64,000 nucleotides of DNA from a virus. The notes below the pieces were generated by a model. That model made no database searches. It worked only from the letters and a program-made list of their open reading frames with translations, and was not told the origin of the DNA. The position numbers and the translations under genes were made by a program. The stretch lies in IMG/VR virus record IMGVR_UViG_3300032753_002463, positions 32,933 through 96,932 of that record. One strand, written 5' to 3'. Below, piece by piece: positions 1 through 64,000 of the stretch. Each line of letters starts with the position of its first letter. The stretch's first letter is position 1.

Positions 1-2
1 TG

Positions 3-887
3 GCTTGTTCCAGTAGCCCCTAATGCATTAGTAGTAATCACTCCAGGATCACCAAGAACGGATTCATCAAAAATGGATAACATGGGTAATCCATTTGGTC
101 CTATAGTTCCGCCTGAAATGTCTCTTCCCTCTAAATATTCAGTATTAATAGGATCTACTGGCATATTGGTCCATGTTTTCCCGGGATAGTAGTTATTATC
201 AGCAGTAGTTTGAAATAAAATTACTGGTGTATTACCATCTGATGTTGGTACATGTATGTAAACTTCAGTATAAGCGTTATTTTGGTTTTGCACAGAGTTT
301 ACAATATCACACTCACCAACATATTGAACTACCCTATTATACCTAGGTACAGAACTACCATTTCCAACTGTATTAGTATCCTCTTCTACCCATCTTTTCT
401 GGGATTGGGGGAATCCATTTACAACACTAGTTGTTGTCTGGTCTAATGCAGAATTAACTTCATTAGAGTTAGCGGGTCTAAATCTTATACCTCCCAATTC
501 TTTCAGCCATTTAAAAAATGCCCTCTCTGCTATACCTAATTTAAGAGTTGTATTATAATTAGGATCCGATAATATCGTAGCTTCTAGATTTAGACAATAG
601 TTTTGGAACGAAATTTCCAAATTAGGGCTAAGATTATTGGGATTTACTAGATTGAATGTATTGGTAGCAACATCTAAAAAAGTAGTATCTATCGTATCAA
701 ATTGAATGGAATTCTCATTGTATATAGGCTTTTGAAACGGAGGTATGTTCAGCAAAACAAATTTAGAGAACTTGAATTTATTTACCGAATTATTAAAAGT
801 AAAAGAAAGATCCTCCGACGCAGAAGAAAATGTATAAAAGGTTCCTCCTGTTACTTGTAAGGGTCTAATGAAAGGGGTTTTAGCCAT
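3..887 (-). CDS. Partial ORF (runs off window start), probable virion structural protein (MAKTPFIRPLQVTGGTFYTFSSASEDL...)
   Basis: Manual translation from the ATG at 887; not in the ORF track because it has no stop inside the window; co-oriented with the 907-1836 gene. Confidence 0.7.
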   Translation of the reverse strand, partial: MAKTPFIRPLQVTGGTFYTFSSASEDLSFTFNNSVNKFKFSKFVLLNIPPFQKPIYNENSIQFDTIDTTFLDVATNTFNLVNPNNLSPNLEISFQNYCLNLEATILSDPNYNTTLKLGIAERAFFKWLKELGGIRFRPANSNEVNSALDQTTTSVVNGFPQSQKRWVEEDTNTVGNGSSVPRYNRVVQYVGECDIVNSVQNQNNAYTEVYIHVPTSDGNTPVILFQTTADNNYYPGKTWTNMPVDPINTEYLEGRDISGGTIGPNGLPMLSIFDESVLGDPGVITTNALGATGTS

Positions 888-906
888 TTTGTGTTATGTT
901 ATGTTA

Positions 907-1836
907 TTAGAAGCTTGTTATCAAGCTAGAAGATAATACTGCCCATGAACCTTTTTGGGTTGAAGCAGTTTGACTAATTCTTGGCTCCCATAATAAATTT
1001 AAGGAAGTTCTATAAGGATGACCACTTGGTACTGTTATTCCTGCAGTATTATATTGACCATTTACTGTATTAAAGCCAGTATAATAATATCCCGTAGCAG
1101 ATGGACCAGTAATACCAGTACCAATTTTTCCACCAGTTGGACTAGTATTAATAATTGTTATTTTATATCCATTTGGTAATACAGAAGCCGTACCCCCACT
1201 TGCTCCTGCTACCTGGAAGAAAAATCCAGTAGCATTTGCAGAATCAGCACCAGCAGCACTTACATAAGCACAATTAGCATAAATTACGCTTTCTTGTCCA
1301 GTTAATACATAAGGAGTGCTAAAAGTACCAGTAATTCCGCCACCTCCTGCAGTAATGGCTAAAAATGGAAGACCTGAGCCAGATGCAGATTTTGTATTTT
1401 TTTCAGTAAATATACCAGTAGCACCATTTTGCATTTCATCCATGGAAATTAAAGTACCACCAAAAATACCAGTAGCACCAAAACTAGCAGGTCCAGTAGC
1501 GCTAATTACATTGAATGTTCCTGTTCCAGAAACAGCTAAATTTAGTGTACTCAGGGTCCCAGACAAACTACCATTTCCAGCACTAGCACCCGTTCCATAA
1601 AAATTAATAGTTGGGGATCCTGCAGCAGGTAAAGTAAGGCTATTAAAAAATCCACCCTGTGCTTTTAATTGACCACTAATTGCTGTAGATATATCCAAGG
1701 ATCCGGTAACAGTGTTCAGATTAAAAGTATTCTCAATATCGTTAATTTCATTCTCTATTAGAAGAAAATTAGCATTTAGAGTAAGCCTATCTCCTGCAAT
1801 TGAATTACTACCAAGGAGTTCTGTGATTGTTATCAT
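907..1836 (-). CDS. Gly/Ser/Thr-rich virion structural (tail/baseplate-associated) protein
   Basis: 309 aa, beta-rich G/S/T/A composition; TATATATA-type motif upstream at 1857-1865. Confidence 0.5.
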   Translation of the reverse strand: MITITELLGSNSIAGDRLTLNANFLLIENEINDIENTFNLNTVTGSLDISTAISGQLKAQGGFFNSLTLPAAGSPTINFYGTGASAGNGSLSGTLSTLNLAVSGTGTFNVISATGPASFGATGIFGGTLISMDEMQNGATGIFTEKNTKSASGSGLPFLAITAGGGGITGTFSTPYVLTGQESVIYANCAYVSAAGADSANATGFFFQVAGASGGTASVLPNGYKITIINTSPTGGKIGTGITGPSATGYYYTGFNTVNGQYNTAGITVPSGHPYRTSLNLLWEPRISQTASTQKGSWAVLSSSLITSF

Positions 1837-1968
1837 TATTACTTTTTTTATTAGAATATATATACTAGATGCTAAGGATTACTAAATTTCATAGCCCTTC
1901 AATATCAATGTTATTACTATTACTACAAACCTTCATTATAGTTTCACTAATAAAATAAAATTCCAAAA

Positions 1969-2664
1969 ATGGAAAAAAAAGAGCCCGGATACACCGACAA
2001 GAAGAGTAATCAAGAGAAGAAGAAACCAAAAGGTGAGATTAAATTCCAAATCTCCCTAAATGAAGAGCAAAAATTAGCAAAACAAATTATTTTAGAAAAC
2101 ACGGTAACCGTCATAAAAGGGATGGCGGGTTCTGGTAAAACTTTAGTTGCTGCTCAAGTTGGTTTAGATCTTTTATTTAAAAGGGAAGTAGAAAGAATTG
2201 TTATTGCCAGACCCATGGTAGCAAGAACTGACATGGGAGCTCTTCCTGGATCAGCAGAGGATAAATTACATCCTTGGTTAATACCAATTTACGCTAATCT
2301 TTATATCCTTTATAATAAAATGAGCATTGATAAGTTAGTAGAAGAGGGAGTGATCGAAATATTACCATTCCAATTTATGAGGGGAAGAACCTTAACTGAT
2401 TCTTTTGTAATAATCGACGAAGCCCAAAATATTACTAATGAAGAAATGGAAATGGTTATAGGTAGATTAGGCAAGGAATCCAAAATGGTTTTTTGCGGTG
2501 ATAATTCTCAGATAGATCTTAAAAATAAGAAAGATAGTGGCTTAGATTTTTTAAAAACAATAGAAGGACGTGTTACTGGATTAAAAAATGTAGTTTTACT
2601 ACAAAATCACAGGCATCCTATAGTTAAAGAGATACTGGATGTCTATAAAGAGTATAGGGATTAA
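1969..2664 (+). CDS. phoH: PhoH-family ATPase
   Basis: GMAGSGKT Walker A, LPG..EDK, MRGRT, IIDEAQN, RLG..SK, GD..Q.DL, RHP.V motifs. Confidence 0.95.
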   Translation: MEKKEPGYTDKKSNQEKKKPKGEIKFQISLNEEQKLAKQIILENTVTVIKGMAGSGKTLVAAQVGLDLLFKREVERIVIARPMVARTDMGALPGSAEDKLHPWLIPIYANLYILYNKMSIDKLVEEGVIEILPFQFMRGRTLTDSFVIIDEAQNITNEEMEMVIGRLGKESKMVFCGDNSQIDLKNKKDSGLDFLKTIEGRVTGLKNVVLLQNHRHPIVKEILDVYKEYRD

Positions 2665-2677
2665 AACACTAAATTAG

Positions 2678-2737
2678 AAAAGCCCGGCAGAAATAATGAT
2701 AGCGAAATTAGATCGTCATTATTTCTGCCGGGCTTTT
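2678..2737. terminator. Perfect 22-bp inverted repeat, bidirectional intrinsic terminator
   Basis: aaaagcccggcagaaataatga-N16-tcattatttctgccgggctttt between convergent phoH and the 2530-aa gene. Confidence 0.85.
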
Positions 2738-5700
2738 TTAATATGGATAAATAGCTTGATCTCTAAAATCATTGCTGTTTATAATATGTGGGACAGTTTC
2801 TCCGTTAAATATAGCACTATGATCAACAACCCTAATATAAGCATTTTTCGTAGTTGTGTATATATTTCCATTAGTATCCTCTATAGTAATTACAAGATCA
2901 AAATATCCAGGGACAGTAAAGGTCCAAATAAAATAAGGCACGTCCTTTACATCAACTATTACATTTCCTGTAGATTGCTCAATTAATTGCCATTCATGAT
3001 TTTTCTTGCCCGGTATATTAGAGTCCAATGGATTTATAAATACTGGCGTTCCTATAGGTATTTCAAATTCCCCTTTATAAATTCTCTTATCAGAATATCC
3101 CCAACTTTGTGTACCTAGCCAAGAAACTGGGCCGGCAAAAGATTTTCCTGGAATATAACTTTGATGTGGAATTTTTCCGACGAATAGATTATTGTTTCCT
3201 GTTGGATTAGGAGATATTAATAAATCCCCTGTTATAATTGATCCCGAAAGATATCCGGTTAAATAGATATTTTCTTCGGTATCTAATGATATTGATAATC
3301 CTTCGTCTGCTGATATACTCCCAATAGTAGTTATATCTATTATAGTACCATCTATTTCTAATTTTATCAAAAGAACATCACTTGCTCCTACTGAGTTTTC
3401 ATGGAATGGTTGGTAATTATTGTCAGGAGAGAAAGACCCAGTATAAGAACCTAACATATAGATCCTACCTTCACTATCGATATCTATATCATGTAAACAA
3501 TCACCTAAACTACTTCCTACATTTTTAGCGAATATAAAATTTCCTGTTGTTAAAAATTTAAATATTCCATATTCTAAAGAGTCTGGACAACTTATGCTAG
3601 TTTTATTAAGGGTCAAAGTCCCATTAAAGGAAACACCAAGAACTAATTCTCCATTAGTAGATAATTTTATTATTGGAGAAAGGGAGGTCCTAATAAAATC
3701 AGTGTTGCTAATTATGTTTGTCCAATTTGATGTAAATGTTAAAGAATTATATGAAGATAGTAAAATATTCTGCCCATTAATATCCTTATTATAATAAGCA
3801 ATATAAAGGTCATTATAATTACCCAATGCTAAACTCGGGCTATATTCCGGTTTTCCAGACTCAATCTTTCTTAAATATATAACATTACCATTACTATCTA
3901 CATTAGCTATATAGATCTCATTTAGTGATGGACCATAGCTAGAAGTAATAGACCAAACTCCACTCGTAAGTGTGCCATTGAATTCTCCTGCTATATAAAG
4001 ATTATTAGCATCATCAACAACAATATCGATATTTTCATTATATGTTGTACTTGCAGATGGAGTAAATAATTCAGTAAATCCTATGAAAGTACCATTCCAA
4101 TCCCATCTTATTAAAAAATTTGATGGCTGTTCGCTTGATAAATTATTCCCGTTTTTTTGTTTATATCCAACAACATATACATTTCCTAATCTATCTAATT
4201 TTATAGAGCTTGGTATAAAATCCTCACCGTATGGGGGATTCGGTTCCCCATACATTCTAACCCATTGTATAATACCTACACTATTATATTTTGCAACAAA
4301 TACTGAAATACAATTAGGAGAATTTATTGTTGTTGTTGACCCACTATTAATATTGTTTGGAGACCCAAAATAAATTGTTCCCTGAAAATATCCGGTTACA
4401 TAAATATATCCGTCATCTCCTACTACAATTTTTATTCCTCTATCCTGATAATTATCACCAATACTTATTAACCATTCGAAATCCGAAAACTGATCCCTAG
4501 CTTTTTTATCAGCAGACCTTTCTATCGGAGAATTTCTCCAATATTCTTCCTTAATAGCAGATCCATTTAATATATCTCTTAATGGGGCATCTAAAAATAA
4601 ATGATCAGGGTTTAGCTCCGGATGATTTTTTGTTATTTGGCTAAAATCAAAACCAGCCCAATCTGGTACCTTCCAGGAATATCCATCAACGAATGGAAAA
4701 TTAGGCCTAAAATTATCGGCTAGTATATAATTTCCATTAACAGGGCCTACTAAGAAATTGAAATTTATTAATCCATATGCAATTCCGCTAGGAGAAGATA
4801 ATTCTATAGAGGGTAAGGATCTACTACTATTATAGTATATAAAATCCCAGCCATCATTACCAGGAAAATTACTAGTAGCTTGTATATGTGGTATTACATA
4901 ATCAATTTGTTTTAATGCTTGAGTAGAGCTGAGATAAAATATATTTCCTGGATATTGTGTATAAGCCCCATCTATTGTTTTTACTTTATTTACTAAAATC
5001 CAAGTATTCTCTCTATGCAAGGAAGCTGGAGATCCTGGATTTAGATAAGGGGCAAAGGTAACGCTATTTCCGGGCTCGTTGGTATATCTAATGAAATCAT
5101 CCCCATTAAAATATCCTAAAAAATAATTAGTTCCATTACTAATAGTAAAGAATATATTTCCGTGGCCTACTGTTATGATATTACTATATACTTCCCCACT
5201 TAATAATCCTGCACTATTTCCTGGATTCCATACTGCCCATATATCACCATCATAATAAGTTATACCTGAATCAGTCCCAATCCATTTATTATTGATTTCA
5301 TCTATGCAAATAGAATATACATTATTAGATAATAAACCAGAATTATTAGTTTGGTAATTAAAAAATTTAATCCTATCATACAGGGATATTCCGTTTCCAG
5401 TAGCAATCCAAAGGATTTTATTACCATCTTTATAGTCAAATATCATTTGTCTAATATCAGTAGACAGTAGTCCATCACTAGTATTATGTATTTCAAACTC
5501 CTGACTATCACCATCATAGTATAATAACCAATTTGTTGCATGATCGAAAGTAATAGAAATAGCAAAATCCCTGTTTCTATCATCTATAGCTAATGCAGTA
5601 ATATTAGCGGTAGTAAAATGGTAAGGAATTATGATATTATTAGAATTTGTTGTTATTGATCCCGTTTCAGAAACGAATGCTGTTATATTATTTATATTAT

Positions 5701-8700
5701 TAGTATCAATAATTTGTAATGGAACTGCACCCTGTCCATAATACCATAAATTACCTTTCCTATCTATTTGTAAGTATGTCCCTGGATAGCTTAATGTAAT
5801 TAAATCTATATTAGTTGGAGATTTGAAGACATGAATATTATTACCGTCTGCCATATAAATTTCCCCGTAAAGACCTCTACAAATTGAGGTTGGGTTAAAT
5901 CCTAGGGATCCATAAGTAGTAGTAATTTCATCCATTGGTCCTAAACCAGTTGAGAATGGAATCATAGCATAGAATTCTGTTACTACTAAGTGAGCCCCAG
6001 GGGAGCTAATTTTGATATATCTTGCAGTTACATTAACTATAAATTCTTCTATACCTTGAGTAAAGGTACCAGTATTAAATAACAAGATCCAATTTATCCC
6101 GTCTAACGAGTAGCTTACAGATTTATTTTGTGTAAATGTAGGGCCCCAGCTCCCCGTCATAGAAGAAGAGAAATCACAGCCAATTACAACACTTGTAATT
6201 GGCATTGGCTGATTAAGATCTAATTGAATCCATTCATTTGAGCTATTTGAAGTAACTGTTTGATTTAATTCCCTATAGCTTCCATTAGTCATACTTGTAT
6301 AATCCGCAGCTACATAACCACTATAAACCGAACTTTGTGTATATGTTATATGGGGAGCTATAATATCCTCTATTAAATTATTCCCAAGACTATCGTAGGA
6401 ACCATAAACCCTGGAATATCCCCTTACTTGATAGTTAAATTTAGAAATTCCAGGATCTTGGGATTGATTTAATTGGTTAGCAACATCATAAAGAAACATA
6501 GGATATCCCGGAGAAGTACTTGTCCCTATTAAAACACCTGGATTATTTTTACCAACCTTAATTGTATCCCCATATCTTATATTATATAAATCAAATCCTC
6601 CATTCCAATCCCCATGAAAATCATACATCGACCATGTTTGTGAATATAATTGATCCCAGGAAATGTCAGTGAAGGAGTCCCAATTTATTTCTTTACTACC
6701 CCAATTTTTCATTTCTGAAATAGGTAGTGGGTCACCTGGACTATAATAAATATAATTCTCCGTCTGATTAGCTCCACCTGCTAATGCTGGTGTAATTGAA
6801 TTAGTCAAAACAGTATCTCCGATATTTAAAACTAATGAGCCGGTAGTAGTTATATTGATCACTTGTCCATTATATGCAGAGCCAGTATTATCAGGGGATT
6901 CCATTATAATATTATACAAAAATACATTACTTGATATACCAGCTACTGTAGTTGGTGTATAATTCATAATAGTGAATTGTGGGTCTAGTGTTCCCCCATT
7001 CATCAAGGAATATAAAGTTCCAGCAGTACTTCCAATAGATCCATCATAATCAACATTTATATAACTTCTCTCGGAGATAGAAATATTCAGTGATCCCCCA
7101 CCAGTAACATAATTTCCTACTGTTGTTATAGTATTATAAATTATTAGAGGTATTATAAATGTAGTAGCAGTAACACTCAATACCGAATATTCTCCTGTTA
7201 TAGAATTTGTGCTATTGTCTTTAATAAACACAGAATCACCAGGACTAATTCCATGGGCATCTGCGGTAGTTACTGTTGCTGGCCCAAAACCTACACCATA
7301 TAAACTGGAGATGGAAATTATTTGATGCGAGACGACTCCCAAATTAAAATTAAGATTAGCTTTAATTTCAGGTATAGGTGTTAAAACATTACATTCTTGA
7401 CCATCATAATAGTGATTTCCATATTCTGAATATGTTAAATTAATCTGAGATGTCTGAGGTTGAGGATTTTGTTGTTCAATTGGAAATTGCCATTGACAAT
7501 CGTAGTCATCCCAAGTTTCTATCATTTGATCCCAGGTGTATATTTCAGCTTGCCTGAACCTTGCTATCGAAGTTAATTCAATGTTTCTTGGTTCTACTGT
7601 TATATAATCTATGAAATATCCAGTAGAGGTATCATTAAAACTATTCCAAATTTTACATTTGACTGTATAATTACCAATATAGGGGAGAATTTGAGGGATC
7701 CTCCAATAATCTTTTAGATTTCCCCTAAATTGGTAATTGTACGGATTATCACCAACCTTACTAATTGTCCATTCTATTTCATAATAGCCAACAAATCTTA
7801 AGTTATCCCATGAATAAAGTCCATCAGATCCTTGAGTATAGTTATAATACGTCATTGCAATCCTTTGACTAAAAATATTAGTTATAGATACATTCCATTC
7901 CGTAAATTCTCCTGATCCAACATAATAAAGAAAAAGTAGATTTGTTATCCCAGTCACATTATTATAAGACTGTACTTCTCCAACAAAATAATCATTGGAA
8001 TCAGCCATAAATTGTAATTGTACTTTCCCTCCTAGAGGATTTAATAATCCTGTTAGTCCTACTGGTAAGGTGACAGTTAATGGAGTCAAAAAATCCGAAT
8101 CAACCTGTATAGGAAAAGAAAGATTAGATGTAATTAATGGTATCCCTGTATATGCAGGTAAATCAGCAGAAGAAGATAACGTAGTATCATAAGTGGATAT
8201 ATTAGTATCTAAATTATCCCAAGTAGTACTAACATCATCCATGGTTATATTAAAACAAGAGACCTCTAAAACAGTAGGAAATCCACCGGGTAAATAATAT
8301 GGTGTATTATCTTGATATCTAATATATCCTGGGCCATTATAATCCCCATCGCCAAGATCAAATTTACCATTATTATTTATTAGATCTGTATGATAAGCAA
8401 TAATGGCATCAGCAATCGAAGAAGCTTCCTCTGGAGTATAAGATTGGCTGTAAGGGTTTAAGTCAACAGTATTTCCAAAATCACTAGAATCTGTGTTACC
8501 CTCATATCCGGGAACAAATGGTAATTGAGGCAAAGAGGAATTTGATCTTGTTTGGAAAGCTCGTAGATCCTCAACATATCCACTTTGTGGAGAAGCACTG
8601 ATTGTTATATCTAAGCCTAAACTTATTTCATCTATCTTCAACGTATCAATCCATCCTCTAGGCTTATTAATGGAAAAATAAAATCCTTCTCCTGTAATAT

Positions 8701-10330
8701 CAATTATTTTTGCTGTTACTGGTAAATAAGTAGTTAATAGTTTTTGTTTTAATGCGAATAATTTAATCAAGACCTCTTGTGGAGAAAACAGAAAGGAATT
8801 CTGTGTAACCGGATATCCCCACTCATCTTCCTGATTTGGTATAATTTCATTAATGTCATAAAATAATCCAAATAAAGGAGTTTTTTTATAAGAGGTAGAT
8901 GGAAATATTTGTTCCAATGATGATTGAATACTAAAAGTTCCGTCATCATTTGGTCCATAAACTATAACCTGCTTATATTTTCCACTATTTTCGTCATCTA
9001 ATAAATTGTTTATTAGCGTAGATTGATTATAAGGGGTAGCTTGTAAATTATCCAGAAATTTGGAATTCTGTTGGAATGCAGTTAAATTACTCGAGGAGGA
9101 TTTTGTTATATTTAACCAATACTCCTTTATAGTTAAATCCTGGTATCCAAAGAAAGTTATTATATTTACTAATCCTTTATAAGAACCTAAGTATGGAAAT
9201 ATTTCAGATGCCTGCAAAAGTAATTCCTTTCTTTTTCTATTTAGTATAATGTAATCAGGATATGGCTCTTCTGGATCACTATCCCTCAATATCCCTGCAT
9301 CCTCCTTATTAAACTGCTGTCCTATATTTCCTAATAAAACATTCAATCTTTCATCTTCTTCAATTACTTCCCCTACTAATTCTACCCTTAGTATTGTTAC
9401 TGGCAATGCTTGTGTTATATCCTCTATTATTAAGGATCTACCAATCAATGCTCCCTGGTCAGAATTAAGTGCAATATTAATACCTATGCTACTAGAGTTA
9501 ATGGCCGAACTTTTTCTTACTCCATCTAATACTATATCACCAACAGCCCAAGAAGTCGGAAAATTTATTTCCGAGAGATTCAATATAACAGGGGCATCTA
9601 ATGTTGGATCATTAATAAGATTATATTGATACAATCTACTAGAAACATCATTTGCATCTTCTATTTGATAGACGTAGCAATTTTGATTTGCCGCAGTTAC
9701 CAAAAAAGATTTATTAACATTAATAGTAGTACCAACAATAGATATTATTTTAGTCTCTGCTGGAATTCCTTCCCCTGTAATATTATATCCCGGGGTAAGT
9801 AAAGATAAATCGCTAAAACTTGTCAAATAAGTATTTCCTGCTGTAAAGGACGCAATTATAGAAGGGACTTCATCAAAATCTACTATATTATAATTAGTTT
9901 CAAATCTTGTTCTCCAAGCAGCAAAAGAAATTGGACCTGTCCCGCTAGATGTGGCATTACCTGATAAAGTTGCTATGTTATCATTTATACCTAATATAGT
10001 TCCAGTAAAATAAGCTGAAAATATATAAGATCCTATTAGGTCACTACTTAAATCACCGGAAAGCGTAACAGTATTAGTAGAAATAACAAAAGTCCCAATT
10101 ATTCCCATTGGATTTCCATAAACACCCGGGGTATCCGAATGAGGCAATCCATAAGTATAATTAGAATTTATATCTCTTAACTTTTCAACAGCAAAAATAT
10201 GCTCAACCTCAAATAGGTCTACAGATACCTGTGGTAATAGTATTCTTCCTTCCCAGAATGTTCCATTCCAAGAAAAATTATGCTGATTTCCACTTTTGTT
10301 AAAGAATAATATATTTTGATAAGTACTCAT
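2738..10330 (-). CDS. Giant baseplate wedge/adhesin protein (gp7-like) with discoidin F5/8C, Reg_prop and SBBP beta-propeller repeats and C-terminal PKD/Ig domain
   Basis: Follows gp25- and gp6-like genes; EWIQLDL..PMPITSV (discoidin); GLLSNNVYSICIDEINNKWIGTDSGI (Reg_prop); DRGIKIVVGDDGYIYVTGYFQG repeats (SBBP); WTFTVPGYFDLVITIED (PKD). Confidence 0.65.
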   Translation of the reverse strand: MSTYQNILFFNKSGNQHNFSWNGTFWEGRILLPQVSVDLFEVEHIFAVEKLRDINSNYTYGLPHSDTPGVYGNPMGIIGTFVISTNTVTLSGDLSSDLIGSYIFSAYFTGTILGINDNIATLSGNATSSGTGPISFAAWRTRFETNYNIVDFDEVPSIIASFTAGNTYLTSFSDLSLLTPGYNITGEGIPAETKIISIVGTTINVNKSFLVTAANQNCYVYQIEDANDVSSRLYQYNLINDPTLDAPVILNLSEINFPTSWAVGDIVLDGVRKSSAINSSSIGINIALNSDQGALIGRSLIIEDITQALPVTILRVELVGEVIEEDERLNVLLGNIGQQFNKEDAGILRDSDPEEPYPDYIILNRKRKELLLQASEIFPYLGSYKGLVNIITFFGYQDLTIKEYWLNITKSSSSNLTAFQQNSKFLDNLQATPYNQSTLINNLLDDENSGKYKQVIVYGPNDDGTFSIQSSLEQIFPSTSYKKTPLFGLFYDINEIIPNQEDEWGYPVTQNSFLFSPQEVLIKLFALKQKLLTTYLPVTAKIIDITGEGFYFSINKPRGWIDTLKIDEISLGLDITISASPQSGYVEDLRAFQTRSNSSLPQLPFVPGYEGNTDSSDFGNTVDLNPYSQSYTPEEASSIADAIIAYHTDLINNNGKFDLGDGDYNGPGYIRYQDNTPYYLPGGFPTVLEVSCFNITMDDVSTTWDNLDTNISTYDTTLSSSADLPAYTGIPLITSNLSFPIQVDSDFLTPLTVTLPVGLTGLLNPLGGKVQLQFMADSNDYFVGEVQSYNNVTGITNLLFLYYVGSGEFTEWNVSITNIFSQRIAMTYYNYTQGSDGLYSWDNLRFVGYYEIEWTISKVGDNPYNYQFRGNLKDYWRIPQILPYIGNYTVKCKIWNSFNDTSTGYFIDYITVEPRNIELTSIARFRQAEIYTWDQMIETWDDYDCQWQFPIEQQNPQPQTSQINLTYSEYGNHYYDGQECNVLTPIPEIKANLNFNLGVVSHQIISISSLYGVGFGPATVTTADAHGISPGDSVFIKDNSTNSITGEYSVLSVTATTFIIPLIIYNTITTVGNYVTGGGSLNISISERSYINVDYDGSIGSTAGTLYSLMNGGTLDPQFTIMNYTPTTVAGISSNVFLYNIIMESPDNTGSAYNGQVINITTTGSLVLNIGDTVLTNSITPALAGGANQTENYIYYSPGDPLPISEMKNWGSKEINWDSFTDISWDQLYSQTWSMYDFHGDWNGGFDLYNIRYGDTIKVGKNNPGVLIGTSTSPGYPMFLYDVANQLNQSQDPGISKFNYQVRGYSRVYGSYDSLGNNLIEDIIAPHITYTQSSVYSGYVAADYTSMTNGSYRELNQTVTSNSSNEWIQLDLNQPMPITSVVIGCDFSSSMTGSWGPTFTQNKSVSYSLDGINWILLFNTGTFTQGIEEFIVNVTARYIKISSPGAHLVVTEFYAMIPFSTGLGPMDEITTTYGSLGFNPTSICRGLYGEIYMADGNNIHVFKSPTNIDLITLSYPGTYLQIDRKGNLWYYGQGAVPLQIIDTNNINNITAFVSETGSITTNSNNIIIPYHFTTANITALAIDDRNRDFAISITFDHATNWLLYYDGDSQEFEIHNTSDGLLSTDIRQMIFDYKDGNKILWIATGNGISLYDRIKFFNYQTNNSGLLSNNVYSICIDEINNKWIGTDSGITYYDGDIWAVWNPGNSAGLLSGEVYSNIITVGHGNIFFTISNGTNYFLGYFNGDDFIRYTNEPGNSVTFAPYLNPGSPASLHRENTWILVNKVKTIDGAYTQYPGNIFYLSSTQALKQIDYVIPHIQATSNFPGNDGWDFIYYNSSRSLPSIELSSPSGIAYGLINFNFLVGPVNGNYILADNFRPNFPFVDGYSWKVPDWAGFDFSQITKNHPELNPDHLFLDAPLRDILNGSAIKEEYWRNSPIERSADKKARDQFSDFEWLISIGDNYQDRGIKIVVGDDGYIYVTGYFQGTIYFGSPNNINSGSTTTINSPNCISVFVAKYNSVGIIQWVRMYGEPNPPYGEDFIPSSIKLDRLGNVYVVGYKQKNGNNLSSEQPSNFLIRWDWNGTFIGFTELFTPSASTTYNENIDIVVDDANNLYIAGEFNGTLTSGVWSITSSYGPSLNEIYIANVDSNGNVIYLRKIESGKPEYSPSLALGNYNDLYIAYYNKDINGQNILLSSYNSLTFTSNWTNIISNTDFIRTSLSPIIKLSTNGELVLGVSFNGTLTLNKTSISCPDSLEYGIFKFLTTGNFIFAKNVGSSLGDCLHDIDIDSEGRIYMLGSYTGSFSPDNNYQPFHENSVGASDVLLIKLEIDGTIIDITTIGSISADEGLSISLDTEENIYLTGYLSGSIITGDLLISPNPTGNNNLFVGKIPHQSYIPGKSFAGPVSWLGTQSWGYSDKRIYKGEFEIPIGTPVFINPLDSNIPGKKNHEWQLIEQSTGNVIVDVKDVPYFIWTFTVPGYFDLVITIEDTNGNIYTTTKNAYIRVVDHSAIFNGETVPHIINSNDFRDQAIYPY

Positions 10331-10602
10331 TATCTTACATGTTTGTTATTTTTAGAAACCATAAAATTCTTATAATTCCTAATCATCTTTGCTGATTCTA
10401 TTAATCTATAAACCACTTTTTCTAATGATACTAAAATAGCTGATCTATTAGCATCCCCGTTATAAGTAATATTAGATAAAGAATTAGCAAATATATTACC
10501 TTCATAATTATAACCTGCATTAGGTATATTATCTTTTTGGGTAGCCATAAATTCATAATAGCTTTTCCTACCAGTAACGAATATGTATTTCTTTTTTTTC
10601 AT
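10330..10602 (-). CDS. Small protein in the baseplate operon
   Basis: 90-aa ORF abutting both neighbours; true start may be the internal MATQKD. Confidence 0.55.
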   Translation of the reverse strand: MKKKKYIFVTGRKSYYEFMATQKDNIPNAGYNYEGNIFANSLSNITYNGDANRSAILVSLEKVVYRLIESAKMIRNYKNFMVSKNNKHVR

Positions 10603-12318
10603 TTAAGAGGATTTTATAGATGCCTTATTAATAGCGTTTATTTGCGTGTTATAAGTCACGGGCGTTACGCTAGATATTTCAATGTTAACTGAAGAAAGCT
10701 TCGTTAAATCAGCTCCTACGTCATAATACACGCCGTTACTGTCACTCCAGCCTCCCGAGATTATTATAATTTCATTTTGATCTATAACTATATCACCAAA
10801 AGAATTTAATCCCTGTAAAACGCTCCTCCTTGGATCAGTTTCTGGTAAATTAGCTACGGAAAGTTGATAATTTTCATTCTTCTGCGAAACAAAGAAAATC
10901 ATTACCGAATCAACACCAGGAATAGATTCTACTAATGCAATCAAATCAGACCTTGGTATTATATCCCTTCTTCTAATAGAAAGGAAATATTGGCTATAAG
11001 TGTCTATGATAGTGTTCATTATTGTATCTGGATCATATCCTTCAAAAATAGTAATAATAGTATTTATTACATATAATGAGGTAATAGGATCTACTATCTG
11101 TACTTCGGTACCTACAATCTTTTGACCACTCATTTCTATTACATTTAATATCGAGCTTTTTTGATAATCAGTGAGTGTAAAATCACTCACCTGAAGATTA
11201 AAGTAATTCTCGTTAGTAGTTAGTAATTGAGTAACATCTGGTACGAGTAAAACATAAATAATACTTTGATCGTCAATATAAACACTATTAACATTATTAT
11301 ATGCTTCTATAATAGAGAATGTCCCATATTTTTCAAAAAAAATAATATAGCTATCTGGATTTGCTAAAACATAGGATCTTGATGTTTTAGGAGCTAGTAT
11401 TCTTGTTAAAGCAACATTTTCCTGATTTGATCCTAATTGCGGTGGGATAACACAAGAAACATTTAGATAATCTTTTAATGTAATAGAATTACCAAATATA
11501 TCTATTCCCGTGTCATTAAACTCGAAATTAATCTTTGTCGGATCTGCGTTAATATTACCAGCTAATCCCAGAGTTTCTAAATATTGCACGGTAATTGTAG
11601 CCCCGTTTATTGGCATAGTTCCATTATTTCCATTTCCAAAAATAATATCTATTCCTTGGTTAATAGAGGTCCTCACTAGGACCCCATTATAATTATATGG
11701 TATATCATATAACGAATCATAAGTTTGATAAAGAACATCATTAACATAAACATAAACTTCTGAATTTTCAATGGATCCTGTATATCTTTCTGCTACATTA
11801 TATGTTTGTAAAGGCAAGCCAGTACCAGTAAATCCTGCTGTCTTTACAATGCCCTGTATTATCTGGGCATTATAGCTAGAACTGCCGCTTAAATTAAATC
11901 TTATAGTATCCTGTGTTAACATTAGTACATATTGAGATCCACTATCTGTAAATTGTATAACTGCCTTATTTGGAATTAATATTGCATTTCCCCCAACATC
12001 AGTAGTATCTGCATTATTCCAGGTTATTTGCACTTCTCCCATTGCAGAACCAGCTCTTGTTGCAAAATGTCCTACACTAGCTGCTATTCCATAAATGGAG
12101 GATTCCCTTGTAGCAGTATTAATATTTAATTCAGTAATAGAGTCCTCTATAAAAAAAAGAATAAATTGAACCAAATTTTGTAACACAAAGATAATTTGTC
12201 CCCAAACAGAAGCAACAGTAAACATTTGGCTACTTTGAGAATATCGATCCTGTACTATTTGCATTGTCTGAGCAAGCAGAGATTCTATTTTAGCCTGACT
12301 TTTATTAAATAAATCCAT
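10603..12318 (-). CDS. Baseplate wedge protein (T4 gp6/baseplate J-like)
   Basis: E..INTATRESSI..IA..VG, IIFGNGNNGTMP, Y..T.G..GN, RSDLIALVESIPGVDSV motifs. Confidence 0.8.
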   Translation of the reverse strand: MDLFNKSQAKIESLLAQTMQIVQDRYSQSSQMFTVASVWGQIIFVLQNLVQFILFFIEDSITELNINTATRESSIYGIAASVGHFATRAGSAMGEVQITWNNADTTDVGGNAILIPNKAVIQFTDSGSQYVLMLTQDTIRFNLSGSSSYNAQIIQGIVKTAGFTGTGLPLQTYNVAERYTGSIENSEVYVYVNDVLYQTYDSLYDIPYNYNGVLVRTSINQGIDIIFGNGNNGTMPINGATITVQYLETLGLAGNINADPTKINFEFNDTGIDIFGNSITLKDYLNVSCVIPPQLGSNQENVALTRILAPKTSRSYVLANPDSYIIFFEKYGTFSIIEAYNNVNSVYIDDQSIIYVLLVPDVTQLLTTNENYFNLQVSDFTLTDYQKSSILNVIEMSGQKIVGTEVQIVDPITSLYVINTIITIFEGYDPDTIMNTIIDTYSQYFLSIRRRDIIPRSDLIALVESIPGVDSVMIFFVSQKNENYQLSVANLPETDPRRSVLQGLNSFGDIVIDQNEIIIISGGWSDSNGVYYDVGADLTKLSSVNIEISSVTPVTYNTQINAINKASIKSS

Positions 12319-12320
12319 TT

Positions 12321-12698
12321 TTATAACACTTTTATTCCCAAAACAGGGTTATTTCCTATAGCAAATTCTATTACACATGTATCCCTAGCAACACCTTGGT
12401 AAAATCCTATTTTAAAGTTCACATCTAATAAATCTCGGGATGGAGGACAATATGTATATAATTGTAGAGCAATTGCTTGTTGTAATTCGGCCTGGGACAC
12501 ATCAAAATCAAATAACAAAGATTCTAGATTAACCCCAAAATTTGGATCCCCTAATACTTCTCCTGGACTAGTAAGCATTATCTGCTTTATCATACCAATC
12601 GTAATTTCTAATATATCACTGGTTTCCATTTTCCCTGTAATGTAATAGGGGTCATCAGGAGTTCTAGGATATATTTCTGCAAATCTAGACATATACAT
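12321..12698 (-). CDS. Baseplate gp25/GPW-like sheath initiator
   Basis: IMLTSPGEVLGDPNFGVNLESLLFD signature; real start probably the second ATG at 12692. Confidence 0.85.
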   Translation of the reverse strand: MYMSRFAEIYPRTPDDPYYITGKMETSDILEITIGMIKQIMLTSPGEVLGDPNFGVNLESLLFDFDVSQAELQQAIALQLYTYCPPSRDLLDVNFKIGFYQGVARDTCVIEFAIGNNPVLGIKVL

Positions 12699-12756
12699 TA
12701 TATATTCAATCCTTTTAGAACCCTTAGTTTTGTGTTGCTATTGAGGTATATAGAAT

Positions 12757-13130
12757 ATGGAAAAATATGGTTATAAAAATATTGCTCATAGGAATGAGTT
12801 TGAAAAGAACACAGAAAAATTAGGAAAACATCAATTTTCTTATAATTCAGGTAAATATATAACTCACTATGATTTTGTTAATTGGGGCGACCAACAAAAA
12901 AGTGGTATTCCTGGACAATCTAACTATACTATTAAAACATTAGATGCTTTATTAAATGCTAGTGCAATAGTTTCCGGCACAGATATTAAGAAAAAATAAA
13001 TATCTTCATAGTCGAATTCTTTTGACAAAACTATGCTAAAAATATTACAAGTGTAATAAGGCAGGCAATGATTCATTAGTAGAGCAAAACAAATCAATAA
13101 TCTTTACTTTTTATGAAGGTGTTATATGCA
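12757..13130 (+). pseudogene. Possible decayed homing endonuclease remnant (80-aa ORF 12757-12999 plus broken downstream frames)
   Basis: EKYGYKN start resembles KYGxxN repeats; downstream frames give INIFIVEFF* and KYYKCNKAG, reminiscent of Hef-like/PD-(D/E)xK phage endonucleases; sole + strand element in a - strand operon. Confidence 0.35.
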
Positions 13131-13163
13131 ATGTAAGTTCCCCACATAGTTAAGATTCTTTAT

Positions 13164-13934
13164 TTAGTTCCACTGTACTATATAGTAAGGAGTATTTTCA
13201 TCATTAATCATTTTCATTACCTCGTCTAATTCTGCTTGGCCAACAGTTGTAATAGCCGCAGTGTTAATAGTAATTCCACCAGGTAATGTATAGCCAAAAG
13301 TTCCTAACAATCTACCGATGTTTATTTTTGCTTTTGCAAGTACATACCTCACGAATAATTCATCAGAATAAAGATTTTCATCAGGAATAGCAATACCCGC
13401 TTTAATAACGACATCACAATTATCCCCCGTTAAACCATTAATATTTGCAGACCCGGGGTCTCTACCTAATATTGTAAGTAATTTGGTATTTTTATTATAT
13501 CCATAGGCATATGTTTCTAATAAATATGCTTTCGCTAAATCAAAAAATGAGTATAAAACAGTTCTGTAAACCAAATTATCACCAACAAATGGGCTTAACA
13601 TTAATTCAGATCCTAATAATTTAGAATCTCCAAAGTCCTTATCAGGAGTACCAGTCAACCCAGATCCATCTACTTGTCTTACTTCATAAACACCAATAAC
13701 ACAATCTGGTAATTGTACAGAACGAGTTGCAAGGAATTGAGGATGTCCAAATAATTCATTTTTTAAAACTAAAAATCTATCTTCTACTGCGTATTGATAA
13801 TTATCCAAAAACCAAGCCCTTGCCCTTTTGATTATACGCTTGATCTCCTGGTCATTTAAGGAGTAAGGAAGCGCGCAACTGTGGCTGATATCGTCCTTAA
13901 CTTCCTGAATCAAATTATCGAGTGTTGTTATCAT
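13164..13934 (-). CDS. Neck/head-completion protein (T4 gp13-like)
   Basis: C-terminal YVLAKAKINIGRLLGTFGYTLPGGITIN...GQAELDEV matches the gp13 LPGG motif. Confidence 0.8.
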   Translation of the reverse strand: MITTLDNLIQEVKDDISHSCALPYSLNDQEIKRIIKRARAWFLDNYQYAVEDRFLVLKNELFGHPQFLATRSVQLPDCVIGVYEVRQVDGSGLTGTPDKDFGDSKLLGSELMLSPFVGDNLVYRTVLYSFFDLAKAYLLETYAYGYNKNTKLLTILGRDPGSANINGLTGDNCDVVIKAGIAIPDENLYSDELFVRYVLAKAKINIGRLLGTFGYTLPGGITINTAAITTVGQAELDEVMKMINDENTPYYIVQWN

Positions 13935-14593
13935 ATTATAGTATTTTTATTTTTCATTGATATGGAAATTTTTTCTTTAGTGGATTCACTTAATTTTTTA
14001 CCTTTCCCATTTCCTTTTTGTGCTAATGACATATTTTTACGTGCTTCTAAAGTTCTCTTTTTACCTAGATGTGATAAACCGATTTTATTTTTATGCTCTG
14101 CTGTTAATTTTAAACCGGTCCTATCTAAACATTTTTGCTTGCAAATCTCTTTATTTAAACTAGATATAGTATTTCCTTTATTACCTACGGAGATCTTGGT
14201 TTTATGCTCATCTGATAATCTTCTACCTAAATTTTTACCTTTTGATGCAATAGACATCCTTAATTTACTTTCTTCTGAATGCCGATGTGATCCATATGGA
14301 TTAGTAGGCCTAATATTATATCCATATGGATCTTTATGCGCATATAATAGATTAGCCCAATAATGTTCTTCACTATTTAGATATAATTCTTCACATTCTA
14401 TTAATAATTCATGAATGAAATTATCCTCTCCATACTTATTCCATGAATTTTGCAATTTTATGTTTCTATGCTTACCTTTTCTTAAACTTATTAGATGTGT
14501 TTTCCATCTATAATGGATATCAATAGCTTGGCCTAAATAAATTTTACCGTTTATTTTATTAGTTATTGTATAAATTCCACAAATCTTTTCCAT
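13931..14593 (-). mobile_element. Free-standing GIY-YIG homing endonuclease with NUMOD3 repeats
   Basis: GIYTITNKINGKIYLGQA, GYN, repeated HSEESK.RMS / SDEHK.KIS / SESTKEKIS. Confidence 0.92.
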
Positions 14594-14597
14594 ATAT

Positions 14598-15164
14598 TTA
14601 AAAATCTAATAATTTTATATTTCCTTCTCTATCTATGCCAAAATTACCATTATGAAGATCCAAATTATTTTGTAATGGATAATCCCCTAATTTTAATCTA
14701 ATAAGATCCAAGAAATTTGTCCATCTTTGACAAATTTCTTCAGGTATAGATCTTAATATTTTTTGTAAAACAGGAATATCATATATTTCAGAAATTATCC
14801 ATCTTGGTAAAAGCATGGGGGAAGGCAATAACTTTGCACCCACAGCAGCATATTTATCCTCAGCTAACTTTAAGTGAATCAACTTAGAAATTATTTCTAT
14901 ATCTTTTTTTGCAGCTTCCGTATCCAATTTTTCTATTGCTGCCCTTTTTTTACTTAATCTTTTTACAGCAGGGAAAATTTCTGGAAATTCCTTCATGGTG
15001 TTAATATGGTGATCAAAATCTAAAATTGAATATTCGCTTTCGCCCCTTTCTACGGGTTTAGGCATTTTTAGTATCCAATCATTATCTATATCATAGACGT
15101 TGTGATATGCTCCAACATCACCTAATTTATCCATATAATCTTCAAATAGTGAAAGGTGCTTCAT
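14598..15164 (-). CDS. Minimal protein-kinase-like (ELK/APH fold) protein
   Basis: G-loop GAYHNVY, ILK lysine, DLHNGN catalytic loop, terminal LLDF. Confidence 0.7.
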   Translation of the reverse strand: MKHLSLFEDYMDKLGDVGAYHNVYDIDNDWILKMPKPVERGESEYSILDFDHHINTMKEFPEIFPAVKRLSKKRAAIEKLDTEAAKKDIEIISKLIHLKLAEDKYAAVGAKLLPSPMLLPRWIISEIYDIPVLQKILRSIPEEICQRWTNFLDLIRLKLGDYPLQNNLDLHNGNFGIDREGNIKLLDF

Positions 15165-16631
15165 TTATCTAAATGTATTATTTGTGTTTGAATTTCTATT
15201 TGGATATAATTTATTAGCATTAAATTCTGCATCCTTGTCATTTAAGTTTATAAATTCATCATCAGATTTGGCATCAGAGTAATTTCTGTCCATGAATTCA
15301 TTTCTACCAGCCATTTTATCTTTTTTACCTTTAGCATCAAGGAGCTCTGGAATAATTTCTGTTGTATCGGATATTTCTGCTCCTTTTCCAATATATCCAG
15401 ATCTAATAATTCCCCCGATAATTTTGCAATTAACATCTTTATCTCGTGCATCTATATAACAATGGCTGAATTCACTTCCTTGATTTAGATCACAATTAGT
15501 AACTTTTGAGTTCATTACATCATTATTGGCAACAAAGGAAGAATCCTCTATTTGACAGCCATCTAATTTACATCCAAATAAACGACAATGAGAGATATTA
15601 CCACTAATTGTGCAATCAATGAGATCTAGCTCTCGTAGAAGATTAGCTTTATTAGTTTTTCCATCTTTTAATTGGTATTTAGATATTTGGGTGTCATAGT
15701 TTAAATAACCGGAAGAAATACCATTATCCACAATAATATGATATAGAATATCCCTTAATGAATTGAAATAACTTTTGATTATTTGGGGATCATTTCTTAA
15801 ATCTATAAAAACCTTCAAATCCGGATAATTTCTAATAAATGCTTCCGAATCCAAAAATGTTTCCGATGATTTGTATATTTCGTCAATAATTTCTTTTAGC
15901 TCATCAATCTCATCTTGGGAAAAGGAATCATTATTTTTTAGAACTTCAAAAGTAGTTCCAATAATATAATCCATGATTTCCTTAATTTCTACATATTTCT
16001 TTTGGTAATCCTCTCCCCCCATGTATCTTACTTCCATATACCCTTCTTCTAATTTAAGAAGATTGACCCCCATATTTTTTTCTGTATGTACAGCATACGA
16101 ATTTCTGTCCAGCATAATATCTTTTCCTCCTTTTACGAATTTATTTACTGGAGTAATTCTCTTAATGCTCTTTGCATATAAACAGCCCTTTCTTCTTGGA
16201 AACCTCTTCCAAATAAAATCTTCATCTATACTTAATACAAACTTGAGGGGGTTTAAATTTTTAAACTCGATCATAGGGGGATACTTATCCCTATCGAAGT
16301 CTAGACCAAATTGGAATGCACATTTTTCATCTGTATAACCATATTGATCGATCCATTTCAAAATTCTAATTAAAAGAGGGATAGCTTCAAAATAATTCAT
16401 TGGTCCTGTAACTAATTCCACCATTTTAACCCCGCCTGAAAAATCGCTTTCTAATTTAAAAACATTAGAATTTGGCTTGAATTTGGAATGATAGCGATCA
16501 AAAACCTTAATTGTTTTACCAATATACTTTCCTAATTTTTCAGCGATTTCCCCTTTCGTAAATTTAGAGTAGAATTCGAATTCGAATCCCACTCTTGCCG
16601 AATAGAAAAAACTTTTATCTAAAATAACCAT
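15165..16631 (-). CDS. Putative amidoligase (COOH-NH2 ligase fold) with C-terminal beta-helix
   Basis: VGFEFEF, ESD.SGG..ELVTGP, EVRYMGG motifs; C-terminal short Cys/Ile/Ser repeats. Confidence 0.75.
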   Translation of the reverse strand: MVILDKSFFYSARVGFEFEFYSKFTKGEIAEKLGKYIGKTIKVFDRYHSKFKPNSNVFKLESDFSGGVKMVELVTGPMNYFEAIPLLIRILKWIDQYGYTDEKCAFQFGLDFDRDKYPPMIEFKNLNPLKFVLSIDEDFIWKRFPRRKGCLYAKSIKRITPVNKFVKGGKDIMLDRNSYAVHTEKNMGVNLLKLEEGYMEVRYMGGEDYQKKYVEIKEIMDYIIGTTFEVLKNNDSFSQDEIDELKEIIDEIYKSSETFLDSEAFIRNYPDLKVFIDLRNDPQIIKSYFNSLRDILYHIIVDNGISSGYLNYDTQISKYQLKDGKTNKANLLRELDLIDCTISGNISHCRLFGCKLDGCQIEDSSFVANNDVMNSKVTNCDLNQGSEFSHCYIDARDKDVNCKIIGGIIRSGYIGKGAEISDTTEIIPELLDAKGKKDKMAGRNEFMDRNYSDAKSDDEFINLNDKDAEFNANKLYPNRNSNTNNTFR

Positions 16632-16667
16632 AGTTTATAAGAGGGCCATATACTATATAGCATTTCA

Positions 16668-16675
16668 TATATATC
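16668..16675 (-). promoter_or_regulatory. GATATATA late-promoter-like motif
   Basis: Exact motif upstream of the amidoligase-kinase-HEG-neck operon, just after a terminator. Confidence 0.65.
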
Positions 16676-16691
16676 TTTATTTGTACACAGC

Positions 16692-16716
16692 AAAAGAGAC
16701 CTAAAAATAGGCCTCT
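16692..16716 (-). terminator. Intrinsic terminator
   Basis: gaggcct-atttt-aggtctc hairpin followed by TTTTG on the - strand, downstream of 16739-17152. Confidence 0.55.
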
Positions 16717-16738
16717 CTTTATATACAAACCTTTAATC

Positions 16739-17152
16739 TCATATAAGTTCATCATGAGGAAAGGCATCTGCTTCCCTGCGGATTGCATCAAAGGTAAAAA
16801 ACTTAGTAATCTTAACTTCCTTAGTATTAGGATTTATATGTCCTGCAGATCTTGGTCTAAAAACATAATGTGGAAGACTTTTCAGTAGAATATCGCCAGA
16901 TTGGGTATCAAGGATTTTAATAGTCCCCATTATTTTATTATCTTGGATTCGAACATCCTCTATAATATGACTAACATTATTAAGTGTTATATCCATTGTT
17001 TCTGGAAATCCAAGTTCCCCAAAAACAATATTCTTCTTTGTTTTAAAAGTCTCGACGATCTTATGTGCAGCTTCATCAGTATAAATTCTTCCATTTGTAT
17101 TTAAAACATTTAGAGGAAGTAACACAACATTTTTTAGTATTTTATTTTCCAT
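16739..17152 (-). CDS. Second, degenerate gp21-like prohead protease homologue
   Basis: NTNGRIY, GELGFP, NVSHII, IKILDT..G, RPRSAG and FTFD align with 55467-57587; catalytic His/Ser positions altered. Confidence 0.75.
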   Translation of the reverse strand: MENKILKNVVLLPLNVLNTNGRIYTDEAAHKIVETFKTKKNIVFGELGFPETMDITLNNVSHIIEDVRIQDNKIMGTIKILDTQSGDILLKSLPHYVFRPRSAGHINPNTKEVKITKFFTFDAIRREADAFPHDELI

Positions 17153-17153
17153 T

Positions 17154-18401
17154 CTAATTATGATATTTTTCGCGAAGATGCAGTTTAGAGGATTGAAGTT
17201 CTACATCCATAATATTACATTCTATAGTTTCCCCAATCATGTAATCTTTTACTAACTTTTCTAATTCTTCCTTTTCTATTAATCCAGTAAGTCCATTATC
17301 TAATTTAACAAAAACTCCAAAATTCTTAATCTTTGTTACTGTTCCAATATAAATTGGTTCTTCGAAATGTACACTTATACTTTCACTATTATCCCTCATT
17401 ATACATACATTCTTCATTCTTTGAAGTTCTATGCTTTTTACATCGGGTTCTTTAACGGTAAGGACAATTCTTTGTGGATTTTTTAAATCTATAACATAAA
17501 ATTCTGCTCTATCTCCTGACCTATAAGGTATATTGGTAGAAAAATCTACATACTCTTCAGCTGGTATAAGACCCGTATAATATTCATCCCATTCAACAAA
17601 TACTCCAGCAGAGGAAGTTCCCGTAACAGTACCAGTATATTTTTGTGTTAATGAAAGTTCTCCTACCTTTGTATGAATGATATTTTTTAGGTACTTTTTG
17701 AAGGATACGACAAAAATATCTCTTTTTTCATCATACGTTTCAACCATAACCATTATTGATTTACCAACAAAAGAATTGAAATCAATAATCCTATTAGCAG
17801 CTGCTAAAGATCCAGGAAGAAAACATTTAATGCCAGATAAATTTACCATAAATCCACCAGGACAAAGATCCTCTACCTTAACAAGGAATGCACTGCGTTC
17901 ATCTTTAATTGCTCTTAATAGCTCGCTCTTTAATGAATTCTCATATCCTTGAGATACAGAACCATTATAATTTCCGGACCTATCAGTAAAAACTACAACA
18001 TCTAATACTGAGCCTATTTCCATAGTAATAGGAGGAAATCCTAATCTTGCTATTGCTTTTTCTTCTTTAGCAACATCAATAATAACGGATTGCCCTATTC
18101 TTGTTTCAGCAATAGCAGTATTATTCTTAATACTCCTAATTACAACCCTTAGAACCTCCTTATCTTTAAGCTCTTTGCTTCTTAGGGGGTTCTCAGAATC
18201 AAAATTTTTCTCATAATAATCCTCGTATAGATTATTTAATGTGTCAAATTCGTCTGGTTTGTACTGAGTAGAAGTATAAGCTCTACTACTTTTTCCTCTA
18301 GGACCCTTGTCATAGAAATTTTCTTCAAAATAGTCCGTGTATTTTTCATTTAACAATTCACGTACTTCTGGTTCGTAACCAGTAACTTCTTTTGTGTTCA
18401 T
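17154..18401 (-). CDS. Ribosomal protein bS1-like protein (multiple S1 domains)
   Basis: GGFMVNLSGIKCFLPGS (D2-like), YTGTVTG...GVFVE..TGLI and GTVTKIKNFGVFVKLDNGLTGLI...EL S1 repeats. Confidence 0.85.
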   Translation of the reverse strand: MNTKEVTGYEPEVRELLNEKYTDYFEENFYDKGPRGKSSRAYTSTQYKPDEFDTLNNLYEDYYEKNFDSENPLRSKELKDKEVLRVVIRSIKNNTAIAETRIGQSVIIDVAKEEKAIARLGFPPITMEIGSVLDVVVFTDRSGNYNGSVSQGYENSLKSELLRAIKDERSAFLVKVEDLCPGGFMVNLSGIKCFLPGSLAAANRIIDFNSFVGKSIMVMVETYDEKRDIFVVSFKKYLKNIIHTKVGELSLTQKYTGTVTGTSSAGVFVEWDEYYTGLIPAEEYVDFSTNIPYRSGDRAEFYVIDLKNPQRIVLTVKEPDVKSIELQRMKNVCIMRDNSESISVHFEEPIYIGTVTKIKNFGVFVKLDNGLTGLIEKEELEKLVKDYMIGETIECNIMDVELQSSKLHLREKYHN

Positions 18402-18424
18402 GCTTTTTATTTTAGCCTATGTTT

Positions 18425-18453
18425 GTTATAGTGCATAAGCGGTGAGAAATTTC
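18425..18453 (-). promoter_or_regulatory. GAAATTT-N16-TATAAC promoter-like motif (second class)
   Basis: Upstream of the S1-like gene; similar motifs at 30453-30481, 42083-42111 and 48605-48634. Confidence 0.4.
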
Positions 18454-18470
18454 AAATAATTTATAAATAT

Positions 18471-18923
18471 CTAAATACCCAATACTTTACCCAGTGGAGA
18501 TAAGGGACCACTTAATACAGCTTTACCAGTTGAGATGATAGTTGTAGCTCCTGACATCGCTTTTAATACGGGTAATAAAGCTTCTGGCGGATCAATACCT
18601 AGTCCCTGTAAACCAGCTAGGGCTGCTGGTAAATGCGCTTCTATTTGTTGTAATGCTAATGCGGCAGTGATTGGAACTGCCAATAAAGGCAATTGATTAA
18701 TTACATGGTTTATAAGGGTTTTTGTCTGCTGTATTTCATTTGTTGTTGATAGCATCACTGGTGAATTTGGAGGAATAGTATTGATTGATGCATCATTATA
18801 TCCTTGAGATTTTAATCTAGTAGTTACTACCTCTTTTGCCGTAGGGAATGAAATTCCTGACGGATTAGGGGCATTACTAATAAAACTAGAAATAGCTGAT
18901 TGTAATTCTTGACTTGCTGCCAT
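18471..18923 (-). CDS. Hypothetical hydrophobic protein downstream of the spike gene
   Basis: 150-aa Ala/Leu/Pro-rich ORF. Confidence 0.5.
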   Translation of the reverse strand: MAASQELQSAISSFISNAPNPSGISFPTAKEVVTTRLKSQGYNDASINTIPPNSPVMLSTTNEIQQTKTLINHVINQLPLLAVPITAALALQQIEAHLPAALAGLQGLGIDPPEALLPVLKAMSGATTIISTGKAVLSGPLSPLGKVLGI

Positions 18924-18933
18924 CTTTAATTGT

Positions 18934-19626
18934 TTAAGGATTCAAAGTATCACCAACATGTATCATACCAGTATAAGGATCTGTAGGTAAACAATTCCAT
19001 CCACCTTGAGCATTTGGTGTAACACTGCTACCGGTTGCTTTTATTTGTCCGGCCTCATTTATTGTAATAGAAGCTTGTGGATTAACTATATCAATTTCCC
19101 CAGTGGATTTCATGTTAATAGAAGATTTAGGGTTAACTAAATTAATTTCTCCCTTTGACGTAATATTTATTTTATCGTCATTAGTTATATTAATTGTAGA
19201 GCCTTTTGTTTCCAGCATTAGCCCTTTTTTTTGTGAATAAAAAATTTTAACAATTTCTATTCCATCATAAATTAGACTATGAAATCCTTCATATGAATCA
19301 TTAAGTTCCGCTTTTAAGCTTTGTCCGATTTCTTGTAGTCCCTTATATTCGGGGGAATAATAGTCTCCATTATTAAATACTACTCCTACAACTGAACCCA
19401 ATTGAGGTGTACTAAATCTACCACCCCCGCCATTATCCCCAAAAGAGGTATCTAGTGTTTGATATGCCCACGGGAGATCATCAACGGATAGATCGTCAAA
19501 TAAGCCAAAAACATTAATCTTACAACGGCCTTTCCTTTTTGGATCATCAATATCCATCACAACACCCAAAAAATGTTGGACATCCTCAATATCAATACCA
19601 ATCTCTTTACTTTTACTAGTTACCAT
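18934..19626 (-). CDS. Baseplate central spike (gp5/gpV-like OB fold plus beta-helix, no lysozyme domain)
   Basis: GVVMDIDDPKRKGRCKINVFG..LPWA, P.LGS.V.V.F.NGD...P; short beta-strand repeats; C-terminal C..DPYTG..H. Confidence 0.85.
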   Translation of the reverse strand: MVTSKSKEIGIDIEDVQHFLGVVMDIDDPKRKGRCKINVFGLFDDLSVDDLPWAYQTLDTSFGDNGGGGRFSTPQLGSVVGVVFNNGDYYSPEYKGLQEIGQSLKAELNDSYEGFHSLIYDGIEIVKIFYSQKKGLMLETKGSTINITNDDKINITSKGEINLVNPKSSINMKSTGEIDIVNPQASITINEAGQIKATGSSVTPNAQGGWNCLPTDPYTGMIHVGDTLNP

Positions 19627-19631
19627 ATTAA

Positions 19632-22412
19632 TTACTGATCTTTATTTATTATCGGATAATCCCTATTAGGCAAGCCAAGATCTTTTCCTGGGACTGTAGG
19701 ATAAGCATCCTTATTTGCTCCAAAATTAGGCTCTATTTGATTAGGAGTAGAAGATATCGGATACACTCGAGAATTTATACTAGGATATGTAGAAATATTT
19801 TTTGGATAAATTTTTTCAGATGGTATATTAGTAGTAGTGGAAATATTATTATAATCATTTTCAGTGATATTAGAATAAACCCTAGATGGTAATCCAAAAT
19901 CAGTACTATTATTAGAATAAACGTCCTCCTTAGGTACTATAGAATTAGTAATTCCCTGATCCTCGTATTCATTATCTGAGATATTAGGATAAACCCTTCC
20001 TGGTAATCCTAAATCAATTCCTGGATCTGTTTTATATAAATCTTCTATAGGGGGATAAACTTTTCCTATCGTATTGGTGTAATCATTCTCTTCAATATGA
20101 GGATATACTCTATCAGGAAGACCTAAATCAACCCCAGGATCTGTTTTATACAAATCTTCATTGGGTATATTATATACTCTTCCTGGTAAACCTAAATCAC
20201 TTCCTGGATCATTTGGATATTCGTCAGCAACAATGCTTGGATAAACCCTATCAGGAAGACCTAAATCTGTACCCTCTACTGTAGGATAAACATCTTCTGA
20301 AGGTGTAGGATAAACCCTACTAGGCACGCCAAGATCACTTCCTGGATCATTTGGATATTCATCATCAACTATATTAGGATAAACTCTCGAAGGTAAGCCA
20401 AGATCAACACCTTCAACAGTAGGATAGGTATCTTCTGAAGGTGCAGGATAAACCCTATCCGGCACACCTAAATCGGCTCCTGGAACTGTAATATAATCAT
20501 CTTCTGTAATATTTGGATAAACTCTAGAAGGTAGCCCTAGATCTGTACCCTCGACTGTAGGATAAACATCCTCTGAAGGCGCAGGATAAACCCTATCCGG
20601 CACACCAAGATCACTACCAGGGTCATTTGTATACTCGTCATCAACTATATTTGGATAAACCCTATCAGGAAGACCTAGATCAACTCCCTCGACAGTAGGA
20701 TAAACATCCTCTGAAGGTGCAGGATAAACCCTATCAGGTACACCAAGAGCTGTAGCCTCATTAGAATAGTCTATATCATTAATTGTTGGATAAACTCTAG
20801 ATGGTAATCCAAGGTCTGTTCCCGGGTTATTAGAATAAACATCCTCGCTAGGAGTACTATAAATCCTATTTGGTACACCAAGAGCTGCACCTTCATTAGA
20901 ATAATCAACATCACTAATACTAGGATAGACCCTAGATGGTAACCCTAATGATCCGGTAGAGGAAGGATTATTTGTTATGGATTGTATTGCACCTGATACA
21001 TTTCCTTGCCCAAGATTACTAATTCCTTGTGTTAGTGAGGATAAAAGACTACCCTGGTAAACATTACCTAATACTGCTTGTGATACGATAGGAGAATATT
21101 TTTGTATTACAGAAGATACTGAATTATTGATAAAATTATTTGCTAATTTAGCAAACAAATTACCATCATTATTTACGCTATAATCAGTAGCTAATGTAGA
21201 TCCAGCTAAATTCCAGCTGTCTGCTATTAGTATTGGAGAAAATTGGGATTGATTTTGTAATAAATCCGATAATATGTTATATTGTAACTTCTTTTCTATT
21301 ATTTTACCGACGTGAATTTTGAATCTATTATCGACAGGCTTTCTATTATCTGCATTACTTAATGTACTTGGTATATGAGCATACTCATCAAAATCAAATT
21401 CGCACTGATCTAATTGATACATGAATATGTATGGCTCCAATTTAGAAAGACTTCCATAAACACTATCCCTAGATTGCAACGGATCGCTAGCATTAGGTGG
21501 ACCTGCTGGTGTGTTTAATATGCCGGATGATTGAGCAATATTCCCAACAGTTGTAGTTAGATTACTAATAGCAGAATTACCAAATGGATTTAATACATCT
21601 GTTAAATTGCTAGTTAGATGCATATTTCTTAGCTCTGTAACAATTATCCACATTCGAAATTTTCTAAGGTTTTGTGGTATTACAGATTTAAGATTTATAG
21701 TGTCATAAGTAGCCTTTCTATATAAATCTGCCATAGCAGTTACTCTTAAATCAATTGAATCCAAACAATTGAATGTTAAAATTCCACTCCTGGATATTTT
21801 TTCTTTCACAGAATCACCCGCATATGATCTGGACTGTGGTATTTTTAATAAAGAATCTAATCCTTCTACTGATTGAATAAACCAGGGGCTTTTAGCATTA
21901 ATACCCTGCAATATGTTTCTAAAACCAATTAAAGCATCTGCTCTATTGGAGCTAGACTGAGCAGAAGATCCGCCGCCTGGTGCACTACCATTTTCTGCAC
22001 TGGACCTCCTTTGTGTTAGATATCCTTTAGCGCTATAGAAATAAAAATTCTGGGTAACATTAGGGACTAAATTATTTTGTTTATCAGTTCCACTAATACT
22101 TACCCTGATTTGCTTAGATAATGAAAAATAATCTACACCAGCACCAATATGTGGCATGTTTATCTGATCTGCAACACAAAGTAATGGACTTATAGGTAAA
22201 AATGTTTCTTGGTCTACAGAATTACCTGGATTTAAATCAAATAATAATCTGAATCCAAGATATGTAGGATCCTCTTTCTGACCAGATGTAGTAGTTTGAA
22301 GTCCTGTGAGAAAATTATTCCTATCTTTATCCACACCAGTATTCAATAGACTATTACCTGGATTACCAGAAGCGGGAAAATTTTGTTGTAGTCCGTTTAG
22401 AAAGTCTGCCAT
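19632..22412 (-). CDS. Tail/baseplate protein with long C-terminal tandem peptide repeats
   Basis: 926 aa in the baseplate hub operon; globular N-terminal domain, then ~15 LG(L/V)PxRVYP repeats. Confidence 0.6.
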   Translation of the reverse strand: MADFLNGLQQNFPASGNPGNSLLNTGVDKDRNNFLTGLQTTTSGQKEDPTYLGFRLLFDLNPGNSVDQETFLPISPLLCVADQINMPHIGAGVDYFSLSKQIRVSISGTDKQNNLVPNVTQNFYFYSAKGYLTQRRSSAENGSAPGGGSSAQSSSNRADALIGFRNILQGINAKSPWFIQSVEGLDSLLKIPQSRSYAGDSVKEKISRSGILTFNCLDSIDLRVTAMADLYRKATYDTINLKSVIPQNLRKFRMWIIVTELRNMHLTSNLTDVLNPFGNSAISNLTTTVGNIAQSSGILNTPAGPPNASDPLQSRDSVYGSLSKLEPYIFMYQLDQCEFDFDEYAHIPSTLSNADNRKPVDNRFKIHVGKIIEKKLQYNILSDLLQNQSQFSPILIADSWNLAGSTLATDYSVNNDGNLFAKLANNFINNSVSSVIQKYSPIVSQAVLGNVYQGSLLSSLTQGISNLGQGNVSGAIQSITNNPSSTGSLGLPSRVYPSISDVDYSNEGAALGVPNRIYSTPSEDVYSNNPGTDLGLPSRVYPTINDIDYSNEATALGVPDRVYPAPSEDVYPTVEGVDLGLPDRVYPNIVDDEYTNDPGSDLGVPDRVYPAPSEDVYPTVEGTDLGLPSRVYPNITEDDYITVPGADLGVPDRVYPAPSEDTYPTVEGVDLGLPSRVYPNIVDDEYPNDPGSDLGVPSRVYPTPSEDVYPTVEGTDLGLPDRVYPSIVADEYPNDPGSDLGLPGRVYNIPNEDLYKTDPGVDLGLPDRVYPHIEENDYTNTIGKVYPPIEDLYKTDPGIDLGLPGRVYPNISDNEYEDQGITNSIVPKEDVYSNNSTDFGLPSRVYSNITENDYNNISTTTNIPSEKIYPKNISTYPSINSRVYPISSTPNQIEPNFGANKDAYPTVPGKDLGLPNRDYPIINKDQ
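19656..20948 (-). repeat. Coding tandem repeat, 66-69 bp (22-23 aa) units alternating A/B
   Basis: DLGLPDRVYPNIVDDEYPNDPGS / DLGVPDRVYPAPSEDVYPTVEGT. Confidence 0.9.
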
Positions 22413-22413
22413 T

Positions 22414-23925
22414 TTAGCTTGTTACTGGTTCAGGTACAGAAGCAACGCCGTCGTTAATGGTCCATTGTCTTTTCCCTAGCCTTAATATTGTTTTTAGTTC
22501 TCCTCCCCTAAATTCGATTGAAGTTCCTAGTATTATATATTTACCACTTAAGAATACATTTAAAACTGTTTCACCTGCATAGGATTTTTTGTCCTGCTCT
22601 ACCGGACCAATTTGCCCGGCTACATCCTTAGGTGAGGTATGTACTATTCTCACTGGAACATATTGGCCCCTATAAATCCATGGTACATAGGATCCTAATT
22701 CAATATCTATGAAAATTTTATAATTCTCCAGCTTATTTATTAGATTTTGTACTGGTGCCTGATGTATGTTTTTATGTGTATTGTCAAAATATCTAACACC
22801 CGCCCATTCCTTCTTGTATTCATCCAGATAAACACTTTCGTTTGGTCTTCCTCTTAATATGATGTCATTATTTCCTAGTGTTTTAGGTGTTACTGATTCA
22901 ATTGGATATTTAACATATTTTTCTCCTGGTGTTGGAACATCTAAATTTGCACTATAGAACTCAAGAAAAGTTTTATATCCATATTTATTAACAACATAGC
23001 CTGCACTATTAGAAACAGTATAGGATTTTATAAAAAATGGATATGTACCCCATTGTGGATCATTGGTTAAAAGTAACGGAAATTGTGCGTCACTAGTTTT
23101 TTGATTTGAATCTAATCCTCCTACTAAACCGTAGCTTGGTCCAATATTTGCTAAAATTGTATCACCTTCTGGGTCTGTTGAATCTTCCCCGAATAATTGT
23201 TTGTTAATATTAACAAATGTCAGATTATAATATGGATCAATCCACCAATCAAATGCATCCTCCTCTGATTTCCAAGATTTGGAAACTACAGAGTCTATAA
23301 ATTCTAAATTCGGTAAATTCGGATTAATCCATGTCATCTTGTCAGCTGTATTAGACTCATTGGAAGAAAATCCCAAATTAAGGTCCTTAGCAACTTTTCT
23401 TAATGTTTCCCACGATGTCATTCCACTATAGGCTTGGCAATTATGTTGGAATATTCTTGGTATCCTTAATTGAGCTTTAACGATAAAAGTATAATAGACA
23501 GAGGATCCTTTGTAATTTTCTGGCATACCATCAATTGCCTCTGGTCCTGGACCTGTTACCTCTACTATAGTATAGTCATGTCTTATTGGTTTATATGCTT
23601 CTGAATGGGATTTTAAATAAAGACATAAGAGATCTCCATCTTTTGGATATCCAGTAAATAAAAATTGGGTTTCATAAATTTTAAATACCACTAACAATTC
23701 GGGTAAAACAGAATTCATATCTATTTTAAGATATTCAATTGCTCTAACGGTAAATGAATTAATATTGATGAATGGCATCAATGCTCCAATAGTCATTTCT
23801 TGCCTATCACTAGAAGCAGCTACCTTTTGCTTATCGTCTGCTTTATAAACATCAATAATACTCAATTCATCCAAAACTATAGTAGGTGGATCATATTGTA
23901 GTATTGCTTTTTTTTCGTTAATCAT
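22414..23925 (-). CDS. Probable baseplate hub protein (gp27-like)
   Basis: Lies between gp53-like and spike genes; TSWETLRKVAKDLNLGF..N, WINPN, LSGKYIILG motifs typical of hub proteins. Confidence 0.5.
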   Translation of the reverse strand: MINEKKAILQYDPPTIVLDELSIIDVYKADDKQKVAASSDRQEMTIGALMPFININSFTVRAIEYLKIDMNSVLPELLVVFKIYETQFLFTGYPKDGDLLCLYLKSHSEAYKPIRHDYTIVEVTGPGPEAIDGMPENYKGSSVYYTFIVKAQLRIPRIFQHNCQAYSGMTSWETLRKVAKDLNLGFSSNESNTADKMTWINPNLPNLEFIDSVVSKSWKSEEDAFDWWIDPYYNLTFVNINKQLFGEDSTDPEGDTILANIGPSYGLVGGLDSNQKTSDAQFPLLLTNDPQWGTYPFFIKSYTVSNSAGYVVNKYGYKTFLEFYSANLDVPTPGEKYVKYPIESVTPKTLGNNDIILRGRPNESVYLDEYKKEWAGVRYFDNTHKNIHQAPVQNLINKLENYKIFIDIELGSYVPWIYRGQYVPVRIVHTSPKDVAGQIGPVEQDKKSYAGETVLNVFLSGKYIILGTSIEFRGGELKTILRLGKRQWTINDGVASVPEPVTS

Positions 23926-24536
23926 TATGAACTAAATAAATTTTTCTTAGCAATTATTGCTTTAGTATTTGCAAGTGCAGTATTATTACTATTAGCTGTT
24001 CTAGAGATACCAATACTAGCACCAAAAATTAATTTTCCATTAACAACTTGGAATTGCTGATCACTAGGACCAGCAATATTTGGTGGTAAAGGTGTTGGAT
24101 TAGCAGAGGAAACATTAGTTGCATTCAAGTATGTTTGTCTTTCTGTTGATACCTGTGATATTCTACTAACTAATTGTTGTCTAAAACTAATTCTATCTTG
24201 TGTAGCTGCTGTTGTACCTCCAGCCGCTGGTGCTGCGGCAAGTAATGAGGTCATACTATTAGTAGAAGGAATTAGTAAAATATCTCCTGCATTTAATGAA
24301 AATGGATTAGATATAGAATTTAATTTCAGCAGAAGTCCCATATTATCCTGATTACCAGTATATAATTTACTAAATAAATCCGGCCTCATCTGAAATTCTG
24401 TTGGGCATACAGCTATATTAGAAAAAGAAACAGTACCTTGTGTTGGAGAACTAATAGAAGATGATGTAAGATCCACTATTTGTTGTCCATTTACTGTATT
24501 AATTGGTTTAACTGATAATACATCTATTGATAGCAT
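23925..24536 (-). CDS. Baseplate wedge gp53/LysM-like protein
   Basis: RPDLFSKLY......LLKLNSISNPFSLNAGDILLIP. Confidence 0.75.
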   Translation of the reverse strand: MLSIDVLSVKPINTVNGQQIVDLTSSSISSPTQGTVSFSNIAVCPTEFQMRPDLFSKLYTGNQDNMGLLLKLNSISNPFSLNAGDILLIPSTNSMTSLLAAAPAAGGTTAATQDRISFRQQLVSRISQVSTERQTYLNATNVSSANPTPLPPNIAGPSDQQFQVVNGKLIFGASIGISRTANSNNTALANTKAIIAKKNLFSS

Positions 24537-24549
24537 TCTTTATATTTTA

Positions 24550-26385
24550 TTATTCTCCAGTAGAAGCAAAATTGGAAACAACATTTTTTGTGTTATTAAG
24601 ATTTTGAGCGTCCGGATTTTTACCTGTTGGTGTAATATAACCTTGTGTAGAGCTTGTTTCTGGGAATTGACCAAGATACATTCTACCATTACCCCTATTA
24701 AACATACTTTCATATTCTCCCCTATGCCTTGTTCTAGCATGTCTTAATTCATAAACAGCGGTCATTCCTGTTGGAAAATCATCTGGTCCTAATTGACTAT
24801 CAAAGGTTATTTTAACTTGGTGACAAATTAAATTACCGATCATTGCTATTGGATTAAGGGGATTACCAACTACTAAATGCCAGTCACCTGTTGGATATCC
24901 ACTTAACATTAAAGGCTCATAAAAAATATTATTTAACATATTCTCTGTTAAAAGAAGTGTTAATGATTTATATAATCTGCCTTTTTCGTCTATTTTACCA
25001 GTTTGCTTAAATTGATCAAATTCCTGCCTTAAATCCAATAATTGTTTTTGATAATCCTTTGTTTTAGCCGCTACTGCTTCAGAGTGGCTTTTTTGGATTA
25101 AATCTGCAATCCATCTAACGGGATCCGTAATATATTGCTTATATCCTTTAGGCCCACCAGGAAATGAAAACCCCATTGTATTCGGATTTTCAAGGATCTG
25201 TGGAGTTAAAAATTTGCCATAATCTGTACCTAATGCTAATAGATTTGTTAATAGATCCATAAATAGCATTCTACTATTAATATCAGATACTGAAGTAAGA
25301 TCATATTTGAAGGTAACATTAAAAGAACTAGCTTTACCTGTTACACCTACCCCTCTAACATACATTTCATTAACAGTATTAATATCAACAAAGATTCTTT
25401 GACTTAGTGGATTAGACCCTTCCCTTAGATTATTATATAGATTCCTAGCATAAACCTTTTCGATATTATTAGGATCTAAAATTGCTCCACCAACAGTATT
25501 TGTTCCCTGTATGGCAGAATTTATATCAGAATTGAAGAGAGCTTTAAAAACACTACCAAATCCATTATAAAAACCAGGATCATTTTTAGTATAATTAGCA
25601 AAATCCTTTTGTCTTTTTGGTGTCCAGGTTAATCCACTTTCTATACCTATTATATCATTTAAATTATTACCAGTACCTTCACCAAAATAGCTAATAGCTT
25701 GACATATCGGAACATTAATCTGATTTTTTGCTAAATCACTTTTCGTAAAGCCGCTGAAATCTTGAGATATAACCTGACCATTTTGTGACGAAGGGTATTG
25801 TGCAGAAAGAGGAACCTTTAGATTATCGAACACAGGGGTAGGAAATCTTCTAAGTGTAATCATCCTATTATTAGGAATATTACCATATTCTTTACAGAAG
25901 ATGAAGTCCTTTGGATTATAAGGTTGACCAATAAAGGGACTGTTTGGATCTAAGTAGGATCCATTAATAGTAGTAGCATTAATAATATTAAAAGCTGTAG
26001 GATTCCTACTATTATCAGGGCTTACAATCTGACTATTAGAATACTTCTCTGAACCTTTGTACGAAAATTGTGTAGATGGTCCACTAGTAGTCAGATCTGG
26101 ATTATTAGTGGGATATGATGTCCCTAAAAGATAATAATTAAACAATCCACTAGGAGCACCTAGTTCACCTTCTGTAAATTCATAGAATAAACTTTTTGGT
26201 AAATTAAGATTTCCCCCCTCTGCAGGAAATCCACCATTAGGGCTATCGCCAGGAAATTGTGTAATGTATTTTCCTGCCTGTGTAGAAAGATCAAGATTAG
26301 GAGCACCTCCCCAAAGAGCTACTTGTGTTGGTTGACTATTACTGGATGATGTAGGAACATCTGCACTAATTGCGCTAAGATACAT
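24550..26385 (-). CDS. Probable tail tube initiator/baseplate protein
   Basis: First gene of the hub operon; WHLVVGNPLNPIAMIGNLIC...LGPDDFP; AATATATA motif upstream. Confidence 0.4.
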   Translation of the reverse strand: MYLSAISADVPTSSSNSQPTQVALWGGAPNLDLSTQAGKYITQFPGDSPNGGFPAEGGNLNLPKSLFYEFTEGELGAPSGLFNYYLLGTSYPTNNPDLTTSGPSTQFSYKGSEKYSNSQIVSPDNSRNPTAFNIINATTINGSYLDPNSPFIGQPYNPKDFIFCKEYGNIPNNRMITLRRFPTPVFDNLKVPLSAQYPSSQNGQVISQDFSGFTKSDLAKNQINVPICQAISYFGEGTGNNLNDIIGIESGLTWTPKRQKDFANYTKNDPGFYNGFGSVFKALFNSDINSAIQGTNTVGGAILDPNNIEKVYARNLYNNLREGSNPLSQRIFVDINTVNEMYVRGVGVTGKASSFNVTFKYDLTSVSDINSRMLFMDLLTNLLALGTDYGKFLTPQILENPNTMGFSFPGGPKGYKQYITDPVRWIADLIQKSHSEAVAAKTKDYQKQLLDLRQEFDQFKQTGKIDEKGRLYKSLTLLLTENMLNNIFYEPLMLSGYPTGDWHLVVGNPLNPIAMIGNLICHQVKITFDSQLGPDDFPTGMTAVYELRHARTRHRGEYESMFNRGNGRMYLGQFPETSSTQGYITPTGKNPDAQNLNNTKNVVSNFASTGE

Positions 26386-26433
26386 TTTGTTTGATATTTC
26401 TTATATATATTTTAGTCTCTAAAAAGGACTAAA

Positions 26434-26790
26434 TTATATCTTAAAAGCTTCTACCACAACATTTTTAATCTTGTTTTCCGAGATTAGCTCCTTTAATGCT
26501 TTAATTTTATCTTTTGAAGGATTAGTAAAATGCAAATATACTACATCATACCTAGAGGTTAGAAAGGATTCAATTTTTTTTACCATCATTTGATTTAATA
26601 TCCAATATTGGGTATTATTCAGTTCAGATGTGTTTTCAAAATTTTCCTGCACTAATTTATTCATATCAAGAAAGTAAGATTTTTCTTCTTCTATTTTGAC
26701 TTTCTTAATTTCCTTATACGTTAGGTTAGTAAGGTGTATTTTCAACTCTACAGTAGTTTTATTCACTATCATTATTATCAGGTTTAACAA
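26434..26790 (-). CDS. Hypothetical protein
   Basis: ORF; start may be 26772. Confidence 0.55.
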   Translation of the reverse strand: MLNLIIMIVNKTTVELKIHLTNLTYKEIKKVKIEEEKSYFLDMNKLVQENFENTSELNNTQYWILNQMMVKKIESFLTSRYDVVYLHFTNPSKDKIKALKELISENKIKNVVVEAFKI

Positions 26791-27007
26791 TATCAGACCA
26801 TTCTAGATCAGTAGATTGCGGTTTGTTTTCCTTCTTGTCTGCTTTTAATTGCTTGTTATGGTTTTCTTGGAGATGTGCTTGATGAATAGCTTGTCCTGCT
26901 CTAATAGTCCTTTCTAATTGTTCAGACCATTGCTTAAAAGTAGGATCCTTTTTAACTAATCCAAATTTCCGGGCCATTTCTCTCCTTTGTCTTCTTGATG
27001 GTAACAT
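26759..27007 (-). CDS. Small protein with Arg-rich N terminus (SRRQRREMARK)
   Basis: 82-aa ORF in the operon. Confidence 0.65.
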   Translation of the reverse strand: MLPSRRQRREMARKFGLVKKDPTFKQWSEQLERTIRAGQAIHQAHLQENHNKQLKADKKENKPQSTDLEWSDIVKPDNNDSE

Positions 27008-27009
27008 AA

Positions 27010-27513
27010 TTATTTAGTTGAATTATTGTTTAAAAGTTTAAATTGAAAAGTCTTCAGAAAGAGACTGTGTATAATTGCATTATCACAGTCTAAGGCTTGC
27101 GATACTTTGACCAAACTGAAGTCCTCAATATTATCATTGTTTTCATTTTCTTCAGCAATTAAGCCGGTGATATTAACACTAAACGAAGGCATGCCAGAGG
27201 AGTCATAATTTGAGGATTCAATTAATCCAAGAAATTCCCATTTATCAGTTTCTTCCATACGAAATCCTGTTATCTCATTCAATCCTCTTTTAGCTGTTGA
27301 AAATATATCAGAGTCCTCGTCTGCAATATTAATCATTATTGGAATAAATGGTTCATTATCACCAATAACACCAAGTTTATCAGGATATCCATTCTCAGAA
27401 ACAGTATATGGTAAAATAAGAACATATTGCATAATATGTTCTAAATTATAAGTTACTCCATCAGAAGTAAGCTTAATCTGCTTGTCCTGGTATAGTGTTT
27501 TGAGTTCTAACAT
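27010..27513 (-). CDS. Degenerate Nudix-fold protein
   Basis: STAKRGLNEITGF...WEFLG resembles the Nudix box AxRELxEETG. Confidence 0.5.
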   Translation of the reverse strand: MLELKTLYQDKQIKLTSDGVTYNLEHIMQYVLILPYTVSENGYPDKLGVIGDNEPFIPIMINIADEDSDIFSTAKRGLNEITGFRMEETDKWEFLGLIESSNYDSSGMPSFSVNITGLIAEENENNDNIEDFSLVKVSQALDCDNAIIHSLFLKTFQFKLLNNNSTK

Positions 27514-28090
27514 TTTTTACTGGAGTTATTTTTGCTAAATATATATCCTTTATAGCTTTTTTTAAAGCATCCCTAACTACCTCGATATCAAGATCCTTTG
27601 TTACATAATCAATTATCTCGTCTTCTGCATTTTCAAAGCTAGATATTATTACATCCCATAAAGCTTTCTTAGGAAGATTTATTGTTAAATTAAGGTCAAC
27701 ATCTACCCAATTTTCTTTTTGTTTCTTTAAAAGAGATGCAATAGCAGATTCTTCTTTTACTATCGTGTGCAATTCACTCCTCCCAGCACGTTTTGATGTA
27801 TTAGGTGCTTGTTTTGCAGGTTCAACTTTATCGAATGCGGTTTCATAAAAACCTTTTTCTACTTTTACCATATATTCATCCAATAGTGCTAATGATATAC
27901 GGCTTCCATCAGTAAAAACAAGATACTGTTGTCCATTAACTTCTATAACCTCTTTATAATGGTGTACATATCCAACACTATCGCCCTTGATCCATTGGTA
28001 TGAATAATTATCTAAATCGCTATGTGGATCCATATTACTATCTTTATTTGTGTTTCCCATGCCTAACATTTTTTTTATCAGATTTATCAT
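27473..28090 (-). CDS. Hypothetical protein
   Basis: 205-aa ORF. Confidence 0.65.
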   Translation of the reverse strand: MINLIKKMLGMGNTNKDSNMDPHSDLDNYSYQWIKGDSVGYVHHYKEVIEVNGQQYLVFTDGSRISLALLDEYMVKVEKGFYETAFDKVEPAKQAPNTSKRAGRSELHTIVKEESAIASLLKKQKENWVDVDLNLTINLPKKALWDVIISSFENAEDEIIDYVTKDLDIEVVRDALKKAIKDIYLAKITPVKNVRTQNTIPGQAD

Positions 28091-28092
28091 GG

Positions 28093-28350
28093 CTAATCCT
28101 CCTCTATTTTACAGATATAACCCTGCCCAATTAAATTTTTAACCCAATCTAAATAATCTTTACCTACTATCCATCTTTTATCGGGCTTCTTCTTATTGAC
28201 AATTTTCTCTGCTATTGCCAAATTGTCAAGAACTTTATCCGGATGCCTATAAATTTTCCATATTGTTCTTTTACCAGGACATGCTAAGTACAGATGTTTA
28301 CCATATTCAGGAAGTTCAGGAAATTCTAATTCTATAGTCACATCTGGCAT
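28093..28350 (-). CDS. Hypothetical protein
   Basis: 85-aa ORF. Confidence 0.6.
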   Translation of the reverse strand: MPDVTIELEFPELPEYGKHLYLACPGKRTIWKIYRHPDKVLDNLAIAEKIVNKKKPDKRWIVGKDYLDWVKNLIGQGYICKIEED

Positions 28351-28385
28351 TATATTTACTTATATCATGATTGATCAATAAGATT

Positions 28386-29090
28386 TCAAGATCCCCACTT
28401 TTTAGAAAAAATATCTTGAGCTTCGTATGTAAGAGAATATAATTCCTTTTCGTTAGTAACTATTTCTTTTGTTGTTTTACCTATAATATTATTATGATGC
28501 TCTACAATAGAAGTAGTTACTATCATATGATCTATATGAAATTTTTGAAGTGTCATTGCATAATCATTATCTGAATACCAATGAATAAAATTTTCGTCCA
28601 GGTCTCCTATTATATTATATATACTCCTTTTTTGAACAATACACCAACCAGAAATATGCTGTCTAATAACATAACCTTTAATTAGTCCACTATTAATTTG
28701 TATACCATATTGAGGTTGGGTTTTTGGACAGATCGGACTGAATGAGAGGTAATTAGGATTATATTCAGAAGCCTGAAATATTTTCGATGCCCAATTCTTT
28801 TTAAAAATTAGATCATTGTTGCAAAGTGCAACAAATTCAGAAATACCTTTCTTCCTACCTAAATTTAGGTATTTATGATATCCATAAGATGTATCAGGTC
28901 TTATTGTTTCTATTGTCATATTTGGCTTATGATATCCTTCCCAATAAATGTCTGGCTGTGATTCGACTACTACAACATTAAAGTTAACATCTTCCTCTGA
29001 TTCACCTAAACTTATTAAACTATTAACAGTTAATTTATGGCAATTATTATTTTTTGCATAGCTTACTATGACTACATCCATGTCTCTCAT
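28386..29090 (-). CDS. GT2-family glycosyltransferase
   Basis: DVVIVSY, LCNND, GDLDENFIHWYSDNDY. Confidence 0.85.
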   Translation of the reverse strand: MRDMDVVIVSYAKNNNCHKLTVNSLISLGESEEDVNFNVVVVESQPDIYWEGYHKPNMTIETIRPDTSYGYHKYLNLGRKKGISEFVALCNNDLIFKKNWASKIFQASEYNPNYLSFSPICPKTQPQYGIQINSGLIKGYVIRQHISGWCIVQKRSIYNIIGDLDENFIHWYSDNDYAMTLQKFHIDHMIVTTSIVEHHNNIIGKTTKEIVTNEKELYSLTYEAQDIFSKKWGS

Positions 29091-29869
29091 TAGTCAAATT
29101 GTTTTTTTATAATTTCAGAAATAAGATAGGCTTCATTTGCCCATTTAATTCCATCATCGATGTGTAATATGGTCTCTTTATCCGAAAGAGACTTCTCGGG
29201 GGTAGTGTGTACCTCCATAAATATACCATCACCTCCAGATACAACTGCCTGCCTCATTAAAATTCTAGAGAGGGATTTATCTGATCCATGGGTTATTCCA
29301 GTAGATTGATTTGGTTTTTGTAAACTGTGTGTAGTATCTAAAATAACAGCGCATTGGCATGAATTCTTTAATCTTGGGATGGAAGTAGAATCTACTACTA
29401 AATCATTGTAACCAAAAGTAGTACCCCTTTCTGTAACCCAAACTGCAGAAGCCCCGGAAGATAATGCCTTTTCGACACTAAAAGCCATAGCTTCTGGACT
29501 CATAAATTGCCCTTTTTTAATATTAACTATCTTCCCTGTTTTACCAGCTGCAACAATTAGATCCGTTTGTCTACATAAAAAAGCTGGTATCTGAATAACA
29601 TCAACAAAATCTAATTCTAATAGATCTTCAACCGTATGTATATCAGTACAAATTTGTAGATTATATGCTATTTTAATTTTTCTAAGAATATCTATACTTT
29701 CTTTATAAGGTAATCCGGAAAAACTTTTTATACTTGTTCTATTTGCTTTTTTAAAGCTCGCTTTAAAATAGAAATTTATACCTAGGCTTAGATTATTTTT
29801 TAATCTTTTAGCGATAGACATTGTTATTTCTTCACTTTCTATTATACAGGGGCCTGCTATTAATTTCAT
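29090..29869 (-). CDS. kdsA: KDO-8-phosphate synthase
   Basis: IAGPCIIES, KASF.KANRTS, QIPAFLCRQTDL, NIKKGQF, ERGTTFGYNDLVVD, D.THSLQ.P. Confidence 0.95.
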   Translation of the reverse strand: MKLIAGPCIIESEEITMSIAKRLKNNLSLGINFYFKASFKKANRTSIKSFSGLPYKESIDILRKIKIAYNLQICTDIHTVEDLLELDFVDVIQIPAFLCRQTDLIVAAGKTGKIVNIKKGQFMSPEAMAFSVEKALSSGASAVWVTERGTTFGYNDLVVDSTSIPRLKNSCQCAVILDTTHSLQKPNQSTGITHGSDKSLSRILMRQAVVSGGDGIFMEVHTTPEKSLSDKETILHIDDGIKWANEAYLISEIIKKQFD

Positions 29870-30447
29870 ATTTGCGTTGATTTTTTATACAAATAACCTC
29901 CATGGTGACGTTTAGAATAATCTTCTTTAGTAAATTCTATTTTTTCCATTAATCCAACTACAATTAAATCACATATAATTGACATACATGTTGTCGATGT
30001 TGTAGGTGTTAACCCTAAAGGGCATATTTCATCTACTGGTCCATAAATAATAGAATAGTCACAAAGGGACTGAATTTCTGAATCTGGGGATCCCACTAAA
30101 GCGTATATTTCTATAATTGGTTGTAGTTCTTTACAGAGATGTATGAATTCAATAACCTCTCGAGTTTTTCCAGAATTTGATATTACAATAACAATATCAT
30201 TTTTATCAATCATTCCTAAATCTCCGTGCTGAGCTTCTGCAGGATGAATAAAAAAAGAAGGGGTCCCAGTAGAGCTTAATGTGGTTGCAAGAGTATGAGC
30301 AATCTGTCCAGCTTTGCCCATGCCGCAAGTAACTACCTTACCGCATCTACCAGGTATGGATAAAAGCTCGACTAATTTTTCTACTTGCTCTGTTGGGATT
30401 TTCTTAATAGCTTCTATTTCCTGATATATTAATTCCTTGAAGTTCAT
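29866..30447 (-). CDS. kdsD: Arabinose-5-phosphate isomerase (SIS domain only, no CBS)
   Basis: GMGKAG, TLSSTGTPSFFIHPAEAQHGDLG, SNSGKT.E, CPLGLTPTTSTT, HHGG.L. Confidence 0.9.
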   Translation of the reverse strand: MNFKELIYQEIEAIKKIPTEQVEKLVELLSIPGRCGKVVTCGMGKAGQIAHTLATTLSSTGTPSFFIHPAEAQHGDLGMIDKNDIVIVISNSGKTREVIEFIHLCKELQPIIEIYALVGSPDSEIQSLCDYSIIYGPVDEICPLGLTPTTSTTCMSIICDLIVVGLMEKIEFTKEDYSKRHHGGYLYKKSTQI

Positions 30448-30452
30448 CTTTC

Positions 30453-30481
30453 ATTATACAAATAATCGGATAAAAAGTTAC
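30453..30481 (-). promoter_or_regulatory. GTAACTT-N16-TATAAT promoter-like motif
   Basis: TATAAT ends 5 nt before the kdsD ATG. Confidence 0.45.
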
Positions 30482-30493
30482 AATTAAAAAAAA

Positions 30494-31492
30494 TTAGCGG
30501 ACAGATTTAATGCCTTGTAATACATCCATCCAATGATCACACATTTCGTGCATCATTTCTTCAAATGTATATACAGGTTCCCAATTTAATTGGCTTCTAA
30601 TTTTAGTAGAATCTCCCCTTAGATATGGTAATTCTTCAGGACGAAGAAATTTAGAATTTTGAACGATATAATTTTTATAATCTAATCCTAAATAAGAAAA
30701 AACAACATCACACATTTCCCTTACACTATGGGTTTCCATAGTAGAAACTACAAAATCATCAGCAACATCATTGTTTATTATCATGTGCATTGCCCTAACG
30801 TAATCTTTGGAATGTCCCCAATCCCGATAAGAATCCATATTGCCTAATTCTAAACTAGTGGATAACCCCAATTTAATTTCACAAGCACCCTTCACAACTT
30901 TATTGGTAACAAAATTTGAACCTCTTCGCGGAGACTCATGATTAAATAAGATACCATTACATGCGTGTAAACCATATGCTCTTCTATAATGCCTAACTAT
31001 ATTATAGCCAAAAACCTTACTACATCCATAGGGGGATACAGGGTTCATTGGTGTTGATTCCCTTTGAAAGAGATCCGGATCAACAGATAATCCAAACATC
31101 TCAGAGGAGCTTGCTTGGTAAAATTTTGCTTTTGGTACAATTCGTTTATAAGCTTCCAAAAGATTTATTACCCCAATTGAATTAGTCTGTACAGTATATT
31201 GGGGTATATCAAAGCTAATCCGAACATGGCTTTGAGCACCTATATTATAGATTTCATCAGGCTTAACTTCCGTTAAAATTTTTTCTATTGATGTTTGATC
31301 TGTTAGATCCCCGTAATGATTAAATAGGAGGGGGCTCGATAAAATCGGCATTAAACGGGCAGATTGATTCTCTGCTGTGGAATTTCTACGAATCATTCCA
31401 TGCACTTCATACCCAAGAGATAAAAGATATTGGGCAAGATAAGATCCATCCTGTCCATTTACACCAGTAATAAAAGCTTTTTTCCTCATCAA
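30494..31492 (-). CDS. gmd: GDP-mannose 4,6-dehydratase
   Basis: ITGVNGQDGSYLA, AQSHVRISF, YQASSSEMFG, SPYG.SK, GILFNHESPRRG, RDWGH. Confidence 0.97.
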   Translation of the reverse strand: MMRKKAFITGVNGQDGSYLAQYLLSLGYEVHGMIRRNSTAENQSARLMPILSSPLLFNHYGDLTDQTSIEKILTEVKPDEIYNIGAQSHVRISFDIPQYTVQTNSIGVINLLEAYKRIVPKAKFYQASSSEMFGLSVDPDLFQRESTPMNPVSPYGCSKVFGYNIVRHYRRAYGLHACNGILFNHESPRRGSNFVTNKVVKGACEIKLGLSTSLELGNMDSYRDWGHSKDYVRAMHMIINNDVADDFVVSTMETHSVREMCDVVFSYLGLDYKNYIVQNSKFLRPEELPYLRGDSTKIRSQLNWEPVYTFEEMMHEMCDHWMDVLQGIKSVR

Positions 31493-32104
31493 TTAAACTT
31501 TTAATTTTATTCCTTTTTCTTTAAAAAATTTCATCTGTGTTAGATCAGGCCAATCATTGACAGTCCATTTAACTGGGACTGTATCTATTGCATTTTTTAA
31601 TTTTTCTAATCCTATTTTTGCAGTTTCTGGTGTCATATAATAATGATATCCCATCATATCAATATCTTGATCTCTCCATAAAATATCAGGGACCCTACCA
31701 TCATATGACATCTTTTTCAGAGTCTCTGCTGCTTCTGGATTATTAGTAAGAATAATTCCTCCCCTACCTAAATTCAGATGTTTTTTAAACTGAAAACTAA
31801 CATTCATAAAAGTTCCTGGAATATAGCTATCTTTTTTCCACAAAACTGCTGCATCTATAACATCATCCGTTAAATAATAATAATCCTCCCAATTTTCATC
31901 CTTCCAAAAAAGATCGAGCCCTAATTTATATGCTAACATAGGAATAGATAAATAGGTTCTTTTAGGTACATAAATAGAGCTAGCGTTAGTATACCTTAAA
32001 CAAAGTTCTACTCCGTGGGTACAACAATCTACAGCAATGGCATATTTAGATCCAAAAAAATTAGCTATAGATTCTTCGAAATTTTTAATGCTGTCAAATC
32101 CCAT
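31493..32104 (-). CDS. Short DegT/DnrJ/EryC1/StrS PLP-dependent sugar aminotransferase
   Basis: FE...A.FFG.KYAIAV..CT, IDAA, SFQFKKHLNLGRGG, GYHYYM; only 203 aa. Confidence 0.85.
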   Translation of the reverse strand: MGFDSIKNFEESIANFFGSKYAIAVDCCTHGVELCLRYTNASSIYVPKRTYLSIPMLAYKLGLDLFWKDENWEDYYYLTDDVIDAAVLWKKDSYIPGTFMNVSFQFKKHLNLGRGGIILTNNPEAAETLKKMSYDGRVPDILWRDQDIDMMGYHYYMTPETAKIGLEKLKNAIDTVPVKWTVNDWPDLTQMKFFKEKGIKLKV

Positions 32105-32105
32105 T

Positions 32106-32951
32106 TTATTTTATTTTTAATATTTTTTTCGTTTGCTCGATCATTGAAATTTGTAATGACTTATACTTCATCGATCTAATATAATTATCCTCTATTGCAC
32201 TTGTCATTGAAAAATAAGTTTCTGGTGTTATACTGTTACAAATTTCAATAATTTCTTCCAGACTTTTTGCATATAAAATTCCATCTATATTAAAAAAATC
32301 CCCTATGTTTTCCGGACCGTAATAAATAGGAATGGTCTTAGTTTGAAAACAGTCTATAATTTTTTCCGAGAAAGCGTTTCTAATTAAATTAGTATTTTCG
32401 ATTGCAAGGTGAAATTGACTATCGAAAAGAGGATTTTTACTTACGCCAAGAACTAATTTATCTTTATATTCAATATCATCTATAGGTGAATGTGTACTTA
32501 GATAGAACTTCTTTTCTGGTAAAATCTTATGCTTGGAATTAAATATATTCCATCTAACAATATATCCATCTAATAGAGGTAAATATTGGCTATTGTGCTT
32601 ATTACCAAAAATTCCAGAGATACTAAATTCTTTATCCTTGAATTCATAAGGTTGACTAATCCATGTTGTAGGAGTAATAGATAGTAGAGAATTAGGGTAT
32701 TGTTTTAATATATCCTCATGATAAGTGAAGATATAATCATAGCAATGCTGATATTCCTCTAGATATTGGAGCATTCTCTCCTTAAGATAATCAAATGGCT
32801 CCATTAAAGCTATGATCCTAAATTTACCATCCGGAGTAGGATCATAAGGTCCATGGTCAATGTATATTTCAACATCGGATTCATAATCAATATCGCATAG
32901 AAATGTAGACCCATTAGGAATCCAACTAGCGTTTATAGAGATTTTACTCAT
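32106..32951 (-). CDS. GT10 (alpha-1,3-fucosyltransferase-like) glycosyltransferase
   Basis: FHLAIENT...FSEKIIDCF...TIPIYYG. Confidence 0.8.
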   Translation of the reverse strand: MSKISINASWIPNGSTFLCDIDYESDVEIYIDHGPYDPTPDGKFRIIALMEPFDYLKERMLQYLEEYQHCYDYIFTYHEDILKQYPNSLLSITPTTWISQPYEFKDKEFSISGIFGNKHNSQYLPLLDGYIVRWNIFNSKHKILPEKKFYLSTHSPIDDIEYKDKLVLGVSKNPLFDSQFHLAIENTNLIRNAFSEKIIDCFQTKTIPIYYGPENIGDFFNIDGILYAKSLEEIIEICNSITPETYFSMTSAIEDNYIRSMKYKSLQISMIEQTKKILKIK

Positions 32952-33846
32952 TCTCTAAATAGGTCTTTATATTATTGCTATCGTTACACCATTTAGAAGC
33001 ATACTTTCCTTCTAAAGGTCTGGAAAACATTGGATGATAGTGCTTATCACAGCCGCTAAAGAAATAGTGATTTGCTTGAGTTAAACGGGTTTTATTTAAA
33101 TCAGTAACACCCGGAACATTACATCCACCATGTAGCATATTTGATGCCCAGATTAAAGCTTGTCCTTTTTTTAATTTTACTATATATGGATTTGCTTTCT
33201 TAGCTTCCACTAGATCTATAATAAATTTTTCATATTTCTCATAATTTATTGCTTCTCCATTAGGTATATCATCAGGATGTGGTAATTTAAGATTGTGATA
33301 TTCATACGTGTTCCATTTATGACTACCAGGGACTATTCTTAATGAACCATTAGTTTCATCAACATCCTCAAAAGCAACCCAAACTCCAGCCATCCATAAA
33401 AAAGGAATTGTATGAAAATGTATAATATCACTATGTAGTGGCTGATTACTTCCTTTAATAAAATTGATAGTGGAAAAAGGAAATGGTTCTTTATCATATA
33501 AAAAGGTAAGGGTCTCTAATATTTTTTTATTCATTGTTAGATTAGCAATATTTTTACTTTTCCTCCAATGCTCAAAAATCCTCTTACTTTCACTATATGT
33601 AAAATGGTCTGCATGATATTTTGTTGCTTCGTCGATTAGTGCGGATTGCATATCACTAACAATATGCAATATTTCAGAATCCTTTAATTCTAGATCTATA
33701 ATTAAATATCCATCTTCGTGATATTTAATACACATCTCTTTTTGTTCTGGTGTTAGTACTGTATCATTTTCTAACAATTGGTAGAAAAAAGGAGATTCTA
33801 TCCATGGTATATCCAATAAATGCTTATCCGTGAAATAATTACTCAT
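32944..33846 (-). CDS. PhyH-family Fe(II)/2-oxoglutarate dioxygenase
   Basis: HSD (HxD), WVAFEDVDETNGSLRIVPGSH, LHGG, R.T. Confidence 0.9.
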   Translation of the reverse strand: MSNYFTDKHLLDIPWIESPFFYQLLENDTVLTPEQKEMCIKYHEDGYLIIDLELKDSEILHIVSDMQSALIDEATKYHADHFTYSESKRIFEHWRKSKNIANLTMNKKILETLTFLYDKEPFPFSTINFIKGSNQPLHSDIIHFHTIPFLWMAGVWVAFEDVDETNGSLRIVPGSHKWNTYEYHNLKLPHPDDIPNGEAINYEKYEKFIIDLVEAKKANPYIVKLKKGQALIWASNMLHGGCNVPGVTDLNKTRLTQANHYFFSGCDKHYHPMFSRPLEGKYASKWCNDSNNIKTYLENE

Positions 33847-34363
33847 AATTCATTAATTTTTTTCCTGATGCTAATATTCTTTCTTTTTCCCTTGCCTTAA
33901 TTGGTTTAGCTGGGCTACCTCCATAAACCATCCAAGGCTCTGTATCTTTAGTAACTAAAGAATTTGCACCAATGATACATCCTTCTCCAAGGGTTACTCC
34001 AGGCAAAACACTACAATTAACTCCTAATGTAGCATACCGCTTAAATATAACAGGTTTATTAATAACAGTCCTATATTCTATAGGAACAACAGGAGAGATC
34101 AGACCTTGTATAAAATCATCGGACGCGCAAACTATCCTACTACCAGATCCAATATTTGTAAAATCCTCCATTACTAATAATGCAGGTGCTCCTCCTATAA
34201 TAGAGACACTTGGCGCAATGTGAATATAATTACCCAGCTGTGCTTGTGTTGAAATATAAGTCCACGCATCGATAGCTATATGACTTCCAAGCTCAATTAA
34301 TTCAGGTCTTGAGATAATTGCAAGCTCACTAATTCTTACGTCTGTTCCAATTTTTTTATACAT
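33839..34363 (-). CDS. Hexapeptide-repeat acyl/acetyltransferase
   Basis: LGVNCSVLPGVTLGEGCIIGANSLVTKD...YGGSPAKPIK. Confidence 0.9.
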   Translation of the reverse strand: MYKKIGTDVRISELAIISRPELIELGSHIAIDAWTYISTQAQLGNYIHIAPSVSIIGGAPALLVMEDFTNIGSGSRIVCASDDFIQGLISPVVPIEYRTVINKPVIFKRYATLGVNCSVLPGVTLGEGCIIGANSLVTKDTEPWMVYGGSPAKPIKAREKERILASGKKLMNYE

Positions 34364-34377
34364 AACTAAATAATTTA

Positions 34378-35319
34378 TTAATAATCAATAACAATTGATC
34401 CCCAAGTCCACCCAGAGCCAATAGCGGTTAGTAATATTTTATCTCCTCTATCTATCTCCCCATTTATAATTGCTTCATGTAATGCAATTGGTATAGAAGC
34501 ACCAGCTAAATTAGCATATCTGTCCATCACAGTTTTTATTTGTTCGAATGGCATTTCTAATTGCTCTGCAATTATTTTTAAGATATTGATGCTTGGTTGA
34601 TGAGGTATTATCTTCTTTATATCTTTTACTGAAAGATTAGTTTCAAAAAGGACTGCACGGATTGAATTTGGTAGGGTTGAAATAGCTTGTTCCCAAACTT
34701 CTTTCCCCTTCATGATAAAGGGTCCTTCTAATGGCATGGTAAACCCTGTCATTCCTGTTCCCCCACCATTAGATTCAATTTTACTATAAATCCAACCACC
34801 ATTACTTTCTCCTAAAATAACTGCTCCTGCACCATCACCAAAAAATACACAATGCTGATCATTCCAATTAGTATGAGATGAATATGATTCTGTTGCTATT
34901 ATTAGTATATTATTAAAAGACTTAGAATTTATTAAGGAACTAGCTATTGACATAGCATAAACAAATCCAGAACAGACTGCATTAATATCAAAAGAGGGAA
35001 TATTTCTTTCCAATTTCAATTTATTGTGTATAGTACATGCAGTCGAGGGTGAAATTTTTTCGGGACTGGAGGTTGCAACTATTATCATGTCTATATCTTC
35101 TTTATCCATTTTTGCATTTTCCAAAGCTAGTAATGCGGATCTATACCCCATTTCAGAAACTGTTTCCTCTATTGAAGAAATCCTTCTTTCCTTTATTCCT
35201 AATTTATTAAATATCCATTCATCAGTAGTATTTACTTTCTGCGCAATGTCCTCATTTGTTAGGATCTTTGATGGCAAATATGACGATGTTCCTTTTATAC
35301 TAATGTTGGTGTATTTCAT
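34378..35319 (-). CDS. fabH: 3-oxoacyl-ACP synthase III (KAS III)
   Basis: DINAVCSGF (Cys), FGDGAGA, IPHQ (His), YANLAGASIP (Asn), G.G.TWG. Confidence 0.92.
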   Translation of the reverse strand: MKYTNISIKGTSSYLPSKILTNEDIAQKVNTTDEWIFNKLGIKERRISSIEETVSEMGYRSALLALENAKMDKEDIDMIIVATSSPEKISPSTACTIHNKLKLERNIPSFDINAVCSGFVYAMSIASSLINSKSFNNILIIATESYSSHTNWNDQHCVFFGDGAGAVILGESNGGWIYSKIESNGGGTGMTGFTMPLEGPFIMKGKEVWEQAISTLPNSIRAVLFETNLSVKDIKKIIPHQPSINILKIIAEQLEMPFEQIKTVMDRYANLAGASIPIALHEAIINGEIDRGDKILLTAIGSGWTWGSIVIDY

Positions 35320-35322
35320 AAT

Positions 35323-36117
35323 CTATAGTTTTATCCAGGATTCTGGTATAATATCAGTGTCTATATAACCAGGATCATTAGTTCCAAACCATTTTCCAGG
35401 GGTAACTACTTTTTTAACCGGATTTTTATTTAACCAAGCTCCCCACCAAGAAAAACTCGAGCTTGATATAATATTATGATCGCACATAGACATTAAAAAA
35501 AGTTCAATATAATCCTTATCCGAGATAAATACGAAATTATCCCCTTTGAAGTTAGCCCTAGCATAATCAGGGTCATCGCTAAAAACCAAATAAGTTTTTG
35601 CCTGGATAATATCCATAGCAGATTTGTACCATTCTATCGTCTTAGTATGATGTTTACTACTTTGGTCTAAAGAATAGTCCCCGCGTCGAACATGAATTGC
35701 ACAAGTACCATCACCTAAAAATTGTTTATATTTTTCTATCTTCTCTAGTACAAATTCAGATGGCTCGAAAAGGTTTAATATATAATTTCTGTTAGTAAAA
35801 TATTTCTCTGTCTGGAAGTAGCCATGATAAATTGTTCCATCAACAAATTTAATAGGAACAAAATGAAATGGGCAAATAATCTTATTAGTAAAGATACCCT
35901 GTGTTTCCCAATGAAAATTTTTAAAAATCTTCAAATAGTCTTGTGTTGATACATCGGATGTTGGATATACACGGGCCCTATCATTTTGAACCTTAGCTAA
36001 ATGAGATTCCACATTAGGAAATACTGCCTTAGTATTATTTGCTAATGCAGTATTTTCTATTGCAGCAATAACAAACATCATATTGCCTAATCCTCCGAGT
36101 ATATTACCTCCTATCAT
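35323..36117 (-). CDS. GT11 (alpha-1,2-fucosyltransferase-like) glycosyltransferase
   Basis: GGLGNMMF, GYFQ.EKYF, AIHVRRGDY, FSDD, SSFSWWGAWLN. Confidence 0.92.
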   Translation of the reverse strand: MIGGNILGGLGNMMFVIAAIENTALANNTKAVFPNVESHLAKVQNDRARVYPTSDVSTQDYLKIFKNFHWETQGIFTNKIICPFHFVPIKFVDGTIYHGYFQTEKYFTNRNYILNLFEPSEFVLEKIEKYKQFLGDGTCAIHVRRGDYSLDQSSKHHTKTIEWYKSAMDIIQAKTYLVFSDDPDYARANFKGDNFVFISDKDYIELFLMSMCDHNIISSSSFSWWGAWLNKNPVKKVVTPGKWFGTNDPGYIDTDIIPESWIKL

Positions 36118-36524
36118 AAAAAAACCTTATCTAACTTTTGGCCCTCATATGGTCCAGTTTTATATTCATAAACAACAGTATTATCTTCTAAGATTTCATA
36201 CGTATGTCCTCCATAGAGAGTAAAACTTGCATCCCCTGGATATAATATTGGTTCTGCTATAAGACTACCGTCGAGATCATAAAATTTACATTTCACGCTT
36301 CCCCTAATTACTACCCAAGATTCCTGTGCTATTTGTGCTTCATAAGACCTTTTTTTTGTTATATGCTTATGTGCAGGAAATGTTTTTCCATTTTCCATTA
36401 ATAAAGTAGCACATTGTATGAAATTATCAGGAGGCACTATTTCAGTTCTTCCTGTTATTTCTGATAATCTATTAATGATATGCAGTAGTTTATTTTCTTC
36501 TACTCTTGAATATATATTTTCCAT
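36114..36524 (-). CDS. WbuC-like cupin
   Basis: AHKH...QE...G...GGH.Y......YEYKTGPY. Confidence 0.7.
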   Translation of the reverse strand: MENIYSRVEENKLLHIINRLSEITGRTEIVPPDNFIQCATLLMENGKTFPAHKHITKKRSYEAQIAQESWVVIRGSVKCKFYDLDGSLIAEPILYPGDASFTLYGGHTYEILEDNTVVYEYKTGPYEGQKLDKVFL

Positions 36525-36525
36525 A

Positions 36526-37242
36526 TTAATTAGTATTATTGCTTGGATAAAAAGGTCTTATAATTATTTCAGATATATTGGCATTATTTGGCAATTCTAT
36601 TGCATTAATGATTTGAGTAGCTACTAATTCAGGGGTCATTCCTATATCAAATGTAGGCTTAAATTGTTTTAATAAAGATTCATTTTTTGTTTTGTCTATA
36701 AAAGGAGTATTAACTGTTCCTGGCGAGATTGTTGTTACTCTCACTTTTTTGCTAAGGTCCGCTCTAATTCCTTCGCTAATTGCTAATACTGCATGTTTTG
36801 TTGCACAATATACACCAGAATTAGGGAAAATATGATGAGATGCAACAGATCCTAAATTTATTATGTGACCATTTTCTTTAATTAAATTAGGTAAGAAAGT
36901 ATGTAGTACATTTAATAGCCCTTTAATATTAACGTCTATCATGGTATTCCAATCCTCTAATTTACCATCCTGTAAATTATCAAAAATCCCAATTCCTGCA
37001 TTATTTATAAGTACATCTATGCCAGTTATTTTATTTTTTACTTCCCTTTCCATTAATATAACATCCTCTATTTTAGTTATATCGGTTTTAAAATAAAAAG
37101 CATTAGGCCGATCTTTTACCAAATTAATCAAAGCCTCTTCGTTTCTCCCTGTTAAAAATACAGTGTGTCCATTAGCAGTAGCCAATTCAAAAGTTGCTTT
37201 ACCAATACCACTAGTAGCACCAGTAATTAAAATTCTTTTCAT
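36526..37242 (-). CDS. Classical SDR oxidoreductase
   Basis: TGATSGIG, NNAG, S...YCATK, SPG.V.T. Confidence 0.92.
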   Translation of the reverse strand: MKRILITGATSGIGKATFELATANGHTVFLTGRNEEALINLVKDRPNAFYFKTDITKIEDVILMEREVKNKITGIDVLINNAGIGIFDNLQDGKLEDWNTMIDVNIKGLLNVLHTFLPNLIKENGHIINLGSVASHHIFPNSGVYCATKHAVLAISEGIRADLSKKVRVTTISPGTVNTPFIDKTKNESLLKQFKPTFDIGMTPELVATQIINAIELPNNANISEIIIRPFYPSNNTN

Positions 37243-37907
37243 CTGATATTATTTGTATGCTCGTTAAATTTTCTTTCCATCCAACTATAATCAGCAAAAG
37301 CATTATGAATATCACTATGATTACTAATTTGGACTGCTGTTATTGGATATGTGCAATAGCAAGGAAAATTTTCCTGTCCATATTCTGCTAACCAAACATC
37401 TATAATAGATATCAAGCCTTTATTAAAGTGTTCCAAATAATAATCATAAAAACTTTCGTGATATGCAATTGCATGGGTAGCAAAACCCCTTTTAAGTCTT
37501 AGGAGATTATCGTCTGCTCTTTCTAGCGGAATATGTAAATTAGTTCCTAGATAAAACAAGGACCAATCTTTCGTTTTTAATTGATTTATAGATTTTTCAA
37601 TAGAATCAACATTGATAAGATCAACATCATCCTCAAATATTAATACAGATTTCCATTTATTTTCTTTTGCCTTTTTAATAATATTAATATGAGAAAGTAA
37701 ACAACCATATAAGGGGATTTTAATTTTTTCCGTATCTGGCGTAAATGGTATATTACCATCATCAACTGGAATTACACCCGAAAATCTTTCAACTAAATCC
37801 AATATATTATGTTTGCCGAATAAAATATTACATCTTTCTAATCTATCTAATCTTTTATCTAGATTAATTAGGAATATTTTGTCAAAGTATTGGAATGCTT
37901 CTCTCAT
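37239..37907 (-). CDS. GT25-family glycosyltransferase
   Basis: INLDKRLDR, GCLLSH, LIFEDD, THA.AY. Confidence 0.85.
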   Translation of the reverse strand: MREAFQYFDKIFLINLDKRLDRLERCNILFGKHNILDLVERFSGVIPVDDGNIPFTPDTEKIKIPLYGCLLSHINIIKKAKENKWKSVLIFEDDVDLINVDSIEKSINQLKTKDWSLFYLGTNLHIPLERADDNLLRLKRGFATHAIAYHESFYDYYLEHFNKGLISIIDVWLAEYGQENFPCYCTYPITAVQISNHSDIHNAFADYSWMERKFNEHTNNIR

Positions 37908-38992
37908 TGGATATTTTTTATAAAAAAACCTGATATTAGTTCTATGAATTTTAATTTGTCACCTTGACAAAAATGTGTAAATCCATCATGAAGTCTTCGT
38001 TGTTCTCCTAAATCTGGATTAGTCGATCCATTATTTCGGGGATGATTCATATGAAACATATCAATTAAGGGTTCATTACACCCATCTACACCTATTGTAC
38101 ATAATAATTTATCATAAAAGAAAGCATCCTCACAAGAGTAGCTATGGAAAAATTCAGCATCAAATCCTCCAACATTAAAAAAATCCTTCTTACTAATGAA
38201 TATTGATCCACCAGGTGCACCAGCAGCACAATATGTAGAACCATCCTCGCCAATAATTAATTTGCCTATTGTAGTATCCTTATTAATAATAGAGGTAGTT
38301 CTTCTATCGTCCATAACAACTATTCTTCTACCTCCAAATGCTTGTATAGGTTTAGTATATGATGTCCTTTCTAAATTTTTAAATAGATTTTCAAAAAAAT
38401 CCTCTTTCATCAATAGGTCAAGATCATGAAATAAATAGAATTCAGCATTGTTTGCAAACAATGCCCCAACATTCATTGCTAAACATTTATTAAAATGATC
38501 CCTCTCATTTTTTTTAATCCATATATGATTAGCTTTTCCATAACAATAATTACGATGTGCACCAATAGACCCATGCTCAACGAAAGTAATGGAATATTTT
38601 TTATCTGGATAATATTCCATTGCTTTTTGAAAATGCGATATCAAGGGTGCAGTAAAATTTTCACGCCCAAGAACTGGTATAATAATAGAAAGGTCTACTG
38701 GTTCATTATTATGAAAATAAAATTCACATCCATCCTTTATAGAATTATAATCTATTCGGTTGCTCATGTACACATGGATCAAATCCGAGAGAGTCTTTTT
38801 ATGTGGATGCATTGTGATTAGATCTTTATTATTTTGGTCAGGAGGAATATTTTTTGGTGGCGGTGGTGGCGGTGGCAATGCAGCTTCCTTAATTTGGTCT
38901 ACCTGCTGTTGAAGTATTTGTTTAATCCTACTAGATGCATTAATAGATTTACTGACTATCATTCTTCTATTTTTGTTAATGTATCTACTCAT
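37904..38992 (-). CDS. GT2/GT7C-like glycosyltransferase with poly-Pro N-terminal extension
   Basis: SIIIPV.GR, FNK..AMNVG, FHDLD, VGGFDAEF..Y..ED. Confidence 0.8.
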   Translation of the reverse strand: MSRYINKNRRMIVSKSINASSRIKQILQQQVDQIKEAALPPPPPPPKNIPPDQNNKDLITMHPHKKTLSDLIHVYMSNRIDYNSIKDGCEFYFHNNEPVDLSIIIPVLGRENFTAPLISHFQKAMEYYPDKKYSITFVEHGSIGAHRNYCYGKANHIWIKKNERDHFNKCLAMNVGALFANNAEFYLFHDLDLLMKEDFFENLFKNLERTSYTKPIQAFGGRRIVVMDDRRTTSIINKDTTIGKLIIGEDGSTYCAAGAPGGSIFISKKDFFNVGGFDAEFFHSYSCEDAFFYDKLLCTIGVDGCNEPLIDMFHMNHPRNNGSTNPDLGEQRRLHDGFTHFCQGDKLKFIELISGFFIKNIQ

Positions 38993-39013
38993 AATTACTA
39001 CATATGTTTTAAT

Positions 39014-39021
39014 TATATATC
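39014..39021 (-). promoter_or_regulatory. GATATATA late-promoter-like motif
   Basis: 21 nt upstream of the 38992 ATG, heading the downstream sugar genes. Confidence 0.65.
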
Positions 39022-39042
39022 CCTCGTTAATTTCCCTTTTTA

Positions 39043-39864
39043 CTAAAGATCTAATACATTTTGTGGCCTATTAGGATCCCCTAATCCTAAAGATAATGAT
39101 CTTTTTACTAATTCTTTTTTATCTGTATTTCTAGCTCTTTCAAATAACCTTTCATTAACCCCCATATTAATACCATCCTTATTAAAATGGCTTAAATGTA
39201 TTATAGGATAATTAATTTTAGGTAAATCTGTATCTTTATCTATTCCTAATATAGATTTAATAATTTCAACTGCAGCTTTATCTTCCCAGCCATACCTAAA
39301 AAAATCTTCAGGATATCCCCCAAATTCCTCCCAGTACCATTTTCTCTCAAAAACAAGAACTGCACCATATCCACACCCCCTTGTAAACGTTTCAAATCTA
39401 AAAACGGGATCTTTGGGTCCTCCGTTGCCATAATTATAAATAGCTGGAAAATTTCTCCCTGCCAGAAATATTTGTGTTATTGGTTCTTGATATATCCAAT
39501 GATATAGATTTGCCCCGCCTGCGAAGAGAAAATTTGTATTCGATATTTCAGTAAAGTAGTTTTCTTGAAATACCATATCTGCATCCATTAATACTATTTT
39601 TTCTCCAGATGCAATTTTAGCACCAACATTACGACACCAGCTAAGATTAAATCCACGATTATATGGGTCTTTAATACCAATCCATTGGTATCCCTCTGAT
39701 TTTATAGACTCCTTATAGAAAGATCCATCTAAAGATTGCTCAACTATAATAACCTCATAGTCCTTATAATTTTGATTTTCTATAGACTTTATACAATGGA
39801 TAAAATTTCTTTGCCTTAATGAATCATTTCCAGCAACTGGAATGATTACTGATATTTTGCTCAT
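39043..39864 (-). CDS. GT2/GT7C-like glycosyltransferase
   Basis: ISVIIP, VEQ, FNLSWCRNVGA, MDAD, GGYPEDFFRYGWED. Confidence 0.85.
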   Translation of the reverse strand: MSKISVIIPVAGNDSLRQRNFIHCIKSIENQNYKDYEVIIVEQSLDGSFYKESIKSEGYQWIGIKDPYNRGFNLSWCRNVGAKIASGEKIVLMDADMVFQENYFTEISNTNFLFAGGANLYHWIYQEPITQIFLAGRNFPAIYNYGNGGPKDPVFRFETFTRGCGYGAVLVFERKWYWEEFGGYPEDFFRYGWEDKAAVEIIKSILGIDKDTDLPKINYPIIHLSHFNKDGINMGVNERLFERARNTDKKELVKRSLSLGLGDPNRPQNVLDL

Positions 39865-40613
39865 ATTAGATTTAATTTTTTAAATAAGGTTTGGCATTTT
39901 TGAAAATTATCTTTCATTGGTAAAGGAAGGTGACAATCAAACATTTCTTCTGTTGTATAGTTATCATTTTCTGGCCATCTAACTTTATCTAATCTGTTTC
40001 GAGCTATTTTACCATCAATCCAACCCCTCCGAAGTCCAACATACCTACTGGTTTTGTAGTGCCATTTAAGAAATTGAGCATAAAAATATTGTTGGTCTGT
40101 TCCGTGCCCATAATTAGCTTGCTTCATCTTCAGCATAAAATATTCCCAAGATGTATTTTCATTAATATCTAAGATATCATTAAATGTACTTCCCTTTCCT
40201 GCTAAATAACACATAGGAAGCATAGGTCTTCTTCGATAAAATCCATGTTCCAATACATCACTAGTATAGCTAACAAAAAAATCGTCTGGTATTTCAGGAA
40301 GATGCTCCATATAATATTTTTTACTAATTGGTAGCATGTCCAAATCTGACATTATTATAGTATCATCTGGAAATTTCGTTCCTGCCCATAATCTTATTGA
40401 TTGTGCTTGATTGACAATATCCCATAAAGGATCCTCTGGGACCTGAATAACTTGTCCATATTGGGATAATTCCAAAACTCTAGAAGCTTCTCCTATAAAA
40501 AAAAGAACAGGTTCTACTCCTATTAAATCCCTCCATGCCTTGGAAACATAGGGCCAAAAATCTAAATATTTTGGATTATCATTTGCTGAAAGTATAGCTC
40601 TATTTAGTTTCAT
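39861..40613 (-). CDS. Putative GT-A-fold glycosyltransferase-like protein
   Basis: YLDFWP.V..AW, SDLDMLP (DxD), DQQY; located in the glycan cluster; ORF track start 40622. Confidence 0.55.
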   Translation of the reverse strand: MKLNRAILSANDNPKYLDFWPYVSKAWRDLIGVEPVLFFIGEASRVLELSQYGQVIQVPEDPLWDIVNQAQSIRLWAGTKFPDDTIIMSDLDMLPISKKYYMEHLPEIPDDFFVSYTSDVLEHGFYRRRPMLPMCYLAGKGSTFNDILDINENTSWEYFMLKMKQANYGHGTDQQYFYAQFLKWHYKTSRYVGLRRGWIDGKIARNRLDKVRWPENDNYTTEEMFDCHLPLPMKDNFQKCQTLFKKLNLI

Positions 40614-41400
40614 TTGGATCATTAAATTTTATTAAAAATCCATTATAAATTCTATTTTTATAGGATCTTAATGTGGATCTACTTATATCTAAAAAATTAG
40701 CTGCTTCTTTCACAGAGGAAAAATCCATAATTATATTGTCCTTTATTAATTGAACATTTATAGAATTAAGAGCTTTTTTCCCATAATTTGGATGATTCAC
40801 TCCTCTTAATTGTTTTCCGTATGCCGGATGATCTTTTCCGCGCAGTCCATATAATGGACTATTCATTCCCGAATTTTTTAATCTAATTTTTTCTTTTGTA
40901 TCTTCATTTCTTTGTTTTCCTTTCCATTCGGGTATTTTTGTTTTATATAATTCTTTCATGGAAAGGGATTGTTTTTCTTTAGAGTGTTGGCTTCTTTCAA
41001 TTCCTTTTGTTGGATTTATATACCCGTTTTGATATTTCTTCTTCCATAATAAAGATAAATTATCTTTTTGACTCTTTGAAAATTTATAACCTAACGGACT
41101 ATTAGCAGTTTTATAAATATTATATCCTATATTTCTAATATAAGGTTTTTCTAAATCTAAATAATATTGTTCCCTTTCGATTAGGATTTTTTTATTTCTA
41201 TCAGTATTTTCTATCACTAAAAAAATAAAATCTTCTCTCCCGTATTTATTCCAAGCATTTTGTAAATAGCTATTGCTGTGTATATTTTTATCTAATTCAT
41301 TAATATGTATATTCCATCTTTTATCTATATTAACAGCAGATCCAATATAAATTTTATTCGTGGTTTTATTAGCTATTTTATAAATTCCAGATTTAATCAT
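40600..41400 (-). mobile_element. Free-standing GIY-YIG homing endonuclease (NUMOD3, NUMOD1-like HTH)
   Basis: SGIYKI.N....IYIGSA, REQYYLD, GYNI, FSSVKEAANFL. Confidence 0.92.
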
Positions 41401-41404
41401 AATC

Positions 41405-41412
41405 TATATATC
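41405..41412 (-). promoter_or_regulatory. GATATATA motif 4 nt before the HEG ATG
   Basis: GATATATA-gatt-ATG. Confidence 0.65.
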
Positions 41413-41452
41413 TAAATAATGTTGGCAATACATATATATTCAGGAGGTAATT

Positions 41453-42040
41453 TTATCTACATGTTATCCTGCTTGCTTGATGGTGATAAATTATAGGAGT
41501 TACATTTGGATATAACTTTTGTGAATGTGTATCTACAAAAACATATTCGGGAGGTAAATCTTGAAATTTTAGATTCGGGTGGAGATCCAGAGCTTTCTTT
41601 AGATTATATTGTTCCCATGTTAAAGGGTTTCGTCTTTCCGCCGGAGTTTCACTATTTATCCTAATCCATTCATCTATAAGAAAAAGTATTTCGGAAGACT
41701 TTTTGAAATATATTGTTCCACTAAGAGGCTCATTCTTTCTCCATGGAAAATTTTCTAGTCTAAAGGAGATATCACAATCTATTGTGTCAAATAATACGGG
41801 ATTAGATTTAAAAACAGCATCAACGTCCACATAAACGAAAGATGGAGAATCAAGATTTGTTATGGAATCTTTTATAAATTGGGCCTTGTAGTGGGTATTC
41901 TTTTCCCAAGAGCCTAACGAATCTATAAGTTCTAAATGTAGTGGTATATTAAAATCTTTGCAGGACTGTTGAAGATTTCTTGATAAGGTTTCGTAATAAT
42001 CATTCTTTGTTGCGTATGCAATTACCAAATAAGGGCTCAT
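41453..42040 (-). CDS. Nucleotide-diphospho-sugar transferase (GT77/GT34-like)
   Basis: W..N..YK..FI, YVDVDAVF (DxD), SGTIYF, EQ..L, LP.EY, IYHHQAS. Confidence 0.7.
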   Translation of the reverse strand: MSPYLVIAYATKNDYYETLSRNLQQSCKDFNIPLHLELIDSLGSWEKNTHYKAQFIKDSITNLDSPSFVYVDVDAVFKSNPVLFDTIDCDISFRLENFPWRKNEPLSGTIYFKKSSEILFLIDEWIRINSETPAERRNPLTWEQYNLKKALDLHPNLKFQDLPPEYVFVDTHSQKLYPNVTPIIYHHQASRITCR

Positions 42041-42181
42041 AGATATAACAATATTTACTGGTGGGCTATTAACTTCGTTATACTTTTATCATTGTTTTTT
42101 AACAAAGTTTCAGATATTATTATATATTTCCTACGAAATCATATCTCTGGTTTTATATATAAGTAAAGATAAAAGTGACGA

Positions 42182-42910
42182 ATGAAAGTACTTAAGAATT
42201 ACTGGTTTTTACAAGACCCGATTGATGTTGAACATAAGTTCTATGTGCTGATGGATTTTTTACAGTCGGTGGAGAAGGACCTTAATGACAAAAAATACAA
42301 TGAGCAGATCCAAAAGATTAGAAGGATCCACGACGACTTAAAAACCTTCAAGGATAAGAAAAATTTATCAGATCGAACCTTAGTCACAATGACACAAACT
42401 GATTTGGAGCAACTTAAAACTTTCCAAGAATTGGTTATTGACAAAGAGGATGAATTGAAAGTACTTATTGATAATTCGATAGGTATATTAGATGGATTTT
42501 TAAGTAAAATAAACCCCCTATTACAGGAGATAAATGATTCTATAAAGGTTCATTCTTACGACGAAGCCAAAACATTCAAGGATCAAGGATTTTTGGTACT
42601 GCGTATACCAAATAAAAGGAAATTTAAGATATATTCTTGGATGTTCTCTTTTGTAAAAGTCAAACAGAAAGATCAGATTGGTATATTAATAACAGAATTA
42701 TTAGATCCATTGCCAAAATATAGTATTTCGGATAAAAAAATAATGAAATTTTTCCAATCTGAAATTAAAATATACAATCCTTCTTTAGATTCTTTTATAT
42801 TTGCGGATTTGGATAAATCTAAAAAGGAGACCGAAGTTGGTTTTGATCTAATGAAAGAGAGGGGTATACAATTTATAGTGGAGTCCTATCAGAAATTCCT
42901 TTCCTCATAA
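42182..42910 (+). CDS. Hypothetical protein
   Basis: 242-aa ORF; TATATATA motif at 42154-42161. Confidence 0.7.
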   Translation: MKVLKNYWFLQDPIDVEHKFYVLMDFLQSVEKDLNDKKYNEQIQKIRRIHDDLKTFKDKKNLSDRTLVTMTQTDLEQLKTFQELVIDKEDELKVLIDNSIGILDGFLSKINPLLQEINDSIKVHSYDEAKTFKDQGFLVLRIPNKRKFKIYSWMFSFVKVKQKDQIGILITELLDPLPKYSISDKKIMKFFQSEIKIYNPSLDSFIFADLDKSKKETEVGFDLMKERGIQFIVESYQKFLSS

Positions 42911-43454
42911 AAATATTTTTTGCCTGTTCTAGGGTCTTCAAAAAATCCTCTTTCTCAATCCCGTATTTTTCAGGGTCAAATTCTTCAATTGATTGAACAT
43001 ATTCAGGTTCTATTGCAGAACCTGTTTGTGGTACAATTTTCAAATTATTTTTTGCTGGACTAAAATAAATATCATATTTTCTTTTACCAGCTTTGATATT
43101 TTCAAAACAAAGAACATATCCATCTGGATATATTGATAATTGAAAATCTGCTTTTGAGTCCAAAAAATCTTCTATTGCTTTCATTAATAGATTAAGTTCC
43201 TTAGAACGAAGATTCATGATAGAATCAATTGATCCAGCTCCTGTTAAGGATTTTATTATAATTTTAATATCATCCTTATCACTAACACTCATCTTTTTGA
43301 ACAAAATTTCAAGGTCCGAGATAAAGTCGGATTTATTATAACCAATACGAGGATCATATACACAAGCATATTTGAAGGGTAGTATTTCATTAGTTTCTTG
43401 TGACCCAGCAGAAGAGGATTCGGTTAATTCAGTAAAGGTCTTTAGATGCTTCAT
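42873..43454 (-). CDS. Hypothetical protein with capsid-targeting-like N terminus (MKHLKTFTELTE)
   Basis: ATG at 43454, 6 nt after GATATATA. Confidence 0.7.
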   Translation of the reverse strand: MKHLKTFTELTESSSAGSQETNEILPFKYACVYDPRIGYNKSDFISDLEILFKKMSVSDKDDIKIIIKSLTGAGSIDSIMNLRSKELNLLMKAIEDFLDSKADFQLSIYPDGYVLCFENIKAGKRKYDIYFSPAKNNLKIVPQTGSAIEPEYVQSIEEFDPEKYGIEKEDFLKTLEQAKNIFMRKGISDRTPL

Positions 43455-43460
43455 CAATCC

Positions 43461-43500
43461 TATATATCAATAAAAAACTAAGTCAAAAGTACGATATATA
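43461..43500. promoter_or_regulatory. Divergent pair of GATATATA motifs
   Basis: TATATATC 43461-43468 (- strand) and GATATATA 43493-43500 (+ strand) in a divergent intergenic gap. Confidence 0.75.
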
Positions 43501-43518
43501 GTTAAAAGATCAAGCCCC

Positions 43519-44244
43519 ATGATAACTAGGTATAGTGAATTTAGTAAACCAAAAAAAACCGTGTCATTGATGGAGAAAGAAGAGTATTTCCAACATATAG
43601 ATGGAATACAGGCTCATATTGATGTAATGGTATTAGAAGGAAAATCGAAGGAAGAAATAAATGAGGGCTTAGGTGAAATCTTTTCTTTTCTTGGTGGTGG
43701 TTTTAAGCAAACTTTATATCAATATGCAGCACAGTGGATGCTAAAAAAATTGGGATTACCAGCTGATGGCTGGATAATGGAATTAGCTATACAAATAGTT
43801 ACAAAAATTAAATTTACTGAAATAGGCAATTATTTTGGCGACGGGTCCTGTAAATATTGGGCTCAAGCAATTCAAGAGGGTTTAGTATATTTTATGACTC
43901 AAAAAGCAGGTGATTTAATATTAGGTAGTTTAAAGATAGCACCTGGTAATGCGGATCAAAGAGGAGGTATAGCAAATACGTTGATTAAAACCATAACAAA
44001 TGGAGCAGGTCAAGCATTAAATAATACTGAATTTATAACAAATCTTGAACAAACAATAGAGGGTAAAATTTGCGGTAAAGGTGCTCCTGGATTTTCTGAT
44101 ATTTTTAAAGGTAAAACAGCAGATCCAGGAACCCAGGAGGAATTAAAGAATCAATTACATCAAGCTTCTAAAGAAGATCCAAATATAATGGGACAGGCCA
44201 AAGGAATAGGATTATTAAGTTTTCTTGGGTTTGGAGGATCATAA
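43519..44244 (+). CDS. Helical, amphipathic putative internal virion protein
   Basis: MITRYSEF...INE|GLG; amphipathic/hydrophobic helices. Confidence 0.6.
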   Translation: MITRYSEFSKPKKTVSLMEKEEYFQHIDGIQAHIDVMVLEGKSKEEINEGLGEIFSFLGGGFKQTLYQYAAQWMLKKLGLPADGWIMELAIQIVTKIKFTEIGNYFGDGSCKYWAQAIQEGLVYFMTQKAGDLILGSLKIAPGNADQRGGIANTLIKTITNGAGQALNNTEFITNLEQTIEGKICGKGAPGFSDIFKGKTADPGTQEELKNQLHQASKEDPNIMGQAKGIGLLSFLGFGGS

Positions 44245-44259
44245 TAACATATATACAAC

Positions 44260-44517
44260 ATGAACCAAAAGGACGTAAAGAAAAGAGAGGTGCTAGAATT
44301 TAAAGATTTTTTAAAGGTTATAAAGGACCCATGGAATCCAAAAAATCTTAGCAAAGAGGACCGTACTGGGTTTCATACTATAAAAATACAAAGGCCTTGG
44401 GAATACATGGATTGGGTAGATCCAATCTTTAATCATACCTCTAAAATTATGTATGCAGCACCTGCAGTAACAACAGAATCAGGAACTCCTCCTGAATTAG
44501 GGGGAAACACTGAATAA
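44260..44517 (+). CDS. Small hypothetical protein (EVLEFKDF motif)
   Basis: 85 aa; CATATATA 4 nt upstream. Confidence 0.65.
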   Translation: MNQKDVKKREVLEFKDFLKVIKDPWNPKNLSKEDRTGFHTIKIQRPWEYMDWVDPIFNHTSKIMYAAPAVTTESGTPPELGGNTE

Positions 44518-44521
44518 AAAA

Positions 44522-44529
44522 GATATATA
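44522..44529 (+). promoter_or_regulatory. GATATATA motif
   Basis: 21 nt upstream of 44551. Confidence 0.7.
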
Positions 44530-44550
44530 AGTAAATAAAATAACTACAAA

Positions 44551-45018
44551 ATGGCTAAAATATTCTCATTCGACGAATTCTGCGAGGAAGTTCTACATAT
44601 GGACGGAGCAGGAGAAGAAGGCGGTGAAAAAACCGATGACTACTACGGTGGCGGTGACGATACTGATACCGAAGATACAGCAGATACCGAAGATACTGAT
44701 ACTGAAGATACAGCAGATACCGAAGATACTGATACTGAAGATACAGCAGATACCGAAGATACTGATACTGAAGATACAGCAGATACAGAGGATAAGGGAT
44801 CTAAGAAAAAGAAAAGTAAAAAAGACGATAAAGGCGGCGGCGATTTTGATTGGACTAAAGAAGAAACTGAAGAAGAGGAAGAAACTGAAGAAATTGAAGG
44901 TGATGAAGATTTCTATAGAGATGGGACAACAGCAGGTGACGAAGAAGAAGATATGATGGATGAACCTGAAGATGAAACAACCCCTGGAATAGAAAGTTTC
45001 GACGACTATTTCGCATAA
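44551..45018 (+). CDS. Highly acidic low-complexity protein, possible prohead core/internal protein
   Basis: D/E/T-rich; KIFSFDEF and IESFDDYF at the two ends; own promoter motif and terminator. Confidence 0.75.
   Translation: MAKIFSFDEFCEEVLHMDGAGEEGGEKTDDYYGGGDDTDTEDTADTEDTDTEDTADTEDTDTEDTADTEDTDTEDTADTEDKGSKKKKSKKDDKGGGDFDWTKEETEEEEETEEIEGDEDFYRDGTTAGDEEEDMMDEPEDETTPGIESFDDYFA
44659..44790 (+). repeat. 4 x 33-bp coding tandem repeat (DTDTEDTADTE)
   Basis: gatactgatactgaagatacagcagataccgaa x4, near-perfect. Confidence 0.92.
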
Positions 45019-45046
45019 CAAATTAAATTTAATTGTTAAAATAACT

Positions 45047-45069
45047 ACCCACACAATTGTGTGGGTTTT
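45047..45069 (+). terminator. Intrinsic terminator (20-bp palindrome plus T tract)
   Basis: acccacacaattgtgtgggt-ttt. Confidence 0.7.
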
Positions 45070-45108
45070 AAATTGTATGGAAAATTGAAATGGTCTTTTA
45101 ATTTTCGA

Positions 45109-45116
45109 GATATATA
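45109..45116 (+). promoter_or_regulatory. GATATATA motif
   Basis: 16 nt upstream of the RimK-like ATG. Confidence 0.7.
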
Positions 45117-45132
45117 ATTATAATTAGTTCTA

Positions 45133-46605
45133 ATGGAAAAATCAATTAAAGATTTCGTATTTAAAGGAAAGCCCAAGGTTAAAAAGGAAAAACCAAGCTC
45201 ATTGATAGTCCTTACTACTAGATTAGGCAAAAGTGGTTCTATTGCTCCTACTGTAAAAAAACTCGTGGAGAAATGCAAAAAAAGGGGAATAAGATGTGTA
45301 GTTATTGATACACCCTATGGAGTAATAGAAAAAACGGAAAAAGGAACATATTTAATAGGTAATAAGGGAGAAGAAAAAACAGAGGTTGATGTATCTAATA
45401 CTATGATACTCCCTAGGAGATCCTCTATTGAAAATACTGCGGCAGTTAAATTTTTTCAGAAATTAGAAACTATAGGATTTACTGCAATCAATTCATTAAA
45501 ATCAGTTTTAATGTGTGAGGATAAATTGGAAACCTGTGAAAAATTATCAGAAAGAGGCATACCAGTACCAAAAACATCATTAATATCTAACATAAAAAGT
45601 GTAGATAGCGCAGTTGAAGAAATAGGTGGAAGATTTCCAATTATCGTTAAACTACTTAATGGTACAAAAGGCATAGGTGTTTTTCAAATAGATTCTCATC
45701 CATCCCTTATATCTTCGCTTCAAACAATTTGGAAACTTTCCCCTAATACAGAATTACTTTTACAGGAGAAGATTGAAGCTGAATACGATTTGCGTATTCA
45801 CGTTTTAGGCAACCGTGACGGCAGCGACGAAGGATACAATTATGAAGTTATTGGGGCAATGAAAAGGATTAAAATTGAGGGGGATTTTAGGACCAATTTC
45901 TCTCTGGGTGGAGAAACTGAAAAAGTGGAATTAACACCAGAAGTAGAGAAGATAGCTATTAAATGTGCAAAGGCAACAGGCTGTGGTTGGTGTGGAGTAG
46001 ATATCATAGTAGAGTCGGAAACTAAGAAACCCTATGTATTGGAAGTTAATGCTTCCCCTGGAACAGACGGTATAGAAAAAACCACGGATCTTCCAATAAC
46101 AGATATAGTCTTGGACTTTTTATCAAATAAAAAGAACTGGAGCCATCCAACAAAAATTATAGGATTTAGAGAAATTTTTACCGTAAAGGGTGTTGGAGAT
46201 TTTGTAGGAAAATCTGATACTGGTAATGGTGCTATATCTTGTTCCTTACATGCAGATTCATTTGAACAAATAGGCAAAGAAATTATATGGAGTATTGGGG
46301 ATAAGGAATATAAGAATAAAATAGTTGAATACTCTCACCCGGAAATTGGGGCAGAAACAGAAAAGAGGCCAGTTATTTTACTTGATGTAGAATTCGAGGG
46401 AACTACATATACTGATGTTAAATTTTCCGTAGTTGACAGAAAAACAAAGAGTACACCCCTATTAATTAATAGGTCCTTCATGGATAGAGCAGGATTAGTG
46501 ATCGATCCAAGTAGAACCTTTATAGTTACAGATAAACCTGAAGAATATGACCCAGCATCAGCTAAGGAAGGTTCAAGAGGTGGTATAATACTTTCTACCG
46601 AGTAA
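45133..46605 (+). CDS. rimK: RimK-family ATP-grasp ligase fused to a C-terminal RimB-like retropepsin protease
   Basis: EDK, GIPVPKT, FPIIVK..GTKGIGV, LLQE.I...DLRI, FRTNFSLGG, GVDI, LEVNASPG; C-terminal IGFRE, KSDTGN, SLHA, E.RPVI.L, DR.....LLINR.FM....IDPS. Confidence 0.9.
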   Translation: MEKSIKDFVFKGKPKVKKEKPSSLIVLTTRLGKSGSIAPTVKKLVEKCKKRGIRCVVIDTPYGVIEKTEKGTYLIGNKGEEKTEVDVSNTMILPRRSSIENTAAVKFFQKLETIGFTAINSLKSVLMCEDKLETCEKLSERGIPVPKTSLISNIKSVDSAVEEIGGRFPIIVKLLNGTKGIGVFQIDSHPSLISSLQTIWKLSPNTELLLQEKIEAEYDLRIHVLGNRDGSDEGYNYEVIGAMKRIKIEGDFRTNFSLGGETEKVELTPEVEKIAIKCAKATGCGWCGVDIIVESETKKPYVLEVNASPGTDGIEKTTDLPITDIVLDFLSNKKNWSHPTKIIGFREIFTVKGVGDFVGKSDTGNGAISCSLHADSFEQIGKEIIWSIGDKEYKNKIVEYSHPEIGAETEKRPVILLDVEFEGTTYTDVKFSVVDRKTKSTPLLINRSFMDRAGLVIDPSRTFIVTDKPEEYDPASAKEGSRGGIILSTE

Positions 46606-48007
46606 TAGAGAGGAAATGATCAATTGCTTCCTGTCTATAATTTTCAGGATTAATTACAATTTTCTCATTTTTTAATGGATATTTTTTACGAGTTAAAATT
46701 TCATCTGGTATAAGTCCCCTAAAGGTTTCTTTGAGTACTTTTTTGTCAGTCCTCATTTCTAATGGTAAGCTAAGTGCAAAAGAAATAATTTCTAAATTAA
46801 GGAAAGGATTTCTTAATTCTAGCGTATGCGCCATTGACATTTTATCTAATCTTGGAAGATGATAATATGTTAATTCGTGAAATATATCACTTCTTTGAGA
46901 ATCGTATTCATGAATTCTTCTATATCCCCCGAATAATTCATCTGCACCATCACCAGATAAAACTATTCTAGTATTAGTTCCTTTCTTAATAGCATCGAAT
47001 AGCATATATTGTGGAACTACACTTCCTAAATCAACCGGGGATTCATTCCAATGTGAATAAATCTCGTCTAATTTCCTACCAAAATTTGGATCATTAGAAT
47101 CCATTTTATAGTCTAAAAAATTGACTTTGATCCCCCAATAATTTTCACACATTTTCACATAATCATTATCGGGTCCATTGTTAATGGAATACCAACTCAC
47201 ATCAGCCCCAAGTTTTAAAAGTAATCCCCCAATAATACTGGAATCTAAACCACCACTTAATAAAATCGAGATTGGATAATCTAAACTCAGAAGTCTATTA
47301 CGCGTTGAATTTTCAAGTTTTTCCCAAAGCCAATCATATACATCATCATCTGATTTAAAGATGCTAAAATCGAAACTAAACTGATAATACGGACCGAATG
47401 TTTGCTTTATCTCTGGAGTTTTTAAATCCCAAAAATGTATATAATTATTTTTAAGTTTAGTTATATTTGTAAATGGGGTACTTTCGTTTGACATATATCC
47501 CCACTTTTTAACACCCCCGATAAATTCCTGACTTATTTTGGTATTTTCATTTATAAGTCCCTTTGCTTCTGAACAAATTTCACCCAATTCATTTGTATAT
47601 AGACACTTCTTTCCTAAGGGATCGGTAAAAGAAATTATAGTACCTTTTTTAGTATCTACTATACAAATTGCCCAAAATCCATCCCATGATTGGATATGCG
47701 GAGTATAGAGTGCATAAAACATTTGGGGCTCTCCTGTATAACTAGAGAAGAGGGATTTTAAATATTCTGTATCGGAATCATATTGTTTTGGATAATTAAA
47801 TATTTCTCCATTGAACAAAAGATATTTCCCGTCTCCCAAGTCTATTGGTTGAATCCATTGATCCCCAACCTTGGTTTGTATTGGTAATCTATGATGTACC
47901 ATGTTTAATCCATTAGGACCATCTACCTTACTATATTCAATACCTCTATGTGAAATTGAGTCAATTCTTTGCTGGGATAAATTATATCCTACTAATATTC
48001 CGCACAT
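46595..48007 (-). CDS. Asparagine-synthetase-like glutamine amidotransferase (AsnB family)
   Basis: MCGI, H.RL.I, QP, FNGEIFNY, SDTE, LLSGGLDSS, LSGDGADELFGGY, RLDKMSMAHTLE.R.PFL. Confidence 0.9.
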   Translation of the reverse strand: MCGILVGYNLSQQRIDSISHRGIEYSKVDGPNGLNMVHHRLPIQTKVGDQWIQPIDLGDGKYLLFNGEIFNYPKQYDSDTEYLKSLFSSYTGEPQMFYALYTPHIQSWDGFWAICIVDTKKGTIISFTDPLGKKCLYTNELGEICSEAKGLINENTKISQEFIGGVKKWGYMSNESTPFTNITKLKNNYIHFWDLKTPEIKQTFGPYYQFSFDFSIFKSDDDVYDWLWEKLENSTRNRLLSLDYPISILLSGGLDSSIIGGLLLKLGADVSWYSINNGPDNDYVKMCENYWGIKVNFLDYKMDSNDPNFGRKLDEIYSHWNESPVDLGSVVPQYMLFDAIKKGTNTRIVLSGDGADELFGGYRRIHEYDSQRSDIFHELTYYHLPRLDKMSMAHTLELRNPFLNLEIISFALSLPLEMRTDKKVLKETFRGLIPDEILTRKKYPLKNEKIVINPENYRQEAIDHFLSITR

Positions 48008-48008
48008 G

Positions 48009-48590
48009 TTATTCTAGTTCCAATTCTTTTAAAAAGTTAGTAAAATTATTTTCTGATATCTTATCGAAATTATTTTTGAACCTATTTACCTTATATCCCA
48101 TTCCATCCATTAAATCATAAAAATGATTAAATAGATCTATTTCCTCCTGAATCCGCGAATCATCTCCATCCCATATATCCTTCTTTCTATCTTGTGGGAA
48201 AGTTCCTTCTATAGCTATAAAATAACTATCTGATAATAATCCACTTTTTATTACCCATCTTATTTGTTCCTCCGCTTCATGGAGAGAAATCCTTTTTTGG
48301 AATACTCCCCATACAGTATTGGATACTATTCCCCTATCAACAACAAAAGAAGTAGTTGATTTCATCCAACTAATAGGAAATTGATTTTTTAAAAATCCAT
48401 CTCTGTTTAGTTGATGTAGCATCAATTCTTTTCCAAGTCCTAAATAATGGGTATCTGGTGATTCTCTTTGTAAATTTAATCCACTAAAAGCTTCGTTAAA
48501 TTCAAACTTGAATATAGGAAAAACTTTTTGTGAATTTATTAGGAAACTTTTTCCGCTTTTACGGGCTCCCTCAATTACGATTAATGACAT
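48009..48590 (-). CDS. dNMP/thymidylate-kinase-like P-loop kinase
   Basis: IVIEGARKSGKS and VVDRG..S..V. Confidence 0.75.
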   Translation of the reverse strand: MSLIVIEGARKSGKSFLINSQKVFPIFKFEFNEAFSGLNLQRESPDTHYLGLGKELMLHQLNRDGFLKNQFPISWMKSTTSFVVDRGIVSNTVWGVFQKRISLHEAEEQIRWVIKSGLLSDSYFIAIEGTFPQDRKKDIWDGDDSRIQEEIDLFNHFYDLMDGMGYKVNRFKNNFDKISENNFTNFLKELELE

Positions 48591-48698
48591 TTTTATTCTT
48601 TATCATTCTAGAATAATCCTGTATGTAAAGTTTCTACTAATATAACTACTTTAACAAAATTAAAACGCCTTTAATTATCTTATTCAGAACTTTTTTAT

Positions 48699-48706
48699 TA
48701 TATTTG
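48699..48706 (+). promoter_or_regulatory. Bacteroidota-type -7 promoter element (TAnnTTTG)
   Basis: TATATTTG 4 nt upstream of the 48711 ATG. Confidence 0.55.
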
Positions 48707-48710
48707 TAAT

Positions 48711-49157
48711 ATGAAAAGAAATTCTCGATTAGTTTTCATAGTATTTTTATTCATTGTGATTGGATGGAAATTAATGTTTATGGAAAGGGTAGAACTTATA
48801 ATGGGAATACCCAGAATATACTTAAAAGACCCATCATGGGTAAAATCCACAATTTATTACCCTTTCAGGAAGAAGAAAAATATAACTGCTAGTGGATATA
48901 AATTCAAAAGTAAAATTTCAGATACGACTAGAATAATAGCAATTAGTAGGAATTTACAAAAAAAATTCCCATTCCATACTAAGGTTCTGTTAGTTGGAAC
49001 GGGAGCTGATGATGGTATTTATAAGGTTGAGGATTTAATGAATTCCCGCTTTAAGGATCGTATAGATATACTTGTAAATGGAACACATAAATTAATAATG
49101 TATGATTCTATAAAAATATACGAAATTAAAGAAGAGTATTTTAAATTACAACACTGA
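48711..49157 (+). CDS. Membrane-anchored 3D-domain/RlpA-like (double-psi beta barrel) cell-wall protein
   Basis: N-terminal TM helix; ITASG, IIAISR, G.Y.VED.M..R..RIDIL. Confidence 0.75.
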   Translation: MKRNSRLVFIVFLFIVIGWKLMFMERVELIMGIPRIYLKDPSWVKSTIYYPFRKKKNITASGYKFKSKISDTTRIIAISRNLQKKFPFHTKVLLVGTGADDGIYKVEDLMNSRFKDRIDILVNGTHKLIMYDSIKIYEIKEEYFKLQH

Positions 49158-51524
49158 TGCAAACTTCTTCTGGAATTCCCTAATCTCATCAGTATTTGTC
49201 ATTTCATCGCCCAAATCTTTATCTAGATTATGTTTTTTACCTTTAGTCCAATATGGGCTATCTGCAGTTGAATATGCCATAGAAAGTAACTTAACCTGGT
49301 CTGGGGTCCATTTCATTAGGTCCCTATATAGCTGTTTGTCTCTACTTCCATCACCATAAATATCATTAACCAATTTATTCAGATAAGTAGCATATTTAGA
49401 TGGTAATTTATCACTCTTAACTAAATCCACTATTTTATCTTGTGTACCATCATTCCACTTACAAACTCCTGCTTTTAGATCAAATACACCAAGCTCTTTA
49501 TCAAAGGTTCTCATTACCGCTCCATTCGCATAAAATCTTGCCCCATTACCAGTAGCAATGCAAGTTGCACCTTCTTTACCATAATTTTCGTTCTTTTGAG
49601 CGCCCATTCTAACCAGCTCGTCTATTAATTCTTGTGTTTTATACCCTTCTATTGCATTATTTTTTATCTTATCTACTTCTTCTTGTGGTACTTTTTTAAG
49701 ATTTGCCTGTTTTGAAATATTAGAAGCTTGCTCTGTATTAATTTCAGTTCCTTTAGAATGTTTTTTAACATCCTGTACTTCTCCCCCTCCTCCATTATCA
49801 GTACCTAAAATACTCCTAGCTGCTTTCATGTCAAACTGCTCAGATACCTTATTAAACATATCGAAAGAAAATGTTCGGGATTCCTGTATTTTTCCATCAA
49901 ATGAATTAATTTTATCTACTAATTCCTGTGTTATATCAGATGAACTATCAGTCATTTTAAAACCGGCCTTTAATGCTTTAACTATCTTTTCTGTAGTTTG
50001 CCCAAATTTACCATCACCTTTAAAGCTAACGAATTTTTGGAATGTTGGATCATTTTTAAATCCATCAAAATTCCCAAATTTATCAATTACTAAATTTTGA
50101 AAATTAGCAACGTTATTATCGCTTACTCCTTTTTTTACTCCGGGTTTTATAGGGGCATCAATTTTTATTGTATTACTATTATCACTAGTTCCTTTATCTA
50201 TATTCCCAGTGTTTGTTTTTATAGCCAACGCTTTTCTGTTTTGTACTGAATAATTTTCTACTTTTTGTCTAGCTGCATTTCCTTGTAGTATTAAATTAAA
50301 AGCATCTGGGCTTTTTCCTTTTATACTATTTTTACTTTCTAATTCATCTAAATCACTATTATATTGTTTCCTAAACTTATCTTCTAAAGAAACATATTCC
50401 TTCAATTTTGTTTCGTATCTTGTAATTAATCTATTAACACTTTCTATACTTTCAGGATCTGATGTTTTTAATTGATCCCTCATAGTTTTAATATCCGTTG
50501 CTAATTCTACAAAAGGTTCTTCCATCTTGTATGATGCAAAATTACTTTGGTTTGGATTAGCTACTCCAATAGCAATTTTATTACGAACTGCATCTACACG
50601 GCCCATAACATCCTCACATCCATCAATTAATTCATCAAATATTCTTTTTTTAATCCTATCAGTTGCCCTTCCCTTCCCTTCTTTTTGTTTATCCTCTGCT
50701 CTTTGTAAATCTGATTTTAATTTATCCAATGATTGGTTATCATCTTCATCCAGATCCTCTTGCTCTAATAACATAGCTTCGTATGTCTGAAAATTAGTAA
50801 AATCTCCAAAGCCAGTATTTTTAACTTCTGCAGGCTTGTCGGTCTGCTTTGGAGTCGCAGCAGCCATGTTATTTAGGTTTGATTTAAGGACATCAACTTG
50901 TGGTTTAATATATGGACCTAGATCCGGAATTTCCATTGTTAATGAGTTGGGAAATTTAGATAAAGCATCCTGATATAATTTTAGCGCCTGATCCTTCGAA
51001 GAAATAAAGTCAGCATAAAATTTGGCATCTGGGTCTGAATTAATTATAGTAGTAATAGAATCCAATCCAGTGGTAATAGCTTTTATAAATTCTTCCATCG
51101 TTTTTGCTCCTTGTAAGTCATCTAAACCAGATATTTGATTATTAGAAACAGCAGGTGAGTTAACATGATATGCAGATAAAAGAATTAATAGATTAGATGC
51201 AATTGTTTTGCAAACATAAATAGCATCCTTATTATCAATTTTAGCAGGTGGATTTTTTGGCTGATTATTTTGCTCCACTTTTTTTGTTTCATCCTTTCCT
51301 TGTACAGAAGCTTGACCTGATGTTGATGTATTAGACTGATTAGCGGGCTGTGGTTGTTGAGTAGAAGGTTTTAATGGTATTGCTGGCTTTGTTCCCTGCG
51401 CAGGGGCAGGCCCACTAGTATTTTCATCTTCATTTAGAGGCAATAGATGTGTATAATTCTTTGCTCTTTCCAGAAGCTTATCAAATGTTGGATTTGGTAT
51501 AAAATCTCTACGTGACCTTATCAT
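49146..51524 (-). CDS. Large helical putative internal/ejection protein with peptidoglycan-binding motif
   Basis: VANFQ...GDGKFGQTTEKIVKAL; LNE, LLE, IQE putative maturation sites. Confidence 0.55.
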   Translation of the reverse strand: MIRSRRDFIPNPTFDKLLERAKNYTHLLPLNEDENTSGPAPAQGTKPAIPLKPSTQQPQPANQSNTSTSGQASVQGKDETKKVEQNNQPKNPPAKIDNKDAIYVCKTIASNLLILLSAYHVNSPAVSNNQISGLDDLQGAKTMEEFIKAITTGLDSITTIINSDPDAKFYADFISSKDQALKLYQDALSKFPNSLTMEIPDLGPYIKPQVDVLKSNLNNMAAATPKQTDKPAEVKNTGFGDFTNFQTYEAMLLEQEDLDEDDNQSLDKLKSDLQRAEDKQKEGKGRATDRIKKRIFDELIDGCEDVMGRVDAVRNKIAIGVANPNQSNFASYKMEEPFVELATDIKTMRDQLKTSDPESIESVNRLITRYETKLKEYVSLEDKFRKQYNSDLDELESKNSIKGKSPDAFNLILQGNAARQKVENYSVQNRKALAIKTNTGNIDKGTSDNSNTIKIDAPIKPGVKKGVSDNNVANFQNLVIDKFGNFDGFKNDPTFQKFVSFKGDGKFGQTTEKIVKALKAGFKMTDSSSDITQELVDKINSFDGKIQESRTFSFDMFNKVSEQFDMKAARSILGTDNGGGGEVQDVKKHSKGTEINTEQASNISKQANLKKVPQEEVDKIKNNAIEGYKTQELIDELVRMGAQKNENYGKEGATCIATGNGARFYANGAVMRTFDKELGVFDLKAGVCKWNDGTQDKIVDLVKSDKLPSKYATYLNKLVNDIYGDGSRDKQLYRDLMKWTPDQVKLLSMAYSTADSPYWTKGKKHNLDKDLGDEMTNTDEIREFQKKFASVL

Positions 51525-51538
51525 TGATTTATAATATT

Positions 51539-52465
51539 TTATTTTGTCGTTGGTGTTCTAACTAAACGGCCGATATAATCTACCTTTAGTCTCATATAGT
51601 TTTTAAAAGCCTCTAATCTATTCTCTGCAGCTTTTTTGTTCCTTTCAATTTCTTCTATTTCTACATCATATATTGGAGCATTAGCTGCATATCGGGTTTT
51701 TTCTGATGTTAGGAATTTCTTTCTAGCATTGAGTTCATTTATTAATTCTTTATACTCGTCAAGATACCTTAATCTAATAGCAAATCCATCATGCTTCCAT
51801 TTAATAAGTTCCTGATCATTTCTTCCTTGTAGATATTGAAGAAAATATTCCCATTTCAAGCAATAAGGCTTATCAATTTTATAATTACCAATTTCTGAAA
51901 TTTCCTCTAATTCTCCATCAGGATCATTAGTAGAACCAGAAACAATTGTAGTGTCCCCAAGAGATTTTCTTAAATTTTCTATATCAGAAAATTGTGCTTG
52001 ATATGTATCTGCATATGGACCATTTTTATGTTTTTTAGCAACTTCATAAGCATAGGAAGCAATAATCTTATCTGCTTTAGCTGCCTCTCTATTATAATAT
52101 TCCGATAGCTTCTTATCTTTTTTTACTATCCTCATAATATCATCCTGAAAATTACCAATTTGGCTATTTCTGGATTTCTCAAAAGCATCCAATGCCTTCT
52201 TATTTATAAGGGCTTTTTGTTTTAATAAGGGACTAACCCCAGGAGACTTTACCTTTCTTCTTGAATCTAATGACTGCGACATATAAATATTATAGCTCAA
52301 TTCATTAGTCTTATCAATAAAATCCTTCTCAACCTTAATCATTTTATTGATAATAGTTTTTATCTTTGTGGAATTACTCGTCATCATAGACTTAACTCCA
52401 TCCGATATTGTATCAAGTAAATTCTCGTTGATGAATTTTTTATATTTCAGTAATTTTTTATTCAT
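51539..52465 (-). CDS. Coiled-coil putative internal head protein, paralogue of 52458-53561
   Basis: MNKKLLKYKKFINE N terminus; shared K(I/L)..I..KM...E..F.D and YYN blocks. Confidence 0.6.
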   Translation of the reverse strand: MNKKLLKYKKFINENLLDTISDGVKSMMTSNSTKIKTIINKMIKVEKDFIDKTNELSYNIYMSQSLDSRRKVKSPGVSPLLKQKALINKKALDAFEKSRNSQIGNFQDDIMRIVKKDKKLSEYYNREAAKADKIIASYAYEVAKKHKNGPYADTYQAQFSDIENLRKSLGDTTIVSGSTNDPDGELEEISEIGNYKIDKPYCLKWEYFLQYLQGRNDQELIKWKHDGFAIRLRYLDEYKELINELNARKKFLTSEKTRYAANAPIYDVEIEEIERNKKAAENRLEAFKNYMRLKVDYIGRLVRTPTTK

Positions 52466-53561
52466 TGCTTACGGTCGCTACTTTTTTTGGTACTGGTTTC
52501 TTTTTCTTTTTCTTCTTTATAATCCCTTGGTAAACTGGAAATTTATAATCAATAAGTTCTTTTTTTATACCCTCTAACTGTTCAGCGTAATATTTAACAG
52601 CATCTTTTAGTTGATCTGTACTTCCATCGGGAGCTAAAGAATTTACTCCATTAATTTTTAATTCTATTCTTCTTATAGCAGTACCCTTTTTAGCAATAAA
52701 TGACGATTCTTTTCTAGAATATTCAGATTTGGAATTTGATGGATTCATTTCCTCGTGATTTATCATCTCATAGATATTATTTTTATATTTAGTAGAGAGA
52801 ACATAAGCATCCTTCATTTTAGTTTCAGCATCTCTAAATATGGCAGATTTCCATTCTGGGCCTGGATCATATTTAGATATTTTGTTTTGTATTTGTTGGA
52901 CCTGATTTTGGACTTCTTCAGCTTCTTTCTTCGCTTCTTCTGGGGTACCAAAAATATCAGCAACCTTTTGTTGTATATTAGTATCTGTTTGGTATTTGGT
53001 TAATTGATATTTATTATCCGCCCTTTTCTTTTTAGCTTCTGCTGAATCCCTTGACCTCTTAAGATTATAATAATCAGCCTTTCTACTATTATCCTTTGTT
53101 ATAATATCTACCTCTTTTTCTAAATCATCCATAATAGTATTATAGGATTTAATTAAACCTCTCATTTGTGATTCTAATTCCTGAAGTCTAAGTTGAACTG
53201 GCCCCATTCTACTCTTATCTTGAGCTCTAAATTTTAGGTGAACGAGCTCTCTAAATAGTTGGATATATTCAGTTTCGATTTTATTCTCTCTATCAACAAA
53301 CTTATTTTCAGTATCATCCATTTTTTGAAGAATAGAATCTAATTTAGAAATATCTCCACCTAAATGCTTTGAAAGAGAATTTAATATTTTAGAGCCAAGA
53401 CCTTCTTTAACTGCTTGTACTGATTCTAATAAATTATATGTTGTTGAGCTTGTGTATTTTGTATTTCTGAGATATTCTGCAGCTAATTCTACATCTCCAT
53501 AACACTCTATAAGAGCTATTTTACAATCCTCGTAAGATTTCAGATTATTTATGAATTTCAT
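52458..53561 (-). CDS. Coiled-coil protein with EF-Ts-like (UBA-type) N-terminal motif and Lys-rich tail
   Basis: DCKIALIECYGDVELAAEYLR; C-terminal KKKKKKKPVPKK. Confidence 0.6.
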   Translation of the reverse strand: MKFINNLKSYEDCKIALIECYGDVELAAEYLRNTKYTSSTTYNLLESVQAVKEGLGSKILNSLSKHLGGDISKLDSILQKMDDTENKFVDRENKIETEYIQLFRELVHLKFRAQDKSRMGPVQLRLQELESQMRGLIKSYNTIMDDLEKEVDIITKDNSRKADYYNLKRSRDSAEAKKKRADNKYQLTKYQTDTNIQQKVADIFGTPEEAKKEAEEVQNQVQQIQNKISKYDPGPEWKSAIFRDAETKMKDAYVLSTKYKNNIYEMINHEEMNPSNSKSEYSRKESSFIAKKGTAIRRIELKINGVNSLAPDGSTDQLKDAVKYYAEQLEGIKKELIDYKFPVYQGIIKKKKKKKPVPKKVATVSNE

Positions 53562-53577
53562 TCGAACTATGTTTTTA

Positions 53578-53585
53578 TATATATC
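53578..53585 (-). promoter_or_regulatory. GATATATA motif
   Basis: 16 nt upstream of 53561, just past the MCP terminator. Confidence 0.7.
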
Positions 53586-53617
53586 TCTTTTTTAATAGAG
53601 GATACTCTTTACAAAAG

Positions 53618-53645
53618 AAAAGTCCTAGATTGCTCTAGGACTTTT
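53618..53645 (-). terminator. Intrinsic terminator of the capsid operon
   Basis: aaaagtcctaga-ttgc-tctaggactttt (GCAA tetraloop on the - strand). Confidence 0.85.
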
Positions 53646-53671
53646 TAATTATGAACTAATCGAGATTACGA

Positions 53672-55441
53672 TTAAACAATACCAGCTGCTGGCATAGTAA
53701 CGTAGAATGTAAAGTACATAGTCTGAGGATGGTGACCAGCTTCAACTAATGCGTACCTAGATTTTACCGCGATTTTTGGTGACATTGTACCTTCAGAGAT
53801 TGTCTGAATTGATTCTGCCATCATATAAGGCATAAACTTCATACCTGGTTCGTCATCGCCGCCTTTTCTTCCTACTAATACCCTAGTGTCTGAGTATTTC
53901 ATATTCTGATCAACATATACTGTCATACCAGCGATAGCACCTACAGGGTAAAGTGTACCATTGTTTTGAGTAAGTGTGTTAGAGAACGGTGCAAATGTAA
54001 ACTGACTGATGTCCTGTAGTGCAGAAGCAATCTGTGAGTTACAAACTACAAAGTTAGCTGGTCCTCTCCTACCTCTGTTAGCAACTACGTTAGCAGCAGC
54101 TAATAGCCTAGAGAATAATCTCCTCTGAACGGTAGATTGGTTTTCGTAACCACCTGTTGCGATTTGTCCAGGGGTTGAAAGGGTAATAAGACCTTCAGCT
54201 TTACCAACAAAGCTAGCAGTAGAACCGCTACCTGCACCAATACCAAGGTTGATGTTCATATTCTGTCCTTCTACAGTGTAGAATTCGTAGTGATTAGACC
54301 AACCAAGAGCAAATGCCCTAGAAAGGATGTGCTTATTAATAGCCTGAGATACTTCGTTAACAAGAGAGTTTTCGATCATAGAAACTACGTCGATACCGAA
54401 CTGCTTGTTAAGATCTTGTATCTGTTCAGTGGTAACACCTGCAGCTATCTGGAATGTTCCAGCTTCAACGAATTTAGTGAAGGTGTTAAGCGCCATCTGT
54501 TTGAAGTATGTGCTTTCTCCAACTCCCCTAGCCATTGGATCGTATACCTGAGTTCCGTCAACATAAGGTCCTACCCAGTTATTAGTATTACTAGAACCAG
54601 CTCCTGTGAAACCTTGTATGTGATCTTCAAGTGCTTTAACTAATACAGCTGAACCAGCAGTTGAATCAACAGGAGTAGCAGAAGTAACAGTTAATGTAGT
54701 ACCAGAGAAGGTAGCAGAATAAACGTCTGCAGTACCAGTAGATGGAACACATGCATTAATAGATTGGTTTGCAGTAATACCCTGTACTCTAAAGATAGGG
54801 AAACCATCAATACGAGAATTACCAACAAACTGTGCATAAATTACAGGGGTACCAGTAGAAGTAAGGTTATAAGTAGTAGCAGAAAGGTTAACACCAATTG
54901 CATATACATTACCTACAACTAAGTTAGTAGCAGGAGATGCAGTACTCGTAGGAACCTTAACCAAATCTGGAGAGTTATCAGTGTTGTTAGTAGCAACATC
55001 GGTAGATACACCACCTAATTTACCACCAGCATATACATAATCTAAATAGCTAAGTACGCCTGTAGGTCCTTGCATAGGTATAACTGGTACGATATCAAAA
55101 CCGACAGTCTTTGCAGCTACCTGAATAGCAAGGGGAAGTAAGGATGGGAATTTATCACCAGATCCAAGACCAGAACCTGAATAAGAACCGCCAGCATAGA
55201 ATGCAGCAGGACCACCAACACCACCAGCAGCAGTACCACCATAAAGGTTACCAGCAGGAGCAATATTACCCATACCGTTCATTACACCTAGGGAGTTATA
55301 CGCACCGGCAGACTCATTTAATGAGTGGTAGTGGCAATATGTAGACAACCAGTCGATTTTAGACCTATCTGTTATACCAGTTTTACTCTCGATAATGGGT
55401 GCCCATGTATCGTAGATTTCGTGATGATTAATAAGATTCAT
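53672..55441 (-). CDS. Major capsid protein (T4 gp23-like)
   Basis: WAPIIE, DIVPVIPMQGPTG, TTEQIQDL..QFGID, E..Q.IN..IL, RRG.ANFVV.N, G...G..VYVD, FMPY, T..PKI.VKSRYAL. Confidence 0.93.
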   Translation of the reverse strand: MNLINHHEIYDTWAPIIESKTGITDRSKIDWLSTYCHYHSLNESAGAYNSLGVMNGMGNIAPAGNLYGGTAAGGVGGPAAFYAGGSYSGSGLGSGDKFPSLLPLAIQVAAKTVGFDIVPVIPMQGPTGVLSYLDYVYAGGKLGGVSTDVATNNTDNSPDLVKVPTSTASPATNLVVGNVYAIGVNLSATTYNLTSTGTPVIYAQFVGNSRIDGFPIFRVQGITANQSINACVPSTGTADVYSATFSGTTLTVTSATPVDSTAGSAVLVKALEDHIQGFTGAGSSNTNNWVGPYVDGTQVYDPMARGVGESTYFKQMALNTFTKFVEAGTFQIAAGVTTEQIQDLNKQFGIDVVSMIENSLVNEVSQAINKHILSRAFALGWSNHYEFYTVEGQNMNINLGIGAGSGSTASFVGKAEGLITLSTPGQIATGGYENQSTVQRRLFSRLLAAANVVANRGRRGPANFVVCNSQIASALQDISQFTFAPFSNTLTQNNGTLYPVGAIAGMTVYVDQNMKYSDTRVLVGRKGGDDEPGMKFMPYMMAESIQTISEGTMSPKIAVKSRYALVEAGHHPQTMYFTFYVTMPAAGIV

Positions 55442-55466
55442 TTTATATGAATTATTTTATTTATTT

Positions 55467-57587
55467 TTACTTTCTAAACCTAAGATCAAGTTGTGCAGCT
55501 ATATTGCTGATATAATCAGAATTATAACCTTTACCATTTTGACCAGAGATTAATTTTTTACTTTCGTCTAACTGCTGAACATTCTTAGCTGATACTTTAA
55601 TTCCTCTTGATTTCCAGAAGTGATTTATTTGGTATGGTGTATCAAGCCTATAAGACTTACTTTGTGCAATAATTGAAGCTCTTTGACCTTCATTCATTGT
55701 TTCCCATGCTCCCTTAAATTCTTCTGGCATCATATCAAGGAATTTTTCACCTGATCTTGCCTGCTCTGTTAGAGCGTTGCCCATGATATCAATTACTTCT
55801 TTTTCGGATGAATAATTGTTCTCATTAAGCGCTTTTGTCACCTTTTGTTTTTCGGCTTCGTTTAGAGATAAAAATCCAGTCTTAACGTCGTTATTCACTA
55901 ACTTTAAGAAACTATATTTTTTCTCGTTTATTATCTCATCTGTCTTTTGTTTATTAACAGATTCTATTAGAGTATCTATCTTAGAAGAAATTCCTTCGTA
56001 GTTTCCAGAAAATCCTGAGATTCTCTTATTTTCGGAAATAGCTTGAGTTATCTCTTTTGTTAAATTTTTGTTTCCTTTTATATTGTTCATTGATTCTGCT
56101 AATGCCTCAGCATAACCAATATTATTTCCTAATTTTTCTGATAAGTAATCGGAAAATTGAATGCTCTTATGTAGATTCTCTGCAAGATAGTCAGAAAATG
56201 CTAAGCCTTGATTAACTTTTTCACCAATACTTTCAGAATATCTAATACCTCTATCTAAATTTAATGCTAAATACTCGCCATAAGAAATACTCCTATCCAA
56301 ATTCTCTGCAAGATAGTTTTGATAAGAAATAACTTTGTTCATACTTTCGGTAAGGTAGTCACCATAAGTTATATTTTTATCCAAATTCTCTGCAAGATAT
56401 TCACTATATCTAATATTCTTATCTACATTTTCCGCAATATATTCAGTATAAGCTACTGCTTGCCTGATTTTTTCTTCCAATGTAACAAATTTAGCTACAC
56501 TATTATCTACGTTTTCCGCAATATACTCTGCGTAAGAAATGTTGTTATCAAGGTGTTCAGCCAAGTACTTAGCATATGCTATTACTCTTTGTAGACTTTC
56601 ATCCATTTGCCTATTTTCAGTAACTGTACCTTCTAGGTGTTCTGAAAGATATTCGCTATATTTAATAGATGCTTCTAAATTTTCTGCAAGATAGTCACAA
56701 TATTTTTCCAACTTAGAAATTCTTTCTTCTGAAGTCATACTAGATTTTTCGGTCTTATCTGCCTTAGCTTTTTCGTTAATCTTAACTGGTACCTTAGTAG
56801 TCTTTAAAGAAGAAAGGGAAGCTTTAAGAGCTGACATTTCCTTTTGAAGTAATTTGGTATATTCATTAAGTTCTTCCGCAGTAACAAAATTTTCCATGCT
56901 CGATTGCTTATTTGTAATATTTTCTTTCTTGGATAGCAATTTTGCTATTTTCTCCTGATCCTTGATTCTATATATCCTAATATTAGAATCATTCTTCAGC
57001 CCAAAATTCTCATTTATTACAGAAAGTCCATTAATAATGGAATCTTTCTTATTTTTTTCATTTAAACCCGATCCAAAACTTTCATAAACCCTACCCAATT
57101 GAGCAGTTTCAAATCCTGGATCTGCTACTAGATCATAGGTAAAAATTCTTTTAATCTCTACCCTCTTATTAGCGCCTACTACACCTGCAGCTCTAGAAGA
57201 AATGGAAATTGGTATTCCTGCTTCTACTAGAGACCTAGCAATTTGGCCTGCTGGAGTATCTAAAAGTTTAACCTTAATTCTAACAGTCCTATCCTCCTTA
57301 TTATAAACAAGTTTTTCAATAACATGAGATAGATTCTTTAAAGAAACATCAAATTCCTTAGGATGATCTAATTCACCACAAAGCCTTCTTTGGTTAATCT
57401 TTTCGTTTAAATATTCTAGGTGAGGAAGATATTCACTTTCCTCATAGATCCTTTGATTCGAATTTTCCTTACCAAAAACTGCAGCAACACCTTCTAAGTA
57501 GATGTCATTGGAGTTTTGGCTTCTCTCTGTTTTTAAATTAGAAAGGGATCTTTCCAATATTAAAACGTAATCCTGGTTTTGGGCCAT
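55467..57587 (-). CDS. Prohead maturation protease (gp21-like) fused to a scaffolding domain
   Basis: YLEG, N.NQRIY, GELDHP, SH, LLDTPAG, ISSRAAG, TYDLVADPGF; then ~14-aa YxEYLAEnL repeats. Confidence 0.92.
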   Translation of the reverse strand: MAQNQDYVLILERSLSNLKTERSQNSNDIYLEGVAAVFGKENSNQRIYEESEYLPHLEYLNEKINQRRLCGELDHPKEFDVSLKNLSHVIEKLVYNKEDRTVRIKVKLLDTPAGQIARSLVEAGIPISISSRAAGVVGANKRVEIKRIFTYDLVADPGFETAQLGRVYESFGSGLNEKNKKDSIINGLSVINENFGLKNDSNIRIYRIKDQEKIAKLLSKKENITNKQSSMENFVTAEELNEYTKLLQKEMSALKASLSSLKTTKVPVKINEKAKADKTEKSSMTSEERISKLEKYCDYLAENLEASIKYSEYLSEHLEGTVTENRQMDESLQRVIAYAKYLAEHLDNNISYAEYIAENVDNSVAKFVTLEEKIRQAVAYTEYIAENVDKNIRYSEYLAENLDKNITYGDYLTESMNKVISYQNYLAENLDRSISYGEYLALNLDRGIRYSESIGEKVNQGLAFSDYLAENLHKSIQFSDYLSEKLGNNIGYAEALAESMNNIKGNKNLTKEITQAISENKRISGFSGNYEGISSKIDTLIESVNKQKTDEIINEKKYSFLKLVNNDVKTGFLSLNEAEKQKVTKALNENNYSSEKEVIDIMGNALTEQARSGEKFLDMMPEEFKGAWETMNEGQRASIIAQSKSYRLDTPYQINHFWKSRGIKVSAKNVQQLDESKKLISGQNGKGYNSDYISNIAAQLDLRFRK

Positions 57588-57609
57588 TAGTTTTTGATAT
57601 TATTAAATG

Positions 57610-57617
57610 TATATATC
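57610..57617 (-). promoter_or_regulatory. GATATATA motif heading the protease-MCP operon
   Basis: 22 nt upstream of the 57587 ATG. Confidence 0.75.
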
Positions 57618-57647
57618 TCTTTTCCTGTGTCTATTTTACGAGAGTGC

Positions 57648-59912
<2,265 letters not shown>

Positions 59913-59951
59913 CTTGATATATTTTATTTGAGCTCAATGAGTTCATTTTTA

Positions 59952-59959
59952 TATATATC
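59952..59959 (-). promoter_or_regulatory. GATATATA motif
   Basis: Upstream of 59912, following a terminator. Confidence 0.65.
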
Positions 59960-59995
59960 TAAGATAAAATGGATTAATCCTTTACAATATTGCAC

Positions 59996-60025
59996 AAAAA
60001 AGGCCTTCTGTTCACAGAAGGCCTT
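59996..60025 (-). terminator. Intrinsic terminator
   Basis: aaggccttctg-ttca-cagaaggcctt with a T tract on the - strand. Confidence 0.85.
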
Positions 60026-60045
60026 AACATAACAAATAGTAGCTT

Positions 60046-60447
60046 TTAATAATTTAATCTTGTTGCACTTTCGGATTTAAACCGCCTTAGTTCAGCAGTT
60101 AGCCATAAAAAATTAGGAGATATATCTATATCTGGAGATTTAGTAGTAACAGTGAATAATATATGGGCCTCCTGAATATAGATCTTATAATAATTTGGTT
60201 TTAAAATAAAAAACAGGTTATCACTAGTCCTATCATATGATTCTCCATTAAATATTTCTTTTAATGGAGTACCATTGTTAAATAACTCGGAAAAAAGAAT
60301 AAAGTCCGGGGCCTTACCTGTCATCAAAATAGAATCTTCGTTAACGATCTTCCTTTGCATGAAATCCTGATAATCCGCCAATTTTATTTGAGCATGTCCG
60401 AATAAAAAATTCGAGGCAAGGAAAATAGTGAGTATAATTTTTTTCAT
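60046..60447 (-). CDS. Secreted protein with Sec signal peptide
   Basis: MKKIILTIFLASNFLFGHA|Q. Confidence 0.7.
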   Translation of the reverse strand: MKKIILTIFLASNFLFGHAQIKLADYQDFMQRKIVNEDSILMTGKAPDFILFSELFNNGTPLKEIFNGESYDRTSDNLFFILKPNYYKIYIQEAHILFTVTTKSPDIDISPNFLWLTAELRRFKSESATRLNY

Positions 60448-60456
60448 AGTGTAGTT

Positions 60457-61149
60457 TTAGAAGCTAAGTTTATGAAAACATTCAACAACAGCTTTCACAT
60501 CCTTTTCACAATATATTTTAATTTTTTCTATGGATCCTTTATAAAAAGCTTCGTGAACTTGGGACCCCTCCATATCTCCTTTAGGAGATTCTACTCCTAG
60601 AACAGTACACATTAAATCGAGAGAAGTATGAGCTTGGCCATATGCTCCAAAACTAAAAGTATCTGTTATATCAAGTGTTGTCATTTCCCAAGGCTTCTTA
60701 TTGTAGAAGTTAATTAATTCAGGAGGCTGTATATGATTAATAACCATTCTTTTACCTAGAAATGGGATATCAAAGTTTTTAATTGTATGTCCTGCTAGCC
60801 TCAAATTTTGAGAAGCGGCATTACCAAAAATAATTCTGGTTTTTTTCAGGATATCCGTTTCATCTCCGATTAAACTGGTTATGTTTAAATTTTCCTTATT
60901 GTATGCTCCAATAGAAACACAAACAATCTTAGCAAATTCTGGATGAAGCGAAGATTTTTCTAACCAGAGCTGGGAATCAGTTGGTTCAAATAATTGTGCG
61001 GGTGAATTTTGTCTTAGCCACTTACATCTTTTTGACCAAAGTTCTGCTAACTTCGGATTTTTTGACACTAATTCCTCGAATGTTGCATATAGCCCCACAG
61101 ATTCAACATCGAAGAATAGGCTCTTCAATAAAACTTCTTTTGGTATCAT
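60457..61149 (-). CDS. PolB-related DEDDy 3'-5' exonuclease
   Basis: FFDVES, LHPEF.KIVC.S, GH.IKNFDIPFL, YCEKDV. Confidence 0.88.
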   Translation of the reverse strand: MIPKEVLLKSLFFDVESVGLYATFEELVSKNPKLAELWSKRCKWLRQNSPAQLFEPTDSQLWLEKSSLHPEFAKIVCVSIGAYNKENLNITSLIGDETDILKKTRIIFGNAASQNLRLAGHTIKNFDIPFLGKRMVINHIQPPELINFYNKKPWEMTTLDITDTFSFGAYGQAHTSLDLMCTVLGVESPKGDMEGSQVHEAFYKGSIEKIKIYCEKDVKAVVECFHKLSF

Positions 61150-61167
61150 AAATTAATTTTTACTTGA

Positions 61168-61539
61168 TTAGAATCCTTTACCTTTGTACATTGCATTAGA
61201 GAATCGAGCAGCTACTGCCCAATCATATTCATCCAATACATATTCATTAAATTCACCCTGAGAAAGCTCAACCTCGTCTTTTATCTCCCATTCAAAGGTT
61301 TGGATAATTTTATCGTATTCTGTTTCACGATTAACAGGAGTGGTAAGTTGTATTCGAATATCCAATTCACCCTTATCCAGCCTTTTCTTTTGCTCTGCTA
61401 ATTGTTTTTTAGCCTCCGCACGATAGGCAGCTTCTGCTTCAAGATAATCTGCTTTATGTTTTTCTTTGTTTTCCCTAATTTTAGCAATTAGTTCTGATTT
61501 CTTTACATTAATAATGCGGGAATTAGTGTTACCTCTCAT
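61168..61539 (-). CDS. Hypothetical protein
   Basis: 123-aa ORF downstream of a TAnnTTTG promoter. Confidence 0.7.
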   Translation of the reverse strand: MRGNTNSRIINVKKSELIAKIRENKEKHKADYLEAEAAYRAEAKKQLAEQKKRLDKGELDIRIQLTTPVNRETEYDKIIQTFEWEIKDEVELSQGEFNEYVLDEYDWAVAARFSNAMYKGKGF

Positions 61540-61575
61540 TTGTAAATATTTAGTTGTTATAACTTCTTATATTTA

Positions 61576-61583
61576 CAAATGTA
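61576..61583 (-). promoter_or_regulatory. Bacteroidota-type -7 promoter element (TAnnTTTG)
   Basis: TACATTTG(TA) upstream of the 61539 ATG. Confidence 0.6.
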
Positions 61584-61631
61584 ATGAAAAGTTTTTGAAT
61601 AAAAAAATAAAGTTTAAACTATTTTTAATGA

Positions 61632-62411
61632 TTATTTAGGATCTGGTAATTTATTATCAAAAACAATATCTAATTGTAATCCAAAGGGAGAAGTTTCTCC
61701 AGAAATATCAGGAGCTTCTGTTCCATCTGGTAAATAAATAAATACTGGATTTACTTTCCTATTCCATGTAGAAGCAGCAAGAAATAACGATTCATTAAGT
61801 GTTAGATTGCCTTGGTTTGTTGGGTATGAGATTGATCTAAAAACTATTGGTATCCTTAATTTGTAAAAAATACCAGGAAGTAGATCCTTTACTGAAAAAA
61901 GGCTTGGCTTATCATCATTAATAACTGCTATCCTAGAAATTTCATCTGCTGTAAAATTACTTTCCAGTACTGAGCAAAAAACCTCCATTGTAGTTTTCCT
62001 ATCACCCTTTGCTCCCCCAATATGAACTATTACTGGAGATTCTTGATCTATATCAGTAATACGTTGAGAAAAAGAGATACATTTTTTTAATTCGTCAATA
62101 GCTATAACTACATCTTCAGGGGTATCTGAGGTCAATGATTTTTTAGATTTAATATAAAAACCAACACGAGTGTCTTTATCTGAGATTAGTTTTTTAAGAG
62201 AACCAATATCAGGATAATTAGAGAAATCCAAAATAGAGAAATCCTCCTCCATTAATTCAAATATAAAACATCTATACCCTAAAGATTTTCCTTCCTTTAT
62301 TTTTTGGTAACAAAAATCAGAAAAATTAATCATAAAGCTTCCGCTCTTTTTCCCTTTTGGAGAAAAGGGAAATCTTAATGTTATTCCATTTCTAATATTT
62401 TCTTTAATCAT
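61632..62411 (-). CDS. Degenerate UV-damage endonuclease (UvsE/UVDE)-like TIM barrel
   Basis: VHIGG..G..K.T...F, RIAVINDDKPSLFSVKDL, IPIVF; metal ligands missing. Confidence 0.65.
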   Translation of the reverse strand: MIKENIRNGITLRFPFSPKGKKSGSFMINFSDFCYQKIKEGKSLGYRCFIFELMEEDFSILDFSNYPDIGSLKKLISDKDTRVGFYIKSKKSLTSDTPEDVVIAIDELKKCISFSQRITDIDQESPVIVHIGGAKGDRKTTMEVFCSVLESNFTADEISRIAVINDDKPSLFSVKDLLPGIFYKLRIPIVFRSISYPTNQGNLTLNESLFLAASTWNRKVNPVFIYLPDGTEAPDISGETSPFGLQLDIVFDNKLPDPK

Positions 62412-62413
62412 AT

Positions 62414-63127
62414 CTAAAAATTATTAAAATCCTCGTGACTCATATAAGGCCAGCTAGTTACTCTACTAATATTAGAAAGATTTGCTACCTTTACTCCCTT
62501 AGATAATAGGGCGGCAGCTAATTTTCTATATTCTTCATTAACAGCGTCATATCTGGAAGTTAAAAGATGATCCCCAGTCTTATCAAAAAAATGGTCTGGC
62601 GTTAAATCAATTCCTATTAATCCGATCTTTGTTGCCCCCAATTGATATGCTATTATCACTGCCATATAAGGCGAATTTGTTGTGTAATCAATTTCCCCAA
62701 TGTTATCTATTCCAGCTCCGTCGCGTGTGCCTAGATCAAAGTAAACAGTTGCTTCGTGCTTCACCGGTGAAAGATTTCTAAGATGTGTAAAAAAATATTC
62801 GGATGTATGGTTTTGTACCCATTCAAACCTACCCCTTTTAAATGTATGAGGTTCATTTACACAAATTAGATATTTTGTCTGTAGTTTACGATTTATATCA
62901 TTTACTCCAAAGAGAATGCTTTTGCCGTCGGGTGTAAAGTTATTTATGGAGGTACCACATCCACAAATAATAAAGGTCTTATCTTTTTCAGAGCCAACTA
63001 AACTTTTATACCTGCCTAGATCATTATGTTCCATTTTACTTTTAAATAATGCGTTAGATTTAATAGGTACCTGCTTTTGTGGGAGCTTTCCTGAAACCCC
63101 TAATGTTCTTCGTAAACGATTTATCAT
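62414..63127 (-). CDS. Maf/DUF115-like (sialyltransferase-related fold) putative glycosyltransferase
   Basis: FIICGCGTS, FGVN, NS.Y.A..IAY.LGA.KI.L.G.D...HF. Confidence 0.6.
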   Translation of the reverse strand: MINRLRRTLGVSGKLPQKQVPIKSNALFKSKMEHNDLGRYKSLVGSEKDKTFIICGCGTSINNFTPDGKSILFGVNDINRKLQTKYLICVNEPHTFKRGRFEWVQNHTSEYFFTHLRNLSPVKHEATVYFDLGTRDGAGIDNIGEIDYTTNSPYMAVIIAYQLGATKIGLIGIDLTPDHFFDKTGDHLLTSRYDAVNEEYRKLAAALLSKGVKVANLSNISRVTSWPYMSHEDFNNF

Positions 63128-63999
63128 TTTAAAATACCATCAATGGTTTTTTGGTTTGTATCTAAGCTCTCCCCATATGAGCATTTATGCCTACCTAGAA
63201 AATTTGATACTATTATTTTATAGGGTGAAATGTAGCCTTTGTTTCTTAATAATCTTGCAGCAACAAGATCACAGATAACTTCTATGTTGTCTGTGATCTT
63301 GTCCTTTATCATATTGTGTGCAGACTCATGAGCTTCTATAGTAATTAAATGATCGTCGGTTAAGCTTTGGAAATCTGGATTTGTTGAATCAATATAGATG
63401 GTTCTTGTTTTAGTATCCATATAAGCAATTCCCAACTTTTTGAAATTTTCCTGATGTATCTGTGCATGTGGGTCATCATGGGAAACTACGGAAATTGTTA
63501 ATGAATTATCTAATATCCCCTTTCTTGTCGAAGTTTTACCATTATTTGTTAGTAATATGTCATTTTTATGAATTTTTGATTCTAATTTACCCCACACTAA
63601 TCCTCCATGATTATATTTCATATTCAATGCCATTTTCTCCTTATTAGTATCAACTGTTGTTCCCCTAGAAGCATTCCAAAATCCTGCTCTTTGTACTAGC
63701 TCCATAGAAGATGGTATTATGGGGAATACCTTGTTAGTTTTATCACTCTTTAGTTTAAAGTGATATTCAGTAGCATCCTCATTTCTGATCATCGAAATAA
63801 CCCTACCCTGAACAGAAATTTCAGATCCCTTAATTTTAGCTTTAACTAAATCCCCGATGGTAAATTCCTGCCCTTTTATATACTGGGATGGAATTACATC
63901 ACGTCCTTTAGAAATAGAAAGATCGTCATAAGGCTTATATTGGACCTTAAAAATACCATTAGATGAATTATATCCATCCCCCGAAAATGATTGAGCAAA
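63124..63999 (-). CDS. Partial ORF (starts beyond window) with C-terminal HExxH metallopeptidase motif
   Basis: Frame stays open from 63792 to the window end (FAQSFSGDGYNSSNGIFKVQYKP...VISMIRNE); AHESAH...E..CD..A. Confidence 0.7.
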   Translation of the reverse strand, partial: FAQSFSGDGYNSSNGIFKVQYKPYDDLSISKGRDVIPSQYIKGQEFTIGDLVKAKIKGSEISVQGRVISMIRNEDATEYHFKLKSDKTNKVFPIIPSSMELVQRAGFWNASRGTTVDTNKEKMALNMKYNHGGLVWGKLESKIHKNDILLTNNGKTSTRKGILDNSLTISVVSHDDPHAQIHQENFKKLGIAYMDTKTRTIYIDSTNPDFQSLTDDHLITIEAHESAHNMIKDKITDNIEVICDLVAARLLRNKGYISPYKIIVSNFLGRHKCSYGESLDTNQKTIDGILK

Positions 64000-64000
64000 A

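Follow-up and report, generated by a model that had tools for sequence, protein, structure and literature searches.

A 64-kb stretch of DNA from a large uncultured phage encodes a homologue of ribosomal protein bS1, a RimK/RimB-like protein and a protein which a preliminary description regarded as an EF-Ts mimic. Together with late-promoter motifs lying close to start codons, these had been read as a dispersed toolkit for remodelling the 30S platform in favour of phage transcripts. The question is whether they constitute one system. We think it probable that they are separate conserved core genes of a single lineage of large T4-like Bacteroidota phages, with the S1 homologue, the RimK-RimB fusion, the helical protein and the element GATATATA acting as proposed below.

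The stretch analyzed (64,000 nucleotides, hereafter the window) is the last part of a 97-kb contig, which represents about 35% of the genome of a phage of approximately 280 kb. The capsid is of the T4 type (Table 1); a family search with the putative portal protein gave zero matches. Capsid relatives in the phage collection infect Bacteroidota, and include the Lak (Prevotella), Tenacibaculum, Chryseobacterium and Flavobacterium phages together with huge uncultured phages. The gmd gene shows 67% identity to that of a Sediminibacterium metagenome-assembled genome (MAG), the runner-up being at 52%. That this MAG is itself a mis-binned phage was rejected; it lacks both the phage capsid gene and the phage-type S1, and is therefore a bacterial genome. 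We infer that the host belongs to the Bacteroidota, with the Chitinophagaceae as candidate family. A nucleotide search of the phage collection with positions 17154–30000 yielded zero matches, and no tRNA genes were found across the 97-kb contig. PHROGs, NCBIfam and Pfam revealed no further translation-related genes within the window, and returned nothing for some 20 neighbouring genes.

Table 1. Features of the window, with positions counted from its first nucleotide
Feature	Position	Strand	Basis or remark
Amidoligase_2-like protein, 488 aa	15165–16631	-	Pfam PF12224, E=9e-4, under cut-off
Four-domain bS1 homologue, 415 aa	17154–18401	-	Pfam S1, NF005208, E. coli bS1 alignment
Promoter-like element GAAAT-N18-TATAAC	18425–18453	-	23 nt before S1 start
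Hyper-acidic protein, 155 aa, 43% D+E, one EEEEE run	44551–45018	+	Directly upstream of RimK-RimB
Terminator-like hairpin	45047–45066	+	Between acidic gene and RimK-RimB promoter; equivalents in relatives
GATATATA, late-promoter-like element	45109–45116	+	16 nt before RimK-RimB start
RimK-RimB fusion, 490 aa	45133–46605	+	TIGR00768, Pfam RimK, PF05618, DTG, fold
AsnB-like glutamine-dependent amidotransferase, starts MCG	46595–48007	-	Convergent with RimK-RimB, overlaps its 3' end
Weak paralogue of helical protein	51539–52465	-	BLASTP E=0.004, 24% identity over 157 aa; without the N-terminal stretch
All-helical late protein, 367 aa, Lys-rich C-terminal tail	52458–53561	-	The supposed EF-Ts mimic; adjoins capsid gene
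EF-Ts/UBA-like stretch, residues 12–34 (only one)	53460–53528	-	PDB profile match, Pfam UBA/TS-N
GATATATA element	53578–53585	-	16 nt before helical-protein start
Terminator-like hairpin	53618–53645	-	After capsid gene
T4-type head module	53672–59912	-	Context
gp23-type capsid protein	53672–55441	-	Pfam Gp23, 2.7e-39
gp21-type protease	55467–57587	-	Pfam Peptidase_S77
Portal candidate, 754 aa	57648–59912	-	Position only

Eighteen copies of GATATATA were located, 16 of them 4–39 nt (median 16) upstream of a start on the same strand. A first-order Markov model of these upstream zones expects 0.55 ± 0.72 copies, and the reverse-oriented element occurs there only once. The overall count is at chance level (12 in the window versus 10.4 expected); the signal lies in placement and orientation, not in the total. 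Of the 90 genes, 16 have the motif in front of them; within the range described earlier it stands before 8 (exact) or 10 (relaxed) of 42. The motifs reported to stand near most start codons are, therefore, real, oriented and close to starts, but they do not serve most of them. GGAG, GAGG or AGGA is present at -18 to -4 in six of the 90 genes, against 8.8 ± 2.7 in random windows, and between -17 and -1 the leaders contain 34–62% A (at least 50% at about half of the positions) and 3–17% G, in agreement with the description of A-rich leaders without an evident Shine-Dalgarno (SD) sequence.

The T4 late promoter, TATAAATA, is a single-element promoter. We suggest that GATATATA is a late promoter element of this type, being likewise a single, -10-like, orientation-specific A/T-rich 8-mer that closely precedes late structural genes, here of a phage whose head module is of the T4 type. 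It differs from TATAAATA in sequence and in its spacing to the ATG, which falls to 4–5 nt and would imply leaderless mRNAs. If transcription starts 5–7 nt downstream of GATATATA, leaders would be approximately 0–17 nt long. Very short or absent leaders, if real, narrow rather than widen the scope for contacts between S1 and the leader.

The S1 gene product possesses an acidic N-terminal extension (~80 aa) followed by domains D1–D4. It matches Pfam S1 [2.5e-18] in two scoring stretches, aligns with the S1 model NF005208 (391 positions) as a single stretch, and is collinear with residues 61–343 (D1–D4) of E. coli bS1, the D2 motif GGF.V.L.GI..FLPGSL included; its identification as a bS1 homologue is thereby confirmed. 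It misses the curated rpsA equivalog cut-off (90 versus 577 bits) and falls short of a full length of five to six domains: D5–D6 are lacking, and its 415 aa compare with 600–710 aa for bS1 of the Chitinophagaceae. In E. coli D1–D2 form the ribosome-binding half of S1, and the segment preceding D1 anchors the protein to the 30S subunit through contact with uS2. A hidden Markov model built from the 38-aa segment at the N-terminus of Chitinophagaceae bS1, run on 120 phage S1 proteins, matched 119, each time immediately before D1 (median 7 bits, maximum 16.3, shuffled sequences reaching 2.6 at the 99th percentile and 7.9 at most). The motif was detected by this test alone and not by pairwise BLASTP; in the window's own S1 it is weak and duplicated, its scores of 1.4 and -0.9 bits lying within shuffle noise.

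An equivalent of the promoter-like element upstream of S1, (TTG)GAAAT-N17/18-TAnnAT, is conserved in both subclades of the phage group, though by itself the pattern is weakly specific, with only six of 23 genome matches upstream of starts. It belongs to a different class from the promoter of the RimK-RimB and helical-protein genes. We propose that the gene specifies a shortened bS1, with an anchor-like N-terminus and D1–D4, transcribed from its own non-late promoter. From homology and architecture, this protein most likely joins or supplements the host 30S subunit and helps to recruit the A-rich, SD-less phage mRNAs. The same role has already been proposed for the S1 of huge phages by Al-Shayeb et al. 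2020 (PMC7162821), who described multi-S1-domain proteins in large phages of Bacteroidota-type lineages, likewise with genomes lacking SD motifs, and whose "hijack initiation" idea applies here too; they cite Mizuno et al. 2019, who also dealt with huge-phage S1 homologues. The Lak and LR7565xx huge phages have the same type of capsid as the present phage and likewise encode an S1 homologue, the S1 proteins showing ~26–43% identity over partial lengths. The present S1 belongs to a distinct family of 370–415 aa with four domains only, which at the family level shares its N-terminal motif with Chitinophagaceae bS1. In relatives an Amidoligase_2-like gene directly follows S1; in the window a 137-aa protease-like fragment intervenes.

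The RimK-RimB fusion comprises a disordered, tag-like stretch (residues 1–18), a RimK ATP-grasp domain (~22–335) and a retropepsin-like RimB domain (~340–470) with a DTG motif at 362–364. It exceeds the cut-off of TIGR00768 [rimK_fam] (168.8 versus 143.4 bits), matches Pfam RimK [2.8e-38], and in phmmer searches is closer to RimK [2e-31] than to LysX [8e-9]. The nearest folds to its model are true RimK structures (Foldseek E=3e-23 to 5zct; TM 0.81–0.86 to 5zct and 7qyr), and the modelled C-terminal domain is all-beta. Each of the 10 clade members scanned matched PF05618, the RimB family (best E 2e-6), the window copy reaching 23 bits with a cut-off of 27, and the DTG motif is invariant in the clade, including Pelagibacter phage Mosig and Yersinia phage YerA41. 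The earlier RimK/RimB assignment thus holds. Full-length homologues occur in these two phages (35–36% identity; for Mosig 36% across 88% of the length), bacterial RimK proteins showing 27–30%, and unlike bacterial RimK the phage enzyme falls below the S6--L-glutamate ligase equivalog cut-off (113.9 versus 331 bits).

We suggest that this protein is transcribed late and joins an alpha-L-glutamate ligase to an aspartic peptidase specific for poly-Glu, and that it belongs to a phage-specific RimK clade represented in T4-like phages whose hosts differ widely. It would add and trim Glu tails, bS6 being one candidate target among others. The acceptor C-terminus of E. coli bS6 is Glu-Glu. In 21 genomes of the Chitinophagaceae, the candidate host family, bS6 ends in ..EA, G, S, V or I and in none of them in Glu, so that the supposed modification of bS6 is not supported.

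Phage RimK proteins with a C-terminal DUF785 were reported from marine T4-like phages by Monier, Claverie and Ogata 2008 (PMC2530865; PHROG 2599); they fall in the same clade, have the same domain order (ATP-grasp, then PF05618) and gave rise to the same speculation on translation. Unlike those cases, the present gene belongs to a phage of Bacteroidota and has a late-type promoter in front of it. The gene of Mosig, a member of the same phage-specific clade, sits between regA and the DNA polymerase gene, whereas here it forms a block with the hyper-acidic and AsnB-like genes. Bacterial RimK, RimB and the RimBK hybrid (Little et al. 2025, PMC11957791) have in common with it the RimK fold, the DTG motif of RimB and, in the hybrid, the fusion of both activities, but the hybrid carries its RimB domain at the N-terminus rather than the C-terminus. 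It is odd that an enzyme of host takeover should have a late promoter, unless the protein is packaged in the virion. The RimK homologue of YerA41 was found in particle preparations, as were many replication enzymes (PMC7354516). We rejected its "structural protein" label as firm proof of virion packaging because the preparation also held polymerases, helicases and ribonucleotide reductase (PMC7354516). We also dropped the idea that RimK-RimB is connected with the bulky thymidine modification found in YerA41, since this modification is described as oligosaccharide-like (PMC9023294).

The acidic gene stands directly upstream of RimK-RimB in 11 of the 13 loci examined. Its homologues contain 51–78% D+E with long poly-E/D runs, and conserve an N-terminal M(D/E)KKILSFEEF and a C-terminal RFDNFF; searches of PHROGs, NCBIfam and Pfam gave nothing. 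GATATATA before RimK-RimB is kept in relatives, 16–18 nt from the ATG in subclade 1 and 4–5 nt in subclade 2, and the convergent arrangement with the AsnB-like gene is conserved across the phage group. In our reading the acidic protein is at least as good a candidate target as bS6.

As to the helical protein, a subclade profile compared with the PDB aligned residues 12–34 with residues 21–43 of E. coli EF-Ts [9e-4], in our reading its second and third helices, and Pfam UBA/TS-N gave 0.0023 (18.2 bits versus a cut-off of 22.4). The likeness is limited to these 23 residues of the N-terminal TS-N/UBA domain. The EF-Ts core/dimerisation domain, PF00889, was absent from the contig at E≤10, while control genomes matched, and unlike EF-Ts the remainder of the protein consists of long helices without a fold match. 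In the AlphaFold model (all-alpha, pLDDT 74) the N-terminal motif forms two helices, not a three-helix bundle. Foldseek found nothing under E=0.3 in the PDB and BFVD, the ESM Atlas gave no usable match, and PHROGs, NCBIfam and Pfam returned nothing for the protein or its paralogue. The protein belongs to a small family of 25 representative clusters, whose best-conserved blocks do not include the EF-Ts-like stretch; this stretch decays in the wider family until the family-wide profile no longer finds EF-Ts. Little is left, then, of the EF-Ts mimic, and we would rather see here a late helical protein of the head gene block, perhaps a scaffold, internal or accessory head protein, which carries a generic UBA-like helix-loop-helix.

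The three genes all recur in a large group of uncultured phages to which the S1 gene is core, none being absent from any contig of sufficient length. Their co-occurrence is confined to this one vertically inherited group: Mosig and YerA41 possess RimK-RimB without S1, and the Lak phages S1 without RimK-RimB. The check proposed for a common system thus finds them together as inherited core genes and not across lineages. One near-complete relative encodes bS21 (47.8 bits), so that a wider translation programme would still be conceivable; searches of five large relatives for peptide deformylase and EF-Tu-type GTPase families found neither.

Against this background a coordinated takeover kit, in which the phage S1 replaces bS1, the C-terminal helix peculiar to Bacteroidia bS6 is glutamylated beside the sequestered anti-SD and an EF-Ts-like protein engages EF-Tu, all favouring short-leader late mRNAs, appears very unlikely. 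It would accord with the conservation of the three genes within the group, with the bS21 of one relative, with a genome devoid of SD motifs, and with the report that in Bacteroidia bS6, bS18 and bS21 sequester the anti-SD, the C-terminal helix of bS6 touching the last 16S nucleotides (PMC7797042). It conflicts with the bS6 termini of the 21 genomes, with an EF-Ts likeness of 23 residues that is lost family-wide, with promoter classes which differ between S1 and the other two genes, with the lack of cross-lineage co-occurrence, and with a RimK-RimB clade common to phages of SAR11 and Yersinia. Of the 30S-remodelling interpretation the S1 part remains reasonable, because this is a real bS1 homologue with D1–D2 kept, in an SD-less, A-rich Bacteroidota phage genome; an EF-Ts mimic, the bS6 target, a shared promoter and cross-lineage co-occurrence are not supported. 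We give equally little credence to a more elaborate scheme in which late mRNAs are leaderless or nearly so (GATATATA 4–18 nt from the ATG) and the 30S platform is retuned, phage bS1 (with bS21 in some phages) replacing host proteins and RimK-RimB, possibly carried in the virion, adding acidic tails near the anti-SD pocket of bS6/bS18/bS21; or in which the enzyme and its poly-Glu neighbour make up a new polyanion system.

That RimK-RimB works on a phage substrate and not on the ribosome, lengthening or trimming the Glu runs of its acidic neighbour or making free poly-alpha-glutamate, with the convergent AsnB-like enzyme possibly amidating the product, is a minority view which we nevertheless take seriously. 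Apart from the acidic protein, none encoded by the 97-kb contig exceeds 20% D+E or contains five Glu in a row; both subclades retain the block, bS6 of the candidate host has no Glu at its C-terminus, and RimB is reported to cut both terminal and internal poly-Glu and RimK to make free poly-alpha-Glu (PMC11957791). Yet the probability that the two genes adjoin by chance is about 2 in 89, and their adjacency amounts to a single evolutionary event; they are divided by a terminator and by separate promoters, and two clade members have a different upstream gene; the acidic neighbour is also missing beside RimK-RimB in Mosig and YerA41, and therefore the association rests on a single lineage. Rather unlikely, too, is an S1 which acts off the ribosome, as cofactor of a phage endoribonuclease, mRNA protector or RNA chaperone. 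The phage is T4-like, and host bS1 activates T4 RegB, as cited in PMC13157829; D5–D6 are missing with a score far under the rpsA cut-off, the window's own anchor motif is degenerate, and the question "on or off the ribosome" was not settled by Al-Shayeb et al. (PMC7162821). On the other side stand the retention of D1–D2, D2 being the best-conserved part of the protein, and a family-level N-terminal motif which fits bS1 of the host phylum. Finally, GATATATA might form part of the translation-initiation region as an A/U-rich enhancer, as its position 4–7 nt from the start codon in five genes and 4–5 nt in six orthologous RimK loci could suggest. We consider this improbable, since its distance ranges from 4 to 39 nt and differs between orthologues (16–18 versus 4–5 nt), it follows terminator hairpins and marks the starts of gene blocks, and it resembles the single-element late promoter of T4.

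In its present form the finding mostly rediscovers two gene classes already in print, phage S1 linked to missing SD motifs (Al-Shayeb 2020) and phage RimK proteins that end in a DUF785 domain (Monier 2008), and the would-be new element, the EF-Ts mimic, fails. Start-codon choice in Bacteroidia, made without SD pairing, is under active study, and bS1 is suspected of a part in it (PMC7797042); a shortened phage bS1 bearing, at the family level, the N-terminal motif of the host phylum offers a ready-made probe of SD-less initiation. The poly-Glu neighbour provides a concrete candidate substrate for the phage RimK-RimB family, which has been without one since 2008, and the spacing of GATATATA predicts leaderless late mRNAs.

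The window forms bases 32933–96932 of a single 96,932-base IMG/VR record which CheckV rates as 35% complete; since related contigs of 219–248 kb are rated 79–86% complete, the full genome has a size of about 280 kb. Its head module is of T4 type, with a capsid protein matching Pfam Gp23 [2.7e-39] and a protease matching Peptidase_S77. A search of the cultured and curated phage collection with the capsid protein matched only three kinds of record: the Prevotella Lak megaphages; phages of Tenacibaculum, Chryseobacterium and Flavobacterium; and Sphingomonas PAU-type phages together with six huge uncultured phages. The best host lead is gmd (GDP-mannose dehydratase), which is 67% identical to a gene in a Sediminibacterium (Chitinophagaceae) MAG, the next best match having 52% identity; this MAG contains no phage capsid gene. 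Taken together, the capsid relatives and the gmd match make a host in the Bacteroidota a well supported prediction, with the Chitinophagaceae only a lead as to family.

Coordinates of the features discussed (window positions unless stated otherwise)
Feature	Position (strand)	Remark
Homing-endonuclease-like gene	12166–13011 (-)	genome position
Baseplate wedge protein	10603–12318	
Homing-endonuclease-like gene	13931–14593 (-)	
Amidoligase_2-like protein	15165–16631	
Truncated protease-like ORF	16739–17152 (-)	137 aa
S1	17154–18401 (-)	415 aa
S1 upstream element	18425–18453	GAAAT-N18-TATAAC
gmd	30494–31489 (-)	
Homing-endonuclease-like gene	40600–41400 (-)	
Acidic protein	44551–45018 (+)	directly upstream of RimK-RimB
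RimK-RimB	45133–46605 (+)	490 aa
RimK-RimB N-terminal extension	45133–45195	residues 1–20
AsnB-like amidotransferase	46595–48007	convergent with RimK-RimB
Weak paralogue of helical protein	51539–52465	
Helical protein	52458–53561 (-)	367 aa
Lys-rich tail of helical protein	52458–52500	KKKKKKPVPKK
Capsid protein	53672–55441	
Protease	55467–57587	
Portal candidate (by position)	57648–59912	
Exonuclease-like and UvdE-like proteins	60457–62411 (-)	

S1 and RimK-RimB belong to published phage gene classes (PMC7162821, PMC2530865), and for both the identity proposed in the preliminary description is borne out. S1 [Pfam S1, 2.5e-18, two scoring stretches] is collinear over residues 126–408 with residues 61–343 of E. 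coli bS1, that is D1 to D4, the D2 signature being nearly intact (phmmer against PDB), and residues 75–409 align in one stretch to the NCBIfam S1 model NF005208 (391 positions). None of the S1 equivalog cut-offs is reached, the shortfall being wide (90 bits vs 577). The phage S1 family is large and tight (370–415 aa; more than 100 clusters below 1e-99) and occurs on contigs of up to 453 kb.

The bS1 proteins of the candidate host family carry a conserved segment immediately before D1 (consensus HDDFDWSVDKRNVSSYSKEEKEKYDKVYENTF). Of 120 phage S1 proteins, 119 are matched by an HMM of this segment, in each case at the corresponding position, with a median of 7 bits and a maximum of 16.3; for composition-matched shuffles the 99th percentile was 2.6 and the maximum 7.9 bits. 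These scores indicate that a phylum-type N-terminal segment is kept at the level of the phage S1 family, which is a new lead. In E. coli bS1 the N-terminal segment is the part which docks on the 30S subunit. In the window's own S1 the putative motif is duplicated (residues 5–25 and 46–62) and degenerate, with scores within the range of the shuffles (1.4 and -0.9 bits). In the relatives S1 is directly followed by a homolog of the Amidoligase_2-like protein. Between these two genes the window has a second protease-like gene, a truncated ORF that matches the T4 prohead protease family in part [Peptidase_S77, E=3e-5, below the cut-off]. L004, the closest relative, has it too, and it is missing from the four examined relatives that are more distant (L013, L015, L020, L026).

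RimK-RimB passes the RimK-family cut-off (168.8 vs 143.4 bits) and does not reach that of the S6-ligase equivalog (113.9 vs 331 bits). The structures nearest to its model (pLDDT 79) are those of E. coli and Pseudomonas RimK (TM 0.81–0.86, 27–30% identity), ahead of LysX and ArgX. Its C-terminal domain (about residues 340–470) is all-beta and contains an invariant FVGK.DTGNGA motif, DTG being the catalytic motif shown for RimB (PMC11957791). Every one of the 10 scanned clade members matches PF05618 [best E 2e-6]; the copy in the window scores 23 bits, below the cut-off of 27. Full-length homologs with 35–36% identity are found in Pelagibacter phage Mosig and Yersinia phages YerA41 and GN1, and shorter, RimK-only homologs in cyanophages and Methylophilales phages. 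The protein belongs to exactly the phage RimK clade with a C-terminal DUF785 (PF05618) described by Monier, Claverie and Ogata in 2008, who suggested a role in the translation of phage mRNA (PMC2530865). In the model the first 20 residues (MEKSIKDFVFKG; MD..LLEKFVFKG in relatives) form a disordered extension (pLDDT below 40) similar to the starts of the acidic protein and of other late proteins. Bacterial RimK is not known to have such an extension, which may serve as a tag of the capsid-targeting kind.

What RimK-RimB modifies can be considered from both host and phage proteins. The bS6 proteins of the candidate host family, taken from 21 genomes, terminate with EA or else with G, S, V or I, in no case with Glu, and a clear RimK was not found in the closest MAG (Sediminibacterium). 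These sequences would argue against bS6 as the target, weakly so because the host is itself deduced. A concrete alternative is the acidic protein, since RimB cleaves poly-Glu both terminally and internally (PMC11957791). No other protein of the contig is hyper-acidic (it has 43% D+E, the next highest 20%) or contains five Glu in a row. Its homologs in both subclades of relatives have 51–78% D+E and long poly-E/D runs; at their ends they conserve M(D/E)KKILSFEEF (N-terminal) and RFDNFF (C-terminal). The neighbor is absent beside RimK-RimB in Mosig, YerA41 and two clade members, and a terminator and separate promoter lie between the two genes, so that their association rests on one lineage. In all relatives examined, RimK-RimB and the AsnB-like gene overlap at the 3' end of the former, and the block which these two genes make up with that of the hyper-acidic protein is a second new lead. 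YerA41 (L038) has a gene annotated as LysW-like (8955–9311) about 3.6 kb from its RimK-RimB homolog; LysW is the carrier protein for LysX and ArgX, which are RimK-related ligases.

The helical protein, previously taken for an EF-Ts mimic, had been mis-assigned. There is no EF-Ts core domain anywhere in the contig. When the N-terminal 55 residues of five close relatives were made into a profile, its top PDB match was indeed E. coli EF-Ts, over only 23 residues [E=9e-4], and Pfam UBA/TS-N scored 18.2 bits, below its cut-off of 22.4; with the whole-family profile EF-Ts was no longer found at E<=10. The DCK.AL..(x)GD.E.A pattern decays in more distant members of this small family (25 representative clusters among 1.8 billion proteins), the conserved blocks being residues 53–92 and 160–180. 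The AlphaFold model (pLDDT 74) is all-helical, with short helices at residues 7–19 and 24–34 and then long ones, and a fold search found no similar structure in PDB or BFVD. The gene follows that for the capsid protein and is preceded by a terminator hairpin, after which GATATATA stands 16 nt from the ATG. Its product is most simply read as a late head protein, be it accessory, scaffold or internal, whose helix-loop-helix is a generic one. The adjoining weak paralogue lacks the N-terminal stretch, and the Lys-rich tail is confined to the closest relatives.

The 7-mer with the strongest enrichment in the 80-nt zones preceding genes is ATATATA (before 22 genes vs 1.9 expected). The 8-mer GATATATA occurs 18 times, on both contig strands, and 16 of these copies precede a start on the same strand by 4–39 nt (median 16), in zones where a first-order Markov model predicts 0.55 ± 0.72; in reverse orientation one copy only lies in these zones. 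Its total count is no higher than chance, the signal residing in placement and orientation. It is found before the protease gene, the portal candidate and several tail-region genes, and by analogy with the T4 late promoter, TATAAATA, it is plausibly a late promoter element. The motif precedes 16 of 90 genes (13 of the 40 with an upstream gap of 25 nt or more), and in the region from S1 to the helical protein 8 of 42 exactly or 10 with a relaxed pattern, not "most start codons" as had been stated. The accompanying description of A-rich leaders without Shine-Dalgarno is correct: at positions -17 to -1 A makes up 34–62% (at least 50% in roughly half of these positions) and G 3–17%, and SD-like cores show no enrichment (before 6 of 90 genes vs 8.8 ± 2.7 in random windows). 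This is the usual pattern in Bacteroidia (PMC7797042).

After a terminator hairpin, GATATATA is kept upstream of the RimK-RimB and helical-protein orthologues. Its distance to the ATG is 16–18 nt in subclade 1, and 4–5 nt before RimK-RimB in subclade 2, a spacing which is a further new lead and predicts leaderless late mRNAs. Late leaders of 0–17 nt, if real, would offer S1 little upstream RNA to hold, and S1 is not required for leaderless mRNAs in E. coli; a link between S1 and the late transcripts is therefore disfavored. S1 itself has an upstream element of another class, with an equivalent, (TTG)GAAAT-N17/18-TAnnAT, in both subclades, and its own leader would be about 15–35 nt.

Whether these genes form one translation-takeover kit, as had been proposed, depends on how they travel. 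All three lie at conserved relative positions wherever a related contig is long enough to span the region, across two subclades whose S1 proteins are 58–63% and 46–53% identical to that of the window; the pattern is that of vertical inheritance of core genes rather than of independent co-occurrence. Outside the group S1 and RimK-RimB separate: no S1 homolog was found (E<=1e-5) in Mosig, YerA41, GN1 or the phages with RimK-only homologs, and no RimK-RimB homolog in 15 S1-bearing Lak genomes. Because of this separation, the vertical inheritance and the two promoter classes, we read the three genes as separate adaptations. Of the takeover interpretation the genuine bS1 homolog and the A-rich, SD-less genome stand, but not EF-Ts, the single system or the tie between S1 and late mRNAs. 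As to further translation genes, the near-complete relative G002 (244,850 bases) has a 69-aa ORF matching bS21 (47.8 bits; C1:18962–19114) in a part of the genome outside the coverage of the window's contig; bS21 was not found in four other large relatives, nor peptide deformylase or EF-Tu-type GTPase genes in five relatives, and the contig has no tRNA genes.

Three GIY-YIG/NUMOD3 homing-endonuclease-like genes are present, that at 13931–14593 checked with Pfam and the other two judged by N-terminal sequence. The former lies in a stretch between the amidoligase-like gene and a 256-aa baseplate-region gene which is absent from four more distant relatives. Upstream of the head module are genes for an exonuclease-like protein of the PolB 3'-5' type [PF10108, 4.5e-16] and for a UV endonuclease resembling UvdE [PF03851, 1.4e-9].

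What the first reader, a model, noticed from the sequence alone, without database searches (positions are those of the whole stretch)
53466..53528. EF-Ts N-terminal domain mimic encoded directly behind the major capsid gene
Seen: residues 12-32 read DCKIALIECYGDVELAAEYLR. Known: the UBA-like N-terminal domain of EF-Ts (E. coli, as I recall it: [21 protein letters not shown], 13/21 identical) docks on the G domain of EF-Tu. In T4, a gp23 peptide binds EF-Tu and triggers the Lit protease. The adjacent paralogue (51539-52465) lacks this segment, so it looks like a grafted module. Inference: a late-expressed, possibly virion-packaged EF-Tu-binding protein that recruits, protects or sequesters EF-Tu (translation control or anti-defence). 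The motif precedes putative LLE|S and VKE|G maturation sites, so it could be released as a peptide.
Basis: partly seen in the sequence, partly recalled or inferred. Interest (0 to 1): 0.8.

Follow-up and report, generated by a model that had tools for sequence, protein, structure and literature searches.

The report
EF-Ts hairpin on phage head-protein propeptide
A head protein of a huge phage related to the Lak phages carries at its N-terminus a real, conserved copy of two helices of the bacterial translation factor EF-Ts, placed where its sister gene has a T4-type capsid-targeting signal, so it is probably a cleavable assembly module and has not been shown to bind EF-Tu.

Summary
Residues 12-32 of a 367-aa ORF (52458-53561, minus strand), 110 bp behind a gp23-type major capsid gene, read DCKIALIECYGDVELAAEYLR.

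The likeness to the EF-Ts N-terminal domain is not chance:
- Profile-profile comparison with 118 bacterial EF-Ts N-domains gives 96% probability, P 1e-9; 28 controls give P >= 0.018.
- A search of 1.8 billion proteins finds EF-Ts proteins as the only other non-repeat hits.

The motif is conserved in all orthologues. Only helix 2-turn-helix 3 of EF-Ts is present. Helix 1, the TGAG loop (half of the EF-Tu-binding hairpin) and the exchange core are absent.

The next gene is a paralogue. Its N-terminus is a near copy of the T4 capsid-targeting sequence (MKKYSEFITE in orthologues; T4 MKTYQEFIAE). The hairpin is grafted in front of the remnant of that signal and upstream of conserved [LIV]-x-E sites that fit the phage's T4-type prohead protease.

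Best reading: a basic internal head protein with a long acidic propeptide built from an EF-Ts fragment. EF-Tu binding remains possible (about 0.2) but untested. This is a new variant of a known kind, of moderate interest.

The parts
52458..53561 (-). P0001, 367 aa: all-helical, basic head-module protein with an EF-Ts-like N-terminal hairpin
   Evidence: ORF and translation. 12 homologues at 30-82% identity. AF2 model pLDDT 78.6, all helices. No fold match in PDB or BFVD.
53451..53531 (-). Residues 11-37: hairpin homologous to helix 2-GD turn-helix 3 of the EF-Ts N-terminal (TS-N/UBA-like) domain. It contains the reported motif at 53466-53528.
   Evidence: hhalign Prob 96.4, P 1.2e-9, with controls. 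PDB profile search puts E. coli EF-Ts on top at E 0.006. Pfam UBA/TS-N at E 0.038, best 0.002 among members. EF-Ts proteins hit at E 1e-4 to 3e-4 in 1.84e9 proteins. AF2 helices 7-19 and 24-34.
53532..53561 (-). Residues 1-10 (MKFINNLKSY): short amphipathic lead-in. There is no counterpart of EF-Ts helix 1 or the TGAG loop.
   Evidence: Not aligned by hhalign. AF2 gives a short turn, then one continuous helix 7-19. Y10 is invariant.
53403..53459 (-). Residues 35-53: linker with the K35-Y36 remnant of a capsid-targeting sequence and two [LIV]-x-E sites, LLE46|S (53424-53432) and VKE53|G (53403-53411)
   Evidence: E53 is invariant and E46 is kept in at least 90%. VKE|G aligns with VNE|GF of the paralogue family. 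KY aligns with the paralogue's MK-KY. The T4 gp21 motif is L/I-X-E (PMC9026906).
52461..52541 (-). C-terminal tail: conserved Y-x-F-P followed by a Lys run (KKKKKKKPVPKK), predicted disordered
   Evidence: Alignment. pLDDT below 50 for residues 349-367. The part after E53 has pI 9.33.
53578..53585 (-). GATATATA promoter-like motif 17 nt upstream of the P0001 start codon
   Evidence: 11 of the 12 copies in the window lie just upstream of ORF starts on the matching strand. The total count alone is not above chance.
53618..53645 (-). Terminator-like hairpin (12-bp stem plus T tract) just after the capsid gene
51539..52465 (-). P0002, 308 aa: basic paralogue without the hairpin. Its N-terminus carries a T4-type capsid-targeting sequence (KYKKFINE|N, 52424-52447).
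   Evidence: BLASTP E 0.004. hhalign of the two families gives Prob 93.7, P 1.8e-7. Orthologue N-termini read MKKYSEFITE or MKTYKQFISS, against T4 MKTYQEFIAE (PMC8442874). pI 9.39.
49146..51524 (-). P0005, 792 aa: third gene of the same co-oriented gene run, function unknown
   Evidence: Synteny is conserved in relatives. Only a weak PHROG endolysin hit, E 0.008.
53672..55441 (-). Major capsid protein, T4 Gp23 family
   Evidence: Pfam PF07068, E 2.7e-39. 39-44% identity to Lak megaphage capsid proteins and to LR756500.
55467..57587 (-). Prohead protease (S77, T4 gp21-like) fused to a repeat scaffold rich in Y-L-A-E|N sites
   Evidence: Pfam PF03420 E 2.6e-8 and phrog_207 E 1.1e-34. 31 [LIV]xE sites against 16 expected.

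Best explanation
P0001 is a late-expressed, basic, all-helical internal head protein (a prohead-core or ejection-type protein) of a huge phage related to Lak, probably infecting Bacteroidota. It is a paralogue of the next gene (P0002).

In orthologues of P0002 the N-terminus is almost the T4 capsid-targeting sequence, followed by a [VI]-N-E|G site. In P0001 a 33-residue module was added in front of the remnant of that signal. The module is the helix 2-turn-helix 3 hairpin of the EF-Ts N-terminal domain.

The resulting 53-residue acidic propeptide (pI 5.0) is expected to dock the protein in the scaffold core. The T4 gp21-type protease encoded two genes upstream would then cut it off at LLE46|S and/or VKE53|G. 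That would leave a 36-kDa basic protein (pI 9.3) in the head.

On this reading the hairpin is an exapted small protein-binding or solubility domain that acts during prohead assembly. It is not a nucleotide-exchange factor.

Shown: the homology, the graft, conservation of the sites, and the gene context. Inferred: packaging, cleavage, and what the hairpin binds.
For: Homology of residues 11-37 to EF-Ts 20-46:
- hhalign P 1.2e-9, with clean controls.
- The family profile scores all 118 EF-Ts N-domains, median 16.2 bits.
- In a search of all 1.84e9 representatives, the only hits that are neither family members nor repeat proteins are three EF-Ts proteins.
- In the PDB profile search the four hits below E 0.05 are all chains containing E. 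coli EF-Ts.

Head-module context:
- S77 protease-scaffold, then Gp23-type capsid gene, then a terminator-like hairpin, then a promoter-like motif, then P0001-P0002-P0005.
- The same gene order holds in relatives down to about 30% identity.

Paralogy and graft:
- Profile-profile P 1.8e-7, with P0001 residues 49-208 matching P0002 residues 14-163.
- In the joint alignment, residues 1-33 are an N-terminal addition just before a shared KY.

Capsid-targeting sequence in the paralogue family:
- MKKYSEFITE, MKTYKQFISS and KYKKFINE against T4 MKTYQEFIAE (PMC8442874).
- Y4 and F7 (targeting) and I8 and E10 (processing) are kept (PMC9026906).

Cleavage logic:
- gp21 cuts after L/I-X-E, and propeptides in related giant phages carry several sites (PMC9026906).
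- E53 is invariant and E46 nearly so.
- The scaffold has 31 such sites against 16 expected.

The charge split, an acidic propeptide on a basic body, is like the T4 internal proteins (PMC8442874).

The hairpin is as conserved as the best parts of the body: 41% against 15% identity between subfamilies.
Against: - There is no proteomic or experimental evidence that P0001 is in the virion or is cleaved.
- Both candidate sites lie in a predicted helix (41-55).
- A third [LIV]xE (LIE19) lies inside the hairpin itself.
- The KY remnant is short. Its spacing to the sites differs from a true capsid-targeting sequence, which in T4 works at the extreme N-terminus.
- No cultured-phage homologue exists to borrow data from.
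- The body has no fold match.
- If only scaffold docking were needed, it is unexplained why the EF-Ts-like residues, including Lys14, stayed conserved across deep divergence.
Confidence: 0.45

Rival explanations
1. EF-Tu binder. The hairpin still docks on the G domain (helix D region) of host EF-Tu. It could do so on the uncleaved protein or as a released propeptide at the time of head maturation. It would then modulate translation, shield EF-Tu from capsid-triggered abortive-infection systems (of the Lit or Avs7 kind), or drag EF-Tu into the head.
For: - The closest relatives of the module are EF-Ts N-domains, not generic UBA domains.
- Lys14 is kept in at least 90% of orthologues. It aligns with the Lys of DCK, which salt-bridges EF-Tu D144/D145 in the M. 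tuberculosis complex (PMC9529903; numbering checked on the actinobacterial sequences).
- Strong conservation of the hairpin.
- The gene sits next to the capsid gene, and T4 capsid protein is reported to bind EF-Tu (PMC12803255).
- The phage also carries an S1-domain translation-type protein.
- Internal proteins are made in about 1000 copies per T4 head (PMC8442874). My inference: amounts comparable with EF-Tu are therefore conceivable.
Against: - Helix 1 and the TGAG loop are missing, and with them the Arg of helix 1 that contacts EF-Tu (PMC9529903). They form one arm of the EF-Tu-binding hairpin shared by EF-Ts and L7/12 (PMC4739770).
- There is no EF-Ts core (no PF00889 hit).
- Apart from Lys14 and Glu19, the shared residues are core or cap positions needed for any such fold.
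- EF-Ts positions K24 and R41 are not conserved in the phage family.
- To my knowledge the isolated N-domain is not known to bind EF-Tu on its own.
Confidence: 0.2
2. A non-packaged assembly factor. P0001 is a scaffold accessory or chaperone for capsid assembly that is not retained in the virion, and the hairpin is simply its interaction domain for capsid or scaffold protein.
For: - Position in the head operon and the all-helical, coiled-coil-like build.
- A weak PHROG match to a family of unknown function only.
Against: - A basic body with a Lys tail and paralogy to a protein with a T4-type capsid-targeting sequence both point to a packaged internal protein.
- The phage already has a long repeat scaffold fused to the protease.
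Confidence: 0.15
3. The hairpin is kept on the mature protein and acts after ejection into the next host cell, on EF-Tu or on another early target. On this reading the [LIV]xE motifs are not cut.
For: - The sites lie in a predicted helix that packs next to the hairpin.
- T4 internal proteins act in the newly infected cell (PMC9026906).
Against: - Invariant E53 aligns with the paralogue's site directly after its targeting sequence.
- Two sites in tandem fit the redundancy seen in propeptides (PMC9026906).
Confidence: 0.12
4. Chance or convergent resemblance of a helix-turn-helix to EF-Ts, with no common origin.
For: - The segment is only about 25 residues.
- TPR and tail-fibre repeat proteins also scored in the big search by adding many weak stretches.
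- Fold searches are not specific.
Against: - hhalign P 1.2e-9 against controls at P >= 0.018.
- 16/21 identity to one EF-Ts domain, DCKKALLECDGDLEKAAEYLR.
- All 118 EF-Ts N-domains score positively.
Confidence: 0.03

Closest known systems
EF-Ts N-terminal domain (TS-N; Pfam UBA/TS-N PF00627, EF-Ts_N PF25025)
   Same: The sequence signature of helix 2, the GD turn and helix 3 (D-C-K-x-A-L-x-E-x-x-G-D-x-E-x-A-x-x-x-L). There are 13/21 identities to E. coli and 16/21 to one EF-Ts domain. The Lys that contacts EF-Tu is kept.
   Different: - No helix 1, no TGAG loop and no helix-1 Arg.
- No EF-Ts core (TDFV, Phe81) and no dimerisation or C-terminal parts.
- It sits at the N-terminus of a phage head protein.
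- Extra conserved aromatic and aliphatic residues (Y10, I18, Y/F21) suggest a new packing surface.
T4 internal proteins IPI/IPII/IPIII with their capsid-targeting sequence, processed by gp21
   Same: - A T4-type head module (gp21-like protease, gp23-like capsid protein).
- Basic proteins encoded beside the head genes.
- The paralogue's N-terminus is nearly the T4 targeting sequence.
- Conserved L/I/V-x-E sites directly before the conserved body.
   Different: - No detectable sequence similarity of the mature parts to T4 internal proteins.
- The propeptide of P0001 is 53 residues (T4: 10-19) and contains a folded domain of cellular origin.
- Packaging and cleavage are not shown.
Long multi-site propeptides of phiKZ/201phi2-1/SPN3US head proteins
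   Same: Long N-terminal propeptides with several Glu-type cleavage sites, in giant phages with gp21-related proteases (PMC9026906).
   Different: The cleavage motif there is S/A-X-E. No EF-Ts-derived module has been reported, and the proteins are unrelated.
Phage-encoded truncated EF-Ts (Caulobacter phage Colossus gp247, PMC3556154)
   Same: A phage carries a fragment of EF-Ts.
   Different: Colossus gp247 is a free-standing 98-aa piece of the EF-Ts core (subdomain N with the Phe81 equivalent). It is not the N-terminal hairpin and is not fused to a structural protein.

Membership tests
EF-Ts N-terminal domain (TS-N / UBA-like) | Helix 2-GD turn-helix 3 sequence profile | tested here: met
   hhalign Prob 96.4, P 1.2e-9, phage 11-37 = EF-Ts 20-46, with controls. 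PDB profile E 0.006. The Pfam UBA/TS-N hit is below the gathering score: 14.3 bits against 22.4.
EF-Ts N-terminal domain (TS-N / UBA-like) | Helix 1 plus the L-R-x-x-T-G-A-G loop, the first arm of the EF-Tu-binding hairpin | tested here: not met
   Only 10 residues (MKFINNLKSY) precede the match, and they contain no LR..TG.G. They are not aligned by hhalign; compare the 118 EF-Ts sequences.
EF-Ts N-terminal domain (TS-N / UBA-like) | Compact three-helix UBA-like fold | tested here: inconclusive
   The AF2 model (pLDDT 82) has helices 7-19, 24-34 and 41-58. Foldseek aligns the Cbl-b UBA domain over 25 columns at rmsd 0.5 but E 9. VIA gives Z 2.1 for the same domain. The wide search returns only generic three-helix bundles, Z <= 6.2.
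Elongation factor Ts (whole protein, PF00889) | Core domain with the TDFV/Phe81 exchange machinery | tested here: not met
   No PF00889 hit in P0001 and none in the 96.9-kb genome fragment.
Elongation factor Ts (whole protein, PF00889) | Binds EF-Tu | not testable with these tools
   No complex prediction or assay is available. The only indirect evidence is that Lys14 is kept (PMC9529903).
T4-type internal head protein with capsid-targeting sequence | Encoded in a head module with a gp21-type protease and a gp23-type capsid protein | tested here: met
   Pfam S77 and Gp23 hits, PHROG head maturation protease, conserved synteny.
T4-type internal head protein with capsid-targeting sequence | N-terminal targeting sequence of the MKTYQEFIAE type | tested here: inconclusive
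   Clear in the paralogue family (MKKYSEFITE and similar). P0001 itself has only a K35-Y36 remnant behind the hairpin.
T4-type internal head protein with capsid-targeting sequence | Conserved L/I-X-E cleavage site before the mature part | tested here: met
   LLE46 and VKE53 are present. E53 is invariant and E46 is kept in at least 90%. VKE53 aligns with the paralogue's VNE|G. This is sequence evidence only.
T4-type internal head protein with capsid-targeting sequence | Basic mature protein | tested here: met
   pI 9.33 for residues 54-367, with a Lys-rich tail.
T4-type internal head protein with capsid-targeting sequence | Present in the virion and cleaved by the prohead protease | not testable with these tools
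   This needs virion proteomics or a co-expression assay.

The most novel reading that the evidence does not exclude
The 46-53-residue propeptide is an EF-Ts-derived EF-Tu ligand, made in large amounts with the capsid protein and set free by the prohead protease during head maturation. It occupies the EF-Ts/L7-L12 docking face (helix D) of host EF-Tu. This would tune translation late in infection, or blunt defence systems that read capsid protein through EF-Tu (Lit-like proteases, Avs7-like sensors). Alternatively it loads EF-Tu into the head.
Probability: 0.15. Interest if true: 0.85.

Novelty: new variant of a known kind. Interest (0 to 1): 0.55.

Why it matters
- It is a clean case of a fragment of a core translation factor being captured by a phage and fixed, across a deep clade of huge phages, in the propeptide of a head protein. 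My literature searches found no such combination.
- The T4 capsid-targeting sequence and the L/I-X-E processing logic appear to extend almost unchanged to relatives of the Lak megaphages with probable Bacteroidota hosts. That gives a handle for predicting which proteins these uncultured giants package and eject. It may also help in loading cargo into such heads.
- If the hairpin still binds EF-Tu, it would be a new kind of phage-host interface at the most abundant host protein, timed with capsid production. That bears on EF-Tu-dependent abortive-infection systems.

Tried and rejected
- tblastn of P0001 and P0002 against 50,697 phage records found no match. No cultured relative or proteome could be used.
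- In Lak-A2 and LR756500 the genes after the capsid gene are unrelated.
- Fold searches:
  - The N-terminal model gave nothing significant with Foldseek on PDB.
  - VIA wide and the VIA second look gave generic three-helix bundles, and UBA only at Z 2.1.
  - The full-length model had no match in PDB or BFVD.
- The ESM Atlas gave no usable hit.
- A second copy of the module was sought in all six-frame ORFs of the 96.9-kb genome and none was found; the next best hit had E 0.28. The idea that the hairpin is a shared targeting tag on several proteins is therefore not supported in this fragment.
- EF-Ts core and EF-Tu genes were sought in the phage's own record and in two related viral records and not found. 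These are fragments (10-52% complete), so this proves little.
- 'Relatives' cannot be drawn for a virus record.
- A donor lineage for the hairpin cannot be named. The best-scoring EF-Ts domains come from Alteromonas, Sphingobacterium and Enterobacter alike.
- The TPR proteins and the tail-fibre protein that scored in the big search are additive repeat artefacts, not relatives.
- A ubiquitin-binding role, as in eukaryotic UBA domains, was considered and set aside. The loop between helices 1 and 2 that UBA domains use is absent, and the nearest relatives are EF-Ts.

Full report
**Observation**

The window carries a 367-aa ORF on the minus strand (52458-53561; P0001). Its residues 12-32 read DCKIALIECYGDVELAAEYLR, at exactly the coordinates given. 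E. coli EF-Ts residues 21-44 read [24 protein letters not shown] in chain 1efu_B. The gene starts 110 bp behind a Gp23-family major capsid gene (Pfam E 2.7e-39). LLE|S and VKE|G follow at residues 44-47 and 51-54.

**Context**

The capsid protein is 39-44% identical to those of the Lak megaphages of Prevotella and of the 462-kb uncultured phage LR756500. Most other hits are phages of Bacteroidota. The window's record is a 96.9-kb viral fragment judged 35% complete. Orthologues of P0001 lie on contigs of up to 474 kb. A recently described freshwater lineage with predicted Bacteroidota hosts (PMC12619734) may be related; I did not test this.

All of the following lie on the minus strand:
- a 754-aa protein with no family hit;
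- a 706-aa fusion of a T4 gp21-type prohead protease (S77; phrog_207, E 1e-34) with a repeat scaffold;
- the capsid gene;
- a terminator-like hairpin;
- a GATATATA motif 17 nt before P0001;
- P0001, P0002 (308 aa, start overlapping the end of P0001) and P0005 (792 aa).

The same gene order holds in relatives down to about 30% identity.

**Is the EF-Ts likeness real?**

Four independent searches agree that it is.
- Pfam gives UBA/TS-N as the best hit for P0001. It is below threshold (E 0.038). It recurs in 4 of 12 family members, best E 0.002.
- A profile of the first 60 residues of 14 orthologues (A2) finds four hits below E 0.05 in the PDB. All are chains containing E. coli EF-Ts, the best at E 0.006.
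- The same profile was scored against all 1.84 billion cluster representatives and gave 15 hits at E <= 0.001.
  - Besides family members, three hits are repeat proteins that add up many weak stretches. I regard these as artefacts.
  - The other three are EF-Ts proteins with tandem N-domains (E 1e-4 to 3e-4). Each domain is hit at 16-22 bits, exactly on profile positions 12-36.
  - One of these domains reads DCKKALLECDGDLEKAAEYLR, 16/21 identical to the phage motif.
- I collected 118 distinct EF-Ts N-domains from bacterial genomes and ran a profile-profile comparison.
  - Result: probability 96.4%, P 1.2e-9, 27 columns, with phage residues 11-37 matching EF-Ts 20-46.
  - A reversed template, 20 column-shuffled templates and seven other helical segments of the same family never did better than P 0.018.
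  - The phage profile scores every one of the 118 domains (median 16 bits, maximum 25), with no lineage standing out.

The motif is present in all orthologues. Y10, C13, E19, G22 and A27 are invariant and K14 is kept in at least 90%. The hairpin is as conserved as the best parts of the body: 41% identity between the two subfamilies, against 15% in the C-terminal half. I take common origin with the EF-Ts N-domain as established (about 0.9).

**What is not there**

The match covers helix 2, the GD turn and helix 3 only. Ten residues (MKFINNLKSY) precede it. They have no counterpart of EF-Ts helix 1 or of the TGAG loop.

[quoted passage not shown] To my knowledge that hairpin is helix 1-TGxG-helix 2.

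In the M. tuberculosis complex the N-domain contacts are Arg13 on helix 1 and Lys24 on helix 2 (PMC9529903). The Lys corresponds to phage Lys14 and is kept. The Arg has no equivalent.

Apart from Lys14 and Glu19, the residues shared with EF-Ts are core and helix-cap positions that any such hairpin needs. EF-Ts positions K24 and R41 are not conserved in the phage family. There is no EF-Ts core.

AF2 predicts helices 7-19, 24-34 and 41-58 with pLDDT 82. Fold searches did not single out UBA or EF-Ts: the Cbl-b UBA domain aligns over 25 columns at 0.5 A, but with E 9 and VIA Z 2.1, and everything else is a generic three-helix bundle.

**The paralogue explains the architecture**

P0002 and its orthologues are related to P0001. 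BLASTP gives E 0.004. Family profile against family profile gives 93.7%, P 1.8e-7, with P0001 residues 49-208 matching P0002 residues 14-163.

Their N-termini read MKKYSEFITE, MKTYKQFISS and MKKYSEFISE, and in this window KYKKFINE. The T4 capsid-targeting sequence is MKTYQEFIAE (PMC8442874). In T4, residues 4 and 7 direct targeting and residues 8 and 10 direct processing (PMC9026906). Y, F, I and E are kept at those positions.

A few residues later the paralogues have [VLM]-N-E|G-F, which aligns with the invariant V/I-K-E53|G/S of P0001. A joint alignment places the paralogue's MK-KY on K35-Y36 of P0001 and shows residues 1-33 as an N-terminal addition. So 'grafted module' is right: the EF-Ts hairpin was fused in front of a decayed targeting signal.

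T4 gp21 cuts after L/I-X-E, and related giant phages put several sites into one propeptide (PMC9026906). The protease-linked scaffold here has 31 [LIV]xE sites against 16 expected, mostly Y-L-A-E|N repeats. P0001 has only five, two of them at 44-46 and 51-53. Residues 1-53 are acidic (pI 5.0) and residues 54-367 are basic (pI 9.3) with a Lys tail. P0002 is basic too, like the T4 internal proteins.

**Mechanism**

My best reading (0.45) has five parts.
- P0001 is an internal head protein.
- It is made from the late head-gene run.
- It is brought into the scaffold core by its propeptide.
- It is freed from that propeptide by the prohead protease at E46 and/or E53.
- The hairpin is an exapted small folded module for docking, or for keeping the basic protein soluble or inactive before assembly.

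The homology, graft, site conservation and context are shown. Packaging, cleavage and the binding partner are inferred.

The rivals are:
- residual EF-Tu binding, on the precursor or as a released peptide (0.2);
- a non-packaged assembly factor (0.15);
- a hairpin retained on the ejected protein (0.12);
- chance (0.03).

The EF-Tu idea is not excluded. The nearest relatives are EF-Ts rather than generic UBA domains, the contact Lys is kept, conservation is strong, and T4 capsid protein and EF-Tu are known to meet (PMC12803255). But half of the binding hairpin is missing and nothing here can test binding.

**Comparison and novelty**

It works like a T4 internal protein or a long phiKZ-type propeptide. 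It is not a member of the EF-Ts family: the core and helix 1/TGAG are tested and absent.

Phage Colossus gp247 is a different kind of EF-Ts fragment (a piece of the core, free-standing; PMC3556154). I found no paper that links EF-Ts or UBA-like domains to phage head propeptides, and none that holds 'capsid targeting sequence' together with any of the megaphage terms I searched. I class this as a new variant of a known kind.

**Limits**

- There are no cultured relatives.
- The body has no fold match.
- No second copy of the module exists in the 97-kb fragment.
- No EF-Ts or EF-Tu genes were found in the available fragments.
- The ESM Atlas was uninformative.

Noticed in passing
window 51539-52465 (-), and the gene after the P0001 orthologue in L003, L008, L012, L013, L016-L018, L020: The paralogue family starts with a near copy of the T4 capsid-targeting sequence: MKKYSEFITE or MKTYKQFISS, against T4 MKTYQEFIAE. 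This suggests that T4-style targeting of internal proteins is conserved in huge phages related to Lak.
   Followed up: partly
window 55467-57587 (-): The prohead protease (S77) is fused to a scaffold-like region of about 400 residues. That region has about 14 tandem repeats of Y-[LI]-[AST]-E-[NHS]-[LVM]-D/E-x-x-I-x-Y, each carrying an L/I-x-E site.
   Followed up: partly
window: 12 sites, e.g. 53578-53585 (-), 57610-57617 (-), 59952-59959 (-), 45109-45116 (+): GATATATA lies within about 40 nt upstream of an ORF start, on the matching strand, in 11 of 12 cases. The total count is not above chance. It is likely a phage promoter element.
   Followed up: partly
window 17154-18401 (-): A 415-aa protein with S1 RNA-binding domains (Pfam E 2.5e-18) sits among structural genes. 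It is a phage-encoded bS1-like translation protein.
   Followed up: partly
window 45133-46605 (+): A RimK-type ATP-grasp ligase (Pfam E 2.8e-38) with a C-terminal region that weakly matches the 'putative ATP-dependent zinc protease' family.
   Followed up: no
protein P0013 (orthologue cluster, 53 members): One source (JGI) names an orthologue of P0001 'Cmr5 small subunit'. Nothing here supports that name, and it looks like a misannotation of a helical protein.
   Followed up: no
protein P0024 (295 aa): This is a gene call that joins a GT2 glycosyltransferase N-terminus to a P0001-like sequence starting inside the hairpin (from G22). It is probably an assembly or gene-calling chimera.
   Followed up: no
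window 49146-51524 (-) and 57648-59912 (-): Two large proteins (792 and 754 aa) flank the head genes and have no Pfam family. The 792-aa one gives only a weak PHROG endolysin hit (E 0.008).
   Followed up: no
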